DNA of 64,000 nt, taken from contig OZ242029.1 in assembly GCA_965205015.1 (NCBI GenBank), positions 288,001-352,000 of the forward strand, written 5' to 3'. The position numbers and the translations under genes are program-made. The first letter of the stretch is position 1. Every line of letters begins with the position of its first letter. Shown here in pieces: positions 1 to 64,000 of the stretch. This stretch comes from Candidatus Poribacteria bacterium. GTDB lineage: Bacteria; Poribacteria; WGA-4E; WGA-3G. Under the pieces are notes generated by a model. The model did not search any database, had not been told where the DNA came from, and saw nothing but the letters and a program-made list of their open reading frames with translations.

Positions 1-884
1 ATTACGATTTCTTCGGCGCAGGTTTTCTCGCATACCTTTCCGGTGCTCTCTTTGAAGCCACAGGTGAATGGAATAACGCTTACATCTCTTATAAACAGGC
101 AGCAGCATACTACCGAAACGCAGCGGAGAAAACCGGTGTAAAGATACCAGCGGACATCGGTGGTTCACTGGTCCGATTGGCGCGCAAACTCGGTTTCGCT
201 GACGAACTGGCGCGGTATCAGGAACAGTATGGAAAGTTTTCGTCGCGTCCTGAAAACACCGGCGAACTGATCCTCTTTTATGAAAGCGGCTACGTTCCTC
301 CGAAACGTGAGGAGGCTTTGACGTTTCCGATCCTCAAAACAGACAATGTAGACAAACCTGAAAAGTTTGTGCCGACGCTTATAGGACGGGCGGGAAGGGT
401 GTATAAAGAGATTGAATTGGAATATCTCCTACGCGTTGCGATTCCGACAATTGACTCCCGCCGCCCGCTCCTCTCGGGGATCGAAGTCACAGTTGGAACG
501 GTAAAAGCGGAGGGTATGCTTGTAGCGGATGTAGAGAACATCGCTATAGAAACTTTCAATGCACAGCGACCTATTATCCTTTTACGGACGTTGGGACGAG
601 CCTTGCTGAAATACCTGGCGTACCGAAAGGCAAACAAGGAAAACGAAGTTTTAGGTCTCCTCACGAATCTTGCCGGTGTTTTGACAGAACAGGCAGACAC
701 ACGTTCTTGGCAAACGCTTCCGAATCAGATTTTTATGGTGCGGATGCCCTTGCCCGCAGGCACACATACACTTAACCTTTCCTTTTTAGACACGAACGGG
801 AGGGTCGGTGGACGCCATTCCGTACCTGATATCAAGATTAAGCCGAATCGGATAACTTTTTGGAATCACCGAACTTATAAATGA
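1..884 (+). CDS. COG3014-like uncharacterised (lipo)protein, 5'-truncated by window edge
   Basis: Frame is open from position 3 (YDFFGAGFLAYLSGALFEATGEWNNAYISY...) into the listed ORF; contains GYVP and EQADTRSWQTLP motifs typical of COG3014. Confidence 0.7.
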   Translation, partial: YDFFGAGFLAYLSGALFEATGEWNNAYISYKQAAAYYRNAAEKTGVKIPADIGGSLVRLARKLGFADELARYQEQYGKFSSRPENTGELILFYESGYVPPKREEALTFPILKTDNVDKPEKFVPTLIGRAGRVYKEIELEYLLRVAIPTIDSRRPLLSGIEVTVGTVKAEGMLVADVENIAIETFNAQRPIILLRTLGRALLKYLAYRKANKENEVLGLLTNLAGVLTEQADTRSWQTLPNQIFMVRMPLPAGTHTLNLSFLDTNGRVGGRHSVPDIKIKPNRITFWNHRTYK

Positions 885-914
885 GCACGCCAGATAGTAA
901 GACGGACGAAAAAC

Positions 915-2075
915 ATGCAACGCATCTATTTAGACTACAACGCCACAACGCCACTTCGTCCCGAAGTCAGGGACACAATGATGCCGTACCTCACCGAAGC
1001 ATTCGGTAACGGTTCCAGTATTCACGCCTACGGACGCGAGGCACGCACTGCTATCGACACCGCTCGCGAGCAGGTCGCCGATCTCATCGGTGCCAAAAGC
1101 CCGAGTGAGATCGTTTTCACCGGCAGCGGCACTGAAGCAGATAACCACGCCATTAAAGGACTGACCGAATTACAAAAGAGCCGGGGCAAGGGAAACCATA
1201 TCATCACCTCCTCTGTGGAGCATCACGCCGTCTTGCATACCTGTCAATATCTGGAGCAGCGCGGTTTCGAGGTAACCTATCTCCCTGTAGACAGATATGG
1301 ACGAATTCATGTTGAACAACTTAGCGAGGCAGTCCGCGACACGACAGTGCTGATCTCCATCATGCACGTCAACAACGAGAACGGCACCGTCCAACCGCTT
1401 GAAGAGATATGCGAGATTGCGCAGGAACACGAAATCCCTCTCCACACCGATGCCGTGCAATCGGTTGGGAAGTTAGAAATGAACGTTCAAGACCTCGGTG
1501 TGAACCTCCTCGCGTTTTCCGGACACAAGATTTACGCCCCCAAAGGCATTGGTGTCCTCTACATCCGCCGCGGCACCCGACTGGCAAACCTCGTTCACGG
1601 CGGATCGCATGAACGCAACCGTCGCGCCGGATCTGAAAACGTCCCTGCCATTGTCGGCTTAGGCACTGCCGCCGATCTGGCAAAACAGGAGCAGAATACC
1701 TACGCGCAGCATCTCAACACCTTAACGCAAAGACTCCGCGAAGGCTTGGACGCACACATCGATCGCCTGCACTATAACGGACATCCTGACCACTGTGCAC
1801 CCGGCACGCTCAACGTCTCGTTTGAATCGGTAGAGGGTGAAAGCCTCATCTTACGCCTGGACATGGAGGGTATCTGTGTTTCAACGGGGTCTGCGTGTAC
1901 CTCCGGCTCAATGGAACCGTCGCACGTCCTCGCCGCCCTCGGCTTACCCCCGCGTTTGGCACAAGGCACCGTCCGCTTCTCCTTGGGTAGGAACACAACC
2001 GAAGCCGAGATCGATGCGGTCATCACCAAATTACCGAAAGTCATCCAGCAAATGCGTACCCTATATAGAGGATAG
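915..2075 (+). CDS. iscS: Cysteine desulfurase (IscS/NifS, class V PLP enzyme)
   Basis: YLDYNATTP, HTDAVQ, SGHK (PLP lysine), STGSACTS (catalytic Cys). Confidence 0.95.
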   Translation: MQRIYLDYNATTPLRPEVRDTMMPYLTEAFGNGSSIHAYGREARTAIDTAREQVADLIGAKSPSEIVFTGSGTEADNHAIKGLTELQKSRGKGNHIITSSVEHHAVLHTCQYLEQRGFEVTYLPVDRYGRIHVEQLSEAVRDTTVLISIMHVNNENGTVQPLEEICEIAQEHEIPLHTDAVQSVGKLEMNVQDLGVNLLAFSGHKIYAPKGIGVLYIRRGTRLANLVHGGSHERNRRAGSENVPAIVGLGTAADLAKQEQNTYAQHLNTLTQRLREGLDAHIDRLHYNGHPDHCAPGTLNVSFESVEGESLILRLDMEGICVSTGSACTSGSMEPSHVLAALGLPPRLAQGTVRFSLGRNTTEAEIDAVITKLPKVIQQMRTLYRG

Positions 2076-2202
2076 ACTTTCTGTTTTCACCCAACCGCCG
2101 AAAATAGCCCCTTTTTGTGCAACCTAAAAAGACTACTGTCCTTTTTCGTGCAGCCTAACCCCTATAATCACACGGATCCCCCTAAATTCAGCACTTTTTG
2201 CG

Positions 2203-2219
2203 TTGGCACGGGAATTGCT
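2203..2219 (+). promoter_or_regulatory. Sigma54 (-24/-12) promoter
   Basis: TTGGCACGGGAATTGCT matches TGGCACG-N4-TTGC; ends about 44 bp before ATG 2263, which has a GGAGGT RBS. Confidence 0.8.
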
Positions 2220-2262
2220 CTCACCTCCATATCAACACCTTTGTTCGTTGGAGGTAAGACAA

Positions 2263-3732
2263 ATGCGCAAAAAAATAACCTCAGGTGCCCTGATGACTTC
2301 GTTGGTGCTTCACATCGTCATCGCGCTTGTTGCCGGACTCTATCTACTCGCGCAAACTGAGCAGTTTCGAGATATGATGGGTATCGAAATCCTCTATCCC
2401 AAAGAGCCACCGAAACCTAAAGTGGAAAGAAAATTCGTCGTGAAACCTATCGTCAAGCCGACTGTTCCAAAACAAAAAACCGTCGTCGGACAGATTCAAG
2501 TGCCGCCTCATGTAACGACTGTGCTTCCTCGCGAACCAAATTTTAGAGCGCAGACGGTCCTCAGATTTTCAAGCCAAACCGTCAAGGTCAAACCGCCAAC
2601 GGATCCGAACATACCCAAAAGAGTCGCACCAAACCCAGCAGCGCAGACAGATGTGATATACAGTGATTTATTCGTGTCGGATGCTCCCCATGCTTTGGCG
2701 TTCTCCGCGCCTATCGTAACGGTCCCCTTCTCTCGAACGAAAACCGTCTTTCGTGGTATCGCCGGACGGTTGAAGGTAACCCTTGAGCATCCACCGGGGC
2801 TTTCAATGGTTGAAAACGTCGGAGCCGCACGCGATGCCCTCGGCGATGTCGTTGAGAACATCACGCTTTCCAGTTACGTCGTACCCCCGCTTCCCAAAGG
2901 CGAACCGGGTGGGCGCGTCATCGGTAAAGGTAAAGATATCCGGGGCATTCTCCGATTTGCACGCGTCCGGCACGATCTTTCTGACTGGTGGGCGGATGCC
3001 TCCGCCCTCAACGCATTGACGCAATGGCTCAACGAGCGCACGAAAATCAAAACCGATATGAACGTTGAGGGAGGGGCGGTAAAACTCAACGATGCCAACC
3101 TCTTCAAAACACCCCTCGCCTTTATGACGGGTCATGATCCGGGACTCGTCCGTTCCCGGAAAATCTTTGGATGGAAGCACGGTACCGGCAGAATAGACGG
3201 TCGTCTCAGTGAGTCTGAAGCCGCGGGGATGCGCCGCTATCTCGTCGAAAAAGGCGGATTCCTCGTCTTTGACGATTGTGGTGTGAACGCCCCTTCACAG
3301 GCAATGGTCCGGCTCTTCCTCTCACAGATGCGCTACGTCATGCCGGAATATCACGTTGAACGGATTTCTAACAATCACGAAGTTTATCATAACTTCTATA
3401 GGATGGGGGGTCCCCCTGTCGGATTCGATATCTTCTGGTGGGGTACCCGTCCACCGAAACGGAACTATCTCGAAGGGATCTCCGTCGGCGAGAAATTGTC
3501 GGTTATCGTTGTCCGTCGGGATTATATGTGCGCGATGGAGACCGTCAGTTACCCGACGCGGAGTGTCCACTATTCCCCAGGCGTCTACCGTTTCATGACG
3601 AACGTTGTCGTGTATGCGTTGACGCACGGCTCGATTTCCGATTATTCCGGTTATGTGCCGGAGTCCGCGCTCATCAAGAAGGCACTCCCGAAGCAGGCAC
3701 CTGTTGCTGCGCAGATCGGTGGCTTTGAGTAA
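2263..3732 (+). CDS. DUF4159-domain protein with N-terminal membrane anchor and Pro/Lys-rich linker
   Basis: SLVLHIV anchor, FMTGH and YLVEKGGFLVFDDCG, NVVVYALTH C-terminus; start moved to ATG 2263 behind GGAGG. Confidence 0.75.
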   Translation: MRKKITSGALMTSLVLHIVIALVAGLYLLAQTEQFRDMMGIEILYPKEPPKPKVERKFVVKPIVKPTVPKQKTVVGQIQVPPHVTTVLPREPNFRAQTVLRFSSQTVKVKPPTDPNIPKRVAPNPAAQTDVIYSDLFVSDAPHALAFSAPIVTVPFSRTKTVFRGIAGRLKVTLEHPPGLSMVENVGAARDALGDVVENITLSSYVVPPLPKGEPGGRVIGKGKDIRGILRFARVRHDLSDWWADASALNALTQWLNERTKIKTDMNVEGGAVKLNDANLFKTPLAFMTGHDPGLVRSRKIFGWKHGTGRIDGRLSESEAAGMRRYLVEKGGFLVFDDCGVNAPSQAMVRLFLSQMRYVMPEYHVERISNNHEVYHNFYRMGGPPVGFDIFWWGTRPPKRNYLEGISVGEKLSVIVVRRDYMCAMETVSYPTRSVHYSPGVYRFMTNVVVYALTHGSISDYSGYVPESALIKKALPKQAPVAAQIGGFE

Positions 3733-3809
3733 GTTGTGTTCACATTACCCCCGTTGTCTCTGTTTAGAGTAGAGTTAACTCCATTATTGTTTTTGAGAAG
3801 GTCATTGAC

Positions 3810-4754
3810 ATGTTCAAAATCCTCGTTGCATCGATTGTGAGTTTCTTCGCTGTTTACATCAGTGACTGTAGTCATAACGCAAACAAAATCCAAGAAGAGA
3901 TGCCAGTAAATCTCTTGTACGTAGATCCACCGAACGGTGGTGACGCTGAATCACTTAGCGCTATCACCCTTACTTTTGACGGTGTACCTACTGATGTTAC
4001 ATCAACTATGGGGACCGTTACGGTTTCTGGCAAAACTGTCGTGATCAGTGGATTCTTCATTTCACCACCCGGTTTTGTAGCGCTTGATCTCACCGTCACA
4101 TGGGCAGATAGAAGTCAGAAACTGAGTTACTATCATAAACTTAAATTGTGAGCAAAGACTAAGAAATCGCTGGATGCGATCGAAGTTGACGATATCCAAC
4201 CGCAACCCGGAGTACCCGCTCAATTTGTCAAATCAGAGCCAGAATTAGGGGCATCTGTTTTTGACGTTGACACCGTTATCATTTATTTTCATACCAGACC
4301 GACAGATGTCAAAATAACGAACGCCTCAACACAAGTTGAGAAGGCGGTTGTCAGAGGCAACACCGTTGAAGTCTCTATTGATCAACCCGCCTTGGGGCAT
4401 CATGTCAAGTTTACCGTCACGTGGGCAGATGGGGAGCGAAACCTGGCGTTCACTACCGAAGATACTTCGCCAGAGGTTTGGGATGTATGGCCAGCCAACG
4501 GCAGTTCAATTGTTGGTTTTAAGACCATCCGTCTTTTTCTTACGGGTATACCCAAAGACGCCAAATATTATAACCATGCCTCAGACAGTTTTGGTGAAGT
4601 TAGGATAATTAGCAACACCCTCGAATTTGATGTCCCTCACTTCATCAAAGGACCTTCTATCAGTTTTACCGTCTCATGGACCGGGAAAAACGGATCTGTG
4701 CAAAAATCAACGAAACTGACCTATACAAACGAAGATGTGGAACCCGAAGAATAG
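3810..4754 (+). pseudogene. Secreted protein with three Ig-like repeats, interrupted by an in-frame TGA at 4149-4151
   Basis: ORFs 3810-4151 and 4392-4754 share one frame, open from 4152; three modules end in TVTWAD/TVTWAD/TVSWTG. Confidence 0.55.
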
Positions 4755-4888
4755 AGATTATAGTAAAGCCCGAAAATACTTGGACACTCTAAAAGACACA
4801 AAACCCCACTCGCTGGTGAGGTTTCCTAACCTCGCCACATTAAAGCGTCTAAACTTAATTGTGGGCTTTACTATAAACAGCTCTCTTC

Positions 4889-4917
4889 TTGACGGTTTTT
4901 GTCAAACATGTTATCAT
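4889..4917 (+). promoter_or_regulatory. Sigma70-type promoter of the enolase-family cluster
   Basis: TTGACG-17-TATCAT. Confidence 0.55.
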
Positions 4918-5036
4918 CAATACATAGAAAACTTAGCGAGATGCCGTGAGCAAGCAACAACGGCGCTTGCGAAACCTAAGCGAGAACCGTTAAATCACCA
5001 ATCACGCCATTTCACGCTTGGCACAGAATTAAAAAC

Positions 5037-6140
5037 ATGAAAATTCGTTGTATCAACGCCTACCAAGTCGACCTTCCACTCTATGAAGGCAGTTACAATT
5101 GGTCGGGCGGAAAATCCGTATCCGTATTCGACAGTACCATCGTCTCAATTGAAACGGACGCAGGCATCACCGGCTACGGCGAGGTCTGCCCACTGGGACC
5201 GTTCTATCTCCCCGCTTATGCCGCAGGCACCCGTACCGGCATCGCCGAACTCGCACCGCATCTCATCGGCGAAGACCCGACACAACTGCTTCCACTCAAC
5301 CAACGCATGGACATCGCACTCAAGGGACACCCGTATGTGAAATCCGCAATCGACATCGCGTGTTGGGATATTCTCGGTAAGGTCGCAAACCAATCGGTCT
5401 GTACGCTTCTGGGTGGAAGATACGGATCGGATTTCATGCTCTATCGTGCGATTTCCCAACAATCTCCCGACGAGATGGCAGCGAAAGTCGCCACCTATCG
5501 TGCAGAAGGCTATCGCAAATTCCAATTAAAAGTAGGCGGTGATCCGAACACTGACATTGAACGTATCCGAGCGGTCGCCGAATTGATGCACCCCGGAGAC
5601 GTACTCATCGCAGATGCGAATACCGGTTGGTTAATGCACCAAGCCGCCCGTGTCGTCCAAGGCGTGCGCGATGTAGACGTCTATATCGAACAACCCTGTC
5701 TCTCCTACGAAGAATGCCTGGCTATCCGTCAACGGACAGGTCACCCTTTTATTCTTGACGAGACGATTGACAGCATTCAAGCGTTGTTACGCGGTTATGC
5801 CGACAGCGCGATGGACGTCGTCAACATTAAGATAAGCAAATTCGGAGGACTGACCAAAGCGAAACTCGCCAGAGACCTCTGTGTTGAACTCGGAATTGCA
5901 ATGACAATTGAAGACAGCTGGGGTGGGGATATTACCACTGCCGCCATTGCGCATCTCGCCCACAGTACACCGACAGCATTTCTTTTCACGGCAACAGATT
6001 TCAATAGCTACGTTACCGTTAGCACGGCGGAAGGCGCCCCCCAACGCACCAACGGCAGGATGGCAGCCGCAACACAACCCGGCTTAGGAATCACGCCTGA
6101 TATGGATGTGTTAGGTGAAGCAGTCGTTCATGTGGAGTAA
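5037..6140 (+). CDS. Mandelate racemase/MLE family enzyme, cis-3-hydroxy-L-proline dehydratase or hydroxyproline-betaine epimerase-like
   Basis: [38 protein letters not shown] metal ligands. Confidence 0.8.
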
Positions 6141-6144
6141 TCGC

Positions 6145-7110
6145 ATGCATATCAGAATCCTTTCTGCCGCCGATGTCCGGATAGCCTTGCCAATGCCGAA
6201 AGCAGTCGATGCGATGCGGCACGCCTACGGTCAACTTTCGGCAGGCAAAGTGACCGCGCCGCCACGACAACACCTCTCCACCGACAAAGGCGTTACGCTT
6301 CTAATGCCTGCCCACCTACCCGAGCGCAACGAATTCGGCATCAAAGTCGTCTCGGTTTATGACGACAATCCGAGCCTCGACTTACCCCGTATCACGGCGA
6401 CAGTTTTAGTGCTGGACCCAGCGACAGGACTCCCAAAAGCATTCATGGACGGTAGCAGTCTCACCGCTATCCGAACGGGAGCCGGGGGCGGCGTCGCGGC
6501 AGACCTACTTGCCCGGCAGGATGCCAAAACGGTCGGTTTATTCGGAGCCGGCGTGCAGGCGAGAGCACAATTGCAGGCAGTCATGGCGGTCAGAGACATT
6601 AAGCGCGTTAATCTCATCAGTCGAACACAAGCCTCCGCACAACAATTCGCCACTGAAATTTCAGAGTGGACGGATGCCCCGGAAGTCAATCTCGTCCCGA
6701 ACCCTCGACGGGTCGTAGAGGACGCAGACATCGTTATCTGTGCGACAACATCGGCAACCCCACTTTTCGATGGAAATGCCCTGCAACCGGGTACACACAT
6801 CACAGCCGTTGGCACGTTTGTGCCAGAAAAAAGAGAAGTTGATACAACGACGATGAGAAGGGCATCCCGAATTGTGGTCGATTCGCGGGAAGCCTGCTTA
6901 GAAGAGGCAGGAGACCTGATTATTCCCAATGCTAAAATTGACGCTGAAATCGGAGAAATCGTCAACGGCGACAAGCACGGACGCCAGTCAGACGACGAAA
7001 TCACGTTCTTTAAATCGGTTGGTGTGGCGGTGCAGGACGCAGTCGCAGGATCCGTGGTCCTTGCCGAGGCAGACACCAAAGGATTAGGCACTATCCTGGA
7101 AATAGCATGA
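6145..7110 (+). CDS. Ornithine cyclodeaminase/mu-crystallin family (possible delta1-pyrroline-2-carboxylate reductase)
   Basis: LTAIRTGA, GAGVQA, FKSVGVAVQD. Confidence 0.85.
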   Translation: MHIRILSAADVRIALPMPKAVDAMRHAYGQLSAGKVTAPPRQHLSTDKGVTLLMPAHLPERNEFGIKVVSVYDDNPSLDLPRITATVLVLDPATGLPKAFMDGSSLTAIRTGAGGGVAADLLARQDAKTVGLFGAGVQARAQLQAVMAVRDIKRVNLISRTQASAQQFATEISEWTDAPEVNLVPNPRRVVEDADIVICATTSATPLFDGNALQPGTHITAVGTFVPEKREVDTTTMRRASRIVVDSREACLEEAGDLIIPNAKIDAEIGEIVNGDKHGRQSDDEITFFKSVGVAVQDAVAGSVVLAEADTKGLGTILEIA

Positions 7111-7134
7111 ACGGCTGTCGGTAGCAAGTTAGCA

Positions 7135-7163
7135 CTTGACAAAAAAAGCAGATCGTATAAAAT
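7135..7163 (+). promoter_or_regulatory. Sigma70-type promoter
   Basis: TTGACA-17-TAAAAT upstream of the Ldh_2 pair. Confidence 0.55.
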
Positions 7164-7180
7164 AGGGTATATATTTATGA

Positions 7181-7364
7181 AGGGCGACGCTACGGAAACC
7201 AACGCTAATTACCAAACCCACCCCAACGAACCGCAAGGAAAATTAAGAAATGGAAAAATAGAATGTCCAAAAATCGCAAGCCCGTAATGAAATGGAGGGC
7301 GACTCTACGGAAATTACCTTGAACGACTAACCCACCTCAACGAACCGCAAGGAAAATTAAAAAT
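7181..7364 (+). repeat. Two tandem copies of a dispersed leader element (AACCCACCTCA[A/C]CGAACCGCAAGGAAAATTAAAAA-ATG)
   Basis: Copies end at ATG 7250 (MEK-stop) and ATG 7365; further copies near 8529, 16256, 21525-21616, 28097 and 29721. Confidence 0.85.
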
Positions 7365-8441
7365 ATGGAAAAAACGCATCTACTTCAGGCACCACACCTT
7401 CACGCAATCGCACGCAACATCTTCGTCGCCGCCGGTGCCTCGCGGCACATCGCAGAAGATGTCTCCGAAATCCTTGTCAACGCCAACCTCGCGGGTCACG
7501 ACTCACACGGCGTGCTACGTGTCCCAGCGTATCTACGCGGTATCGATGCCGGACAATTGGACCCCACTGCGGAACCCAAAATCCTCGCAGAAACCCCGAA
7601 TACCCTACGCGTTGACGGACAACGCGGCTTCGGACACTACGTCTCACGCTGGTCCATCAGTAAAGCCATAGAGAAGGCAAAAACCGCCGTCTCCTGCTCC
7701 GTCAGCATCAGCAACACCGGACATATCGGACGTTTGGGTGAGTACGCAGAGGCAGCAGCGAAAGCCGGATGTATCGGACTTATCAGCGTCGGGTCAGGCG
7801 GTAAAGGCGGGGGACCGACAGTCCCTTATGGCGGTGCACAAGGTACTTTCAGCACGAACCCAATCGCTTTGGGCGTGCCGACTGGCGACGACAGCCCCTT
7901 TATCGTTGACTACGCAACGAGCATGGTTGCCGAAGGGAAGATACAGGTCGCCCGGAGCAAAGGCATCGATTTACCAGAGGGCTGCATTCTCGATAAAAAC
8001 GGGAGGCCGAGCGTCAAGCCTGCTGACTTCTACGACGGTGGAGCACTTCTCGCATTCGGGAAACACAAAGGGTATGCACTCGCTATGTTCACCTGTCTCC
8101 TCGGCGGATTAGCGGGAACATTTGACACAGAAAGTGGTAGGATGGGCGGCACTTTCATGCAAGCCATAGATGTCAACGCCTTTACACCGGTTGAGAAATA
8201 CCAGAACGGCGTACGCGCCTTCTTAGATGGCATCAAATCCACACCGCCAGCACAAGGCTTCGACGAAGTACTCGTCCCCGGGGACTTTGAATACCGATTC
8301 CGCACACAGCGGTTAGTAGAAGGCGTTGAAATACCTGATACCATCTACAATCAACTTCAAGAATGCGCAGACAAACTCGGAATTTCCATCGGCGAAGACA
8401 CTATTGAGGCAGACGACAAGGCACACTACAGTCCGATTTAG
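7365..8441 (+). CDS. Ldh_2 family (malate/L-lactate/ureidoglycolate/DpkA-type) oxidoreductase, paralog 1
   Basis: GHDSHGV, GHIGRLGEY, STNPIA, HKGYAL. Confidence 0.9.
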   Translation: MEKTHLLQAPHLHAIARNIFVAAGASRHIAEDVSEILVNANLAGHDSHGVLRVPAYLRGIDAGQLDPTAEPKILAETPNTLRVDGQRGFGHYVSRWSISKAIEKAKTAVSCSVSISNTGHIGRLGEYAEAAAKAGCIGLISVGSGGKGGGPTVPYGGAQGTFSTNPIALGVPTGDDSPFIVDYATSMVAEGKIQVARSKGIDLPEGCILDKNGRPSVKPADFYDGGALLAFGKHKGYALAMFTCLLGGLAGTFDTESGRMGGTFMQAIDVNAFTPVEKYQNGVRAFLDGIKSTPPAQGFDEVLVPGDFEYRFRTQRLVEGVEIPDTIYNQLQECADKLGISIGEDTIEADDKAHYSPI

Positions 8442-8466
8442 AAATGGCAGTCAGCGGTCAGCAGAG

Positions 8467-8520
8467 AGAATGGAAGAATGGAAGACGGGGCACCCAACCT
8501 TCCAGCCTTCCGTCCTTCCA
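8467..8520. repeat. GGAAG/CTTCC imperfect palindromic intergenic repeat
   Basis: GAATGGAAGAATGGAAG...CTTCCAGCCTTCCGTCCTTCCA; related copies at about 27001-27029 and 47074-47142. Confidence 0.6.
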
Positions 8521-8548
8521 ACCAAACGCCGCAAGGAAAATTAAAAAA

Positions 8549-9595
8549 ATGAAGAGGCACATATTTGAAGCCGCACACCTTCAGGCATTCACGAATAATC
8601 TATTTGTAGCGGCAGGCACACCACAGCACATCGCCGATAACGTCGCCGAGATTCTCATAAAAGCGAACCTCGCGGGACACGATTCGCACGGCGTGCTTCG
8701 GATTCCCTCCTACCTTGATGGCATTGAGGGCGGCGGTATCCGTCCCGATGCCGAACCCGATGTGCTACAGGAAACCGACAATACGCTCCATATCGATGGT
8801 GGGAACGGCTTCGGACACTATACCGCCCGCTACGCGATCCGACGCGCAATCGAAAAATCGAAAACCGCGCGGACCTGTTTCGCAACGCTCACTCGGACGG
8901 GACATATCGGTAGAGTCGGCGAATACGCCCAAGAAGCCGCTGAATCCGGGTATATCGGCATTATCACCGTCGGGGGCGGTTCAAAAGGGGGCGGACGTAT
9001 CCTCCCGTTTGGGGGTGCTGTTGGCGCACTCGGCACAAACCCCATTGCTATCGGTATCCCGACAGGCGATGACACGCCGTTCCTCATCGACTTCGCGACC
9101 AGTATGATCGCGAACGGTAAAACCTACGTCGCCGACAGTGAAAATCGAGATTTGCTGGAGGGATGTGTTGTTGACAAACACGGAAATCCCACTGTCAAAA
9201 CCGCTGAATACCGTGATGGCGGACATCTTCTCGCTTTTGGAAGGCACAAAGGCTACGCGCTTTCCCTCTTTGTCGCACTGATTGGTGGATTGGGCGGCGC
9301 ATTCAATACTGAAACTGGACAGATGGGAGGGCTCCACATGCAGGTGATCGATGTCAATGCCTTTACACCCCTTGAAGAATATCAAAAAGGGGTGCGTGCG
9401 TTTTTAGACACAATCAAGGCGACACCGCCTGCCTCCGGGTTCGATGAGGTGTTAGTCCCTGGGGATTTTGAAGCAAATACCCGAGCACACCGCCTCGCAA
9501 ACGGGATTGATGTTCCCGATACCATCTACCAGCAACTTCGCGAGTGTGCCGAAAAATGGAATGTCTCCCTTCCAGAGGAATCTCGTTTGCCCTAA
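8549..9595 (+). CDS. Ldh_2 family oxidoreductase, paralog 2
   Basis: Same motifs as 7365-8441; start at ATG 8549 behind the leader repeat. Confidence 0.9.
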   Translation: MKRHIFEAAHLQAFTNNLFVAAGTPQHIADNVAEILIKANLAGHDSHGVLRIPSYLDGIEGGGIRPDAEPDVLQETDNTLHIDGGNGFGHYTARYAIRRAIEKSKTARTCFATLTRTGHIGRVGEYAQEAAESGYIGIITVGGGSKGGGRILPFGGAVGALGTNPIAIGIPTGDDTPFLIDFATSMIANGKTYVADSENRDLLEGCVVDKHGNPTVKTAEYRDGGHLLAFGRHKGYALSLFVALIGGLGGAFNTETGQMGGLHMQVIDVNAFTPLEEYQKGVRAFLDTIKATPPASGFDEVLVPGDFEANTRAHRLANGIDVPDTIYQQLRECAEKWNVSLPEESRLP

Positions 9596-9708
9596 TCCCC
9601 GCTTTGAAGTATTTCTCCGAGTACCCCAAGGAACAATAGGATTACACCAATGTCAATAGCACCCACACGCTAAAGCGTGGGGCTTGCGCTTCATAGCAGT
9701 TCGCCTTC

Positions 9709-10596
9709 ATGAAAAAGGTAATAACGCTTACAATCCTAATCGGGATCCTCGCCATTTCTATGCTCGGTTGTGGCACAGATACCGAGGATACAGTCGAGGA
9801 AATTGCCGAAGACAAGGTTCCCGTGTCGATAGGGATGGTCCTGATTCCCGAAGGTCCCTTTGAAATGGGTAGCACTGCGGACCACGCAAACATCGACGAA
9901 CAGCCTGTCCATACCGTCTATGTGGACGCGTTTTACATGGATAAACGCGAAGTAACGGTTCGCGCCTATCGGCACTTTGTGGAGGAAACGGGACATCGCG
10001 CCCCCGACTGGGAGCAGGTCGCTCTCTATTCCCCCACCGATGACCACCCTATCGTCTTTGTGAGTTGGCACGATGCGATGGCGTATGCGAAGTGGGCAGG
10101 CAAACGGTTGCCAACGGAAGCGGAATGGGAGAAAGCCGCACGCGGAAATCTGGTAGGAAAGATATATCCATGGGGGGACACAGCACCGGCAGCAGCTGCA
10201 AAAGTAATGTGCAACTTCGCTGATAAGAACCTCACACATTATTGGTGGGCGGATAAAGAGGTCGACGATGGTTATGTATACACTGCCCCTGTGGGGAGGT
10301 ATCTCCCGAACAAATATGGTCTGTCCGATATGACAGGGAACGTTTCGGAGTGGTGTCTTGACGAATATGATGAAGACTTCTATGAAATCTCACCAAGCAC
10401 AAACCCTGTTTCAGGGTCAGACACTGTCACAGAGATAAGCAATACCTTTGCAAGTGTTCAATCGTATCGAGTGCTACGGGGTGGCTCTTGGCTGGTTAAT
10501 GCGTTGGGGGTGCGGAACGCCGTTCGGTTCACTCTCAATCCATCCAGCACGAGCAGCAGTGTCGGTTTTCGTTGTGCGAAGGACTTGGATTTGTAA
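9709..10596 (+). CDS. Formylglycine-generating enzyme (SUMF1/FGE-sulfatase) domain lipoprotein
   Basis: Lipobox MLGC; RLPTEAEWEKAARG, DMTGNVSEW, RGGSW, GFRC. Confidence 0.9.
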   Translation: MKKVITLTILIGILAISMLGCGTDTEDTVEEIAEDKVPVSIGMVLIPEGPFEMGSTADHANIDEQPVHTVYVDAFYMDKREVTVRAYRHFVEETGHRAPDWEQVALYSPTDDHPIVFVSWHDAMAYAKWAGKRLPTEAEWEKAARGNLVGKIYPWGDTAPAAAAKVMCNFADKNLTHYWWADKEVDDGYVYTAPVGRYLPNKYGLSDMTGNVSEWCLDEYDEDFYEISPSTNPVSGSDTVTEISNTFASVQSYRVLRGGSWLVNALGVRNAVRFTLNPSSTSSSVGFRCAKDLDL

Positions 10597-10666
10597 AATA
10601 AGTGGATTTCATTTTGATCAAACGTGTTTTTCAAACATATCCGTCGCAGGAGGTCTCCGATTGAAC

Positions 10667-13468
10667 ATGCGAGTCAAAGGTTTCTTTTTCGTACTCACTG
10701 TTTTGCTCGGTTTTTTGCCATCGGGTTTTGCTCAAGACGCTCGTCCAATAGTGCAGATCGTCTACTTCCGCCCAAGCGATATGCCACTCCCTCCCGGCGT
10801 AGATGCAGAAATCGATGCCATGATCAAGAAAGCACAGCGGTTCTTCGCGGACAAGATGGAAGACCACGGATTCGGCAGAAAAACTTTTCAGTTTGAAGCG
10901 GACGCAAACGGAAATGTTGTCGTGCATCATGTAAATGGGAAATTGCCCATCGCAGATTATGAGAATAGTAATTACGCCTGGGTCCCAGAGATTAACGAAC
11001 AGATTCACATACGCCATGAGCGTATTCCCGTCTATATGATAGAGAGAGGGCAAAAAAGAATAACAGTGGGTAGAGGATGCGGTGAAGGCAGCAGATCTGG
11101 AGCACATATCTACTGTTGGGGGTGGACTGTCGTTGCTCATGAGCTCGGGCATGCCTTTGGCTTACCACATGATTTCCGCACCAACACCTATATCATGTCT
11201 TATGGGATAACCAAACTTAGCTTGTCGAAATGCTCCGCTGAATGGTTGAATGTCCACCCATTTTTTAACGTAGGTCAAGCTGCTATGAGTGAACGCTCAA
11301 CGATTAAAATGCTTCCACCAACCCTCGCTTCTCTTCCCAATAATATTCATCTCCGCTTTGAGATAACGGATCCCGATGGGCTCCATCAAGCAAAACTTAT
11401 CTTACCGACTGATAATGAGGCCCTGCTCGATTGTAAACCTTTGAGTGGCGAAAGCAGTATTATTGAATTTGACACAACCGGACTGAGACCGACAGATAAG
11501 TGGATAAATCTTAGCGTTATTGATATACGTGGAGACATCACGTATCAAGGTTATTCAATTGATATTACCGCCCTGCTGCCGCCTCCCGAAGTTGTGTTAA
11601 TACCTGATAAAAATTTAGCAAAACAAGTCCGGACTTGGCTTCGTCTGGCGCCAGAGGAAACACTCACTACACACGCGATGCTAAATTTAAAGGTTCTTGC
11701 TGCAAACGATAGTCAGATAAGAGATATCACAGGCCTTGAGCATGCTTACACACTAAGGACGTTGAATCTTCGCGGCAACCCTGCCTTGGATATATCTGAT
11801 GTATCTGCGCTTTCTGGGCTTACACAACTGACGTATCTGGACTTTGACGAGAACGGGATTTCAGATATATCCGCACTTTCAGAATTTACACAACTCAGAA
11901 CGCTGTATCTTAGGCAGAACAGGATTTCGGATATATCTGCGCTTTCCGGGCTTACACAACTGACTTATCTAGAGCTTGACTACAACAATATCTCGGATAT
12001 ATCTGTGCTTTCCAGGCTTACACAACTGATAGGGCTATCGGTTGGTTCCAATTCTATCTCGGATATATCCGCGCTTTCCGGGCTTACACAACTGACAAGC
12101 TTGTGGCTTCCCAGCAATTCTATCTCGGATATATCCGCGCTTTCTGGGCTTATACGATTAGATGAGCTTTTCCTTAGGAGTAACAGGATTTCGGATATAT
12201 CTGCGCTTTCTGAGCTTACACAACTGACTTATCTGGTGCTTGACAGCAACAATATCTCGGATATATCTGCGCTTTCTGGGCTTACACAACTGGCCACTCT
12301 ATGGATTGAGGACAACAATATTTCGGATATATCTGCACTTTCTGGGTTGACCCAGCTCGCTTCTTTGAATCTCGGGAACAACAATATCTCTGATGTGTCC
12401 CCCTTGCGGGCTTTAAACCTAACACGGACGGAGTCGGACCTCGGGGGGTTGTATCTTCACGGCAACCCACTGAGTTTCGCCTCCATCAACACGCACATCC
12501 CTGCCCTGCAGGCGAAAGGCATTGCGGTAACGTTTGACAACGTCGCACATCCGGCATTCGTGAAAATCTCAGATGATACCCAAGAAGGTGCTGCCGGGGC
12601 ACTATTAACTTCTCCGTTTGTCGTGGAAATACAGGATGAAAAAGGACAGCCAATGAAAGATGTGCCTGTCACGTTCACTATCCACGCCGGCGGTGGGATT
12701 CTTAGTCCCACTACCACCAAAACCGATGCTGAGGGCAAGGCACGCACATTCTTGACACTCGGTTGGATCCCCGGTCCCTCCATTGTCCGGGCAACTGCTG
12801 ATGGGATTCCGTCATACGTGCAGTTTACCGCTATGGCCACCGTGCTAACTGATCGCCTCGCTACAGATGTTAACGGCGATAGTGCCGTTGATGTGGAAGA
12901 CCTGCTCCTCGTTGCCGCCAGTGTCGGCACACCCTTTGTCCCCGATGTGATGCCTAATACAGATGTCAACGGCGATGGAATCGTCAATCATCAAGATGTG
13001 CAATTAGTCTTAGCTGCATTGGAGAACGCACCCGCTGCACCGTCTCTGGATACCCACTGGACTGCGACGAGTTTACAGCGGTGGATCGCAGAAGCGAAGC
13101 AGCGTAACATAGGTGATGCCATCCTTCAGCGCGGCATTGCGGTGTTGGAGCGGCTGCTTGTGGACCTATTGCCGAAGGAGATAGCACTTCTCGCCAACTA
13201 CCCGAATCCGTTCAATCCAGAGACATGGATACCGTATCAGTTGTCAGAACCAACGGATGTGACACTGCACATCTATGCAGTAGATGGGCAGGTCGTGCGG
13301 CAGTTGACGTTGGGGCATCAACCTGCCGGAATGTATCATAGCAAAAGTCGCGCGGCGTATTGGGATGGACGGAATGAGCAAGGTGAACACGTGGCGAGTG
13401 GCGTCTATTTCTATACGTTGTCCGCTGGCAATTTCAGCGCAACGCGGAAGATGTTAATACGGAAGTAG
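10667..13468 (+). CDS. Secreted metzincin metalloprotease with internalin-like LRRs, Ig-like (Big_1), dockerin and FlgD/T9SS-like C-terminal domain
   Basis: Signal peptide; HELGHAFGLPH plus YIMSY Met-turn; 22-aa ISDISALSGLTQL repeats; DVNGDG; NYPNPFNPETWIPY...TRKMLIRK. Confidence 0.85.
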   Translation: MRVKGFFFVLTVLLGFLPSGFAQDARPIVQIVYFRPSDMPLPPGVDAEIDAMIKKAQRFFADKMEDHGFGRKTFQFEADANGNVVVHHVNGKLPIADYENSNYAWVPEINEQIHIRHERIPVYMIERGQKRITVGRGCGEGSRSGAHIYCWGWTVVAHELGHAFGLPHDFRTNTYIMSYGITKLSLSKCSAEWLNVHPFFNVGQAAMSERSTIKMLPPTLASLPNNIHLRFEITDPDGLHQAKLILPTDNEALLDCKPLSGESSIIEFDTTGLRPTDKWINLSVIDIRGDITYQGYSIDITALLPPPEVVLIPDKNLAKQVRTWLRLAPEETLTTHAMLNLKVLAANDSQIRDITGLEHAYTLRTLNLRGNPALDISDVSALSGLTQLTYLDFDENGISDISALSEFTQLRTLYLRQNRISDISALSGLTQLTYLELDYNNISDISVLSRLTQLIGLSVGSNSISDISALSGLTQLTSLWLPSNSISDISALSGLIRLDELFLRSNRISDISALSELTQLTYLVLDSNNISDISALSGLTQLATLWIEDNNISDISALSGLTQLASLNLGNNNISDVSPLRALNLTRTESDLGGLYLHGNPLSFASINTHIPALQAKGIAVTFDNVAHPAFVKISDDTQEGAAGALLTSPFVVEIQDEKGQPMKDVPVTFTIHAGGGILSPTTTKTDAEGKARTFLTLGWIPGPSIVRATADGIPSYVQFTAMATVLTDRLATDVNGDSAVDVEDLLLVAASVGTPFVPDVMPNTDVNGDGIVNHQDVQLVLAALENAPAAPSLDTHWTATSLQRWIAEAKQRNIGDAILQRGIAVLERLLVDLLPKEIALLANYPNPFNPETWIPYQLSEPTDVTLHIYAVDGQVVRQLTLGHQPAGMYHSKSRAAYWDGRNEQGEHVASGVYFYTLSAGNFSATRKMLIRK
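11790..12400 (+). repeat. 66-bp tandem coding repeats (LRR)
   Basis: Recurrent tcggatatatctgcgctttctgggcttacacaactg, about ten units. Confidence 0.85.
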
Positions 13469-13499
13469 GAGGCACACCCCTTGAAGGGATACTACCGAA

Positions 13500-13596
13500 G
13501 AACGCGCAATGAATTGCGCTACTACAAACGAAAGACTGTCCTATTCTTAAAATCCGCGTTCATCTGTGTCATCTGTGTAATCCGTGATTCAGGCAA
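13500..13596. repeat. GTAG-type REP hairpin (minus strand) followed by a 9-bp-periodic intergenic repeat
   Basis: gaacgcgcaatgaattgcgctactac; aatccgcgttcatctgtgtcatctgtgtaatccgtgattcaggcaa, whose reverse complement resembles 63065-63111. Confidence 0.6.
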
Positions 13597-13678
13597 CAAT
13601 TATGAGTTCCCTTACCTTAAAATAGTGCTATGGCAAACGGCATATGCTTGCTACTTTCAAAAAATAAGGAAGTGTTGA

Positions 13679-16180
13679 ATGCGATTCATATCTCTGTTTT
13701 TGGCAATAGTTGCTTCGTTAATCCTGTCACATATCGCTTTTGCACAGGAGCATACTTACCTTACACATGGCGGTGTCGTTCGCACTGTCGCGTATTCGCC
13801 TGTCAATGCTTCCGTCATTGCGAGTGCAGGAGACACTGGCGAAATAAAACTGTGGGATTTGCAAAACGATACTGTCACAACGTTCAGAGGGCACACGCAT
13901 CCAGTCAATGCCCTGACATTTTCACCGAATGGACGGTGGCTGATCAGTGGCAGTGATGACGCTACATTCAGAGTGTGGGACGTTTCACAGGGGATACAAA
14001 TCAGGAGCCTCCAACACATCAACAATCGGACCCCCTCACAAATCAAAGCAGTGGCGTTTTCACCGAATGGACAACTCCTCGCCACAGCGGGGGTGCATGT
14101 CAAACTTTGGGATACCCGCAGTTGGTCCGAGATAACCACACTTCGACACGACGAGTGGATCTGGGCGGTTGCTTTTTCCAGCAATGGCACGCTACTCGCC
14201 ACGGGAGATACCAGCGGACAGGTTAACGTCTGGAACCTTCAAAACCAACGTCCCGTTACGCAACTCCATGTTGGTTCCAATTCCGTCTATACCGTCCAGT
14301 TTTCCCCGAACGACCAAATCCTTGCCGGAGCAGGATACGAAGGGAATGTCAAATTATGGACAGTCCCGAATTGGAAACCGCATGGCACGCTGACCTCTAA
14401 CAGCACAATCTCCGATATTAGTTTTTCGCTTGACGGCAGCATGCTCACGGGCACCGGATATGAATCTGTGAATCTCTGGAAGGTTGACAGTGGCGAGAAA
14501 ATTATCACGCTCACAGGACACACCGGATGGGTGAAAGCCGTCGCCTTCTCTCCAGATGGCAGTGCACTGATGAGTGGCGGTGAAGACGAAACGCTGCGAC
14601 TCTGGGATGTCACGCCCTATCGTTCCATCCTTCCGGATATGGTGCGAATTGTCTACTTCCTGCCGCGCGATCGCAGCACGCAACCCGGTATCTGGACAAA
14701 GGTGGATACGCTCATAAGGGATGTCCAACGTTTTTATGCAGACCAGATGGAAATTAACGGATTCGGTAGGAAAACCTTTACGTATGAAACCGATGATAAC
14801 GGCGACCTGCGGGCGTACCGCGTTGACGGACAATTCAGAGACCGATATTACCATACAGACACAGCAAACAAGGTCTACGATGAAGTCGCCTCTCTGTTTA
14901 ACACGGAAAAGCACATCTATCTCATCTTTGCAGATGTCAGTAGTGAGTTCATTGGGGCAGAAGGTAAGTGTGGTATCGGGGGCGGCAATTGGTTTGAGAA
15001 TGAACTTTTGGTAAGAGCCCGAGGGGGACGCGCTGTGATACCCGCCTCCGGTGTGTGTTTCGAGGGTGCGTATGGCGTTACTGTGGCGGCGCATGAGCTC
15101 GGACACGCCTTCGGCTTAGAGCACGACTTTCGAGACGATGCGTATATTATGTCCTACGGCGCAGCACCTGACCGATTGTCCAAGTGCGCCACCAGATGGT
15201 TGAACGCAAATCGCTTTTTCAACACCGACCAAACCGCCTACAATGAGCCAACAACGATTCAGATGCTGACACCCTCAGCTTATCTTGCAAACGCGAGAAA
15301 CTTTACGCTCCAATTTGAAGTAACGGACGCAGATGGTATCCATCAAGCCCAACTACTCGTCCCGGTGACCCCGGCGGACCCAGCATCGGGGGTCAAGTTA
15401 CACAGTTGTAAGGATTTACACACCCACAGCAGTATCCTTGAGTTTAGCACCCCAACGCTAACGGCCCGCCACATTAATGACATCGTGCTCCAAGTGATCG
15501 ATGTATATGGAAACATTACACGGCAGAATTACACACTCACAGCAAATAACGCCTTACTCTCCCAGAACCGCGCCGATGTCAACAGAGATGGAACGGTTAA
15601 CATCCTGGATCTCGTATGGGTATCGTCCCATTTTGGGCAGACGGGGAAAAATCGTGCGGATGTCAACGATGATGGTCTTGTCAACATCGCAGATCTCGTC
15701 TTGATCGCGGGGGCGTTAGGAGAAGGGGCAGCCACTGCGCCTACACTACGTCCATCGATTCTTGAAGGACTTCCTGCATCGGAGATCCAATACCTGCTAA
15801 CGCAGGCGCGTCAAATGGCACTGACAGAGCCCGCGTATTTGCGCGGCATTGCCGTGCTGGAGCAACTCCTTGACCGCTTACTGCCGAAAGAGACAGCACT
15901 GCTACCAAACTACCCGAACCCATTTAACCCAGAGACGTGGATACCCTATCAGTTATCGGAACCTGCGGAAGTGACGTTGCACATCTATGCTGTGAATGGG
16001 ACATTGGTGCGGACGTTGACGGTGGGGCATCAATCCGCTGGAATATATTACAGCAAAAGCCACGCGGCGTATTGGGATGGCAGAAATGAACAGGGAGAAC
16101 GCGTGGCAAGTGGCATTTATTTCTATACCTTGTCTGCAGGAGACTTCACAGCGACACGGAAGATGCTGATTCGGGAGTAG
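13679..16180 (+). CDS. Secreted WD40 beta-propeller with metzincin domain, dockerin and FlgD/T9SS-like C-terminus
   Basis: GHT...VAFSP...LWD repeats; HELGHAFGLEH/YIMSY; DVNRDG; NYPNPFNPETWIPY. Confidence 0.85.
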   Translation: MRFISLFLAIVASLILSHIAFAQEHTYLTHGGVVRTVAYSPVNASVIASAGDTGEIKLWDLQNDTVTTFRGHTHPVNALTFSPNGRWLISGSDDATFRVWDVSQGIQIRSLQHINNRTPSQIKAVAFSPNGQLLATAGVHVKLWDTRSWSEITTLRHDEWIWAVAFSSNGTLLATGDTSGQVNVWNLQNQRPVTQLHVGSNSVYTVQFSPNDQILAGAGYEGNVKLWTVPNWKPHGTLTSNSTISDISFSLDGSMLTGTGYESVNLWKVDSGEKIITLTGHTGWVKAVAFSPDGSALMSGGEDETLRLWDVTPYRSILPDMVRIVYFLPRDRSTQPGIWTKVDTLIRDVQRFYADQMEINGFGRKTFTYETDDNGDLRAYRVDGQFRDRYYHTDTANKVYDEVASLFNTEKHIYLIFADVSSEFIGAEGKCGIGGGNWFENELLVRARGGRAVIPASGVCFEGAYGVTVAAHELGHAFGLEHDFRDDAYIMSYGAAPDRLSKCATRWLNANRFFNTDQTAYNEPTTIQMLTPSAYLANARNFTLQFEVTDADGIHQAQLLVPVTPADPASGVKLHSCKDLHTHSSILEFSTPTLTARHINDIVLQVIDVYGNITRQNYTLTANNALLSQNRADVNRDGTVNILDLVWVSSHFGQTGKNRADVNDDGLVNIADLVLIAGALGEGAATAPTLRPSILEGLPASEIQYLLTQARQMALTEPAYLRGIAVLEQLLDRLLPKETALLPNYPNPFNPETWIPYQLSEPAEVTLHIYAVNGTLVRTLTVGHQSAGIYYSKSHAAYWDGRNEQGERVASGIYFYTLSAGDFTATRKMLIRE

Positions 16181-16189
16181 GAATTATGC

Positions 16190-16218
16190 TTGACATCGTA
16201 CTCCGAGCGTGTTATACT
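16190..16218 (+). promoter_or_regulatory. Sigma70 promoter
   Basis: TTGACA-17-TATACT. Confidence 0.7.
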
Positions 16219-16277
16219 TAACTTCGTAAAGTCAACTTTGTAACTCCCGTCGTTTAACCGCAAGGAATAATTAAAAA

Positions 16278-17069
16278 ATGAATCTCGGACTCACGGATAA
16301 AATTGCAGTCGTAGGTGCCTCAAGCAAAGGACTTGGGCGCGCAATTGCCCTCGGGTTAGCACACGAGGGCGCGAAGGTCACGATCTGCGCAAGAGAGAGT
16401 GACACCCTGGAAGCAACAGCAGACGACATTCGCAACCAGACCGGCACTGACGTTTTAGCGGTACCGACCGACGTCAGTCAACCCGAACAGGTTGAAAATC
16501 TCATTCGCACAGCGATTGGACACTTCGGTGGTATCGATATTTTGGTTAACAACGCCGGTGGCCCCAGAGCCGGACGGTTTGATGACTTGGAAGCACAGGA
16601 CTATCAAGATGCTGTCCAGTTGAACCTGATGAGCACGATAAACCTCTGCCGCGCCGTTGTTCCGACGATGCAGGCACGCGGCGGCGGACGGATCATCAAC
16701 CTTACCTCTGTCTCTGTTAAGCAACCCGTCGACGGACTGATGCTATCCAATATGGCACGGACAGGCGTCATTGGATTTGCGAAGACCCTCGCCACAGAGT
16801 TAGCACCCGACAAAATCCTCGTTAACAATGTCTGTCCCGGTATTATATTCACCGACCGCATCCGTCAACTCGCAACTGTCCGCGCAGAAGAGGGTGGCAT
16901 TACGTTTGATGAGGCACTCGCAAATATGACTGCAGATATCCCGCTCGGTAGAATCGGCGACCCAGACGAATTCGCAACCTTAGTCGTTTTTCTTGCATCC
17001 GAACGCGCAAGCTACATCACCGGAACGACAATTCAGGTAGACGGCGGTATGGTGAAGTCCCTGCTTTAA
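16278..17069 (+). CDS. Short-chain dehydrogenase/reductase
   Basis: GASSKGLG, NNAGGP, SNMAR, VDGG. Confidence 0.9.
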   Translation: MNLGLTDKIAVVGASSKGLGRAIALGLAHEGAKVTICARESDTLEATADDIRNQTGTDVLAVPTDVSQPEQVENLIRTAIGHFGGIDILVNNAGGPRAGRFDDLEAQDYQDAVQLNLMSTINLCRAVVPTMQARGGGRIINLTSVSVKQPVDGLMLSNMARTGVIGFAKTLATELAPDKILVNNVCPGIIFTDRIRQLATVRAEEGGITFDEALANMTADIPLGRIGDPDEFATLVVFLASERASYITGTTIQVDGGMVKSLL

Positions 17070-17177
17070 GGGTTATCAGTTGTCAGTTATCGGTTAAGAG
17101 AGGGTTTGTGGAATTGACGCAATATACAACCGCCATACATTTTAACTGATACCCCTTAGACGGAGGCATGATGAACG

Positions 17178-17903
17178 ATGTTAATATCCGTAATCATTCC
17201 TGCGTTTAATGAGGAGCAAACCATTGAACAGGTCGTTAAGGCTGTCAGTTCGTTACCCATCGAAAAGCAACTGATCGTTGTCAACGACGGTTCCACCGAC
17301 GGGACCTACAAGGTCGTTGAGGAATTGCGCGCGACTTATGAACTGACCGTCGTGCATTGCCAAGAGAACAGAGGTAAAGGATTCGCAATTCGGAGTGGAC
17401 TTCCGCACGTGAAGGGAGAGGTAGTCGTTATCCAAGACGCAGACATGGAATTAACACCAGCGGATCTCTCTACAGTCGTGAAACCGTTTGAAAAGCAGAA
17501 CGTTCAGGTCGTCTATGGATCAAGGTTTCTAAACGGACAGGGAAACGCCAGTCTTCAGAACTTCATCGCGAACCGGATCCTTGCTACCTACACAAATCTC
17601 CTTTACGGATGTCGAATTACCGATGAATCGACAGGCTACAAAGCCTTCTCAACAGAATTGATAACACGTTTAAATTTAACGTGTGAAGGATTTGAATTCT
17701 GCCCGGAGGTCACAGCAAAGATTTTGCGGGCAGGCTATTGTATCTATGAAGTGCCGGTCTCCTATTTTCCGCGCACGAAAAAGCAGGGCAAGAAACTCCG
17801 ATTCTGGTCGGATGGATTTTTTGCTGCATGGACGCTTTTAAAATATCGTTTTATTTCAGAAACTGAACTTTTCAAGAATACAACGCACGGTGAATTGCAT
17901 TAA
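17178..17903 (+). CDS. Glycosyltransferase family 2 (DPM1-like)
   Basis: IPAFNEE, VNDGSTDGT, QDADME, VYGSRF. Confidence 0.9.
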   Translation: MLISVIIPAFNEEQTIEQVVKAVSSLPIEKQLIVVNDGSTDGTYKVVEELRATYELTVVHCQENRGKGFAIRSGLPHVKGEVVVIQDADMELTPADLSTVVKPFEKQNVQVVYGSRFLNGQGNASLQNFIANRILATYTNLLYGCRITDESTGYKAFSTELITRLNLTCEGFEFCPEVTAKILRAGYCIYEVPVSYFPRTKKQGKKLRFWSDGFFAAWTLLKYRFISETELFKNTTHGELH

Positions 17904-17935
17904 CAGACAATATTTGGAGGTTGAATCGAAGAATT

Positions 17936-19552
17936 ATGTTAAAAAAAACCGTTTATTCTATGCTTATTCTTCTACTGGTGGGCGGCGTGTCCCTCTTTGT
18001 GTTTGGGCACGGCAATCTCCCTACCCTATTGGAAGACGTTAATAAAGACGGCGAAGTGAACATCCAAGACTTGGTGCTTGTCGCCGGTTCCTTTGGTCAA
18101 CCCAGGGATCGTAACGCCGAACAGGATCCTGATGTGAATCGCGACGGGATTGTCAATGTCTTAGACCTCGTTCGTGTGAGCAACAGTTTTGGACAAACCG
18201 CCCCGAGTGAAAACTCAGCGTATCACGAGATTCAGGAGGCAGTCTTTGATAAGAGCTGCGCGAGCAGTGCCTGCCATGCCGCGCCTGCAAATTCCCGCGA
18301 TTTGAATCTCACCTACGGTCTCTCCTACGAAGCGTTGGTTGGCGTCGTGCCACAGAATCCCACAGCGGCAGCAGCGGGTATGAAACTCGTTGATCCAGGG
18401 AACCCAGAGAACAGCTTTCTTTTGACGAAACTAATGGGACCGACAGACCCAGCACAAGGGGCACGGATGCCGTTCGGTGGCGGGGTTATCCATACGGCGA
18501 AGATAAATGCGATTCGGACATGGATTGAAGCAGGCGCGCCACAGACCGGGAAAATCGCAGGTATCGCGGATCTCGGTGTTCTCCGCGATCCTGACGAAGT
18601 CTTTGAACCCCCCGCACCGCCTGCGCCTGGCGAAGGGTATCAACTCCATTTGCCGCCGTTCAAAATCGAACCCCACACTGAACGGGAGGTTTTTCACGCC
18701 ACCCAAATTGAGGATGAAAATGGAAACCCGGTAGAAGGAGACATCTTTATTAATCGAGTAGAGATTTTCTATCCGGCTGGGAGCCACCACTTCATCCTAT
18801 ATCGACTTACCGAAGAAGGTTTAGCGAAAGGTCTTTTGGATAACGGGATAATCCCTGATATTGCCGTTAATCCTGAACATAGGTTCCGCGAACTGGATAC
18901 AGATCACCCAGATCCGGTATTCGGCTACTTCGCTGTTGACAGACTTTTCGTCGTCGGAACACAAACCGATGATACCCTCTTTGAGTTCCCAGAAGGTGTA
19001 GGGCTACGACTCCCGGGGAATACTGTCTACGACCTGAATTCCCACTACATCAATCTGCTCGGCGACGAAACGCTGATTGGCGAAACCTACGTCAATATCT
19101 ACACAATTCCGGAGGCAGAAGTTCAGTACGAGGCATTTGAGATTTTCTACTCTAATCGGTCAATTAACGTGCCACCCGGAACAACGCGTGTCGCTAAAAT
19201 GACACAACTTGTTAAAGACGAACTGGGACGCCGAGGACATGCCCCGGAGGCGACGATGAGTGTCTTTTTGCTGACATCTCACATGCATCGGCACGGTGAA
19301 TTGTTTGAAATTTTTCAGAAGTCAACAGGCAATTTGTTGCACCGGAGTATTGCTTACGACGATGCACCGATTGATCTATTCGATCCGGTTCTTCGCTTAG
19401 ATCCGGATGATGGTCTCAGTTTCCAGTGTACGCATAACAACTACGATACAGATAAGCCCCTCAAATTCGGACTTACGTCTGAAGATGAGATGTGCCTCAT
19501 CTTTGGCTATTATTATGTCCCGACCGGCAGCGCGGGAGATATAATTAAGTAG
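17936..19552 (+). CDS. Secreted dockerin + heme-c-like domain + copper type II (PHM/DBH-like) monooxygenase fusion
   Basis: DVNKDG/DVNRDG; CASSACH...MP...IRTWIEAGA; SHH, NSHY, SHMH, EDEMC copper ligands; alternative TTG start at 17921. Confidence 0.7.
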   Translation: MLKKTVYSMLILLLVGGVSLFVFGHGNLPTLLEDVNKDGEVNIQDLVLVAGSFGQPRDRNAEQDPDVNRDGIVNVLDLVRVSNSFGQTAPSENSAYHEIQEAVFDKSCASSACHAAPANSRDLNLTYGLSYEALVGVVPQNPTAAAAGMKLVDPGNPENSFLLTKLMGPTDPAQGARMPFGGGVIHTAKINAIRTWIEAGAPQTGKIAGIADLGVLRDPDEVFEPPAPPAPGEGYQLHLPPFKIEPHTEREVFHATQIEDENGNPVEGDIFINRVEIFYPAGSHHFILYRLTEEGLAKGLLDNGIIPDIAVNPEHRFRELDTDHPDPVFGYFAVDRLFVVGTQTDDTLFEFPEGVGLRLPGNTVYDLNSHYINLLGDETLIGETYVNIYTIPEAEVQYEAFEIFYSNRSINVPPGTTRVAKMTQLVKDELGRRGHAPEATMSVFLLTSHMHRHGELFEIFQKSTGNLLHRSIAYDDAPIDLFDPVLRLDPDDGLSFQCTHNNYDTDKPLKFGLTSEDEMCLIFGYYYVPTGSAGDIIK

Positions 19553-19615
19553 GGGCTGGGTTACCCAACCCCTACCCCGCAAACAAAGGAAGGCGCGCTT
19601 TTTAAGCGCGCTTTT
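19549..19615 (+). repeat. GTAG-type REP hairpin followed by a terminator-like hairpin
   Basis: gtaggggctgggttacccaacccctac; aggcgcgctttttaagcgcgctttt. Confidence 0.6.
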
Positions 19616-19622
19616 CTCTTAC

Positions 19623-21506
19623 ATGACTAACAACTCAGGAAAAAATAACTTCATGGAAGCCCTTGCACGCCAGATTCTGGTGTGCGACGGGGCTATCGGA
19701 ACCGAACTCCGCAAACGGATTCCGTCATATCTACCATGTGTCGATGCCTGTAATATTTCTACAGAACACGCCGAGAAAGTTGTATCGGTTCATCGCGCTT
19801 ATATTGACGCGGGTGCTGATGTTATCCAAACGAATACCTATCAAGCAAACAGGGAAGCATTGGCAATTCACGGCTTGGCTGAACAGGTTGAAGAAATTAA
19901 CAGAACAGGTGTGTCCCTTGCACGAGCAGCGGCACAGGAGACATGCTATGTTGCTGGTGCCATCGGTCAAATTCCGTTCCAAACCTTAGAGACGCCAGTC
20001 CCAGCCACCAAGATAATCCGGCGACTTTTCAAGGAGCAGATGGACGCGCTCGTCGATGAAGGCGTTGATCTGCTCGTACTCGAAACTTTTGTCTCTCCAA
20101 AACAGGCAGAAATCGCTACAAAGCAAGCACTCACCTATGGTGTTCCTGTCGTCGTTGAAATCAGTGGCGTTTCAGGGGGGACTGTAGGCACTGGGGTAGA
20201 TGTTCGCGTCTTTGCCCAAGAACTGGAACAACTCGGCGCGCATGTAGTCGGCATCAATTGCAGAGGACCCCACGATCTCGTTGAGGCAATGGAGCTACTC
20301 GCGCCTGTCATCAAAGTCCCTATTGTCGTGCAACCGAACGCTGGTAATCCGAGAATAGAACAGGGCGAAATTGCCGTCTCTTACACAGTCGAGGCTGAAG
20401 TTTTTAGTGACTACATTGGAAAGTTAGTCGACCTTGGCGCGAACATGATCGGCGGCTGTTGCGGCACAACTCCCACATACACGGCAAAAATCCGACAGGC
20501 TGTCGCAGGGCGAAAACCCGTCCAACGAGAGCGACGTATTTTCGTACTCCCACAGATTACATCAACGTCCAAATCACCAACCGATAATCCTATTCAGCAA
20601 GTCTTTGAAACGCGCGAACGCATTGTCAGTGTAGAGATGCGCGCCAATACTTTTCCGCAATTGCGAGCGATGTTGAAAGAAGCAAAAAATCTCGCTGCAA
20701 TCGGTGTCGATTTATTTGATGTAACCGACAACTCCGGTGCCGCCGTGAACATCGGGGCTATCGCCACAGCCTATCAACTCCAGCAGGCAACCCAGATTCC
20801 GACGCTTATCCATTGGACAACCCGATCCCGGAATCTCATCAGTATGCAATCACATTTGCTGGAGGCGGAGGCATTGGGGATCCGAGGCATTGTCGCCTTA
20901 TCCGGCGACCATCCGAAAGCGGGACCTTATGAGACTGCCAGCCTCGTGCCGGATGTTCGCGGTGCGATTCAATTGATGCGACTCATCAACCGACTCAATC
21001 AAGGCGAACTCGCCGACGGCTCGTCGATCGGTGAACCGTGCGGTTTCTATTACGGCGGCGGCTTCACGATTGCTGAGAATTTGCAACCACACGTCAAGCA
21101 TCTCACAAATAAAGTGGCACATGGTGCGAAGTTCGCCTACACACAACCCGTCTGGACCTATGAGGATATCGTACGTGCGCAGCAGGCGACGGAACATCTC
21201 GATATAAAGATTCTCTACGGCATCCTTCCGCTTACGAGTTTCCGAAGCGCATCCTATCTACGCGACAATTTGGGACTTTACATCCCGCAGTTTATCGTTG
21301 ACAAATTCCGAGACCTCGGAGACATCAACGGACATGAACTCGGTATGCAACTGAGCTTAGAATTGGTTCAGGAGATCCGTAACCACAATGAATCCGCAAT
21401 CGACGGTATCTATTTGATCCCTCCTGCTCGCATGAATTGGAAAAACAGAGCCAGGGTCATTTCAGAAATCGTTAAAACTTATAGAGATGCACCCCTACGG
21501 GGTTGA
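19623..21506 (+). CDS. yitJ: Bifunctional homocysteine S-methyltransferase / 5,10-methylene-THF reductase
   Basis: DGAIGTEL, GINC, GGCCGTTP; C-terminal MTHFR (DVTDN, ALSGD, YTQPV). Confidence 0.85.
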   Translation: MTNNSGKNNFMEALARQILVCDGAIGTELRKRIPSYLPCVDACNISTEHAEKVVSVHRAYIDAGADVIQTNTYQANREALAIHGLAEQVEEINRTGVSLARAAAQETCYVAGAIGQIPFQTLETPVPATKIIRRLFKEQMDALVDEGVDLLVLETFVSPKQAEIATKQALTYGVPVVVEISGVSGGTVGTGVDVRVFAQELEQLGAHVVGINCRGPHDLVEAMELLAPVIKVPIVVQPNAGNPRIEQGEIAVSYTVEAEVFSDYIGKLVDLGANMIGGCCGTTPTYTAKIRQAVAGRKPVQRERRIFVLPQITSTSKSPTDNPIQQVFETRERIVSVEMRANTFPQLRAMLKEAKNLAAIGVDLFDVTDNSGAAVNIGAIATAYQLQQATQIPTLIHWTTRSRNLISMQSHLLEAEALGIRGIVALSGDHPKAGPYETASLVPDVRGAIQLMRLINRLNQGELADGSSIGEPCGFYYGGGFTIAENLQPHVKHLTNKVAHGAKFAYTQPVWTYEDIVRAQQATEHLDIKILYGILPLTSFRSASYLRDNLGLYIPQFIVDKFRDLGDINGHELGMQLSLELVQEIRNHNESAIDGIYLIPPARMNWKNRARVISEIVKTYRDAPLRG

Positions 21507-21570
21507 AGATTGAACAGTTCCCGAAACCGTAGCGCGTAATGAAAGAGAGAGCGGATACACGGAGAGACAC

Positions 21571-23514
21571 TTGAAACCCCTAACCCACCTCACCGAACCG
21601 CAAGGTAAAATTAAAACACGCATTACAGGGCGCTCGCTTCTCTTAGGGATCCTACTCATCCCAGTCAATGTCTATTGGATGACCCTTGTTGAGGTGAAGT
21701 ATTACTCCCTTGACGGTTCGTGCCTCCCCTTATTTATCCAACCTGTTTTCATCATGTTCGTCTGTGTTGTCGCTAACCTTGTATTGAAACGCATTGCCCC
21801 GCGACAGATGCTACAACAAGGAGAACTGCTCGCCATCTATATTATGGTCGCCATTTCCTGCACGTTTGCCGGACACGATACGATGCAAAATATGTTCGGC
21901 AGTATCGCGCACCCTTTCCGGTTCGCGACTGAAGAAAACGAGTGGCAGACCCTCTTTTTCCGGTATCTACCGGCGTGGCTCACTATTTCTGACGCGCAAA
22001 GTTTGCAGGGGTTTTACGAGGGAGAATCCACCTTCTATACGAACCATAACTTTACAGTTTGGACAAAACCGTTGCTGTTCTGGGGACTCTTTTTCCTGAT
22101 TATGATGTTTATGATGCTCTGCATCAACACACTCGTCCGGAAGCGGTGGGCAGAACAGGAAAAATTGGCGTATCCGATTATTCAACTTCCGCTCCGACTT
22201 TCGGAAGATGGCGGCATCAGTCTCCTCAAAAATCGGATGATGTGGATCGGATTCAGCATCGCTGTCGTCATCGGCGTGATTAACGGGGTTCACTACCTCT
22301 TTCCACAGTTCCCGGAGATCCCCTATATCAAACGGACAGCCGTCTTCCGAGACATCTTCACCGACCGTCCATGGAACGTTATTCGTGGCACTCGAATTTC
22401 CGTTTATCCCTTTGCAGTTGGCTTGGCGTTTTTCCTGCCGCTGGACCTTTCGTTTTCGTGCTGGTTTTTCTTTGTCGTTCGCTTAGCGGAATTCGTCATC
22501 GGGGCGGCACTCGGCACGCGCTATTTCCCTGCCCTCAACGAACAAGCCTACGGCGCATGGATCGCGCTCTTCCTACTCGCTGTTTGGGTCACACGACGTC
22601 ACCTGACTGAAGTCCTGAAAAAGGTGCTTGGGTTCAAATCGCGTCTCGATGATACAGACGAACCGATGCCGTACCGTGCCGCCTTCCTCGGAATACTCGG
22701 TTCGCTCGTCGCCCTCGGTGTCTTTTCCTCTATAGCCGGGATGTCTTTATGGGTGGCAGGCATTTTCTTTGGTATCTATTTCCTGCTCTCCTTTGCAATT
22801 ACCCGGGTCCGTGCTGAACTCGGCACACCTCATGAAATTTACTACGTCAATCCGCACGACATGCTGGCGACAGTCGGCGGCACTCGGCAGTTTGATACAA
22901 GCAGCCTCACCATCATGTCCCTTTTCTACTGGTTCAATCGCGGTTACCGGAACCACCCGATGCCGAATCAGATTGAGGCGTTTAAACTCGCCGAATCAAC
23001 GGGAATGGGTAACCGACGTTTATGGATGGCGATGCTAATCGCGATTATCGTCGGCATTCTGGTAACCTTCTGGGCAAACCTTGACATCACCTTCCGAAAC
23101 GGTGCGGTTGCGAAAGCAGGCGGGTTCAAGGGGTGGGTCGGCAGGGAATCGTTCAGTCGGCTGCAACGCTGGCTACATAACCCAACGGAACCGAACGTGA
23201 TCGGCATCGGTTTCATGGGCATTGGCGCGCTCCTGACGTTCGTGATGATGTATATGCGGATGCATTTCCTGTGGTGGCCCTTCCACCCAGCGGGCTATGC
23301 CCTCGCGATTAGTTTCGCCATGGATTACTTCTGGTTCGCCTTCTTCGTGGCATGGTTCCTAAAGTTGATGATTTTACGGCACGGCGGTTTACGGTTGCAT
23401 CGTCAAGTCGCACCGCTCTTTTTAGGACTCATCTTAGGCGATTACGTCATCGGTAGCATCTGGGCAATTATTGGACCTTCATTCGGTTTACGCACCTACA
23501 AAATCTTTATTTGA
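21571..23514 (+). CDS. DUF6785/DUF6784-type polytopic membrane protein (putative peptide transporter), paralog 1
   Basis: Many TM helices; WAEQEKLAYPI, RVRAELG, WWPFHPAGY, FLGLILGD; start uncertain. Confidence 0.7.
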   Translation: MKPLTHLTEPQGKIKTRITGRSLLLGILLIPVNVYWMTLVEVKYYSLDGSCLPLFIQPVFIMFVCVVANLVLKRIAPRQMLQQGELLAIYIMVAISCTFAGHDTMQNMFGSIAHPFRFATEENEWQTLFFRYLPAWLTISDAQSLQGFYEGESTFYTNHNFTVWTKPLLFWGLFFLIMMFMMLCINTLVRKRWAEQEKLAYPIIQLPLRLSEDGGISLLKNRMMWIGFSIAVVIGVINGVHYLFPQFPEIPYIKRTAVFRDIFTDRPWNVIRGTRISVYPFAVGLAFFLPLDLSFSCWFFFVVRLAEFVIGAALGTRYFPALNEQAYGAWIALFLLAVWVTRRHLTEVLKKVLGFKSRLDDTDEPMPYRAAFLGILGSLVALGVFSSIAGMSLWVAGIFFGIYFLLSFAITRVRAELGTPHEIYYVNPHDMLATVGGTRQFDTSSLTIMSLFYWFNRGYRNHPMPNQIEAFKLAESTGMGNRRLWMAMLIAIIVGILVTFWANLDITFRNGAVAKAGGFKGWVGRESFSRLQRWLHNPTEPNVIGIGFMGIGALLTFVMMYMRMHFLWWPFHPAGYALAISFAMDYFWFAFFVAWFLKLMILRHGGLRLHRQVAPLFLGLILGDYVIGSIWAIIGPSFGLRTYKIFI

Positions 23515-23525
23515 GGGCGAAAAAT

Positions 23526-24548
23526 ATGAATCTGCCCGTTGGAAAACTAAAACACGATTTTTTAAAAGAACTTCTGCCCACACACGACAGAAATACAAGC
23601 GTGGTCGTCGGTCCACAACTCGGTGAAGATGCCGCAGTCATAGAATTAGGGGATAACTATCTTGTTGCCACCAGTGACCCGATTACCTTCTCGACCGAAG
23701 ATATCGGGTGGTACGTGGTATGCGTCAATAGCAATGACATCGCCGCGATGGGGGCTGTGCCGAAATGGTTGCTGGTAACTTTATTGTTGCCCGAAGATGC
23801 GACGACACCCGCAATGGTTCGCGACATCATGGCACAGATCACGCAGGCATGTGCGGCGTTTGACATCGCGCTCTGTGGTGGACATACCGAAGTTACACCA
23901 GCCGTCACACAACCCGTTGTCATAGGACAGATGATGGGGGTTACCCACAAAAATGTCTTGTTCACTTCAGCGGACGCTTGCATAGGGGATGTTCTAATTC
24001 TCACAAAAGGGCTCGGCATTGAAGCGACAGCAATCATCGCGCGCGAGTGCGAAGATCAGTTGCGCGAAAAGTGCGATGCTCAATTCTTGGAGCAGGCGAA
24101 GAACTATCTTATGGACCCGGGAATTTCCGTGGTAAAGGATGCCCAAATCGCAATCGCCACAGGCGGTGTACACGCTATGCACGATGTCACAGAGGGCGGC
24201 GTCGCAACCGCCGTCTATGAGTTGGCAACCGCCGCCGAGTTAGGGGTGACCGTCTCTTCGGATAAACTTTTAGGCTCACCCCTCCTGTATGGAAACGTAA
24301 CACGGACGTTATGCGATATGTTTGGGCTTAACCCGCTCGGTGTCATTTCATCCGGTGCCATGCTAATAGCATCGGAACCCGAAAAAGGCGAAACAATCTG
24401 CCAAGCCCTCGGTATGGCGGGTATCCGCGCAGAGATTATCGGACAGTTTCTGCCACCTGAGCACGGATTGTGGTTGAAAGATGCCACCGGCACACAACAC
24501 CCCCTCCCTATTTTTGAGACGGACGAAATCGCTAAACTTTTTATCTGA
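23526..24548 (+). CDS. AIR synthase-related (HypE-like) protein
   Basis: GEDAAV, SDPIT, NDIAAMG, GGHTE, MHDVTEGG. Confidence 0.85.
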   Translation: MNLPVGKLKHDFLKELLPTHDRNTSVVVGPQLGEDAAVIELGDNYLVATSDPITFSTEDIGWYVVCVNSNDIAAMGAVPKWLLVTLLLPEDATTPAMVRDIMAQITQACAAFDIALCGGHTEVTPAVTQPVVIGQMMGVTHKNVLFTSADACIGDVLILTKGLGIEATAIIARECEDQLREKCDAQFLEQAKNYLMDPGISVVKDAQIAIATGGVHAMHDVTEGGVATAVYELATAAELGVTVSSDKLLGSPLLYGNVTRTLCDMFGLNPLGVISSGAMLIASEPEKGETICQALGMAGIRAEIIGQFLPPEHGLWLKDATGTQHPLPIFETDEIAKLFI

Positions 24549-24715
24549 ATTTCAAACCGTTGACCTGACCATAGAAGTTTTTTCTTCAAATTCTAAAAAA
24601 TTCTGAAATTTACCCTAAACTTTTCCAGTTTCATCTGTATAATTAATATAGGGGGCGTTTTACCTATCGTGAAAAACATTCATGTTTCAACGCCTGAAAC
24701 AAAAAGGGGGAACTC

Positions 24716-25069
24716 ATGCTAACTCTAATGCGCTGGAAAGGTGGTATCCCGATTGTGGAACCGAATCAAAAAATCATAGGAACCGCATCATCACAGTTGC
24801 GGGAAAGACTCGTTTCACAGATAGATGCTTCTCATACATCGTGCATTATCATCAATTTCGCTCGCGTTGACAAAATAGACAGTTCGGGGCTCGGGGCTTT
24901 GGTAAGTGCATATATTGTGGCGAAGCAAAAAAAGGGACGTATTGGGATCATCAATGTCGGGAGAAACATCAAAAGTCTGATTGTCCAAAGTTGGCTCATT
25001 AATACCTTTGAGCATTTTGAGGATGAGGACACTGCCGTGGCAGCATTGTCGGTCCCCACTAAGTTTTGA
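24716..25069 (+). CDS. STAS-domain anti-sigma factor antagonist
   Basis: IDSSGLGALV motif, 117 aa. Confidence 0.85.
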   Translation: MLTLMRWKGGIPIVEPNQKIIGTASSQLRERLVSQIDASHTSCIIINFARVDKIDSSGLGALVSAYIVAKQKKGRIGIINVGRNIKSLIVQSWLINTFEHFEDEDTAVAALSVPTKF

Positions 25070-25147
25070 AGGGAAAGCAGCCGGCTGGCAGTTTACTATG
25101 GTGAATTATCAAAATATGTGGACATCCCGTAGGGGTGCCCCTTGTGG

Positions 25148-25241
25148 GTACCCCCAAATTCACCGTTCATGTACCCTATAAATTCACCGTTCATGTACCC
25201 TATAAATTCACCGTTCACGTACCCTTAAATTCACCGTTCAC
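25148..25241 (+). repeat. 24-bp tandem repeat, about 4 units (AAATTCACCGTTCATGTACCCTAT)
   Basis: Direct reading; abuts a GTAG REP hairpin at 25129-25154. Confidence 0.9.
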
Positions 25242-25255
25242 AATGTCTAAGTAAT

Positions 25256-25348
25256 TAGAACTTACGCAATTTCTATGGAAGACCTACGGCCCACACGCCG
25301 CTGGCGAAGTTTCAAACCTCGCCAGCAAAGGATGCTGCGTAAGTCCTG
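25256..25348. mobile_element. 93-bp MITE, copy A
   Basis: TIRs TAGAACTTACGCA / TGCGTAAGTCCTG; 5-bp TSD GTAAT; homologous to 63390-63482 (inverted). Confidence 0.85.
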
Positions 25349-25393
25349 GTAATTCTAAAATCCACCATAAATACCCTCACCTCAAGATAAGTA

Positions 25394-25422
25394 TTGACTT
25401 CGCGCTGTAAAAATGGTAAAAT
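25394..25422 (+). promoter_or_regulatory. Sigma70 promoter with extended -10
   Basis: TTGACT-17-(TGG)TAAAAT. Confidence 0.55.
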
Positions 25423-25507
25423 AAATATCAGATGTAGTGCCCCACGTTTTATAGATTTTGATAACTGTGTAGAAATCTGAATCTTTCCGGAAGTGGAGGA
25501 CAAATAG

Positions 25508-26158
25508 ATGGCTTTGAGATGTCAATTGGGCACTGTAAAATGTCCGTCGTATAAACATCAGGGCATTTTTCAACCAGATAATGAAACGGTGAAATCCTTT
25601 TTGCCGGATTTGAACCACTGTGCAACGTGCACAGCGGCTGCGCCGCCGAAACGCCCGGATCTCCAAGACGACCTACTACAAATTGCCGCACTGGCACTTC
25701 TTGAAAAGGGACCAGGGTTCGATCCTACCCATGAAAGTGGTGCGCAGTTCGGGAGTTTCATTCGTCCGCATATCTGTGGCGCTTTGACGAACGCGAAAGG
25801 CAAAGAACTCACCCATAGCAATCGTGAGTGCCTTGATTTTAATGGAAACGTATCCCCGTCCAAGGAAGCAGCGACTGAAATCAATCAGGATATTAACTGG
25901 CTGTGGGAGGTGCCAGACCCGGACGCTGCCTTTGAGGATAAACTCATCCGAGACCTCAGTTTTGCCGCTGCGTTGCCGGCACTCCTGAAAATCCTGACCC
26001 CCCGTGAACGAGAAATTTTCGGATGCATTCGTGAGAATCAGCAAAATTTTGAGATCGCCGAGGTATTGAAAATTTCTGAATCGCGCGTGAGTCAATTGGT
26101 GAAGCAAGTGACACTGAAATTGGCGGGGGCAGCACGAAAACTGGGTTTAGCAAACTAA
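25508..26158 (+). CDS. Sigma-70 family sigma factor (FliA-like regions 2 and 4) with Cys-rich N-terminus
   Basis: DDLLQIAALAL...FDP...F..FIRPHI; LTPREREI, EIAEVLKISESRVSQL. Confidence 0.75.
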   Translation: MALRCQLGTVKCPSYKHQGIFQPDNETVKSFLPDLNHCATCTAAAPPKRPDLQDDLLQIAALALLEKGPGFDPTHESGAQFGSFIRPHICGALTNAKGKELTHSNRECLDFNGNVSPSKEAATEINQDINWLWEVPDPDAAFEDKLIRDLSFAAALPALLKILTPREREIFGCIRENQQNFEIAEVLKISESRVSQLVKQVTLKLAGAARKLGLAN

Positions 26159-26315
26159 CTATTTTTCGGAGGCAGTATCTTGAAAATAAGCATATTTCAG
26201 ACATAAAGGCGATTGTTGACCCCGGTAGTGATACTGGAGCGCAATCGCCTTTTCTCTTGAATGTGCCCCTTAACCTTTGCCGTAGCGAGGCAATGCAGGA
26301 AATGCATCTGACAAA

Positions 26316-26978
26316 ATGGACTTGCAAGATTACCCCCTCACCAGTACCGTCATCAAATTGAAAACCGGTCGGGTCCAACTCACCCTGATAGAAGAACCCG
26401 ATTGGTTCCTTGAAAAACTCAGTCAAGAGGACCACCAAGGCAAACTCTACCTTCCTTACTGGACCTATCTCTGGGAGTCTTCAATCGGTCTCGCCCGTCA
26501 TATAGAGAAAATAGGTACGCGCCTAAAAAATGCGCATATCTTAGAAATCGGATGCGGATTCGGACTGGCAGGAATTGTCGCCTGTCAGATGGGGGCGCGC
26601 GTGGTTTTCACGGACGCAGTACAGACGGCGCTCCGCTTCGCACATCACAACGCCGAGCAGAACGGGGTCAGCCAACGTGCCGATTTCGTCCAGATGGATT
26701 GGAACACCCCCTGCTTTAACCGTCAATTTCCATATATCCTCGCCGCCGATGTCATTTACGAAGAACCCCATTGGATACCGATCCTGACGCTACTTCAAGA
26801 GTACCTCAACCAGAAGGGTGTTGCCCTCTTTTCTGAACCGCATCGCAGCAACGCGTCCGGTTTTTTTAAACTGCTGACTGACAACGGCTTCGTTTACCGA
26901 AAAACCTCCTGCCCTGTCACATTGGACAGACAAACCTCTCAAGTCGGTATCTATTCTGTACGACGTGTGAGGGCATGA
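26316..26978 (+). CDS. Class I SAM methyltransferase (Methyltransf_16, protein-lysine type)
   Basis: PYWTYLWESS, LEIGCGFG, AADVIYE. Confidence 0.85.
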   Translation: MDLQDYPLTSTVIKLKTGRVQLTLIEEPDWFLEKLSQEDHQGKLYLPYWTYLWESSIGLARHIEKIGTRLKNAHILEIGCGFGLAGIVACQMGARVVFTDAVQTALRFAHHNAEQNGVSQRADFVQMDWNTPCFNRQFPYILAADVIYEEPHWIPILTLLQEYLNQKGVALFSEPHRSNASGFFKLLTDNGFVYRKTSCPVTLDRQTSQVGIYSVRRVRA

Positions 26979-27032
26979 ATGGCATTGTCATTGTAATAGC
27001 CTCTCCAACCTTCCAATCCTCTTCTTCCATAT

Positions 27033-27081
27033 TGCCCAAAAAACAGGAAAAAACGCTCGTACTCTGCTAAAAAAATAGGCA
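27033..27081. promoter_or_regulatory. Pair of NtrC-like enhancer sites
   Basis: TGCCCAAAAAACAGGAA (27033, imperfect) and TGCTAAAAAAATAGGCA (27065, TGC-N11-GCA), 32 bp apart, upstream of a sigma54 promoter. Confidence 0.55.
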
Positions 27082-27165
27082 AAAATTCGCGCGCCATGGA
27101 CTTTTCGTTGGGTTTCCGTTTGGCAGAAGTGTGATGCACCTTAGGAAAATCAATGTTCTATACTT

Positions 27166-27182
27166 TTGGCAAGGTTTTTGCT
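27166..27182 (+). promoter_or_regulatory. Sigma54 promoter of nasT
   Basis: TTGGCAAGGTTTTTGCT (GG-N10-GC). Confidence 0.75.
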
Positions 27183-27256
27183 AATGCTATATTGAGGTTA
27201 ACATTCCTCGTTGTTTCAGCACATTTACGCGGAAAAAACTTGGGAAAGGGTGGAGA

Positions 27257-27865
27257 ATGGAAGCAGTCACCTCAACGACAAAGGGGCGAATTCTAATCAT
27301 TGATAACAATCCCGAGCGCGCACATTCGTTAATCCAGATACTGGAAGCAAGCCGCTACAAAGTCGCTGTCCCTGTGCGTCTACAGGAAGGTTTAACGGAT
27401 CAAGTTACACAGATAAAGCCAGACATCATATTGATCGGCGTTGACTTCCCGGGACAGACGATTCTCCGTTGGGTTGCAGCTCTGCACGAGAGCTACCCGT
27501 GTCCGACAGTCATGTTTTCACGTGATGAGCGATCGGAAACAATTCAGGCAGCGACGCGGGCGGGTGTCTCCGCATATGCCGTCGGGAAACTTACGGGTGC
27601 CCGAGTGAAAACCATCATTGAGGCAGCCGTCGCCCGATTCTATGAATACCGGGCATTGCAAGAAGAACTTGAAAAAACAAAAACAAACCTTGCCGAACGC
27701 AAAATCATTGAACGTGCGAAGGAAGTGGTCGCACAGCAACGCGGCTGCAACGAATCACAAGCGTATCAAATTTTGCGGAAGATGGCGATGAATCGTAGAA
27801 AACGGCTCGCAGAAATCTCACAAGATGTACTGTCTGTCGCCGATGTATTAACGAACAAATTGTAG
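27257..27865 (+). CDS. nasT: ANTAR-domain response regulator (NasT-like antiterminator)
   Basis: Pseudo-receiver plus LAERKIIERAK...AYQILRKMAMNRR ANTAR domain; precedes nitrate assimilation genes. Confidence 0.85.
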   Translation: MEAVTSTTKGRILIIDNNPERAHSLIQILEASRYKVAVPVRLQEGLTDQVTQIKPDIILIGVDFPGQTILRWVAALHESYPCPTVMFSRDERSETIQAATRAGVSAYAVGKLTGARVKTIIEAAVARFYEYRALQEELEKTKTNLAERKIIERAKEVVAQQRGCNESQAYQILRKMAMNRRKRLAEISQDVLSVADVLTNKL

Positions 27866-28031
27866 AAGTAGTGCCTGTTCAAGGGTGAACAACATATTCA
27901 CATCAGCACTCCTGATTTTCTCAGAATACGCCTGATGTGTCCCGCACTACTGTGATGATACCGATAAAATCTAACCAAAGGTGGAATGCAAAATAAAGGC
28001 AAATTGTGCCGCGATGGCATAATTTGGGTCT

Positions 28032-28092
28032 GGACACAGGTGTCCGTTCAGCTGAGCCTTATGCTCGCTGATGGATGCCTTTTTTATTTTTT
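28032..28092 (+). terminator. ANTAR target hairpin overlapping an intrinsic terminator (nirA leader attenuator)
   Basis: GGAC-ACAGGT-GTCC hexaloop (A1,G4); AGGTGTCCGTTCAGC pairs with GCTGATGGATGCCT followed by a T-tract. Confidence 0.7.
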
Positions 28093-28119
28093 ACCACCGA
28101 ACCGCAAGGAAAATGTAAA

Positions 28120-29712
28120 ATGGTGAGCCCATCAAAAAAGAAAGCGACTTCCACACGCCGAGGGATGCGTTCAGCACCAAGTTTGAAAAGCGCAACGGTT
28201 TCCAAAAAAGCAAAGTCCAAGATAAATGCTGCGGAAGCCTTGAAGCAAGAGAAAAACGGACTTGAAGTCATCAATGACATCCCGAACTATATTCGGGACG
28301 GTTGGGAATCTATTCCCCCGAACGAACGCGATCGGCTTAAGTGGGTCGGTGTTTTTTTCCGAAAGCAAACCCCTGGCGCATTCATGATGCGGCTCCGTAT
28401 GTCAAGCGGTTTTAGCAATGCCGAGCAGCTTCGCGCTATTGCTGAAATCAGCGAAGCACACGGACCCGGATTCGTCGATCTCACGACGCGCCAGCAGATC
28501 CAACTTCGAGGGTTCGCGATTGAGAATGTCCAACATATCTGGAATCGGCTTGAAGAGGTCGGTTTAGGTTCACTCCAAACGGGTTTCGACAACATTCGCG
28601 GTGTCATCGGATGTCCCGTTGCCGGGTTGACACCGAATGAACTCTTTGATGCCTCGCCTGTCGGCAGGGAATTCACAAAACTCTTTGTCGGCAATAAGGA
28701 ATTCACCGATATTCCGCGGAAGTTTAATGTTGGTATCACAGGATGCTTGGATAACTGCACGCATACCGCCTCGCAGGATATCGCCCTCACACCAGCGGTC
28801 AAAGAGATTGACGGTGAAAAAACAAACGGCTTTAATGTCGCAGTCGGTGGAAAGATGGGCTCCGGCGGCTATACGCCCGCGCAACCCCTTGACGTGTTTA
28901 TTACGCCGAAAGAAGCCTCCATTTTGTGTGCGGATATTACGTTAATTTTTCGAGATCACGGACCTCGGACAGCTCGCAATAAATCTCGCCTTGCTTTTCT
29001 GATTGCCGATTGGGGGGTAGGAAAATTCCGAGAAGAATTAGAAAGGCGTCGACACAGAAAGCAGCCGCTCCTGACTGCGGGGAAAGAGGCACGCGGTAAG
29101 AAAAAGACGGATCACACCGGTATCTTCTCACAGAAACAGCCGGGGCTCAACTACGTCGGGCTTGTTGTCCCAGTCGGACGGATTACAACGACACAACTCT
29201 CCGAGGTCGCACGGATCGCAGATGCATACGGCAACGGCGACATCCGTCTTACACAAGGACAGAATCTGATTATCACGAATGTGCCAGACGCAAAAATCGG
29301 AGACCTCACCGCAGAACCGCTCCTACAGGAACTCCGCTATGATCCCTCGGAAGTTATGCGCGGCATGGTGAGTTGCACCGGCATCGACTATTGCCACTTC
29401 TCGCTGATTGAAACCAAAGAACGCGCCATGGAAGCGATCCGACATCTGGAGGCGAAACTCGGCAATACCAAACCGCTTACGATACACTGGTCGGGATGTC
29501 CAAACGGATGTGGCAATCACGCCGCCGCAGACATCGGACTCCTCGGCAAGAAAACCAAAATTGATGGGGTCGTCACCGATGCGGTGGACGTATTCCTCAA
29601 GGGGGATGCTGGAGCAAATCCGAAAATCGCACCGAAGGTCTTGGAGAATATACCCTGCGATGAACTACCGCAAGTGCTTGAGGGACTCGTTCCTTACCTT
29701 TCACGTAGATAG
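28120..29712 (+). CDS. nirA: Ferredoxin-nitrite reductase
   Basis: FMMRLR, LTTRQQIQLR, PRKFN, CTGIDYC, SGCPNGC siroheme/4Fe-4S ligands. Confidence 0.9.
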   Translation: MVSPSKKKATSTRRGMRSAPSLKSATVSKKAKSKINAAEALKQEKNGLEVINDIPNYIRDGWESIPPNERDRLKWVGVFFRKQTPGAFMMRLRMSSGFSNAEQLRAIAEISEAHGPGFVDLTTRQQIQLRGFAIENVQHIWNRLEEVGLGSLQTGFDNIRGVIGCPVAGLTPNELFDASPVGREFTKLFVGNKEFTDIPRKFNVGITGCLDNCTHTASQDIALTPAVKEIDGEKTNGFNVAVGGKMGSGGYTPAQPLDVFITPKEASILCADITLIFRDHGPRTARNKSRLAFLIADWGVGKFREELERRRHRKQPLLTAGKEARGKKKTDHTGIFSQKQPGLNYVGLVVPVGRITTTQLSEVARIADAYGNGDIRLTQGQNLIITNVPDAKIGDLTAEPLLQELRYDPSEVMRGMVSCTGIDYCHFSLIETKERAMEAIRHLEAKLGNTKPLTIHWSGCPNGCGNHAAADIGLLGKKTKIDGVVTDAVDVFLKGDAGANPKIAPKVLENIPCDELPQVLEGLVPYLSRR

Positions 29713-29756
29713 AAACCTCCAACCTACCTCACCGAACCGCAAGGAAAATTAAAAAT

Positions 29757-31109
29757 ATGGATATAAAAAATAAAGCGACACAAATAAATCTTTTCAGTCT
29801 AAAAACCGTTCAGATGCGCACCTTCCATACCACATGGTTTGCGTTCTTTCTCGCCTTTTTCGGGTGGTTCGGCATTGCACCGCTCATGGCGATTGTACGC
29901 GAAGATCTGATGCTAACAAAAGCACAAATTGGCAACACAATTATCGCCTCCGTCGCAATCACAGTTATCGTGCGAATCCTAATCGGACCGCTGTGTGACC
30001 GGATCGGTTCTCGAAAGGCGTACACATGGCTGCTGATTCTCGGTTCACTGCCCGTTATGGGTATCGGTTTCGCCCAAAATTATGAGACGTTTCTGCTATT
30101 CCGATTGGCAATCGGTGCCATTGGTGCCTCGTTTGTCATCACGCAGTACCATACATCGACAATGTTTGCCCCGAATTGTGTCGGTACAGCGAATGCAACA
30201 ACAGCAGGCTGGGGGAACCTCGGTGGCGGTGTCACGCAGATGATAATGCCTCTCATCTTTACGGCTGTTCTCAGTTTCGGTGTGGACAAATTCCTCGGAT
30301 GGCGGTTGGCAATGATTGTTCCTGGGATCGCCCTGTTTATCACCGGGTTCGCGTATTATTTCCTTACCCAAGACGCCCCCGATGGAAACTATAAGGAACT
30401 TCGTGACCGCGGGGACCTCGAACCGGCGAAAGGCAAAGGCATGGAGTCTTTCATGCTGGCGATCAAAGACTATCGCGTCTGGGCACTTTTTGTCATTTAC
30501 GCCGCCTGTTTCGGGGTAGAACTCACCATCAACAACGTCGCCGCCCTCTACTATCACGACCAATTCCAATTAGATGTCAAAACCGCTGGACTCATCGCAG
30601 GATTGTTCGGTCTGATGAATATCTTTGCGCGAACCGTCGGCGGCGCTTTTTCCGACTTCTTTGCGAAAAAGATGGGACTCCGCGGGCGTGTCATGTTCCT
30701 CTTCGTTGTCCTGTTCGGTGAAGGGATCATGCTGATGCTGTTCTCACAGATGGCAGTCCTTCTGCTCGCCGTTGGAACGATGATTGTGTTTAGTCTCTTT
30801 GTGCAGATGTCTGAAGGGGCAACTTATGGGATCGTCCCATTCATCAATCGAAAGGCGTTAGGAGCCGTCGCGGGTATTGTGGGTGCGGGTGGAAACGCCG
30901 GCGCCGTCGCCGCGGGTTTCCTGTTCCGCTCTGAGAGCATCACGATGCAGCAAGGTCTGTTATATCTCGGCATAATGGTCGCGGTCGCCTCGGTTGCCAC
31001 AGCGTTGGTAAGATTTTCACCCGCAGTCCAAGACGCAGAAAAGAAAGCATTTAATGCAGCACTCGCAGAAAGACAACGCCTGAAAGCGGAAGCAGGTGCG
31101 TTATCCTAA
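29757..31109 (+). CDS. narK: MFS nitrate/nitrite transporter (NarK/NRT2)
   Basis: AGWGNLGGG nitrate signature, FARTVGG, GAGGNAG. Confidence 0.9.
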   Translation: MDIKNKATQINLFSLKTVQMRTFHTTWFAFFLAFFGWFGIAPLMAIVREDLMLTKAQIGNTIIASVAITVIVRILIGPLCDRIGSRKAYTWLLILGSLPVMGIGFAQNYETFLLFRLAIGAIGASFVITQYHTSTMFAPNCVGTANATTAGWGNLGGGVTQMIMPLIFTAVLSFGVDKFLGWRLAMIVPGIALFITGFAYYFLTQDAPDGNYKELRDRGDLEPAKGKGMESFMLAIKDYRVWALFVIYAACFGVELTINNVAALYYHDQFQLDVKTAGLIAGLFGLMNIFARTVGGAFSDFFAKKMGLRGRVMFLFVVLFGEGIMLMLFSQMAVLLLAVGTMIVFSLFVQMSEGATYGIVPFINRKALGAVAGIVGAGGNAGAVAAGFLFRSESITMQQGLLYLGIMVAVASVATALVRFSPAVQDAEKKAFNAALAERQRLKAEAGALS

Positions 31110-31261
31110 TCCTGAACTTTTACTGAACTCATTTGGACGATCCTCTGGGATTGCCCATTCATTACTTGAAAAAATTACCGTTTCATCACCTGTGTTCTTC
31201 AAACCAACCGAAACCCGACTTTGAAATCGGAAACAATCGGATCGGAAACCTAATAAAAAAA

Positions 31262-33388
31262 ATGGAAAATTCAACAGGAAAAGCGGTGTGTCCGTATTGC
31301 GGTGTCGGTTGTGTCATCCGCGCAACCGTCAGCGATAACAAAATTACGAAAATTTCAGCGGACGACGACACTGCTCCAAATTACGGAATGCTCTGTTCAA
31401 AAGGCGCACACCTCAAACAAGTCTTTCAAAACCACGACGGCAGACTGGCGTACCCTATGATTCGTGACCGCCGGAGTGAACCGCCACGTCAGGTCTCGTG
31501 GGATGAAGCCATCACCTTCACAGCAAATCGACTCCACGAAATCCAATTGGAACACGGCAAAGATTCTATTGCACTCTACGGCTCCGGGCAGTTGGACACA
31601 GAGGCTTCCTACGTTTTCAATAAATTGTTCAAAGGATTCCTCCGGACGAACAACGTAGATACGAACAGCCGACTCTGTATGTCTTCCGCAGTCGTCGGTT
31701 ATATGCAGTCGTTCGGTTCCGATGGACCGCCGACCTGTTACGACGACATTCAGCACGCCGAGGTCTTTCTGATTATCGGTGCGAATATGGCGGTAAATCA
31801 TCCCGTTCTCTTCCAGATGATTCGGAAGCGGCGAGCGATTGAACCGAATACACGGATTATTACCGTAGATCCCCGCCGCAGCAAGACAGCGGAATTCTCA
31901 GACATCCATGTACCCCTTGCCCCTGGCAGCGATGTCGCCTTCCTCCAACTCATCGCGAAACGTCTCCTTGCGATAGGACGGATTAATCAACGGTTCGTCC
32001 GAAGGAACACCGAAAATTTCAGTGCCTACGAAAACCATTTGGAAAGCTTAGACGAAGCTGAACTTCTCGCTATCTGTGATATTCACCCAGCACGTATCGA
32101 TGAGATCGTCGAATATCTTTCTAAACCGAGCCGCCTGCTCAGTTTTTACTGTCAAGGCACCAATCAAAGCACGAGCGGTGTTGACAAAAATGTCGCCCTC
32201 ATCAACCTTCATCTCCAATTAGGTGAAGTCGGCATAAGGGGTGCCGGTCCGTTCTCACTCACAGGGCAACCCAACGCGATGGGCGGTAGAGAGGTCGGCT
32301 ATCTATCACACCAGTTGCCCGGCTACCGCGTCGTCACGAACGATATGCACCGTGCGTATTTAGAGGGGTCATGGCGCGTTCCACCCGGCAGCATCGATCC
32401 GAACCCCGGTCTAACAGCAGTGCCGATGTTTGAGGCGGCGGCTGCGGGTAAAGTTCGCGCACTCTGGATCGCTTGTACGAACCCAGCCGTCAGCATGCCC
32501 GATACAAAGGTGTCGCAAGCAGGGCTCCGGCGTGCCGATTTGGTCATTGTGCAGGATTGTTATTACCCGACAGAGACATCGGAATACGCCGATGTCATAC
32601 TCCCTGCCGCACAGTGGGGTGAAAAGCAAGGCACCATGACGAATAGCGAGCGGCTTGTCGTCCGAAGTGAGCAGTTCCTCACACCGCCCGGTGAAGCGAA
32701 ACCGGATTGGTGGATATTCACGCAGGTCGCAAGAGCAATGGGGTTCAAGCGGAATTTCGACTTCTATACACCTGAAGAGGTATGGGATGAATATCGGCTC
32801 CTGACAGCAGGGACACCGTGCGATCAGATGGGAATGACGAACGAACGACTTGCGAAGACTTCACTCCGCTGGCCCTGTCCTTACCCACGGCACCCTGGGA
32901 CACCGCGTCGATACACGCGTAGAAAGTTTTTCACCGAATCCGAGAAGGCACAATTTCACACGCCTGTCCATCAGCCGCCCGACGAAAACACCGATGCGGA
33001 GTTCCCGCTCGGTTTAACGACAGGACGTATTGAGAGCCAGTGGCATACCCGGACCCGGACAGGCAAGGTGCCGCAGCTCGTGCGCAAAGACCCGGAGCCT
33101 TTTGTGGAAATCCATCCAGATGATGCCATAGAGAACGACGTGCAGGACGGTGAATGGGTGTATCTCGTTGGGCGACGCGGAAGGTGTTATGCGAAGGCAT
33201 GTGTCACAGAGACAATTCGGCGGGGCTTACTCTTTACGCCGTTCCATTGGGGCGACCTCTTCCACGCCGAGACCAACGCGAATTATGTGACGAACCCAGC
33301 ATTTGATCCCGTATCCAAACAACCGGAATTAAAATTCTGCGCCGTGCGGATTGAGACTGATGATTCGGACGGACGAACTACTGTTTAA
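31262..33388 (+). CDS. nasA: Assimilatory nitrate reductase catalytic subunit (Mo-bisPGD, NarB-like length)
   Basis: CPYCGVGC...C, GSGQ, NSRLCMSS, LTGQPNAMGGRE, QWHTRTRTG, DPVSKQPELK. Confidence 0.9.
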   Translation: MENSTGKAVCPYCGVGCVIRATVSDNKITKISADDDTAPNYGMLCSKGAHLKQVFQNHDGRLAYPMIRDRRSEPPRQVSWDEAITFTANRLHEIQLEHGKDSIALYGSGQLDTEASYVFNKLFKGFLRTNNVDTNSRLCMSSAVVGYMQSFGSDGPPTCYDDIQHAEVFLIIGANMAVNHPVLFQMIRKRRAIEPNTRIITVDPRRSKTAEFSDIHVPLAPGSDVAFLQLIAKRLLAIGRINQRFVRRNTENFSAYENHLESLDEAELLAICDIHPARIDEIVEYLSKPSRLLSFYCQGTNQSTSGVDKNVALINLHLQLGEVGIRGAGPFSLTGQPNAMGGREVGYLSHQLPGYRVVTNDMHRAYLEGSWRVPPGSIDPNPGLTAVPMFEAAAAGKVRALWIACTNPAVSMPDTKVSQAGLRRADLVIVQDCYYPTETSEYADVILPAAQWGEKQGTMTNSERLVVRSEQFLTPPGEAKPDWWIFTQVARAMGFKRNFDFYTPEEVWDEYRLLTAGTPCDQMGMTNERLAKTSLRWPCPYPRHPGTPRRYTRRKFFTESEKAQFHTPVHQPPDENTDAEFPLGLTTGRIESQWHTRTRTGKVPQLVRKDPEPFVEIHPDDAIENDVQDGEWVYLVGRRGRCYAKACVTETIRRGLLFTPFHWGDLFHAETNANYVTNPAFDPVSKQPELKFCAVRIETDDSDGRTTV

Positions 33389-33395
33389 GGGGTCC

Positions 33396-34994
33396 CTATT
33401 CAAGATTTTCCTGTGAAGGGCGTTCTTGCACCACAGGTATCACGTAACTCCGAATCGTCAATCCATTTATCATCTCTGCCTCTGTTCGCGGTTCCGGGGT
33501 CTCACGATGATCAAACACCACGTAGTAACCCTCGGTTACGCCCGCTGTTGCCAAATACGTCGCGAGTTGTCGCTTACCTTCGGCATAGTGCCGCTCGCTT
33601 CGCCATACTTTTGTTTCAACGATATATTTTTTTTCGTTGTGAAGAATGAGCAGATCCATCCTACCCCGACCTGTCGGAACTTCCATATACATCGCCCCAT
33701 TCACGCTGGTAACGAACTGATCAAGATAGGCAAACAGAAGGTGCTGTCCGATGAATTCTTGGGGCGTTTCAGGGACTTGCAGGATCCTGAACCCCGCGCG
33801 AGTAATAAAGTCTCGGAAGTTGTCCAAGAACCGCTCCATCTGAATCTGTCCAGTGGACGTGAGATACTGAAATCCATCGGTATCTTCAGGAAAATAGTCA
33901 CGCTCCAACCCGTTGACTATCGGCTTGAAGGTCTGTAGAGTGCAATATAGGTAAATCGGATTGGCAATCTTACACATCCTGTCAGCACCCCTCGCGAGTA
34001 TTCCGTACGTGGCGAGTTCATTAATAAGTTCATTACGGAGATTGAAGTGGACCCCTTCATCGTGCAACATGATTCGCATCAAAAGGCTTTCAGCGCGAGG
34101 GTTTCGGCGGATATTGGTTACCAAATGTGTTAGGTTGGTGTTATTTTCGTCCAAGAGTTGTATAAGTGCGTCCGAGAAATAGCGCATCGTCAGTGTTTCA
34201 GTTTTCGGAATGTCCATTTCTTCAGTAAGTATCTGTGCGAATCGGTTAACAAGGAAGGGTTGTCCACCTGTCTGTTTGTGAATGGATTCAATCACTTCTG
34301 AGGCGAAGGCTTGGCCGACCTCGGCTGTGTATTGCTCAAGTAATTCTCGGACCTGTTCAAACGTGAAATTGTTCAAAGCAAAATCGTCTTGGATATTAAA
34401 CGGAGAGACGGAATGGTCGTAGTTGAGTTGCGCGATGCTCTTGATCCCCACAATACCGAAGCTATGTGGACATCGAGGAGCGGTCCTGGATGTGTAGATG
34501 CGGCGGAGTGCGTACAGAAAATCGCTCACGACTGCCAGAGGAATACCATCAAACTCATCAATAAACATGACAACCCGCTGATTTTCTAACAGTCTCGCCA
34601 ATGTCCTGAAACCCCTGAGCATTGACATATTATCAGTCAGTGTTGTGTTCTCTAAAAAATCTCTTAGTGCCTCGGAGGGCACTTCTCCACGTTTGCGGTA
34701 AATATTCTCGATTTCCTCGCGAATATCTTCGGTGAGATTGCTGTAAAAATCGGAAGGGGTGAGGTTTTTATACGCCTCAAAATCTAAGTGGATAGGGATG
34801 TAGGTCGGTTCCTCGGCAGCAAGGATGTCCATAGCGGCGTAGAAGAAGGTCGTCTTGCCTGTCTGCCGCGGTGCGAAGATGACGATATAGCGTCCCTCTT
34901 TAACACGTTTGATGAACTCTGAGAGTTCCTCAGAACGGGAGACAACATAGTGCTGCTCAGGATTCACGGGTCCCTGTGTGCCAAACCTTTTCAT
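33396..34994 (-). CDS. AAA-like ATPase (AAA_35 type) with C-terminal PD-(D/E)XK-like domain
   Basis: APRQTGKTT, MFIDEFD, GRGRMDL...VETK. Confidence 0.75.
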   Translation of the reverse strand: MKRFGTQGPVNPEQHYVVSRSEELSEFIKRVKEGRYIVIFAPRQTGKTTFFYAAMDILAAEEPTYIPIHLDFEAYKNLTPSDFYSNLTEDIREEIENIYRKRGEVPSEALRDFLENTTLTDNMSMLRGFRTLARLLENQRVVMFIDEFDGIPLAVVSDFLYALRRIYTSRTAPRCPHSFGIVGIKSIAQLNYDHSVSPFNIQDDFALNNFTFEQVRELLEQYTAEVGQAFASEVIESIHKQTGGQPFLVNRFAQILTEEMDIPKTETLTMRYFSDALIQLLDENNTNLTHLVTNIRRNPRAESLLMRIMLHDEGVHFNLRNELINELATYGILARGADRMCKIANPIYLYCTLQTFKPIVNGLERDYFPEDTDGFQYLTSTGQIQMERFLDNFRDFITRAGFRILQVPETPQEFIGQHLLFAYLDQFVTSVNGAMYMEVPTGRGRMDLLILHNEKKYIVETKVWRSERHYAEGKRQLATYLATAGVTEGYYVVFDHRETPEPRTEAEMINGLTIRSYVIPVVQERPSQENLE

Positions 34995-35041
34995 TACAAT
35001 TTCCCGACTCGGTTAACATCATAATCGTTGTGATTGTTTTA

Positions 35042-35542
35042 TCATCTGCCAAATCTTGTAAGAATAGAGAGTACCAGGGACACAACCGCAATACCACAAG
35101 AAACAATAATACCACCGACCTTCCACCATTCATTTGTGTCAGTCTTTTGCTCGCGCATATTGGCAATGAAGGCATCAAACTTCGTCTCTAATCTTCCTAA
35201 CTGGCCTTTTAACTCGGAATCCAACAGATGTAGGTCGCCTTCAAGTTTTGTTTGGTGAACCTTCTGCTCAGCACTGTCTTTTCGGATATCCTTTACCTCG
35301 GTATCTATGCTTGTTATCCGAGTTTCTAATACCTCATGGCGTTCTTTCTGGCGCGCCTCTGATTCTATCATCCGGGTCTCTAATACCTCATGGCGTTCTT
35401 TCTGGCGCGCCTCTGATTCTATCATCCGGGTCTCTAATGCCTCATGACGTTCTTTCTGGCGCGCCTCTATTTCAGCATCGCGCGCGCTCTGATGCTCCGT
35501 CATATTTTCAAGTTTTTGAAGGATTGTTTCATTTAAATTCAT
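35042..35542 (-). CDS. Coiled-coil protein with three 18-aa tandem repeats and C-terminal TM anchor
   Basis: (EARQKERHE[A/V]LETRMIES)x3, 54-bp DNA repeats near 35315-35470. Confidence 0.65.
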   Translation of the reverse strand: MNLNETILQKLENMTEHQSARDAEIEARQKERHEALETRMIESEARQKERHEVLETRMIESEARQKERHEVLETRITSIDTEVKDIRKDSAEQKVHQTKLEGDLHLLDSELKGQLGRLETKFDAFIANMREQKTDTNEWWKVGGIIVSCGIAVVSLVLSILTRFGR

Positions 35543-35667
35543 GTTTACACCACTTGGAATAAAATTTTCTCGCCTCAAATATTATTAATCCAAGTTGCTA
35601 CGGACAAGATTTTAGGGATGCAGCTCCCGTTTTTCATAAAAGATCGTTCATTATCCATAGCGGTCTT

Positions 35668-35865
35668 GTAGCATAAACTTGCGAATGCGCGTGTGGCATT
35701 CGCAAAGACTTTGCGCACGCGTAGCACAATCTAAAAGATTATGCTACGAAGATGGCGACTTGCCTTATTGTAAAACCCAAAAACATGTGAACACAATAGG
35801 AACCGACACTTCGCCACCGCTGGCGAGGTGTTTTTGATAGGGTGTTTCCCTCCTAACCTCGCCAA
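35668..35865. repeat. Cluster of REP-like palindromes
   Basis: gtagcataaacttgcgaatgc...gcattcgcaaag; gtagcacaatctaaaagattatgctac; gctggcgagg...aacctcgcca. Confidence 0.6.
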
Positions 35866-36025
35866 CTCCTGGGTGCTCATTTAACTGTAAGCTTTACTAT
35901 AAAATAACGCAACAAGTAGATTTGGGATGCAGAAAAAACGGTTGTGTTTGTTGCGTTGAATGTTTGTGTGATGCACAAGACAAAGGGACGAATGTGAAAA
36001 ATCACCGCCCCTTTGTCTTGTATCG

Positions 36026-36211
36026 TTATTTGTCGTTAGATGCAGGTTTGGGTTCGGGTTCAGTTGCGGATTCAACAGGATTTACGACAGACAGCATTTT
36101 GTTAAGGTCGCCGCCATTTAACGCCCATTCAATCCATTCAGCATCTCTTTCAGCTTTACCTTCTTTCCTGTCTTCATCTTTCAATTCTTCGACCCTAAAT
36201 CTTGATCTCAT
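36026..36211 (-). CDS. Small hypothetical protein
   Basis: 61-aa ORF in AT-rich island, directly downstream of 36233-36754. Confidence 0.4.
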   Translation of the reverse strand: MRSRFRVEELKDEDRKEGKAERDAEWIEWALNGGDLNKMLSVVNPVESATEPEPKPASNDK

Positions 36212-36232
36212 GGATTCGTATACCTCTTTATA

Positions 36233-36754
36233 TCATTTAAATGGTTTGAGAAATGCACTAAGTCCACCTGCTATTGCCTTTAGGCTATCTTTTATTTCCT
36301 TTTTATCACTTGTAACCATCATTCGTGAGTATCTATCTATATTAAACGATCTTTTATATTTTTTACCATCAATACTTTTGTATTTTATGTCTACTTTGAT
36401 AACTTCTTCTCCGTTACGGATGCGAAATAAAAGCTTGTCGCCCAATGTTAAAATATCAAGATTTTTGCTAAACTTTCTATCTGAACGCTTATCGTTTTTA
36501 TAATATATCTTTTCTTTAATTTCTTTTGCTGGTTGAGTTCCAACATTTTCAATGCAGATATAATATGGTCTTGGGTAAGGTTTTTCTGCCCCTACCTTGT
36601 AAGGCAATTCACCATCTGCCCATTCTATATATGCTATAATCTGCGGCTCTCTATCATGTTTAAGTATTTTATTAGTCATCCAAAGATATACGATGTTTAA
36701 TATAATACTTGCAGGCAAACAAATTGCAATAATATATTCTTTTACTGATTCCAT
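36233..36754 (-). CDS. Hypothetical membrane-anchored protein (AT-rich, foreign)
   Basis: N-terminal TM helix, ENVG..PAKEI motif, low GC. Confidence 0.6.
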   Translation of the reverse strand: MESVKEYIIAICLPASIILNIVYLWMTNKILKHDREPQIIAYIEWADGELPYKVGAEKPYPRPYYICIENVGTQPAKEIKEKIYYKNDKRSDRKFSKNLDILTLGDKLLFRIRNGEEVIKVDIKYKSIDGKKYKRSFNIDRYSRMMVTSDKKEIKDSLKAIAGGLSAFLKPFK

Positions 36755-36811
36755 TTTTTAACCATCATTGTTTGAAGTGCCACCGTTTATTCAGACCACT
36801 TTTTCGCAAAT

Positions 36812-37676
36812 TTAATCCAAGTTTTGTTGCTCGAATTCCATAGGTGTCAAATACCCTAACGCCGAATGTGGGCGTTTCTGGTGATAGACGTGTTCGATAA
36901 AATGCCCGATGCGATCTCTCGCCTCGGTAATGCTTTGATACTCATTGAGGTGAACTTCTTCCTCTTTGAGGGTGCGAATGAGTCTTTCAGCATATCCGTT
37001 CTCCCAAGGCCGTCCTCGTTGAGCGACGGAAATCTCAACGCCATATTCTTGGAGTGTTGTGATATAAGTCTTTGAAAGATACTGCACGCCTTGATCAGAA
37101 TGATGAATCTCAGGGACGCTATGGCGTAATGCCTCTTCGAGCGGTTTGAGCGTCAGAGATTGACTCAAGTGTTGACTGAGCTGCCATGCTCTGGTCATCC
37201 GTGTGAAAACATCCATGAGCAGACAGACATAGATAAAACGCCCGTTGAGACGCACATAGGTAATATCTGCCACCCAGACTTGATCCTGATGAGAGACCTC
37301 AAGGGTTTCAAGCAGGTTGCTCCAAGGTTTCTCTCCCTGAAGCGATCTTGTTGTTTGACACGCACGCTTGATGGCGACCAACAGATTCATTTCTTTCATC
37401 AACCGAGCGACGCGGCGGGTGCCAACAGTGTATCCCTGACGCACGAGGAGCTGTGTGATACGCCTATAGCCGTATCTCGGATACCGTCCCGCAAGCTTCT
37501 CTATTTCAGCGCGTAGGACCGCTTCAGACGGATCCGCTCTCGGTTGATAATAGAAACTGCTGCGGTTAAAACCTAACGTTTCACAAATCTCTCACATGGC
37601 ATAATCGGTCCGGAGTGCCTCAACCATTTCTCGTTGCTCCATCAGTTTTGGTCTAACCAAGTCGCTGCTTTTTTTT
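36812..37676 (-). pseudogene. IS3 OrfB (rve/DDE integrase core) with premature TGA at 37592-37594
   Basis: WVADITY, HHSDQGVQY, ENGYAERLIRTLK; A8G slippery site at 37668-37676; -1 frame reads DYAM*EICETLG. Confidence 0.8.
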
Positions 37677-37932
37677 CGATGTCTAACGCCCCCGTCAATT
37701 TCCCAACGAGACGCTCAAGGTGGGCAATACGCTTCTCCGCTTCACTCGATGCCTTATCAGTAGAGTCAAACAGCGTGGGAGCTTTTTCAAGCAACTGTCG
37801 CTTCCACTGTGAGAGTTGATTTTCGTTGAGATTATGGCGTCGACACACTTCTGCTTGGGAACTTTCACCGCTAAGGACTTCGAAAACAAGTTCGGCCTTA
37901 AACTCAGGGGTGAATCCTCTTCGTTTCGCCAT
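37642..37932 (-). CDS. IS3 OrfA (HTH_Tnp_1)
   Basis: RRGFTPEFKAELV...LSQWKRQ...LERLVGKL. Confidence 0.9.
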   Translation of the reverse strand: MAKRRGFTPEFKAELVFEVLSGESSQAEVCRRHNLNENQLSQWKRQLLEKAPTLFDSTDKASSEAEKRIAHLERLVGKLTGALDIEKKAATWLDQN

Positions 37933-37979
37933 CGGAGACTCCTTTCAATGAGATTGTATTATATCACAATCTTCCTTTA

Positions 37980-39388
37980 CTAAAGTTTGGACAATATTGT
38001 AAGATTCAAGCTGCTTTGTCGAAAGGCAGCGTGGTATCGTGTTCAGATATAGGCTGAATATTCTGCGAGTTGGTCTTTTCTTGAGAACTCGCAGAATATT
38101 CCAACGCTCTGAACTGCGATTGTAAATAAGCGACCCGTAATCCTTGCGTCAGGTGCTTCGGATGATACCAATGAATACCGAGATGCTCGCAGACCTCTTT
38201 GACGCTGAGGCGATCCGTGCCGGGCGAAGACGGAAACTTCAAGAAGATCAACTTCGCCAGCGAAGCTGCCACGAAACTCAGTTGCACGAAGCGATTGATG
38301 CTTTTGCGGGACTTGACCTGATACGCATCGAAACCAAAATGCTGCTTCGCATCTCGAAAAGCGGTTTCGATGTGCCATCTTTGACGATAGTATTCAACGA
38401 TCTTGGGTATCTCAAGCGTCACGTCTGTTGTAAAGACACAGAAATACCGATACGGTTTCGAGCGTTTCGGGCGCCTGCGTATCACGACGAGTCGGACCTC
38501 TGTCGGACACATTTTCGTCCGCACGACCGCTGAGGCGACCTGATAGGTTTTCTCCATGACGGAAATGTCTTTATACCGTAAGCGGTGGATCTGTAGACGG
38601 TCTCCATATTTCTTCGGACGCCCCCGCTGGGGCTGTTTCGGACGTTGCGGTAAACGATAGAACACCGCAGTTGACCTCGCACGACACAAGATATGATGCC
38701 CGAGTCCTAAGAGCATTTCAAAGACCTTGCGACGGGCGAAACCACCATCAAAGATAATAAGACCCCGGGGGATCTTTGAACAGATACGCTTCAACACCGC
38801 ATCGCCTTTATCTCGAACCGTCTGAGGAAACCCGATGAGTTTCACCCAGACCGGAAACAGCAACCACTCGGTCGCTGTCTCGCAGAGTAAACCCAGGGCC
38901 CCAAACTCGTGTCCGAAATGAAACTTCGATTGATTCACGCGACGACTTTGATAACTGAAGTTGCGAAAAAAATGCAAACCCCATTGGGTTTTACCCGTCT
39001 TCGGCGCATGGGTTGTATCATAGACGTAAACCCACTGCTCAAAGAGACCTTGAATCCGTCTGATGAGAACGACAGCGACAGCATCGGCGTTCCATTTCCC
39101 CCGGGAAAGAAACTTCGGAAACGACCAATACCGCGTCTGGGATCCACTTGACTGATACAGGTCTGTCAGGCTGCCTCGAGACGGCTGAGCCATAAACCCA
39201 AAGAGAAACGCTTGGAAGAGTACGAAGTTTTGGGAGTTGAACAAATGTCGAAAATCCGATACAATACTTTCTAAGTGGAGAAGCAGGGGCATTTTTGCCT
39301 TCCTTTCAAAACATGGGTGTGTTTATGAAAGGATACCTGCTTTTCTGCTTTCAAACATCTTAATTTTTTAAAATTGTCCAAACTTTAG
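37980..39388 (-). mobile_element. Complete IS4/IS701-like insertion sequence
   Basis: Perfect 16-bp TIR CTAAAGTTTGGACAAT; 8-bp TSD TTCCTTTA. Confidence 0.9.
38006..39292 (-). CDS. DDE transposase (IS4/IS701 superfamily)
   Basis: YDTT, IFDGGF, YRQRWHIETAFRDAKQHFG (YREK motif). Confidence 0.9.
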   Translation of the reverse strand: MPLLLHLESIVSDFRHLFNSQNFVLFQAFLFGFMAQPSRGSLTDLYQSSGSQTRYWSFPKFLSRGKWNADAVAVVLIRRIQGLFEQWVYVYDTTHAPKTGKTQWGLHFFRNFSYQSRRVNQSKFHFGHEFGALGLLCETATEWLLFPVWVKLIGFPQTVRDKGDAVLKRICSKIPRGLIIFDGGFARRKVFEMLLGLGHHILCRARSTAVFYRLPQRPKQPQRGRPKKYGDRLQIHRLRYKDISVMEKTYQVASAVVRTKMCPTEVRLVVIRRRPKRSKPYRYFCVFTTDVTLEIPKIVEYYRQRWHIETAFRDAKQHFGFDAYQVKSRKSINRFVQLSFVAASLAKLIFLKFPSSPGTDRLSVKEVCEHLGIHWYHPKHLTQGLRVAYLQSQFRALEYSASSQEKTNSQNIQPISEHDTTLPFDKAA

Positions 39389-39624
39389 TTCCTTTAGGGA
39401 GTGGTCCAAAAAACCGTAGGCAGTACAGATAGTCGCTGGTCCGCGCTCATACTTCGGTTCTCTGCTGGAAGGTGCAGCAGAGACTATTTATGTGATGTTC
39501 TATGATGGCAGTGTTTATCGCTATGAAGCCAATAGGATAGGAGACGGAGCATTAGAGGTATGATCCGTCTCGGTGAAGCTAATGTCGGTTTGGTAAGATT
39601 CATTCATAACAACGCCAAGTATGA

Positions 39625-40938
39625 TTATTCTTGACCAACTACAATCACATCCCATTCAGGATCAACAACTGCTTTCTTGCAACCATGCTCGCTTGTATAG
39701 ATGTTATCTATCCTCAATCTCAACGCTGTTTTCAATTCCCGCCCTCCAGACCTGGTGCTGTATGTGAAAGCGGTTGCTCCAGGTGTTAGATATTCAGATA
39801 ATCCTCCTTGCAAATCAGCACCAATAAGCAGTTGCAAAAACTCATCTCTTGCTTGTTGATTTGTGAAATTAGCGGTATACTCTCTTGCCCAAGACGCATA
39901 ACCTGATGTGCAATAGTATTTGAAATACTCATTTAGCCATAACTGCGTAGCTTCGTGATTCCAGGCATCGATCCCAGATTCTATACGCCAAATCCCGAAA
40001 TGCCCATGCTTTCTCATAGCATCAGATTCCATAAAATCTTCTTGTCCGCCATTCACATCTATAAGCTCTTGCCAGCGTGTATCTGGATCGTGGATTATAG
40101 GTGTCGGTTTTATAGCCTCTTTATTATACTCAATCAGAGCGGTTTCATCATCTCTATACCTTTGACTATCTTTGAACTTGCGACATTCTTCAGAGTCCTT
40201 ATCGGCAAGCGGATGATATGCGACTACCAACATAAGAATGTTAGCGATATTCTCATCTTCATAAGGTGCAGGTTTGTCTTCGAAATCAACCAGCTCTCCG
40301 CCACGCTTCATAAGAAGGTCTTTACCGTCAATTTGCACCCACATCATTGGTGTAGGTATTGTAACCTCACCTGTGTATGGGTTTTCAAACGGCTCATACG
40401 TGTAAGATGGGTATTTGCTATCGTCACGATAATCTGTAGGCACAGCATCAGTAAAGTTTCTTTCCAGTATCTTCCATCTCATATTACGATAATTTAGGTG
40501 ACTTCCAACTGCAGACGATCTGCCAACATGCTTAAAAGAATCTACCCATTGGCTATCTTCCATATCATCGAAATACTTTATCATCTTATATCTTTCATAG
40601 GGATCAGAGAACACGATGATATGCTCAAGATAGTTGAATGGATTACCATCTCTGCCTAATGGATTATATTTTTCATGTGAGGCTGCGTGCCACAAATCAA
40701 ACCTGCAATAATTTTCAAAGAACTGTGGCACAGTTTCATTCATAAATTGAGTTGTATCGTGCATCAACGCCTGTTCAAAAGTATCAAAAACTGGCAATTC
40801 CTTGCCATCTACAACGACAAAACTGGATGTCGGTTCTGTAAGTTCAGATACCAGAACAGGTTTTATCATCTGTCCTGTCTCATCACAACCTGCAAAAGCC
40901 AGTAGTAAAACAAGTAAAGTGAAAGTTCTCATAAACAT
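39625..40938 (-). CDS. Hypothetical lipoprotein
   Basis: Signal peptide with FAGC lipobox; 437 aa, no family recognised. Confidence 0.65.
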   Translation of the reverse strand: MFMRTFTLLVLLLAFAGCDETGQMIKPVLVSELTEPTSSFVVVDGKELPVFDTFEQALMHDTTQFMNETVPQFFENYCRFDLWHAASHEKYNPLGRDGNPFNYLEHIIVFSDPYERYKMIKYFDDMEDSQWVDSFKHVGRSSAVGSHLNYRNMRWKILERNFTDAVPTDYRDDSKYPSYTYEPFENPYTGEVTIPTPMMWVQIDGKDLLMKRGGELVDFEDKPAPYEDENIANILMLVVAYHPLADKDSEECRKFKDSQRYRDDETALIEYNKEAIKPTPIIHDPDTRWQELIDVNGGQEDFMESDAMRKHGHFGIWRIESGIDAWNHEATQLWLNEYFKYYCTSGYASWAREYTANFTNQQARDEFLQLLIGADLQGGLSEYLTPGATAFTYSTRSGGRELKTALRLRIDNIYTSEHGCKKAVVDPEWDVIVVGQE

Positions 40939-40962
40939 TAGATGTTCCCTTTTAGACTATAG

Positions 40963-41475
40963 TTAGTCCGCAGTAACTGTGATTTTTTCCTCTTTGTCGC
41001 CTGATTTGACATTCAGCTGCGCAGCTCCAGCATTCCAAGCGTTGATACTAATTGATCCTGCTCTTGGATTTTTGGCTTGGGAGTTGCTATCCACATGTAT
41101 TCCAGCTGATCCTTTTCGTGTAGATAGCATAATTTGACTTAGCACATCCCTGCCCAAAGCATCTTTGCCTCCGAAACCGCTAATCATGCTAATAGCTGCT
41201 TCGTCTGGACCTAATCCCACAGTTCCCAATTCCTCTGCTCCTTCAACTATGGATTTTTCACCACCAGCCTCTATCACAATCATAGCATTTGGAACTCTAC
41301 CGATCCAGATGATGTTTTCAACTCTCAATTCCTTACATTCAATAGTTTTGACATTCAACTCTGAAGGCGAATCTGAAGACGGAGTATCCTGTTTGTTGTT
41401 CTGTTGACTACCAGCGAGGAAAGCCAACACTGATAACACAGCACCAATAACAAAGAATACGATTTTATCTCTCAT
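40963..41475 (-). CDS. Hypothetical secreted/membrane protein
   Basis: N-terminal hydrophobic helix; IECKELRV beta-rich stretch. Confidence 0.6.
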   Translation of the reverse strand: MRDKIVFFVIGAVLSVLAFLAGSQQNNKQDTPSSDSPSELNVKTIECKELRVENIIWIGRVPNAMIVIEAGGEKSIVEGAEELGTVGLGPDEAAISMISGFGGKDALGRDVLSQIMLSTRKGSAGIHVDSNSQAKNPRAGSISINAWNAGAAQLNVKSGDKEEKITVTAD

Positions 41476-41630
41476 TATACACCTTTCTGTAATATTCCGC
41501 CCCTAGGCGTTCTTGGCAGCCGCCCGCTCTTATTGATAGCCTTCTTTTTCAATAACAACTTGCGATTTCTTTTTGATTGTAACTTCATATGTTCTTTAGC
41601 AGATCGGGAGTCGGTTTCATGCAAACGCAT
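41475..41630 (-). CDS. Small basic protein (51 aa), absent from ORF track
   Basis: AAAGGAGG RBS, ATG at 41630, TAATG overlap with next gene. Confidence 0.4.
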   Translation of the reverse strand: MRLHETDSRSAKEHMKLQSKRNRKLLLKKKAINKSGRLPRTPRGGILQKGV

Positions 41631-41714
41631 GATGACCTCCTTTGTGGTAGGAGGCGAAGAAGGCTCCCGATGCGTTAGCTAAACGCACACTTTCGCCATA
41701 AGCTCATAACCTTC

Positions 41715-42300
41715 TTATTCTACAACTCTAAAATGCCGGATTTCTTTTTTGTTGCCCCCAGATGAGGCTTGTTTGGTTTCCACTTCTACCCTGCCCATAC
41801 TCACCAGAGGGGTCAAAGCTTCCATGCATGCTTTTGACGATACGCCCATACCCCTGTAGATACTTCTAGCTTCCTGCGAACCTCTACCAGCAAGCCACTT
41901 GATTAGTTTCTTCTCATTCATATCAAACTTATCTTCGGAGAAGTTACTAAGTATGTGAGTTTGGCATTGTAGTACATAATCCGCCCACTCTATAGCAAAG
42001 CCAAGATGCTTGAGCGTTACCACTGGATTTGAAGTCTCTGGATCAAGTGATGCAAAAAGCATGGCAGACTTTCTGATGTGCTGATTCCGACCTTTCAGTA
42101 TCGCTTTTATATCATCTTTTTCTTCTGCACGCAAACTTGACCGATGCTGTTTATAGACCTTGGTAAGATTTGCTTTTGCCTCATCAGAGAACTTAAATAG
42201 CGTTTCCTCTGCGTATTGTTCCCGAATGTTGTCAAAATGCCTCATGACTTTGCCAACATGATTTTCTATGGGCAGTTCTGGGAATTTGATGTCTTTGGAA
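41715..42300 (-). pseudogene. 5'-truncated DUF3987-like (phage/plasmid primase-associated) protein with winged-helix C-terminus
   Basis: FKFSDEAK, IRKSAMLFA, VTLKHLGFAIEWADY; open frame extends to about 42300 without its own RBS/start. Confidence 0.5.
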
Positions 42301-42380
42301 AGCGAAAAAACACACCAGAGGTTGATTTTGATTTGGCATGATTACTCCTACATCCAAGTCTAACTGAGGCCGCGCTGTCT

Positions 42381-42617
42381 TTAAGGCAATTTGACCATAC
42401 AATTCAAAGGTTTATCCGGTAATTTCCCTTGTTCCTCACAAACTTTGAAGTAGTCCTCAAGGGATTTTTGCATTTCTTTCCTAAGTCGAATTATAGATGC
42501 CCCATAGAACGTGATTACATCTTGTGTATTAATCACAGTTCCATGAAAAAGGTCAATCCCTGGGTCGCAATCGACGATTCCAATACAACCTTTGTATTCA
42601 ATCGTGGTGTAATTCCC
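42381..42617 (-). pseudogene. hicB: HicB-family antitoxin fragment lacking a standard start codon; no hicA adjacent
   Basis: Manual translation TTIEYKGCIGIVDCDPGIDLFHGTVINTQDVITFYGASIIRLRKEMQKSLEDYFKVCEEQGKLPDKP. Confidence 0.75.
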
Positions 42618-42643
42618 CTACTTTGGAGAAATCAATGAAATCT

Positions 42644-45600
42644 TCATTTAAGCCGCTCTACGAGGTTTGTCAGTGGAAAGCCCTTTGCTTCCCATATAGG
42701 CCTTTTGACGAGGACTCCTGATTTACCTTCTTCAACTATTAATTGAAGGTCAGTGGTATCATCGTCGATAATGCCATCCCGCATTTTTTTTAGCTTGTCA
42801 AGTTTTTTGTACAATGGTTTTACGCGGTCACCAATATCTTCTATAAACAACATCTTCTTCCTAACGTTTTCTGGAGTAGCGTCTTCCTGTCCGAGTGGAA
42901 CGACGCAGAGCAGATATTCTTTGCCATGTTTTACAGCCTCTTGTGCTTGTGGGAAACTCATACGAATGCCCTGATGGTTGTCTTCAGTTCGTGTGGTTTT
43001 CACCTCAACTCGCCAAGTTTTACTAGAGTTATTTTGAACAACCTCGAGTTCTGTTATGTGGCCGGTCATGTCAAAATCCCACCCTCTGTGGTTAGATTTC
43101 ACCTTGAATTTTTTCTCATCCAATATCTGGCCTACCATTTCTTCCACCAATAATCCTAAACTTTTGTTCGCTTGGATAGTGAGATCCTGACCCTTTTTCT
43201 TTTCATATTCCTCTAGGAATTTTTTGTCTTGAACGGCCTCATTTACCAAAGGTAGATTGTCACCGACTGTATCCAGTATCTGTTCAATTTGGTGACGCTT
43301 TTCATTGTCCTCCATGTGACGCGCTAACTGAGGGCTTTCAGATAACGTTGAGGCAATGTTAATTACCTTATCTGATATGAATAATCGTTTTAAGGCAGAC
43401 GGATCCACATTTATCGCTTTCAGGAGTTCACCAATGTCAGGATTTTGGTTCAGAGAGCTCATATCCCATCTATCCCGAAGCAGATTAGCCAAAGATGAAG
43501 GTTCTGCGGGGAAATGAGGGTCTCCAAGTCGAATCCATTTGTTACTTCGCACCGCTTTCAGCCATTTTGCTGAATAGTATTTATGAGTTTTGCGGCAAAC
43601 GCTGCACATTACCTCCTTTTCTTCGAAACCTAGACGATCCTCTTTAATCAGATATTCGGTGAGAAATCTCCAGAATAGGTAAGAATTGTCCCGGTTACTG
43701 CGGGCGTTACGCATGATTTCGTTCCATTCTAAAACATCTGTAGTGGGGAAAGGGGTATTAGCTTCATGGTCTTTTTTATCATCCTCATTCTCATACACTT
43801 CTGGGGAAAAAAACTTGAAGTCATCTGACTCACCGTCTATGATTACCCTTTCTGATTTAATAAGGTGTCGGTTGTCAAGTTCTTTCCATGCGTCTGGTTT
43901 GAGCACAACTTCAAAGAAAGCGTCCGCCAATATACGCTCGGCTGGAAAAAGATCAGAGAAAGGTTTCAGATTTTCTGTCCAGGCACAGAAAGGTGCCAAT
44001 GGCGGTCTGTTCGTATGAGCACTCGGTAGATGAAGAATAGATAAACTGTTAGATTTGATATCGTCTGTGAATACAGGAAAACCCCGTAAACGATCCCAGT
44101 CCTCTTGATTGACTATCCAGCCAAAGAGTCGTGTACTCGCTACCTTGAAGTTGTCGTCTGTATTCTCGTCAGCGCGGTCCCGGAGTTTTTGGCGGAGCGT
44201 GTCAACGACCTCGTTGCCATCCATATCGCCGTATCCATTTTCGTCGGTTAATGAAGTAAGTCGAATATCACGAAGTTTCTGTCGGACCGGCCAATTAAGC
44301 ATCTCTGCAATTTCTTTTAGTTCTTTGTCTATTCCCAGATCTCGATGCAGAGCAGGTAACTTGTCAAGGAAACCTGATTGGTCAACGACAATATAATGTT
44401 CACGTACTGCCTCACGTAATTCGTTTTCATTCAAGAAGTAATGTAACTGATTCAACCATTCAACTGCAGAAACACCCTCCCGAAGTAAGTTTTGGAGGTC
44501 TTCAATCTTGCCGTAAGTGTTATTTTTACGAGTATTTGCCTCAATGGAAGATGCCAATTTCACACCATCCACTACTTCACTGAGCAAAGACATTGGTTCG
44601 TCTTGGTGCACATCTGCCCAACCTTTGACAACATTACACCATCCTGTTGCTTCTTCTCGCCTCGGCAAAATTTTACGTAGTCCCTTCATGCTTTCTAACA
44701 AATCCCAAAGAGCAAGTACACTGGTTTCACTCTCTGCCAATGGCAGTTTAGCCTTTTCTAGTTGCGTGGGATTGTCATCCGGATTGAGTACCGTGGGTGT
44801 TTGGTAAATTTTTTCAATTAGATTTTCTCTAAGGCATGTTCTAAGCCATTCTGTATTAAGCCAATCCTTGTTCTGGATAGCAGCTACTTCCATCCACTGG
44901 TGCACATGATGCCAACCCTTTGATGAAGCAAACTGGAGTAGTCTAACAAGCAATCCACATGCTTCTTTAATAATGACTTGATTGTTACGATTTGCCTCGT
45001 TATCGCTTTGTCCTAGATACACACCATCGCGGTCCTCTGTTGGCTTAAAATCCCAATTATTGATGACAGCAGGGAAACTAAAAGTTTCTGTACCCACCAA
45101 AGGAAAAGCAGAGAATAGGCGAGGAGTTTCCTCAAGAGGAGTTTCCTCAATTGGTAGACATACCAATCTGTCCCCATCCGATTCAAAAGGGACAGTGACA
45201 GAAGTTTTTTTGTCACCTTCTGCCAGAAGATATTTTCTTTCTTTTAAATTGCCATCTTTGCTTTCCACCACGGTGATTTGCTGAGTTCCAAGTTCATCCA
45301 AAGGTAGACGTTCAACGACTTCAAAATACAGCATTTCGTCGTGATCTTCGATGTCAATACGGACGAATTTTTCATTGAAGGCAACAACATACGAGACACA
45401 TTGTTTTAGTGCTGCGATTCCTGCCTCGGCTGCTTTTATTCCTTTATCCTCAGTAATAGGGTACCTGAAGCATGTGGTAAAGGGGCTAGGCATCGGGACT
45501 GCCAGAGATAAGGAAGGATTGAAATCTTTCCACGCTTGGTTCATTGACGCACGAAGTGTTTCGACTGATTCAGGTTTACGCTTGAGGCGGAAATCAAACC

Positions 45601-45994
45601 ATTGCCCATCGTCAAGTTGGCCTGAAACATCTATTTCCGACGACAATAGGTGCGTTGTAAGAAAACCACTACCGTATTGTCCCTTTGTTTCTTCATCTTC
45701 AACTTTCGTTGAACCATGAAAAATGAGGCGTTGTATCTGTTCCTTTTCAAATCCACTCCCATTGTGCAAAAAGACGAGTTCCTCGGGGCTATATTTAATA
45801 GAAACAATAAGGTTTTTATCGTATATTGTTGAAGCATCATGTGCATTCTGCAACAGTTCCCAGATCCACCGCGTATGTCTGTTTTTGCGATTATCTTCCA
45901 AGGCAGTGAGGTACTTGTGAACTGCTTGTGCTACGGTTACAGTGAACCCATCGTCTTTAATTTTAGCTTTCTCTTTTTCCCATTGGTTTGTCAT
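42644..45994 (-). CDS. Sacsin-like GHKL ATPase with C-terminal DUF3883 (NO VEIN) PD-(D/E)XK nuclease
   Basis: WELLQNAHDA, HNGSGF, GQYGSGFLTTHLLS; C-terminal GLLVEE..GWDF..VEVKTT..MSFPQ..YLLCVV. Confidence 0.8.
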   Translation of the reverse strand: MTNQWEKEKAKIKDDGFTVTVAQAVHKYLTALEDNRKNRHTRWIWELLQNAHDASTIYDKNLIVSIKYSPEELVFLHNGSGFEKEQIQRLIFHGSTKVEDEETKGQYGSGFLTTHLLSSEIDVSGQLDDGQWFDFRLKRKPESVETLRASMNQAWKDFNPSLSLAVPMPSPFTTCFRYPITEDKGIKAAEAGIAALKQCVSYVVAFNEKFVRIDIEDHDEMLYFEVVERLPLDELGTQQITVVESKDGNLKERKYLLAEGDKKTSVTVPFESDGDRLVCLPIEETPLEETPRLFSAFPLVGTETFSFPAVINNWDFKPTEDRDGVYLGQSDNEANRNNQVIIKEACGLLVRLLQFASSKGWHHVHQWMEVAAIQNKDWLNTEWLRTCLRENLIEKIYQTPTVLNPDDNPTQLEKAKLPLAESETSVLALWDLLESMKGLRKILPRREEATGWCNVVKGWADVHQDEPMSLLSEVVDGVKLASSIEANTRKNNTYGKIEDLQNLLREGVSAVEWLNQLHYFLNENELREAVREHYIVVDQSGFLDKLPALHRDLGIDKELKEIAEMLNWPVRQKLRDIRLTSLTDENGYGDMDGNEVVDTLRQKLRDRADENTDDNFKVASTRLFGWIVNQEDWDRLRGFPVFTDDIKSNSLSILHLPSAHTNRPPLAPFCAWTENLKPFSDLFPAERILADAFFEVVLKPDAWKELDNRHLIKSERVIIDGESDDFKFFSPEVYENEDDKKDHEANTPFPTTDVLEWNEIMRNARSNRDNSYLFWRFLTEYLIKEDRLGFEEKEVMCSVCRKTHKYYSAKWLKAVRSNKWIRLGDPHFPAEPSSLANLLRDRWDMSSLNQNPDIGELLKAINVDPSALKRLFISDKVINIASTLSESPQLARHMEDNEKRHQIEQILDTVGDNLPLVNEAVQDKKFLEEYEKKKGQDLTIQANKSLGLLVEEMVGQILDEKKFKVKSNHRGWDFDMTGHITELEVVQNNSSKTWRVEVKTTRTEDNHQGIRMSFPQAQEAVKHGKEYLLCVVPLGQEDATPENVRKKMLFIEDIGDRVKPLYKKLDKLKKMRDGIIDDDTTDLQLIVEEGKSGVLVKRPIWEAKGFPLTNLVERLK

Positions 45995-46025
45995 AGTGAT
46001 TCCTTTCTATGAAAATTTACAAGAA

Positions 46026-46054
46026 GCGGGTGGATGTGAATAGCATCCACCCGT
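46026..46054 (-). terminator. Probable intrinsic terminator
   Basis: gcgggtggatg-tgaatag-catccacccgt hairpin after the dehydrogenase stop. Confidence 0.55.
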
Positions 46055-46089
46055 ATGAATTCCATACATGGCTTACTAAATATGGACTT

Positions 46090-47040
46090 CTAAAAACCGA
46101 GTTGCTTGTTCACAATGTTTCGCAACTCCTCACCTTTCAGATACCGTTCTAAGTTATCCAAGAAGAATGAGGTAATACGACGCATGCGGTGCTGTGAACC
46201 CCCCGCAGAATGCGGCGATATGATAACATTGTCAAAATCCCACAACGGACTGTCTTCCTGGAGCGGTTCAACCTCAGTGACATCTAAACCCGCCGCCGCA
46301 ATTGTGCCGGCACGCAGAATCTCAATCAGATCCGGTTCATTGACAATCGGACCGCGAGCGACGTTGATAAAGAACGCTGTCGGCTGCATCACGGATAGGT
46401 TGTCTTTATTGATAAGCCCCCGTGTCTCCTCCGTCAACGGACACGCAATCATAACGACGTCCACTTGACTCATCATATTCGAGAGCTGATCCAGTGGCAT
46501 CAGTTCATCAACGGTGTCGGGTTTATCGGTGCGGTAGGCATCGACAGCCATCACGTGCATATCAAAACCCTTTGCGCGTTTCGCCATCTCCATTCCGATA
46601 CCGCCCATCCCAACGATACCGATCTTGAATCCGTCGATCTCAATCATCGGCATTGTTCTGGCACCGCCCCATTGATGCTTGTCCTGATTCCGAACGGATT
46701 CGTGGATACCGCGCGCCAAACCGAGCAACAGGGCAAACGCTTGGTCTGCGACGTGTTTCGCGTACAGTCCTGCGGCGTTCGTCAAGATCACATCACTTTC
46801 ACGGAGGGCGGGGTACATGTGTCGGTCCATACCTGCACTGGAAGATTGAACCCATTTGATATTGGGTAGATGCGGAAAAAGGTCCTCGCTGCAGTACCCG
46901 TAAAAGACTTCAGCATCTTTACCCGCTTCAATAAGTTCCTCGCGTGAACCTGGGATAACAAAGGTATGCTCGTCCCCGACGATGCTCTCCAATCTCTGGA
47001 GCAGTTCACCTTCAACACGTCCTTGAAGTAGAATTTTCAT
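46090..47040 (-). CDS. D-2-hydroxyacid dehydrogenase
   Basis: GMGGIG, INVARG, LDVTEVEPL, SPH. Confidence 0.9.
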   Translation of the reverse strand: MKILLQGRVEGELLQRLESIVGDEHTFVIPGSREELIEAGKDAEVFYGYCSEDLFPHLPNIKWVQSSSAGMDRHMYPALRESDVILTNAAGLYAKHVADQAFALLLGLARGIHESVRNQDKHQWGGARTMPMIEIDGFKIGIVGMGGIGMEMAKRAKGFDMHVMAVDAYRTDKPDTVDELMPLDQLSNMMSQVDVVMIACPLTEETRGLINKDNLSVMQPTAFFINVARGPIVNEPDLIEILRAGTIAAAGLDVTEVEPLQEDSPLWDFDNVIISPHSAGGSQHRMRRITSFFLDNLERYLKGEELRNIVNKQLGF

Positions 47041-47154
47041 ATACTAAAGTGTCCTTTCATCTAACATAGGTAATTGGAAGCGTGGAAGAATGGAAGGGGT
47101 AAGGGAGGACAGTTCCTTCCAAACTTCCCTCCTTCTTCCATCCTACTTTCTTTT

Positions 47155-48051
47155 TTATGCCCACGGCGGTGTTTCCGGCAACAATTCCTGAAATTTGTCA
47201 ATCAACGCGTCCTCATAAGCACCCGCGTATTGTCCGTCAAAGAATTTATCCATCGCCTCGTCAAGGAAGAGTTGCCACGATGCGTCCTCAGAACCCGGAT
47301 TGACGGGGAAGAACAACGCCCCGACATCTCTCGCCGCCTTCAGGTCGCCCGGGGAATCACCGAGCATCAAGACATGGTTTTCGGGATACCTGTCTTTTGT
47401 CGTTATTGTGAGATGCTCCGTCTTCGTTCCCATCTCCTGTCCGGCGATCAGTGCGACATAGGCATCAATCTCGTGTTCAGCCCATTCCCGTATGAGTGCT
47501 TCATCCGGCGTAGCGGAAACGACGATGACATCCGATTTGCCCTGAAGCCGTTGCAGTGTCTCGCGTACCCCAGGAAAGGGAGGGAGGTTGTAGACAATCT
47601 CAGCGACACTCTCGTTCACCCCGAGACTCCATTCCATCACTTGGCGCAATTCGTCAAGCCGTTCCCCTATTGCGCTGTCAATTGCGGCTTGCAGTGCGGG
47701 GTTACCGAGTTTCGTCTCCGTTTCCGACCATTCTTGGAGGTGAGACAATGCTGGCACCGCAACTCCCATCTTTTGCACGAGTGGCATCTCGCGCAAGAAA
47801 TCGCAGACCAGCAGGATCGCTTTAAACCGATTCGTGCCACGCGTCTTTGAATAGAGATTCACAAAATCCCACGCCTGATGCACTTGTCGTGAGATAGATG
47901 CCAAGCCGAAATGTTTGACGAGGTTCACACTGAAACAGTCGTTGTGTTTGACCTCCATGCTATTGAAAACGCAACCGTCAGAGTCGATCCCGACGAAAAA
48001 TTCGTGTTGCGGTTGAAAATCGTATAATGCTTGTTGTGGTCCTTGCGTCAT
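47155..48051 (-). CDS. HAD-superfamily hydrolase
   Basis: DSDGC, VSAT, GDSPGD. Confidence 0.85.
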   Translation of the reverse strand: MTQGPQQALYDFQPQHEFFVGIDSDGCVFNSMEVKHNDCFSVNLVKHFGLASISRQVHQAWDFVNLYSKTRGTNRFKAILLVCDFLREMPLVQKMGVAVPALSHLQEWSETETKLGNPALQAAIDSAIGERLDELRQVMEWSLGVNESVAEIVYNLPPFPGVRETLQRLQGKSDVIVVSATPDEALIREWAEHEIDAYVALIAGQEMGTKTEHLTITTKDRYPENHVLMLGDSPGDLKAARDVGALFFPVNPGSEDASWQLFLDEAMDKFFDGQYAGAYEDALIDKFQELLPETPPWA

Positions 48052-48060
48052 AAATTCTCC

Positions 48061-49524
48061 TTAATCAACAATAACCTCTGGTCGTCCTTCGAGCATCCAT
48101 TCGGTATGGAACACCGTCGGTTCTCCATCATTTCCGAGGATCGTGTTGCCATCTGCATCGAGTTTATGGTAGGTGTGCGCGCCGAAATAGTCACGCATCG
48201 CCTGAATCAGATTCGCAGAAAGTCTGCCGCTCCGGTAACTGTCGAAATAGGCTAAAGCGGAACTGAATGCCGGGATAGGAACACCGAGTTGCGTGGCTGT
48301 GCCGATAACACTTCGCCAGTTGGGTTGCGCCGTTTCAAGCACATCTCGGAAGTAGGAATCCAGCATGAGGTTCGGCAGTTCAGGATTTCGCTCGAACGCC
48401 TCTGCGATCCGATGCAGGAACTTCGCCCGAATGATACACCCGCCACGCCAACCGAGACTGATGGTGCCAAGGTCCAAATCCCATCCAAACTCTTCGCTTG
48501 CCTCCCGCATTAAGGCGAACCCTTGGGCATAAGAGCAGATCTTCGCGGCGTAAAGCGCGTCGTGAATCGCCTTGAGTGCCTCGTCCCGATCGCCTTGATA
48601 GGTGCCACCCGGTCCCTGGATAACCCGTTCTGCCGCAACACGTTCGCTCTTAACGGCGGAGATACAGCGTGCAAAAACCGCCTCTGCGATCGTCGGTGCG
48701 GAGATACCGAGATCCAGTGCCGAGATACTCGTCCATTTGCCGGTGCCCTTCTGTCCCGCCTGGTCCAGCACGACATCGACGAAAGGCGTGCCACTCTTAT
48801 CGAGTTGTGTGAAGATGTCAGCCGTAATTTCGATGAGGTAAGAATTTAATTCGCCGCCATTCCATTCGTTGAAAACTGCGTGCATCTCGTCGGCATCCAT
48901 GCCCAAGACCGCTTTCATCAGGGAGTAGGCTTCACATATCAGCTGCATGTCGCCATATTCAATGCCGTTATGCACCATCTTGACGTAATGCCCCGCGCCA
49001 TCGGGTCCGATATAGGAACAACACGGCGTACCTTCTACCTGCGCCGCAATTTTCGTAAAGATCGGCTCCACGAGTGCGTAAGCCTCGGCTGAACCACCCG
49101 GCATCATCGCCGGTCCCTTGAGGGCACCCTCTTCGCCCCCAGAGATACCCGTGCCGATAAACAGAATGTCCAGCTCAGCCAACTCTGCATGCCGACGGAC
49201 AGTGTCGTTGAAATTGGAGTTCCCGCCATCAATAATGAGGTCGCCCTTTGAGAGATGCGGGACCAACTGCCCAATAAACGCATCAACGGGTTCGCCTGCT
49301 TTCACCATCAAGATAATTTTTCGAGGGTTGTCTAATTTCTCAATGAATTCTGGGATGGAATGTGCGCCAGTGATATTTTTGCCGTTTGCTGCACCTGCGA
49401 TGAAATTGTCAACGCGTGAGACAGTGCGGTTAAAGACCGCTACTTCAAACCCTTTGCTTTCCATATTCAGTGCGAGGTTTTCGCCCATCACTGCTAATCC
49501 GATGAGTCCAATATCTGCCGCCAA
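48061..49524 (-). CDS. gndA: NADP-dependent 6-phosphogluconate dehydrogenase (decarboxylating)
   Basis: GLAVMGENL, KMVHNGIEYGDMQ, QKGTGKW, RDYFGAHTY. Confidence 0.97.
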   Translation of the reverse strand: MAADIGLIGLAVMGENLALNMESKGFEVAVFNRTVSRVDNFIAGAANGKNITGAHSIPEFIEKLDNPRKIILMVKAGEPVDAFIGQLVPHLSKGDLIIDGGNSNFNDTVRRHAELAELDILFIGTGISGGEEGALKGPAMMPGGSAEAYALVEPIFTKIAAQVEGTPCCSYIGPDGAGHYVKMVHNGIEYGDMQLICEAYSLMKAVLGMDADEMHAVFNEWNGGELNSYLIEITADIFTQLDKSGTPFVDVVLDQAGQKGTGKWTSISALDLGISAPTIAEAVFARCISAVKSERVAAERVIQGPGGTYQGDRDEALKAIHDALYAAKICSYAQGFALMREASEEFGWDLDLGTISLGWRGGCIIRAKFLHRIAEAFERNPELPNLMLDSYFRDVLETAQPNWRSVIGTATQLGVPIPAFSSALAYFDSYRSGRLSANLIQAMRDYFGAHTYHKLDADGNTILGNDGEPTVFHTEWMLEGRPEVIVD

Positions 49525-49653
49525 ATCTGTTTCCTCCTAATAGTAGTGTGTATTTTGCATATCATACATTACAGAAAACAACGATGTCAACAGAAAAATG
49601 AAAGATTGTAGAATGGAATTTGGAGGAAAATAGAATCTCCGTCTATAGGCGAA

Positions 49654-51642
49654 TTAAGAGTCTACAAAGGGTTTTACATCCCAAAGGAGGATAGTGCCAT
49701 CATACCCGCCACTCGCCAAAATCGTGCCATCAGGAGAGAACGCGAGACACTGAATATCGGTAGGGTGTCCTCGAAAGGTAGCAATATTTTTCCCACTTGC
49801 GACTTCCCATAATCGAATCGCAACCTTCTTTATCCCCATATCTCGCCGCCATCCTGAACCGGAAGCCAGATATCTGCTACAGGGAGAAAACACCAGCGAA
49901 TCCAACCAACTATCTGTTTCTGATAGAGGTATCGTGAGGCGGGTTTCAGCATGTTTCACATCCCACAACAAAATTCCTGGGTGCCCGCCCCCCGCAATCA
50001 TATGACCACAAGGCGAAAATACTATTGGATACATTTGATTAGGAAAGGTCCCAATTGCTTCACCACTTTCAACATCCCACAACCGGGATTCGGGACCGTT
50101 GCGCGTGATACTCACAAGCAACTTTTCATCTGGACTAAACGCAATTGCGTGGACCCAATCCTGGTGTGCTTTGAGTGTGTGTCGTCTATGCTGCTGGACA
50201 TCTGACACATACACGGTGCCTTCACTATCCCCGCATGCCAATAGGTTGCTTGTAGGTGCGAACGCTGCGACTGTTACCTGCCGCTTTTCCTCAGAAATGA
50301 GATTTTTTTCTTCAGGAAGCCTGAAAGAAGCAATCAGGGATTCGGTGTTTTTAATTTCCCACACCTTGGCAGTGTTGCCATCGGGACCCATCGCATGGAT
50401 TTTACCGAGCGGCGATATAGCGACAGCATTCCTGCCGCCAGATAAGTTAAAACGCGTCGGGGACTGCGATGGATCAGCAACATTCCATGACATTACGCCG
50501 TGTTCCCAATATCCGCCTGTAAGGGTTTTTCCATCCGACGAAAAGACTAACGAAACGGGAACGTCGGTATGTAAGTGAGGGTATGTCCCTGGTTTGAACT
50601 CGCCGACTGTCCACACCTTAAATTCACTTTCGGTTGCGGAAACGAACGGGTACTCTTTTGGTAAACGGTCCCCATGGAGACCTTGATGTGCTTCAAGGTA
50701 AGTGTCAGACTTTTCCTCACGTTCTACGTCCCACACCGCGAAGGTATCATAAGGTGGTTCCGCTGCATATAGCACACCCTCCGGCGAATAGAAAACCTGC
50801 TTTCGTTCCGCTCCATAATTCTGGGAATCCCGGATCATTTTCCAACTGTCAACTGTCCAAACGCGAACGCCACCCTTCCGTTCACCGGATGCGAGGAATT
50901 GTCCACATGGCGAAAAACAGAGGCTCTCTGCAAAATCGGTGAGTTCTGTGAGGCAGGCGAGCCGCTCCCCGCGCTTTATATCCCACACCGCGATGAAGTG
51001 AGAAGAATGCTTAGGGGTGTGGATGGTGTTGATTTGGTCCGCGTATACCATCAAACTTTCATCAGGCATCGTACACGCCAGCAAGTTCCCATCAGCGGAA
51101 AAAGCAATAGGGCGTCGGGATCCACCGAACCATCTGAAATTTGTTTCGCCGTGGAATTTTGCAATCTGTTCGCCTGTTTCAGGGTGCCAAACATATAGGA
51201 TATAATCTCGGATGCTGGAGACAGCAAGGCATTGACTGTCAGATGAAAAGACGAGATGGGAGACCAGATGATAAGGTTTCTCTGTCTCGTCTCGCTCCAT
51301 CTGTGAGATACAGACACCGCGCTGCAAATCCCATACTTTGACAAGACCGTCTCCATCACCGGTGGCAAGCCACTTGCCATTTGGCGAAAAGGAGATAGCG
51401 GAGATGTACCCGCGCGCTGTGTCCCACAACGCGATTGGCGTCATGGTGGGCACATCGTACCACCAGACACCTATACAACTGCCAACGGCGAGATACTTCC
51501 CATCTGGTGAGGGGGCAATATTTTCCATTATCCCTCTACCTTGTGCGAATCGGGCAACCGCATTCTCAGGAAGTTCCCATGTGGTTATATCACTGTTTTC
51601 AGGCTGCATAATAGCAGGCGACCATTTTTCACTATTTGGCAT
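49654..51642 (-). CDS. WD40 repeat protein
   Basis: WELPENAVARF N-terminus; multiple FSP.G..LA / LWD repeats. Confidence 0.85.
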   Translation of the reverse strand: MPNSEKWSPAIMQPENSDITTWELPENAVARFAQGRGIMENIAPSPDGKYLAVGSCIGVWWYDVPTMTPIALWDTARGYISAISFSPNGKWLATGDGDGLVKVWDLQRGVCISQMERDETEKPYHLVSHLVFSSDSQCLAVSSIRDYILYVWHPETGEQIAKFHGETNFRWFGGSRRPIAFSADGNLLACTMPDESLMVYADQINTIHTPKHSSHFIAVWDIKRGERLACLTELTDFAESLCFSPCGQFLASGERKGGVRVWTVDSWKMIRDSQNYGAERKQVFYSPEGVLYAAEPPYDTFAVWDVEREEKSDTYLEAHQGLHGDRLPKEYPFVSATESEFKVWTVGEFKPGTYPHLHTDVPVSLVFSSDGKTLTGGYWEHGVMSWNVADPSQSPTRFNLSGGRNAVAISPLGKIHAMGPDGNTAKVWEIKNTESLIASFRLPEEKNLISEEKRQVTVAAFAPTSNLLACGDSEGTVYVSDVQQHRRHTLKAHQDWVHAIAFSPDEKLLVSITRNGPESRLWDVESGEAIGTFPNQMYPIVFSPCGHMIAGGGHPGILLWDVKHAETRLTIPLSETDSWLDSLVFSPCSRYLASGSGWRRDMGIKKVAIRLWEVASGKNIATFRGHPTDIQCLAFSPDGTILASGGYDGTILLWDVKPFVDS

Positions 51643-51907
51643 TAAGCTGTATCCTTTGCGTAATTGCCATGATTTGGCTTGGAATAACGTCTCGTCTTAT
51701 ATATTCGGAGCGTAACAGATTTCATCGCACAATAATCCACTTATACACATTCTTGGATGCACTTTCACTTGTTCTGAAGAGGTCGCGAGCACAGCGCGCT
51801 CCTACAAGAAGCGGCTGCTTCGTATTACTGAAAACTTGATTAATACAGATAGCCGAAATTCACGTCAAAATATAATATACCCTCTTAACAGAATACCACA
51901 CGGCAAA

Positions 51908-53698
51908 ATGCACGCGCCGGAAAGGAGTCTCACCATTCGTAGTCTATTCGGTCTCAAGAAGTATGTCATTCGGTATCGATACGCTATCTCAATTAGCTTC
52001 GTCCTTGTGATTCTGACGAATGGAATTCTGCTGATCAGCCCAAAGATCCTGCAAAGGGTGTTTGACGAGTTAGAACGCGCGGTTAGGGACCCAAACTTTA
52101 CAGTATCCCCGAGGCGTATCCTTTTTTTCGGACTCCTTATCTTTGGGGTCGCGCTCTTTGCCGGTATTCTCCGCTTCGCCCAACGCCGCATCATCCAAGG
52201 GGTCGCTCGACAGATGGAGTTTCACCTCCGCGCCGACTTCTTTCTCCATCTCCAAAAACTCTCCGCCGCCTACTACGATAACGTCCGCACGGGTGATCTG
52301 ATGACGCGCGCTACCAGCGACCTAAACGCCATTAGAATGGTACTGAGCAGTGCGATCATGTACTCCGCTGATGCGATCGTGTTTTTCGGGTTCGCACTTA
52401 CCATCATGCTGCAGATTGACGCAACCCTAACGGTTGTCGCCTTGCTACCCTATCCAATCCTCGCAGTTTTGATTCGCTCCCTCGGAAAACGGTTACACGC
52501 CCACTATGAACGCATCCAAGAGGCGTTTTCAACGTTGAATACCAAAGTCCAGGAGAATTTGTCGGGGGTGCGCGTTGTGAAGGCATATACGCTTGAGGCA
52601 AGTGAGGTGGATCATTTCCAAGAACTGAATCACGAGTTTGTTGAACGGAACCACCGGCAAATCCGATTGATGACATTCTTCTTTCCGCTCTTCCGATTTC
52701 TACCGGGTGTCGGGGGTGTGGTTCTCCTCTGGATGGGCGGTCTCCATGTCATTGAAGGGAAAATTACACTCGGCGATTTTGTGGCGTTCAGTGCCTATCT
52801 CATGATGCTCGTCCGCCCGATGATTACCCTCGGTTTCATTGTTAACACTTTTGAACGCGGGGCAGCCTCTATGGATCGGATGAACGCAGTCCTCAACGAA
52901 AAGCCTGAAATCTTCGACGACGCGCAGGTGAAATGGGGTATCAAAAACATTGAAGGCGAAATTGAGTTTAAAAATCTGAATTTCGATTACCCAGACGGAA
53001 CGCCTGTGCTCAAAGACATTAACCTTAAAATTGCGCCTGGCATGACGCTCGCGATCGTCGGTGGGACAGGCTCTGGAAAATCTACCCTCGTCAACCTCAT
53101 CCCCCGCATCCGTCGAGCAGAACGCGGCACCCTCTTTATCGATGGCGTGGACATTCAGGACATACCCCTAAACGTCCTCCGCTCCAATATCGGGTTTGTA
53201 GAACAGGAGCCGTTTCTTTTTTCGGACTACCTGCGGAACAATATCACCTACGGTCTCGAAACAGCGGACGATGCAGAGGTGAAAAAAGCGGCACACACCG
53301 CAGACCTTCTCGCACAAATTGAGGAATTCCCCGACGGATTGGAAACCTTCCTCGGTGAACGCGGGATAACAATTTCCGGTGGGCAACGCCAACGGAGCGC
53401 GCTCGCCCGAGCAATCATCATTAAACCCAAAATCCTAATCCTTGACGACGCCTTCGCGAACGTGGATACCCAGACGGAGGATACCATTCTCAATCGACTC
53501 GACGAAATTATGAAAAATCGCACAACGATTCTCATTTCGCATCGGATCTCTACCGTCAAAAACGCCGACCATATTATCGTCCTCAATGACGGCAGTATCG
53601 TTGAAACCGGCACACACGAACAACTGCTTGAACACAACGGAATTTACGCCGGTATCTATGAAACACAACTCTTGCAAGAGGAACTCGAGGAACTATAA
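51908..53698 (+). CDS. ABC exporter, TMD-NBD subunit 1 (heterodimeric multidrug type)
   Basis: GGTGSGKS, ISGGQRQR, degenerate LDD Walker B; start uncertain (ATG 51908 or ATT 51935). Confidence 0.9.
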   Translation: MHAPERSLTIRSLFGLKKYVIRYRYAISISFVLVILTNGILLISPKILQRVFDELERAVRDPNFTVSPRRILFFGLLIFGVALFAGILRFAQRRIIQGVARQMEFHLRADFFLHLQKLSAAYYDNVRTGDLMTRATSDLNAIRMVLSSAIMYSADAIVFFGFALTIMLQIDATLTVVALLPYPILAVLIRSLGKRLHAHYERIQEAFSTLNTKVQENLSGVRVVKAYTLEASEVDHFQELNHEFVERNHRQIRLMTFFFPLFRFLPGVGGVVLLWMGGLHVIEGKITLGDFVAFSAYLMMLVRPMITLGFIVNTFERGAASMDRMNAVLNEKPEIFDDAQVKWGIKNIEGEIEFKNLNFDYPDGTPVLKDINLKIAPGMTLAIVGGTGSGKSTLVNLIPRIRRAERGTLFIDGVDIQDIPLNVLRSNIGFVEQEPFLFSDYLRNNITYGLETADDAEVKKAAHTADLLAQIEEFPDGLETFLGERGITISGGQRQRSALARAIIIKPKILILDDAFANVDTQTEDTILNRLDEIMKNRTTILISHRISTVKNADHIIVLNDGSIVETGTHEQLLEHNGIYAGIYETQLLQEELEEL

Positions 53699-53713
53699 AG
53701 GAGGAGTCCACCT

Positions 53714-55522
53714 ATGTTCGGCATGGGAGGCGAATTATACGAATATAGCGAAGAAGAGCAAGACCTCGGGAAAGTCTATGATCGGGTGCTAATGAAGCGG
53801 CTCCTGGCGTATCTCAAGCCCTACAAACTCCAATTGCTCATCATCGGATTGCTCATGGTCGGGAATACACTTGCCCGCTTAGCTGGACCCTACCTGCTGC
53901 AGCGGGGTATTGACGAGCACATCACCCCCGGCGTATTGGACGGATTAAGCACGATTGCAATGTTTTTCGTGTTAGCATTGATTGGCGAGTTCGTATTCAG
54001 TTACTTTGAAGAATACCGCATGCAGATGATTGGACAACACGTGATGCACGATTTGCGACAAACGCTCTTTTCGCATCTGCAACGCTTGGATGTCCAATTC
54101 TTTGATAAAAATCCGGTCGGTAGACTGATGACCCGCGTGATGGGGGATGTGCAGGTCCTCAACGAACTCTTCGCCTCTGGTGTGATTACTGTTTTCGCGA
54201 ATCTGCTCCAGATTTTGGGGATCATGGTGGTAATGCTCCTCTATAACTGGAAACTCGCACTCGTGACGTTCACCGTGATTCCCATCATTTTCGGTGCAAC
54301 GCTGGTCTACCAGATTTATTCGCGCCGCGCGTTTCGCGAGCAACGCAAGCAACTCGCCCGGATTAACGCCTTTTTACAGGAAAACATCGTCGGTATGACG
54401 ACGATGCAACTTTTCGCACAAGAGCGGCGGAGCCATCTCCGTTTTAATGAGCGCAACCGGAGATACCTCGCGGCGAACCTCCGAAGTATCTTCTATTTTT
54501 CGATTTTCCACCCACTGATTGAAGTGACCGCTTCGCTTGCGATAGCCGTAATTATCTGGTACGGTGGTGGACAGGTCGTGCAAGGTGCGCTGAGTTTCGG
54601 TGTGCTGTTAGCATTTATCCGTTACGCTGAACGTTTCTTCTGGCCCATCCGAGAACTCAGCGAGAAATATACCATCTTCCAGAACGCAATGGCATCCTCC
54701 GAACGTATCTTCCAGCTGCTGGATACACAACCCTCTATCGTTTCTACTGCCCCTAAAAACAGCTCCGGGACTCTGAAAGGCGAGATTGAATTCCGAAACG
54801 TCTGGTTCGCCTACAACGATGACGACTACGTTTTGCGGGATGTCTCATTCAAGGTGAAACCGGGGGAAAAGGTCGCACTTGTGGGGCATACCGGTGCAGG
54901 AAAAACCTCTATCATCAACCTGCTCTGTCGATTCTACGAGATTAACAAGGGACAGATCCTGATTGACGGTGTAGATATCCGAGAGATGAACTTGGAGGAA
55001 TTACGGGAAGCCGTCAGTATCGTGCAACAGAATATCTTCCTCTTCTCCGACTCCATCGAACGGAATATTAATCTGGGGAATCCCGCAATCTCGTCGGAGC
55101 AGGTGAAGCGTGCCGCGCAAGACGTGCATTTAGATCGGTTCGTTCAGAAAATGCCGCAGGTCTACGGCACAGAGATCAAAGAGGATGGCGGCGGGTTATC
55201 CGTTGGACAGAAGCAGTTGGTCGCCTTTGCGCGAGCGTTAGCCTCCGATCCGAGTATCCTCATCCTCGACGAAGCCACCTCAAGCGTTGACACCGAAACC
55301 GAGATCCTGATTGAGGACGCGCTTCGGCGTTTGATGGCAGATCGCACCTCCGTCGTCATCGCGCACCGACTTTCGACGATCCAAAATGCGGACAAAATTA
55401 TCGTGATGCACCGCGGCGAAATCCGGGAGACCGGTACACATAATGAACTATTACAACAGGAAGGCATCTATTATCGGTTGTATCAGTTGCAGTACAAGGG
55501 ACAAGAGAAAGGGAACAGTTAG
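53714..55522 (+). CDS. ABC exporter, TMD-NBD subunit 2
   Basis: GHTGAGKT, LSVGQKQL, LDEATS, AHRLST. Confidence 0.92.
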   Translation: MFGMGGELYEYSEEEQDLGKVYDRVLMKRLLAYLKPYKLQLLIIGLLMVGNTLARLAGPYLLQRGIDEHITPGVLDGLSTIAMFFVLALIGEFVFSYFEEYRMQMIGQHVMHDLRQTLFSHLQRLDVQFFDKNPVGRLMTRVMGDVQVLNELFASGVITVFANLLQILGIMVVMLLYNWKLALVTFTVIPIIFGATLVYQIYSRRAFREQRKQLARINAFLQENIVGMTTMQLFAQERRSHLRFNERNRRYLAANLRSIFYFSIFHPLIEVTASLAIAVIIWYGGGQVVQGALSFGVLLAFIRYAERFFWPIRELSEKYTIFQNAMASSERIFQLLDTQPSIVSTAPKNSSGTLKGEIEFRNVWFAYNDDDYVLRDVSFKVKPGEKVALVGHTGAGKTSIINLLCRFYEINKGQILIDGVDIREMNLEELREAVSIVQQNIFLFSDSIERNINLGNPAISSEQVKRAAQDVHLDRFVQKMPQVYGTEIKEDGGGLSVGQKQLVAFARALASDPSILILDEATSSVDTETEILIEDALRRLMADRTSVVIAHRLSTIQNADKIIVMHRGEIRETGTHNELLQQEGIYYRLYQLQYKGQEKGNS

Positions 55523-55537
55523 AACGTATCGTGCGCC

Positions 55538-57463
55538 TCAATGCCACACAATATATGTCGGCATCTCCAGCACCAATCCGATGAGGCTCCACACGCATCC
55601 GAGCGTGTAATCCCCCAAAATCAATCCCAGAAAGAACGGCACTGCCTGTCGATAGAGCTTCACACCACCGATCTTCAGCACAACCGCTTTCGCCAACCAA
55701 CTGAGAAAGATCGGAAACCACAAACCGCCCATCCCTGTCCCGCTAACGAGAACATAACCCCCTGGATGCAGGGGCCACCAGAGAAACCGGATCTTCATCA
55801 TCATCAGGAGTATCGTAAACAGGAAACTCCCACCGATAACGCCGAGTTCCGGCACAGCCGTCTCCCGTGGACTGACAAGCCACGTCTGTAAACGGTTGAA
55901 CGTCTCCCACCCCATATAGACGATCCAGCCGCGTGCTTTACTCCCCGCACCCATATCGTAGAGGACGTGTAGATATGCCCAGAACGTTATCAGGATACCG
56001 AACACAATCGCCAAGATCATACCGATAAGCAACTGCCGATACCCAATCTGGCTCCGTTCTGCCAAGCGGAACGCCTCCAACTCACTCGGTGTCGGATGCG
56101 CACGGAAACAGCGGACAAACGGATAGAGGAACGTCAACCCCGTCAGGTTGCCTGCCCCGAGCCGACGCGTGCCCAACGCAAGCACCATCGTCCGTCCCGG
56201 ATCGACAAAGATGAGTTGATGCAACGGCGGTCCAATTTCAGCACGGATACGCGTGATGCCGATGACCAGTGGAAAATAGAACAGGAAAAAGAGTCCGATC
56301 GCCCAGAACGTCATCCCCATTTGAAAACAGAAAAAGAAGAGACACAGCATCCCGACCGTGAACAGTCCCGCCGCAGTGCGGTAACGCATCGGTTCACGAG
56401 AATCGTCAGGTGCGGGTTCCCCGCGGCGTTGTGCGATCCCGAAAACCTTCCGAAGAATCCGTCCGTAGTGTCGCCGTCCTATCCACAAGGGAATACATCC
56501 GAACGCTATCCATGCCCCCGTTTGTTGTTCGAGATGATAGATATTCCGCGCCCCGAGCGCGTCCGTTACAATCAGTTGGAGGCGACCGAGGAGCCAGAAG
56601 AACCAGCAGGAAAACGAGAGGTCCAGCGGTGTAAAGAACATCAAACCGATACTAAACGGGTAGAAGGAGATACGAATCGGTCCCATCGCACTCCACGGCT
56701 TCGAGCTGAATTGCCCGATCGTCTTACCCTTAATCGGGAGGGCGGGTATATCGGGAAACAGATAGTTCAAACCGTTCAGCAATTCCGCGCTCCCTGCGAG
56801 TGCGAAGCCGAGCCACATCCACGGCGAAGTAAAGAACCGTTTCGGGTTGCTCGTGAGTGCCAACGGGAGTTGGACGATCGGATAGTTCAGTCGTTCATTT
56901 TCCGTCCACTGCTTCCGAAGAAAGACCGTCACCGCTAACAACGTCAGCCAGAGCGCGATGACGAAACTCGACCACGCCAGCACCGGCGGTATCCATGCGT
57001 TTAAAGTGACGGAGGTGTAGAGCGTAGAATCTCCCTCGTAGAACCCGTCCAAGATCCGCGGAGTTTTAACAGCGATCCACGTCGGAACGTGATGCCCGAA
57101 CAACGGAATCCATTCGTTTTCTGGCGATGCGAACTGAAAGGCGTGCGCCAGGACGGGGATGAGATAGCCCATCATCGTATGCCCGCTGATCGTCGTCAGC
57201 ATCACGACCATCACATAGATGGTTTGCAAATCCGCTTCCGACATCGCCAGACGCGGTAGGAATCGCTGGAACAGTAGGTTGACCAGTACGAAAACAAGGA
57301 GGGTGAAAACCGCATTGAAGAACAGCGAAGCGATCGTCAGCTGCGTAGAGTGCCATACCTCTGTCCCCATCAGGCACCAGTAACTATTAAAGACGACGAG
57401 CACCAGCCCAATCAGTAGAATATGCGGTTTGACGAGATTGGTTCTTCCGTTTCCGTTAGCCAT
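55538..57463 (-). CDS. DUF6785/DUF6784-type membrane protein, paralog 2
   Basis: WTENERLNYPI, WWPLHPGGY; highly similar to 59625-61553. Confidence 0.75.
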   Translation of the reverse strand: MANGNGRTNLVKPHILLIGLVLVVFNSYWCLMGTEVWHSTQLTIASLFFNAVFTLLVFVLVNLLFQRFLPRLAMSEADLQTIYVMVVMLTTISGHTMMGYLIPVLAHAFQFASPENEWIPLFGHHVPTWIAVKTPRILDGFYEGDSTLYTSVTLNAWIPPVLAWSSFVIALWLTLLAVTVFLRKQWTENERLNYPIVQLPLALTSNPKRFFTSPWMWLGFALAGSAELLNGLNYLFPDIPALPIKGKTIGQFSSKPWSAMGPIRISFYPFSIGLMFFTPLDLSFSCWFFWLLGRLQLIVTDALGARNIYHLEQQTGAWIAFGCIPLWIGRRHYGRILRKVFGIAQRRGEPAPDDSREPMRYRTAAGLFTVGMLCLFFFCFQMGMTFWAIGLFFLFYFPLVIGITRIRAEIGPPLHQLIFVDPGRTMVLALGTRRLGAGNLTGLTFLYPFVRCFRAHPTPSELEAFRLAERSQIGYRQLLIGMILAIVFGILITFWAYLHVLYDMGAGSKARGWIVYMGWETFNRLQTWLVSPRETAVPELGVIGGSFLFTILLMMMKIRFLWWPLHPGGYVLVSGTGMGGLWFPIFLSWLAKAVVLKIGGVKLYRQAVPFFLGLILGDYTLGCVWSLIGLVLEMPTYIVWH

Positions 57464-58232
57464 TCCCGCTCCTACTGATGTGCCGTAACGCTTCCTGTAA
57501 CACCAATTCGTTGCTATATCTTTTTAGGGTGTCCGCTGCTGAGGGATCACTGAAGTCTCGGATCTCTTCGCATAATAGCGGCAATGCCCGCACGACGTTA
57601 TCCACGATTGTGATACTCGCCTGCTTCGCCGTGCGCGACATCGGGTTTAGATCGACGGTCACGACCGATTTGCCCATCTTACGGAGTGCTTCACATCGGT
57701 CGCCGTCCTCAAGCGGTACGAAGACGACATCCGCCTTAAAAATCCCGTCTGGATGCACGAACTTCCGATTGGAGTCGATATAGGAGAGTTGCGCCTCGGT
57801 TGTCGGCATTAGCACATCCGGCGCGCCTTCCACCGCCATATCCGCTGGCGAGGTTTCTAACCTCGCCTTGTGCTTCAGCAGATGTTCTCGGATCCTCTGC
57901 TCGCGTCCCGTCTCCGTGTGGAAAATATTGACCTCTAACGGAGCATTCAGCACCCGTCCCAATTCAACAAGCCCATCTGGCACCAATGCCGCGACATTCC
58001 CATTGACCGAAATAACAGGATGTTCCGCGAGACAAAGCATCGCCGCGGCAGCATGGATCGCCTCCGTTGCGAAGGGTTGTGTTGCCTCACCGATGAGGTA
58101 ATCGAAAGCTTCCCCGCGTCCGTGCGCGATGAGTCCGTGGACAGAGGTAATGCCTTGCTCCACACCTGCAACGATGGTATCTCTTAATGTCAATGAAAGG
58201 TATCGGGGATGTGTTTTCGGAACGTCGGTCAA
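57456..58232 (-). CDS. pps: Archaeal-type 4-phosphopantoate--beta-alanine ligase (phosphopantothenate synthetase)
   Basis: HPRYLSL, AHGRGEAFDYLIGE, SVNGNVAAL, VPLEDGDR, DLNPMSRTA. Confidence 0.9.
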   Translation of the reverse strand: MTDVPKTHPRYLSLTLRDTIVAGVEQGITSVHGLIAHGRGEAFDYLIGEATQPFATEAIHAAAAMLCLAEHPVISVNGNVAALVPDGLVELGRVLNAPLEVNIFHTETGREQRIREHLLKHKARLETSPADMAVEGAPDVLMPTTEAQLSYIDSNRKFVHPDGIFKADVVFVPLEDGDRCEALRKMGKSVVTVDLNPMSRTAKQASITIVDNVVRALPLLCEEIRDFSDPSAADTLKRYSNELVLQEALRHISRSGNG

Positions 58233-58262
58233 TTGTGTAACACCTCAGCACAAGTTTCATCT

Positions 58263-58291
58263 ATTATACTGCGTTTTGCATAAGTTTGCAA
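58263..58291 (-). promoter_or_regulatory. Sigma70 promoter of pps-DUF6785 unit
   Basis: TTGCAA-17-TATAAT; homologous promoter at 61594-61622. Confidence 0.7.
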
Positions 58292-58518
58292 GTGGCGATG
58301 TGTAACCCAATTCCGGCTCAGATTTGACAAATTTCAAGTGTTACAGTAAATTATATTTAAACTCCCTAAGCGTGACATATATTGTCCCTAAAAACGAGCA
58401 CTTTTGTAGCATAGGAGACCGTTGGTCTCCTGTGCAGTCCTGCAGGCGCTTTGAAGCGATCTGTCAATGCAATATAATCTTTTAGAAATGGTATGATTTG
58501 AAATAAAAGAGAGAAAAA

Positions 58519-59583
58519 ATGACCCAAACAACAAAACACCCTGTTGACAACGAGACAAACGTTGAGGAGAGAGCAAACAGTGTTGATGCTGTAAGTGATG
58601 TAGAAAATCAACGCCAACTCAACGATTTACGACGTGAATATCTTGATGGTCGGTCGGATTCTATTAATCAATGGCTGGTTGTTATAGGTATAGTTCTTGC
58701 CTTTTTTGCAGTCGCAATTCCGATTGTAACGGGTATTGCTGCTTATGTGGCTTACAGAGAGTTTCAGAATATTGAATCCGAGGCAGCGAAATATCTTCAG
58801 GAAGCAAAGGGATATGCCAACGAAGCAGCAAAATATCTTCAGGAAATCGAGGCGCAAAAGAAAGTAGCAGAAAAAGTCGTATCGGAATTGACCAGTCAAG
58901 ACATCACTAAACTCGTTCAACCCGGAAAATCCGAAGTATCCCCAGAAGTTGAGGACCTACTACGAACGATTCAACGGGATCCTGGGACATCCGTAATAGA
59001 TAAAGCTATAGCTGGGGTGGTCAGATTGCAGCAAGAGGGAAGAACTGATGATGCGATTAAGCAGTGGAGTTCTATTGCGAATATATCGGAGGGGATTGAT
59101 AACGATATAGCCGCGGCGGCATTTTTCGCTCGTGGAACAATCAAAAATTCTTTGGGGAGACATGAGGAGGCGATTTCAGACGCTAATGAGGCAATCCGCT
59201 TAAAGCCAAATTATGTTGAGGCATACTTTCTTCGTGGACTCACCAACGAGAATTTAGGGAGACATGAGGAGGCGATTTCAGACCTTAATGAGGCAATCCG
59301 CTTAAGGCCAAATGATGCGCAGGCTTATCTCTTTCGTGGACTCTCCAACGGGAATTGGGGGAGACATGAGGAGGCGATTTCAGACCTTAATGAGGCAATC
59401 CGTTTAAAGCCAAATGACGCTCAGGCTTATTACCTTCGTGGCACTATAAAGGGAAACCTTAATAAAATAGAGGAGGCAAAGGCAGATTATCAGACGGCTT
59501 TAAAACTCGCTGAACAACAAGGAGACGAAAATCTCAAAACGACTCTTGAAGGAATACTTCAAGGATTCCAATATAAAGAATAG
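58519..59583 (+). CDS. Membrane-anchored TPR protein
   Basis: TM helix, coiled coil, 34-aa repeats GRHEEAISDLNEAIRLKPN. Confidence 0.85.
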   Translation: MTQTTKHPVDNETNVEERANSVDAVSDVENQRQLNDLRREYLDGRSDSINQWLVVIGIVLAFFAVAIPIVTGIAAYVAYREFQNIESEAAKYLQEAKGYANEAAKYLQEIEAQKKVAEKVVSELTSQDITKLVQPGKSEVSPEVEDLLRTIQRDPGTSVIDKAIAGVVRLQQEGRTDDAIKQWSSIANISEGIDNDIAAAAFFARGTIKNSLGRHEEAISDANEAIRLKPNYVEAYFLRGLTNENLGRHEEAISDLNEAIRLRPNDAQAYLFRGLSNGNWGRHEEAISDLNEAIRLKPNDAQAYYLRGTIKGNLNKIEEAKADYQTALKLAEQQGDENLKTTLEGILQGFQYKE

Positions 59584-59624
59584 CCTTACGTTATCACGAA
59601 ACACGCTTCCAAAAATTGAACGCC

Positions 59625-61553
59625 TCAATGCCATACAATATACGTCGGTATCTCCAGCACCAATCCGATGAGGCTCCAGACACATCCGAGTGTATAATCC
59701 CCCAAGATTAGCCCCAAAAAGAAGGGTATCGCTTGTCGGTAGAGTTTCACACCGCCGATCTTCAGCACGATCGCCTTCGCTAACCAACCCAAGAAGATTG
59801 TAAACCATAACCTCCCCATCCCCGTGCCACTGACCAACACATAACCACCAGGGTGTAGGGGCCACCAGAGAAACCGGATCTTCATCATCATCAGGAAGAT
59901 CGTGAACAGGAAACTCCCACCGATAACACCGAGTTCCGGCACCCCCGTTTCCCGCGGACTGACAAGCCATGTTTGCAAGCGGTTGAACGTCTCCCACCCC
60001 ATATAGACGATCCAGCCGCGCGCCTTGCTCGCCGCACCCATATCGTAGAGGACGTGCAGATACGCCCAAAACGTTATCAGGATACCGAACACAATCGCCA
60101 AGATCATACCGATGAGCAACTGCCGATACCCGATTTGGCTCCGTTCTGCCAGACGAAACGCCTCCAGCTCACTCGGTGTCGGATGCGCACGGAAACAGCG
60201 GACAAACGGATAGAGGAACGTCAAGCCCATCAGGTTGGATGCCCCGAGACGGCGTGTGCCTAACGCCAACACCATCGTCCTGCCCGGATCAACAAGGATG
60301 AGTTGATGCAGTGGGGGACCAATTTCAGCGCGAACACGGGTGATACCGATAATCATCGGAAAGTAGAACAGGAAAAAGAGTCCGATCGCCCAGAAGGTCA
60401 TCCCCATCTGAAAACAGAAGAAGAACAAGCACAACAACCCGACCGTGAACAGTCCCGCTGCCGTCCGGTAACGCATCGGTTCCCCAGAATCGTCGGGTGG
60501 CGATTCACCACGCCGTTGCGCGATCCCGAAAACTTTACGAAGAATCCGTCCATAGTGCCGTCGTCCCATCCACAACGGGATGCATCCGAACGCAAGCCAC
60601 GCCCCCGTCTGCTGTTCAAACCGATAGATATCGCGGGCACCGAGTATATCCGTCACTATCATCTGAAGGCGGGTCAGTAACCAGAAGAACCAGCACGAAA
60701 ACGAGAGATCCAGCGGCGTGAAAAACATCAGCCCGATGCTAAATGGATAGAGGGAGATGCGAATCGGTCCCATCGCACTCCACGGCTTTGAACTGAATTG
60801 TCCAAGGACTCTGTTTCTGATAGGGAGGGAGGGGATCTCTGGAAACAGGAAACTCAGTCCATTCAGCAGTTCTGCGCTCCCCGCAATCGCGAAGCCGAGC
60901 CACATCCACGGCGAAGTAAAAAAGCGTTTCGGGTTACTCGTGAGCGCCAGCGGGAGTTGGACGATCGGATAGTTCAGCCGTTCGTTTTCCGTCCACTGTC
61001 TACGGAGAAAGACCGTCACCGCTAATAACGCCAGCCAGAGGGCGATAACAAAACTCGACCACGCCAGCACCGGCGGCATCCATGCGTTCAGCGTAGCAGA
61101 ATCATAGAGCGTAGCATCGCCGTTGTAGAATCCGTCTAAGATACGTGCGCTTTTGATTGCGATCCAACTGGGGATACTATTTCCAAAGAGCGATAACCAT
61201 TCATTTTCGGGGGTTGCGAACTGAAATGTATGCGTGAGGACGGGGATGAGGTATCCCATCATCGTATGCCCACTGATCGTCGATACCATCACCACCATCA
61301 CATAGATGGTTTGCAAATCCGCTTCCGACATCGCCAGACGCGGCATAAATCGCTGGAGCAGTAAATTGACAAGCACGAAGACGAGGAGGGTGAAAACGGC
61401 GTTGAAGAACAGCGAAGCGATCGTCAGTTGCGTAGAGTGCCATACCTCGGTCCCCATCAGGCACCAGTAGCTATTAAAAGCGACGAGCGCCAACCCAATC
61501 AATAGAATATGCGGTTTAACAAGGTTCCTTTTCCCGTTTCCGTTGGTTTCCAT
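59625..61553 (-). CDS. DUF6785/DUF6784-type membrane protein, paralog 3
   Basis: Colinear and highly similar to 55538-57463. Confidence 0.75.
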   Translation of the reverse strand: METNGNGKRNLVKPHILLIGLALVAFNSYWCLMGTEVWHSTQLTIASLFFNAVFTLLVFVLVNLLLQRFMPRLAMSEADLQTIYVMVVMVSTISGHTMMGYLIPVLTHTFQFATPENEWLSLFGNSIPSWIAIKSARILDGFYNGDATLYDSATLNAWMPPVLAWSSFVIALWLALLAVTVFLRRQWTENERLNYPIVQLPLALTSNPKRFFTSPWMWLGFAIAGSAELLNGLSFLFPEIPSLPIRNRVLGQFSSKPWSAMGPIRISLYPFSIGLMFFTPLDLSFSCWFFWLLTRLQMIVTDILGARDIYRFEQQTGAWLAFGCIPLWMGRRHYGRILRKVFGIAQRRGESPPDDSGEPMRYRTAAGLFTVGLLCLFFFCFQMGMTFWAIGLFFLFYFPMIIGITRVRAEIGPPLHQLILVDPGRTMVLALGTRRLGASNLMGLTFLYPFVRCFRAHPTPSELEAFRLAERSQIGYRQLLIGMILAIVFGILITFWAYLHVLYDMGAASKARGWIVYMGWETFNRLQTWLVSPRETGVPELGVIGGSFLFTIFLMMMKIRFLWWPLHPGGYVLVSGTGMGRLWFTIFLGWLAKAIVLKIGGVKLYRQAIPFFLGLILGDYTLGCVWSLIGLVLEIPTYIVWH

Positions 61554-61593
61554 TCCCGTTCCTGCCGATGTGCTTCAGTACAAGTTTACGCCT

Positions 61594-61622
61594 ATTATAC
61601 TGCGATTTGGGTAAGTTTTCAA
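61594..61622 (-). promoter_or_regulatory. Sigma70 promoter of DUF6785 paralog 3
   Basis: TTGAAA-17-TATAAT. Confidence 0.7.
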
Positions 61623-61641
61623 GCGGAGATGTGTTATAAGC

Positions 61642-62988
61642 CAGGGGTATTCAGTTTTCGGTTTTTTCGTAATATTTTTCACATCTGTTAATATTATAAA
61701 ATAAACAGATACAGCGTGACTTTTCCCGCTGTATCTGCTATACTTCACCGTAAAAAACCATCACATTTTTTGAGGTGAATCATGACAAGAAGTTCCTCTT
61801 GCCACTTACTTGACATATTAGCAGAAGTTCCGGATCCACGCCATAAAAAAGGGAAACGCTACAACTTGGGGTCTATCCTTGCGCTGCTCGTCATCGGTGT
61901 AATGTCGAATCATAAAGGGTATACGTCTATAGCGACTTGGGCACGGCATCAAGGGGCCCTGGCAAAAGCGTTAGGTTTCAAATCAGAGAAGACCCCGTGT
62001 GCTGGAACGCTTCATAATCTTTTGAAGCGTCTTGACGTCGTGAGTCTCGAAGCCTTACTCACGAAATGGGTGTTTTCAAAACTTGAAAGTCTTCAAGTTT
62101 TGAAAACACAGGATTTACAAGGGGTGGCGATAGATGGCAAAGAGTTATGTGGCTCCAAAGACCCAGAAACCCGATACCGCACACATTTACTCTCCGCTGT
62201 CTCTCATGAGTTAGGGATTACCCTTACACAGCGGGCTGTCAGTGGAAAAACAAATGAGATCCCCATCTCAACGCAACTTCTGAAAACCTTTGATGTCACC
62301 GGGAAAGTCATAACAACAGATGCACTTTTGACCCAAAGAACCTTTTGTAAAGAGGTTCTCAAATATCACGCAAACTATGCAATGCCCGTCAAAGAGAATC
62401 ACAAACAGATGTATCACGACATTCGCGAACTCTTTGAACCGCTTTCGGAGACAGACACACCACACGTCCAAGCACGACGGTTTCAGAACCTACACACCGA
62501 GGCAGACGCACACCTTGATACCCACACAGACGTTGAAACATCACACGGGTTTATCACCACACGCACGCTAACAGCAAGCACACTCTTGACGGATTATATC
62601 AACTGGCCAGGACTCGCACAAGTGTATCAATACCAATCCAAGCGGGAGAATACCAAAACAGGCAAGACTACCTACCAGACGCAGTATGGCATCACGAGTC
62701 TTACACCACAAGACGCATCCGCAGAAACTTTGCTCAAACTCCGACGCCAACACTGGACGATAGAAAACAAAGTCCATTGGGTGCGAGATGTCGTCCTCGG
62801 GGAGGACGCTTCACAAGCAAGAACAGGGAGACTCCCACAAGTCATGGCTGCCCTACGCAACACTGCCCTGGCTCTCTTACGCTTTGACGGACACACAAAA
62901 ATTGCGGAAACACTGCGATTTTTCGCTGCAAAACCTAAACTCGCAGTTAAACTCATACAGTGACAAAACTTAAAACTAAATACCCCTG
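61642..62988 (+). mobile_element. Complete ISAs1-family insertion sequence
   Basis: IRs CAGGGGTATTCAGTTTT / AAAACTAAATACCCCTG; 10-bp TSD TGTTATAAGC. Confidence 0.92.
61782..62963 (+). CDS. ISAs1 transposase
   Basis: VPDPR, AIDGK, KTNEI, TTDALLTQ, RQHWTIENKVHWVRDVVLGED. Confidence 0.95.
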   Translation: MTRSSSCHLLDILAEVPDPRHKKGKRYNLGSILALLVIGVMSNHKGYTSIATWARHQGALAKALGFKSEKTPCAGTLHNLLKRLDVVSLEALLTKWVFSKLESLQVLKTQDLQGVAIDGKELCGSKDPETRYRTHLLSAVSHELGITLTQRAVSGKTNEIPISTQLLKTFDVTGKVITTDALLTQRTFCKEVLKYHANYAMPVKENHKQMYHDIRELFEPLSETDTPHVQARRFQNLHTEADAHLDTHTDVETSHGFITTRTLTASTLLTDYINWPGLAQVYQYQSKRENTKTGKTTYQTQYGITSLTPQDASAETLLKLRRQHWTIENKVHWVRDVVLGEDASQARTGRLPQVMAALRNTALALLRFDGHTKIAETLRFFAAKPKLAVKLIQ

Positions 62989-63389
62989 TGTTATAAGCCA
63001 TCAGCATTCAGCAGTTATCGGTTAGTAACGTCGCGAGCAAAGAGATGTGGCGTGTTTCAGCAATTGTCTGAATCGCGGATTTACGCGGATGACACGGATT
63101 TCGCGGATTTTTTATGCGTGGATGGGTCGTTATCTGAATCAGGATTTTAGGATTGGCAGGATTACAAATGTATCGGATTTTGTTAGCGTGTGCCGGATAG
63201 AGATCCTTTAGTTTTCACGGAGGCTTCACGGAGGTTTTTTCGACGTAGGTGTGACGTGGGTTCCCAAGGGTCAATATGCGGTCCCTCCGTGAAGAAACAG
63301 ACGTGAAATTATAATTAACTTTTAGTATTAGTGTTTTTGGAACTAAATGCTTCTACTTTTTTATTTTTGGCTATTCGACCTAAGTGGGA

Positions 63390-63482
63390 CAGGACTTACG
63401 CAGCCCCTTTTGCAGGCAGGGTTTGAAACCTCGCCAGCAGTGTGTAGAATATAGGTTTTCATGGAAAAATGCGTAAGTCCTA
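63390..63482. mobile_element. 93-bp MITE, copy B
   Basis: TIRs CAGGACTTACGCA / TGCGTAAGTCCTA; 5-bp TSD TGGGA. Confidence 0.88.
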
Positions 63483-63670
63483 TGGGATATAAACAATTCG
63501 GTTCAGGAATTCATCTTCACGCGATGCTCCTGCAATAAGGATAAGATCCTCAAGAACCACGCGCATGGGTGCATTGAGATCAATTGTGATAATACCGGGT
63601 ATAGAACGCCCTTCTGCTAAGTGGTCGGCAAGATGCCGAGGCATACTTCTCCGATTGTTCGTCACCAAGG
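63480..63670 (-). pseudogene. DUF5615 (PIN-like) gene 3' fragment, cut by the tnpB element and the MITE
   Basis: LVTNNRRSMPRHLADHLAEGRSIPGII...IVYIP resembles DUF5615 PIN-like proteins. Confidence 0.6.
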
Positions 63671-64000
63671 TGATAGACCCAAGTCTAAAGACTTGGACTT
63701 CTGCAATCGTTATGCAGAAGCATTTGTGGATTTCAGAATCGGATGGTTGGATTCAACGGAGCAGCCTACGATCTTGTCAAACAAAACAATAGGACTTACA
63801 ACCCCTAAGCCAAAGGAAGCTATCCCTTCCTTAAGAATATTCAGCGCAGCGTTCTCGTCGCGGTCAAGGTGCGTATCGCAACTCGGACACCTCCAAGAAC
63901 GATCTGCTAACGTGAGGTTTTGATTTTTATGTCCACAAACACAACAGGCTTTGGTCGTCGGAGACCACCGATTGATTTTCAGCACGGAGCGAATACGCTT
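63671..64000 (-). mobile_element. Right end of IS200/IS605-family element, with omega RNA region
   Basis: Subterminal hairpin CCAAGTCTTTAGACTTGG and terminal TATCA on the minus strand, directly after tnpB. Confidence 0.7.
63710..64000 (-). CDS. tnpB: TnpB RNA-guided endonuclease, C-terminal part (window-truncated)
   Basis: PTTKACCVCG, WRCPSCDTHLDRDENAALNI (zinc finger plus RuvC-III). Confidence 0.92.
   Translation of the reverse strand, partial: KRIRSVLKINRWSPTTKACCVCGHKNQNLTLADRSWRCPSCDTHLDRDENAALNILKEGIASFGLGVVSPIVLFDKIVGCSVESNHPILKSTNASA

Follow-up and report, generated by a model that had tools for sequence, protein, structure and literature searches.

A dispersed ~92-nt leader element of Poribacteria that probably serves as a portable translation-initiation region

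Why do unrelated genes of one bacterial chromosome begin with the same short sequence? The window, i.e. the whole 64-kb stretch of Poribacteria DNA analysed here, raises this question: the pattern ACCGCAAGGAAAATTAAAAA (with at most 3 mismatches) has seven matches in it, every one on the + strand (7230, 7344, 8528, 16257, 21597, 28101 and 29736). Shuffled versions of the window contain a mean of 0.01 matches, and seven were reached in 0/100 shuffles. An ATG directly follows the core at 7250, 7365, 8549, 16278, 28120 and 29757; the first opens only a 3-codon ORF (ATGGAAAAATAG, 7250–7261). The seventh copy lies inside the ORF 21571–23514, which matches Pfam DUF6785 from residue 20. The sequence-only reading had described seven + strand copies, six of them ending just before these ATGs and one forming the first codons of the DUF6785 gene, together with a ~90-bp body common to ~7275–7364 and ~21525–21616, and is borne out on all these points. 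The long body was recovered by the covariance model R1 at 7274–7364 (85.1 bits), at 21526–21617 (84.8 bits) and, truncated in 5', at 7159–7250 (63.6 bits; nhmmer model positions 11–91); the remaining four core copies of the window are 5'-partial. R1 also found an eighth, degenerate copy (4944..5036, + strand, 25.8 bits, E 0.0073) that ends at ATG 5037.

The complete unit is ~92 nt long and includes, from 5' to 3', a hairpin (P1), a linker, a C/A-rich and G-poor stretch, CCGCAAGG, an A/U-rich spacer and the ATG. The linker is conserved (GGATATACGG type) and CCTNACCGAACCGC constitutes another conserved block. As first proposed, the GCAA core overlaps an AAGGA Shine-Dalgarno and is followed by an A/U-rich spacer: CCGCAAGG is invariant and contains this overlap, the spacer has 11 nt and the element usually ends with its own ATG, followed in some copies by GAA or AAA. 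The AAGGA is complementary to the anti-Shine-Dalgarno tail of the host 16S rRNA (CCUCCUUUCU), although this Shine-Dalgarno has just 5 nt and its aligned spacing is among the longest usually seen. Among 81 aligned copies, compensatory changes affect 6/8 predicted pairs of P1, and its arms form more stable predicted duplexes with each other than when cross-paired between copies (means of -7.66 vs -5.98 kcal/mol, p = 1e-7). The two predicted C-G pairs of the CC-GCAA-GG mini-hairpin are invariant in the same 81 copies and thus give no covariation signal either way. The remark that this motif resembles the GCAA loop of 16S helix 27 is true as an 8-mer identity, helix 27 being CCGCAAGGTTAAAAC in three Poribacteria genomes. 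Ribosome binding alone does not explain the invariant CCGC, the linker and P1.

Whole elements fold no better than their shuffles (z = +1.4, -0.1, 0.0 and +0.9). The region from -45 to +21 of 105 element-bearing starts is predicted to fold more weakly than that of 186 other Shine-Dalgarno-bearing starts (-5.1 vs -8.7 kcal/mol, p = 9e-18). These controls were chosen simply, by taking in each ORF of 200 aa or longer the first ATG if an SD-like word preceded it, and may include wrong starts. The G content of positions -45 to -21 is 13% at element-bearing starts. A search of Rfam with the element gave no match. The element can also be mosaic, as it was found fused to a second small GT-rich repeat.

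The individual sites illustrate how the element meets genes. The degenerate copy at 4944..5036, in which the hairpin (GCAAGC...GCTTGC) is P1-like and the core has diverged, precedes an MR_MLE gene of the enolase superfamily (Pfam) and is kept in all four compared genomes. Two copies stand in tandem before the first Ldh_2 gene (7365–8441; Pfam). A sigma-70-like promoter (7136..7163, + strand; TTGACA, 16 nt, TAAAAT; 11/12 matches) is located mostly upstream of copy 1 (7159..7250), overlapping its 5' end by 5 nt, and both copies would therefore lie in the 5' UTR. In copy 1, the native 5' UTR continues into the 3' arm of P1 and the core occupies 7230–7249; this copy is missing from the orthologous site of the genome G008, where the same promoter precedes a single copy. 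Copy 2 (7274..7364) is full length, with P1, linker, C/A-rich stretch and core, and ends at ATG 7365. It shares 93–96% identity with its orthologues in G008 and G007, vs 85–86% for the coding sequence and 61–69% for third codon positions. The second Ldh_2 gene carries a core-only fragment (8522..8548; nhmmer model positions 68–91; R1 21.1 bits). Its true start is ATG 8549 rather than the listed ORF start at 8444, the Pfam match beginning at residue 43 of the longer ORF; G006 has no element there and uses a native AGGAGG and GTG, whereas three genomes have the element and its ATG.

The SDR gene is preceded by a 3' half (16231..16277; nhmmer model positions 46–91; R1 29.4 bits) that lies downstream of a TTGACA/TATACT promoter-like pair and ends at ATG 16278; this site holds a short-form element in G007 and none in G008 and G006. 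The full-length copy fused to DUF6785 (21526..21617) replaces the -10 region of the native promoter, the 5' UTR, the ATG and about nine codons. A comparison of the window with 80 orthologous loci found this insertion in the window, L126, L127 and L129 alone, and the in-frame TTG at 21571 within the element stays open in all four. In DUF6785, as in NasA, the junction is within the coding sequence and the element is predicted to be translated. At nirA (Pfam NIR_SIR), a 3' fragment of ~29 nt with its ATG 28120 (28095..28122; nhmmer model positions 66–91) stands directly before the native GTG start, and G008 and G006 have AAGGAG and GTG instead. The copy of narK (MFS/NarK-like) is truncated in 5' to ~45 nt (29713..29756; nhmmer model positions 49–91; R1 41.3 bits over 29667–29756) and takes up all of the nirA-narK spacer, up to ATG 29757. 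The narK start is empty in G007 and harbours three subtypes in the other three genomes, G008 and G006 both differing from the window. An IscS-like gene shows ATGCAA changed to ATGGAA in G007 only.

Beyond the window, the hosts are a clade of the sponge-associated phylum Poribacteria, with tens to hundreds of copies per genome. A match was found in 66/150 sampled genomes of the phylum; five genomes have 52–232 core copies each (0–2 for a reversed-pattern control) and three have at least 150 full-length matches each. ATGs of unrelated long ORFs adjoin copies far above chance. Among 191 core matches taken from 115 loci and the window, 111 are followed within 0–4 nt of the 20-mer by the ATG of an ORF of 60 aa or more. 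In 286 kb that had not been selected by the motif, 18/39 matches have their end within -2 to +1 nt of the ATG of a same-strand ORF of at least 250 aa; the four regions involved are syntenic and their element-bearing starts are therefore not independent. The other 21/39 copies are away from any long-ORF start. Some copies are inverted at the 3' ends of genes, and tandem arrays also exist. The downstream genes are diverse (sulfatases, PhyH dioxygenases, SecA, GatB, tRNA synthetases, NADH dehydrogenase subunits), and the Pfam scan, which took in 80/105 downstream ORFs, revealed no common pathway or theme. A phage contig (terminase, portal and head genes) carries, within 22.3 kb, seven full-length copies, of which at least six end directly at a start codon (five ATG, one GTG); the seventh has an ATG a few bases downstream, within a longer listed ORF.

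These data favour, with reasonable though not high confidence, a dispersed leader cassette of ~92 nt that acts as a portable translation-initiation region. The initial proposal of a portable ribosome-binding cassette is thus supported by the abutment of ATGs, the turnover at orthologous starts and the donation of start codons. The mechanism can be viewed as follows. The transcribed element would keep its C/A-rich, G-poor stretch unfolded and the AAGGA of CCGCAAGG would pair with the 16S tail. Where it lands in front of a gene, it takes the place of that gene's own ribosome-binding site and at times of its first codons. It usually supplies the ATG, as in the second Ldh_2 gene (GTG to ATG) and in nirA (ATG placed before GTG). 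Translation of the gene would thereby be raised or standardised. P1 and the GGATATACGG-type linker probably have a role at the mRNA level, such as stabilisation, processing or the binding of a factor.

Could the element instead be a selfish repeat of the MITE, REP or PATE type, without benefit for the host, whose bias towards starts would come from a preference for A-rich insertion sites or from loss elsewhere? About half of the copies of the unselected sample are orphans, inverted copies and tandem arrays occur, the mosaic with the GT-rich repeat fits such an origin, GTAG or GTAAG precedes P1 in 42/81 copies as in REP sequences, and Y1 transposase genes are present (6–15 matches per genome). 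However, terminal inverted repeats are lacking in 81/81 copies (best end-to-end complementarity of 4 nt or less) and no target duplication was seen at eight compared sites. Neither Y1 transposases nor reverse transcriptase could be linked to the element. A P1-type hairpin flanks only one of six IS200/IS605 Y1 loci (L122) and none of 12 weaker-scoring, possibly RAYT-like, Y1 genes. Young copies are also lacking: 20 copies from one genome retain the same conserved blocks at a mean identity of 75%, with 0/190 pairs reaching 90%. In the 81-copy set, just 11/3,240 pairs do so, nine being tandem neighbours, a segmental duplicate or orthologues and two having unlike or partly like flanks. Synonymous sites change faster than orthologous copies do, and the 3' end is retained in 154/157 assessable matches of a 5'-only model. 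A purely selfish repeat is thus improbable. Of the 'mobile repeat' initially suggested, gain, loss and replacement stand, related genomes having orthologous starts that are empty, filled or filled with another subtype; no mobilizing enzyme or mechanism was found. The cassette is best read as old and slow in turnover, and its 5' module (P1 and linker) is under selection. Since junctions are imprecise, native sequence is replaced and 5' truncation is variable while the 3' end is kept, the data point to new copies arising by recombination or copy choice with subsequent selection rather than by a classical transposase.

Two other readings retain a function in the host. The leader might mainly be a site for a trans-acting protein or RNA that recognises P1, the linker and the CCGCAAGG GNRA hairpin, so that several hundred mRNAs would be co-regulated and ribosome binding would be secondary. 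Covarying P1, the linker, CCTNACCGAACCGC and invariant CCGCAAGG are indeed kept among ~75%-identical paralogues although they are not needed for pairing with rRNA, a line of reasoning that has also been applied to the additional conserved positions of mycobacteriophage SAS (PMC3203893). Orthologous copies moreover exceed synonymous sites in conservation, and any RNA from inverted orphan copies would be complementary to all leaders. This regulon is nevertheless rather unlikely as the main role: the downstream genes have no theme in common, orthologues in close relatives have the element, lack it or have only its last 25–45 nt without P1 and linker, no candidate factor was identified, and a search for CsrA, the factor best known for leaders with GGA, found it in 0/5 genomes. 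Such regulation is compatible with a portable leader, and both can hold. Much less probable still is a unit that also bears an undetected type of promoter and drives both transcription and translation, as in Neisseria REP2 and Borrelia IR. Its layout is that of REP2 as reviewed, i.e. no terminal inverted repeats, a 5' stem-loop and a 3' ribosome-binding site with ATG directly upstream of ORFs (PMC3184786), and DUF6785 was kept despite the removal of its native -10 region. Against this, no sigma-70-type promoter was detected in 7159–7364, in the DUF6785 copy or in ~10 tandem copies of L235, the first Ldh_2 gene has a good promoter ahead of the element, many copies lie between genes of apparent operons (first to second Ldh_2, nirA to narK) and many functional copies lack the 5' half.

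The portable leader resembles REP/BIME and Correia MITEs in being small, dispersed, hairpin-bearing, extragenic, mosaic and able to alter neighbouring gene ends. REPs lie mostly after genes and flank their RAYT gene; such flanking was not seen here, and the GTAG-like word that REPs have 5' of the hairpin is found in about half of the copies. The Poribacteria element showed neither the terminal inverted repeats nor the target duplications of MITEs. No REP/BIME or MITE element is known to be characterised by a set distance from start codons. The closest analogues in our best reading are REP2 of Neisseria and the start-associated sequences (SAS) and extended SAS (ESAS) of mycobacteriophages. REP2 and IR-A/IR-B of Borrelia plasmids are described as intergenic repeats without terminal inverted repeats, located upstream of and fused with unrelated ORFs, whose origin and mode of spread are obscure in the review concerned; REP2 (120–150 bp, about 23–26 copies per genome, two stem-loops, own promoter) is linked to contact-regulated genes (PMC3184786). 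The likeness is drawn from these descriptions, and the Poribacteria element differs in having ~92 nt, one covarying hairpin, no sigma-70-type promoter seen and tens to hundreds of copies per genome, often truncated in 5'. The SAS of Cluster K mycobacteriophages is reported as an SD-core repeat of 13 bp, in 11–19 copies and one orientation, a few nt before the starts of some genes; it is confined to phage genomes and nearly absent from their hosts. ATG is over-represented, some conserved positions are unexplained by 16S pairing, the function is given as not established, and about half of the copies have an upstream inverted repeat whose arms do not covary (PMC3203893). The Poribacteria element is likewise an SD-core repeat before starts with conserved positions beyond 16S pairing, but it has ~92 nt and a covarying hairpin and is chromosomal in hundreds of copies, besides one phage contig. 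The 'mobile promoters' described as highly similar upstream regions before unrelated prokaryotic genes are promoters by sequence similarity, whereas the region shared here is that of translation initiation, with no promoter detected inside (PMC3575422). Start-associated repeats were thus already known, but in far smaller numbers than the element of Poribacteria.

Seven matches to the 20-mer ACCGCAAGGAAAATTAAAAA, the core at the 3' end of the element, were found in the window by a pattern search allowing at most three mismatches, all on the + strand (7230, 7344, 8528, 16257, 21597, 28101 and 29736), against a mean of 0.01 expected from dinucleotide-preserving shuffles of the window. An ATG follows six of them, at 7250, 7365 (Ldh_2 no. 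1), 8549 (Ldh_2 no. 2), 16278 (SDR), 28120 (nirA) and 29757 (narK), and the copy at 21597 is located inside the ORF of a DUF6785/DUF6784 protein. The sequence-only reading, which had counted seven + strand copies, six ending just before an ATG and the seventh forming the first codons of the DUF6785 gene, is thus borne out. The ORF opened by the ATG at 7250 is just ATGGAAAAATAG. As the remaining genes of the window are preceded by ordinary, normally spaced AGGAG- or GGAGG-type sites, the motif is not the general start context of the organism. A search of the window with R1, a covariance model of the full-length element, retrieved eight copies, again all on the + strand: two full-length ones (7274–7364, 85.1 bits; 21526–21617, 84.8 bits), a 5'-truncated one (7159–7250, 63.6 bits), four partial ones that are 3' fragments (29667–29756, 41.3 bits, nhmmer model positions 49–91; 16181–16277, 29.4 bits, positions 46–91; 8462–8548, 21.1 bits, positions 68–91; 28033–28121, 20.4 bits, positions 66–91) and a newly found degenerate copy (4944–5036, 25.8 bits) that ends at the ATG (5037) of an MR_MLE gene. 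No leader copy was found in the window from 33 to 64 kb.

The same window carries other features. The region 34000–46000 has a low GC content (42–45% vs about 50% elsewhere) and minus-strand genes, including a 1116-aa ORF; it has no listed match, at the threshold used, in G008 and G007, two of the related genomes compared, whose synteny with the window resumes only at 46091. A separate repeat of about 50 nt (9651–9700), just 5' of an FGE-sulfatase gene (ATG 9709), has many copies, 88–96% identical, in each of three related genomes. The spacer 5' of the core at Ldh_2 no. 2 (8459–8527) is made of GGAAGA/CCTTCC-like short repeats not found in three related genomes; the weak Rfam miRNA-type matches found in it are at chance level. 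An ANTAR response-regulator gene (27257–27865) lies directly 5' of nirA-narK-nasA, and the spacer between it and the nirA core (within 27257–28100) includes a GGACACAGGTGTCC hairpin as well as a GGCAT...ATGCC stem with a T-run after it. This spacer looks like a nitrate-type antitermination leader ending just 5' of the element core.

From related genomes, 186 copies were anchored at the core and 81 full-length ones were aligned (alignments A2 and A3). The parts of the unit, which is about 92 nt long, can be read from this alignment as follows: a 5' end that is often (C)GTAG, a hairpin (P1) with a GCCY.../...RGGC stem, a small inner helix and several loop families (e.g. GTAATGAAATGGA, GAAACGAAGTGGA, AACAACGGC), a linker of the type CGGATATACGG, a variable stretch of about 20 nt, a C/A-rich block (AAACCNNCCTNACCGAA), the nearly invariant octamer CCGCAAGG, and an A/U-rich spacer (AAAATTAAAAA) followed by one variable base and the ATG. 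GTAG or GTAAG precedes P1 in 42 of the 81 copies, the others having CAAG, ATAG, GCAG, etc. P1 displays compensatory changes at six of the eight pairs predicted by RNAalifold (for example, CG 45 and UA 31 at one pair), and its arms pair better with each other than with the arms of other copies (−7.66 vs −5.98 kcal/mol, p = 1e-7). A second helix, P2, proposed by eye between the linker and the CCTNACCG block, is not supported, as own and cross arms hardly differ (−5.75 vs −5.33 kcal/mol, p = 0.26); no consistent column pairs were found for it in the alignment. Concerning the GNRA mini-hairpin that the sequence-only reading had described as overlapping the AAGGA, its sequence proves nearly invariant, and its CC/GG pairs, because they never vary, give no covariation signal either way. 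A conserved upstream ORF running from an ATG or GTG in the P1 loop to a TAA in the core is also rejected, as this TAA is reached from only five of 72 candidate starts, 37 of the 72 meeting a stop before it. The element lacks terminal inverted repeats, the complementarity between the first and last 20 nt being at most 4 nt in 81/81 copies.

In some variants, P1 is separated from the linker by an inserted GT-rich repeat (GGGGTTTTTGCTTGGGTGTTTC type). A small GT-rich repeat (GGGGTGTTTTTGCTTGGGTGTTTC) also occurs alone, in either orientation or in tandem, at many loci (e.g. L106, L109, L021 and L023), and the GT-rich repeat is seen as well in the G008 and G007 regions 5' of Ldh_2 no. 1. Given its frequent insertion between P1 and the linker, the elements are mosaics. 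A search of the whole window against Rfam 15 gave no match at gathering score and, at E up to 5, the region 7000–30000 gave five chance-level matches, none of them on element copies; the match to an already described Rfam family that the earlier reading had named as an argument against itself did not appear. Likewise, full-text literature searching on Poribacteria repeats, Shine-Dalgarno, intergenic elements and MITE gave nothing on the element.

The exact 20-mer is present in more than 115 stretches of a species-representative genome collection; among the 80 stretches listed, 75 are labelled Poribacteria, four come from two other MAGs and one from a Lachnospiraceae MAG. This last match (L044) and a variant match in a second viral contig (L239) are both taken as due to chance, as the body of the element is absent. 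Five genomes harbor 52–232 core copies each (at most two mismatches) on both strands, against 0–2 for a reversed-pattern control. R1 matches number at least 150 in each of three genomes (150/150 candidates scored) and 83 and 59 in two further ones. Since the element was matched in 66 of 150 sampled genomes of the phylum, none being found in the other 84, it is the property of a clade and not of the whole phylum. Short-read contigs of three public DNA runs break at copies, with a consensus beginning with ATG after the core; these breaks confirm only that the element is repeated.

In the fetched loci and the window, an ORF of at least 60 aa begins with an ATG 0–4 nt past the 20-mer for 111 of 191 core matches, at exactly +2 in 87 of these. 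As the fetched loci had been chosen by the motif itself, a motif-independent sample of 286 kb was taken, consisting of the window and its syntenic counterparts in three related genomes. Of the 39 nhmmer matches in this sample, 18 end −2 to +1 nt from the same-strand ATG of an ORF of at least 250 aa, the 18 starts not being independent because the four regions are orthologous. The other 21 matches include upstream members of tandem or nested duplicates, copies with a lost ATG and inverted copies at gene 3' ends. GAA follows the start codon in 15 of 105 element-bearing genes vs nine of 186 controls, which fits an ATGGAA carried by the element. Orthologues and the position of the element together indicate that the true start of Ldh_2 no. 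2 is ATG 8549 and not 8444, and that of NasA in the window ATG 31262 (MENSTGKAVCPYCG...) and not TTG 31133.

Comparison of orthologous starts, also suggested by the sequence-only reading, reveals starts that are empty, filled, or filled by another subtype in related genomes. For DUF6785, the window was compared with 80 orthologous loci, and the element is found at the start only in the window and three other genomes. The non-carriers have a native ATG about 39 nt 5' of the junction; in the carriers, the −10 region, 5' UTR and ATG, along with about nine codons, have been replaced by the element, and an in-frame TTG within the element (21571 in the window) is open in all four. Other starts were compared between the window and G006, G007 and G008 (84–90% DNA identity to the window). 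The Ldh_2 no. 2 start is empty in G006 (AGGAGG, GTG AAG AGG), whereas the window has the core and ATG AAG AGG, G008 a 5'-truncated copy whose P1 loop provides the TGA stop of the upstream gene, followed by ATG GAA AGG, and G007 another variant with ATG AAA AGG. For nirA, G008 and G006 have AAGGAG and a GTG; in the window and G007, the element and its ATG lie directly 5' of that GTG. The narK start is empty in G007 and carries three different subtypes in the window, G008 and G006. The SDR start (16278) is empty in two genomes, with the 3' half of the element in the window and a different short-form element in G007. The start of an IscS-like gene (915) is filled in G007 only, changing ATGCAA to ATGGAA, and that of a GT2 gene (17178) carries a short form in G008 only. 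The NasA start is empty in the window and filled in G007; G006 and G008 have a junction 12 nt into the CDS, with translation of element sequence. An ornithine cyclodeaminase-like gene of G006 and G007 is directly followed by an inverted copy, which supplies the TAA stop of the gene. Altogether, junctions range from just 5' of the ATG to about +30 in the CDS and are imprecise, native sequence is replaced and not merely interrupted, and no target duplication was seen at the filled and empty sites compared.

A second, short-form element, made of a P1-type hairpin followed by about 21 nt (CCAGGAGCCCATAGTTAAAAA) and an ATG, is present in 10–46 copies per genome in five genomes (control 0–1) and occupies some of the same starts as the main element. 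It is found in G006, G007 and G008 at starts orthologous to those at 7365, 16278 and 17178 of the window, and 5' of DUF6785 in seven fetched loci (L130, L133, L138, L145, L148, L152 and L168); in four DUF6785 loci it took the place of the native ATG, with an in-frame ATG in the hairpin arm. The main element is also found in a phage: the 33.9 kb contig IMGVR_UViG_3300012932_000188 (IMG/VR; loci L237 and L238), which encodes a terminase large subunit, a portal, a head protease, a major head protein and a neck protein and whose host is presumably a poribacterium, carries seven full-length leader copies within the 22.3 kb covered. A start codon immediately follows at least six of them (five ATG, one GTG) and the seventh has an ATG a few bases 3', within a longer listed ORF.

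The 3' end of the host 16S rRNA reads GGATCACCTCCTTTCT, to which only the AAGGA of the core can pair, 11 nt then separating it from the ATG. The predicted folding energy is −5.1 kcal/mol for element-bearing start regions (n = 105; −45 to +21), vs −8.7 kcal/mol for the 186 other SD-bearing starts of the same loci (Mann-Whitney p = 9e-18), and the stretch upstream of these starts is G-poor (13% G); whole elements have no better predicted folding than shuffled sequence. No sigma-70-type promoter was found within copies at the three loci searched for this type; a near-consensus promoter lies upstream of the copies at Ldh_2 no. 1 (7136–7163) and overlaps the 5' end of the first copy by 5 nt. The products of the genes located 3' of the element are diverse. 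A Pfam scan covering 80 of these 105 ORFs assigned at least one family to 79; the families include PhyH dioxygenases, sulfatases, xylose-isomerase-like TIM barrels, GFO/IDH/MocA oxidoreductases, MR_MLE enzymes and ABC-2 permeases, together with housekeeping proteins (HisRS, AspRS, GatB, amidase, SecA, NADH dehydrogenase subunits, TrpE/TrpG, DapB, CarA and ECF sigma factors). The 3' module is thus concluded to be a low-structure, SD-bearing, A/U-rich initiation region that may be placed before any gene, and we infer that the element probably raises or standardises translation. Ribosome binding does not explain why P1, the linker and CCGC are kept by selection, which suggests that they may have an added role in the RNA, in stability, processing or binding of a factor. 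CsrA-type regulation is rejected, as PF02599 is matched in none of five Poribacteria genomes and was matched in control genomes. The resemblance to helix 27 of 16S rRNA, raised as a speculation by the earlier reading, holds as sequence identity: this helix reads CCGCAAGGTTAAAAC in the hosts (loci L116–L118, from G001–G003), with the same 8-mer CCGCAAGG as tetraloop hairpin, again followed by TTAAAA.

Several modes of spread can be weighed against these data. Recent bursts of copying are rejected, as near-identical dispersed copies were not found: 20 high-scoring copies of G003 are on average 75% identical (maximum 86%, none of 190 pairs reaching 90%), and only 11 of 3,240 pairs among the 81 aligned copies reach 90%, nine being tandem neighbours, a segmental duplicate or orthologues and the other two having unlike or partly like flanks. 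Orthologous copies 5' of Ldh_2 no. 1 are 93–96% identical, vs 85–86% for the CDS and 61–69% for third codon positions, and the DUF6785 copy is 88% identical, vs 90% for its CDS and 73% for third positions. This divergence within genomes and conservation between orthologues indicate an old and diversified family, whose copies are under purifying selection and turn over slowly. Truncation is one-sided, 3' ends being almost always kept and 5' ends ragged. In 1.70 Mb of loci, 239 of 253 matches extend to model position 88 or beyond; 154 start at position 6 or before and 99 later, 33 of the latter beginning at 21–35, among them copies that the GT-rich insertion has split and that are not truly truncated. 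With a model of the 5' part only, 158 matches were obtained, 154 followed by a core, three without core and one running off the locus. Tandem arrays (period 111–137 nt, up to about 10 units), whose unit comprises the element and the first ~25 nt of the downstream gene, are ordinary tandem amplifications.

The ragged 5' ends and A-rich 3' end could recall a LINE-like spread by reverse transcriptase. RVT_1 was matched in 77 of 150 sampled genomes; by hand count, no match was obtained in 21 of the 47 genomes whose element counts are saturating, chromosome-level G001, G003, G006, G007 and G008 among these 21, and this distribution leads us to reject such spread. Mobilisation by Y1 transposases of the RAYT or IS200 type is rejected too: among the flanks of 18 Y1 genes (12 weaker-scoring, possibly RAYT-like genes and six IS200/IS605 loci), P1-type loops are found only at L122, which also holds the sole strong R1 match among them. 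With junctions that are imprecise, native sequence that is replaced and 5' ends that are ragged, recombination or copy-choice followed by selection is favoured over cut-and-paste transposition. As the same starts have been filled repeatedly and independently, a process directed at start regions could also act. The element would then be a translation-start cassette, copied by a transposase-independent process that homes on start codons and writes the 3' end of the leader, with or without the ATG, over the native RBS, a variable length of upstream element being copied along. It would explain three different subtypes at one narK start in sister genomes, two unrelated leader families at the same SDR and Ldh_2 starts, kept 3' ends with ragged 5' ends, and the colonisation of gene starts in a phage of the same hosts; CCGCAAGG, identical to the helix-27 hairpin, could be part of a dedicated recognition step. 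We nevertheless consider this homing process improbable.

As to known systems, the passages describing Neisseria REP2 and Borrelia IR-A/IR-B report elements without terminal inverted repeats in which 5' stem-loops precede a promoter, an RBS and an ATG and which adjoin ORFs immediately upstream, their origin and spread being reported as unknown (PMC3184786). In the terms of these passages, the Poribacteria element resembles REP2, as it is multicopy and intergenic (52–232 core copies per genome), lacks terminal inverted repeats and supplies start codons, abutting the ATG of long ORFs (111/191; 18/39), converting a GTG to ATG or placing an ATG before a native GTG. REP2 is described there with two internal 5' stem-loops; in the element, P1 is supported by covariation and P2 is not (p = 0.26). 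REP2 is also described with its own promoter, whereas no sigma-70-type site was found within copies at the three loci searched for that type. The published passage on Cluster K mycobacteriophages describes SAS as a 13-bp SD-containing repeat 3–7 bp 5' of start codons, with an upstream inverted repeat at about half of the copies and a function reported as unknown (PMC3203893). As far as that passage goes, SAS/ESAS and the element are both conserved SD-containing repeats, in one orientation, a few nt from the start and conserved beyond rRNA pairing, a likeness that is functional only, the sequences being unrelated when compared by eye with the published consensus. With respect to REP2 and SAS as described in these passages, the element differs in size, has at least 10 times as many copies and a covarying hairpin, shows no detectable promoter, often occurs as 3' fragments and is present in both chromosomes and a phage. 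By analogy, it appears to work like REP2/IR and SAS, the closest systems described, without being identical to either. The GTAG or GTAAG seen in 42/81 copies may recall the GTAG 5' of the palindrome of REP/REPIN; membership of REP/RAYT or MITEs is nonetheless rejected, as their defining features are absent, P1-type loops flanking only one of 18 Y1 genes (L122) and neither terminal inverted repeats nor target-site duplications being seen.

For the annotation of these genomes, the results mean that starts need care, as true ones are located directly 3' of the core, longest-ORF starts being misleading for Ldh_2 no. 2 and NasA, and some N-termini, i.e. those of DUF6785 and of NasA in two genomes, are encoded by the repeat. 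Orthologues with a native RBS, the leader or another leader constitute a natural experiment on the effect of the cassette on translation, and in expression work the element could serve as a standard leader of low structure. In a candidate phylum of uncultivated sponge symbionts, the family spans many species and gives many more events for studying spread than REP2-like or SAS-like elements. If the reading is true, no known family of start-supplying repeats would come near it in size, with tens to hundreds of starts provided per genome.
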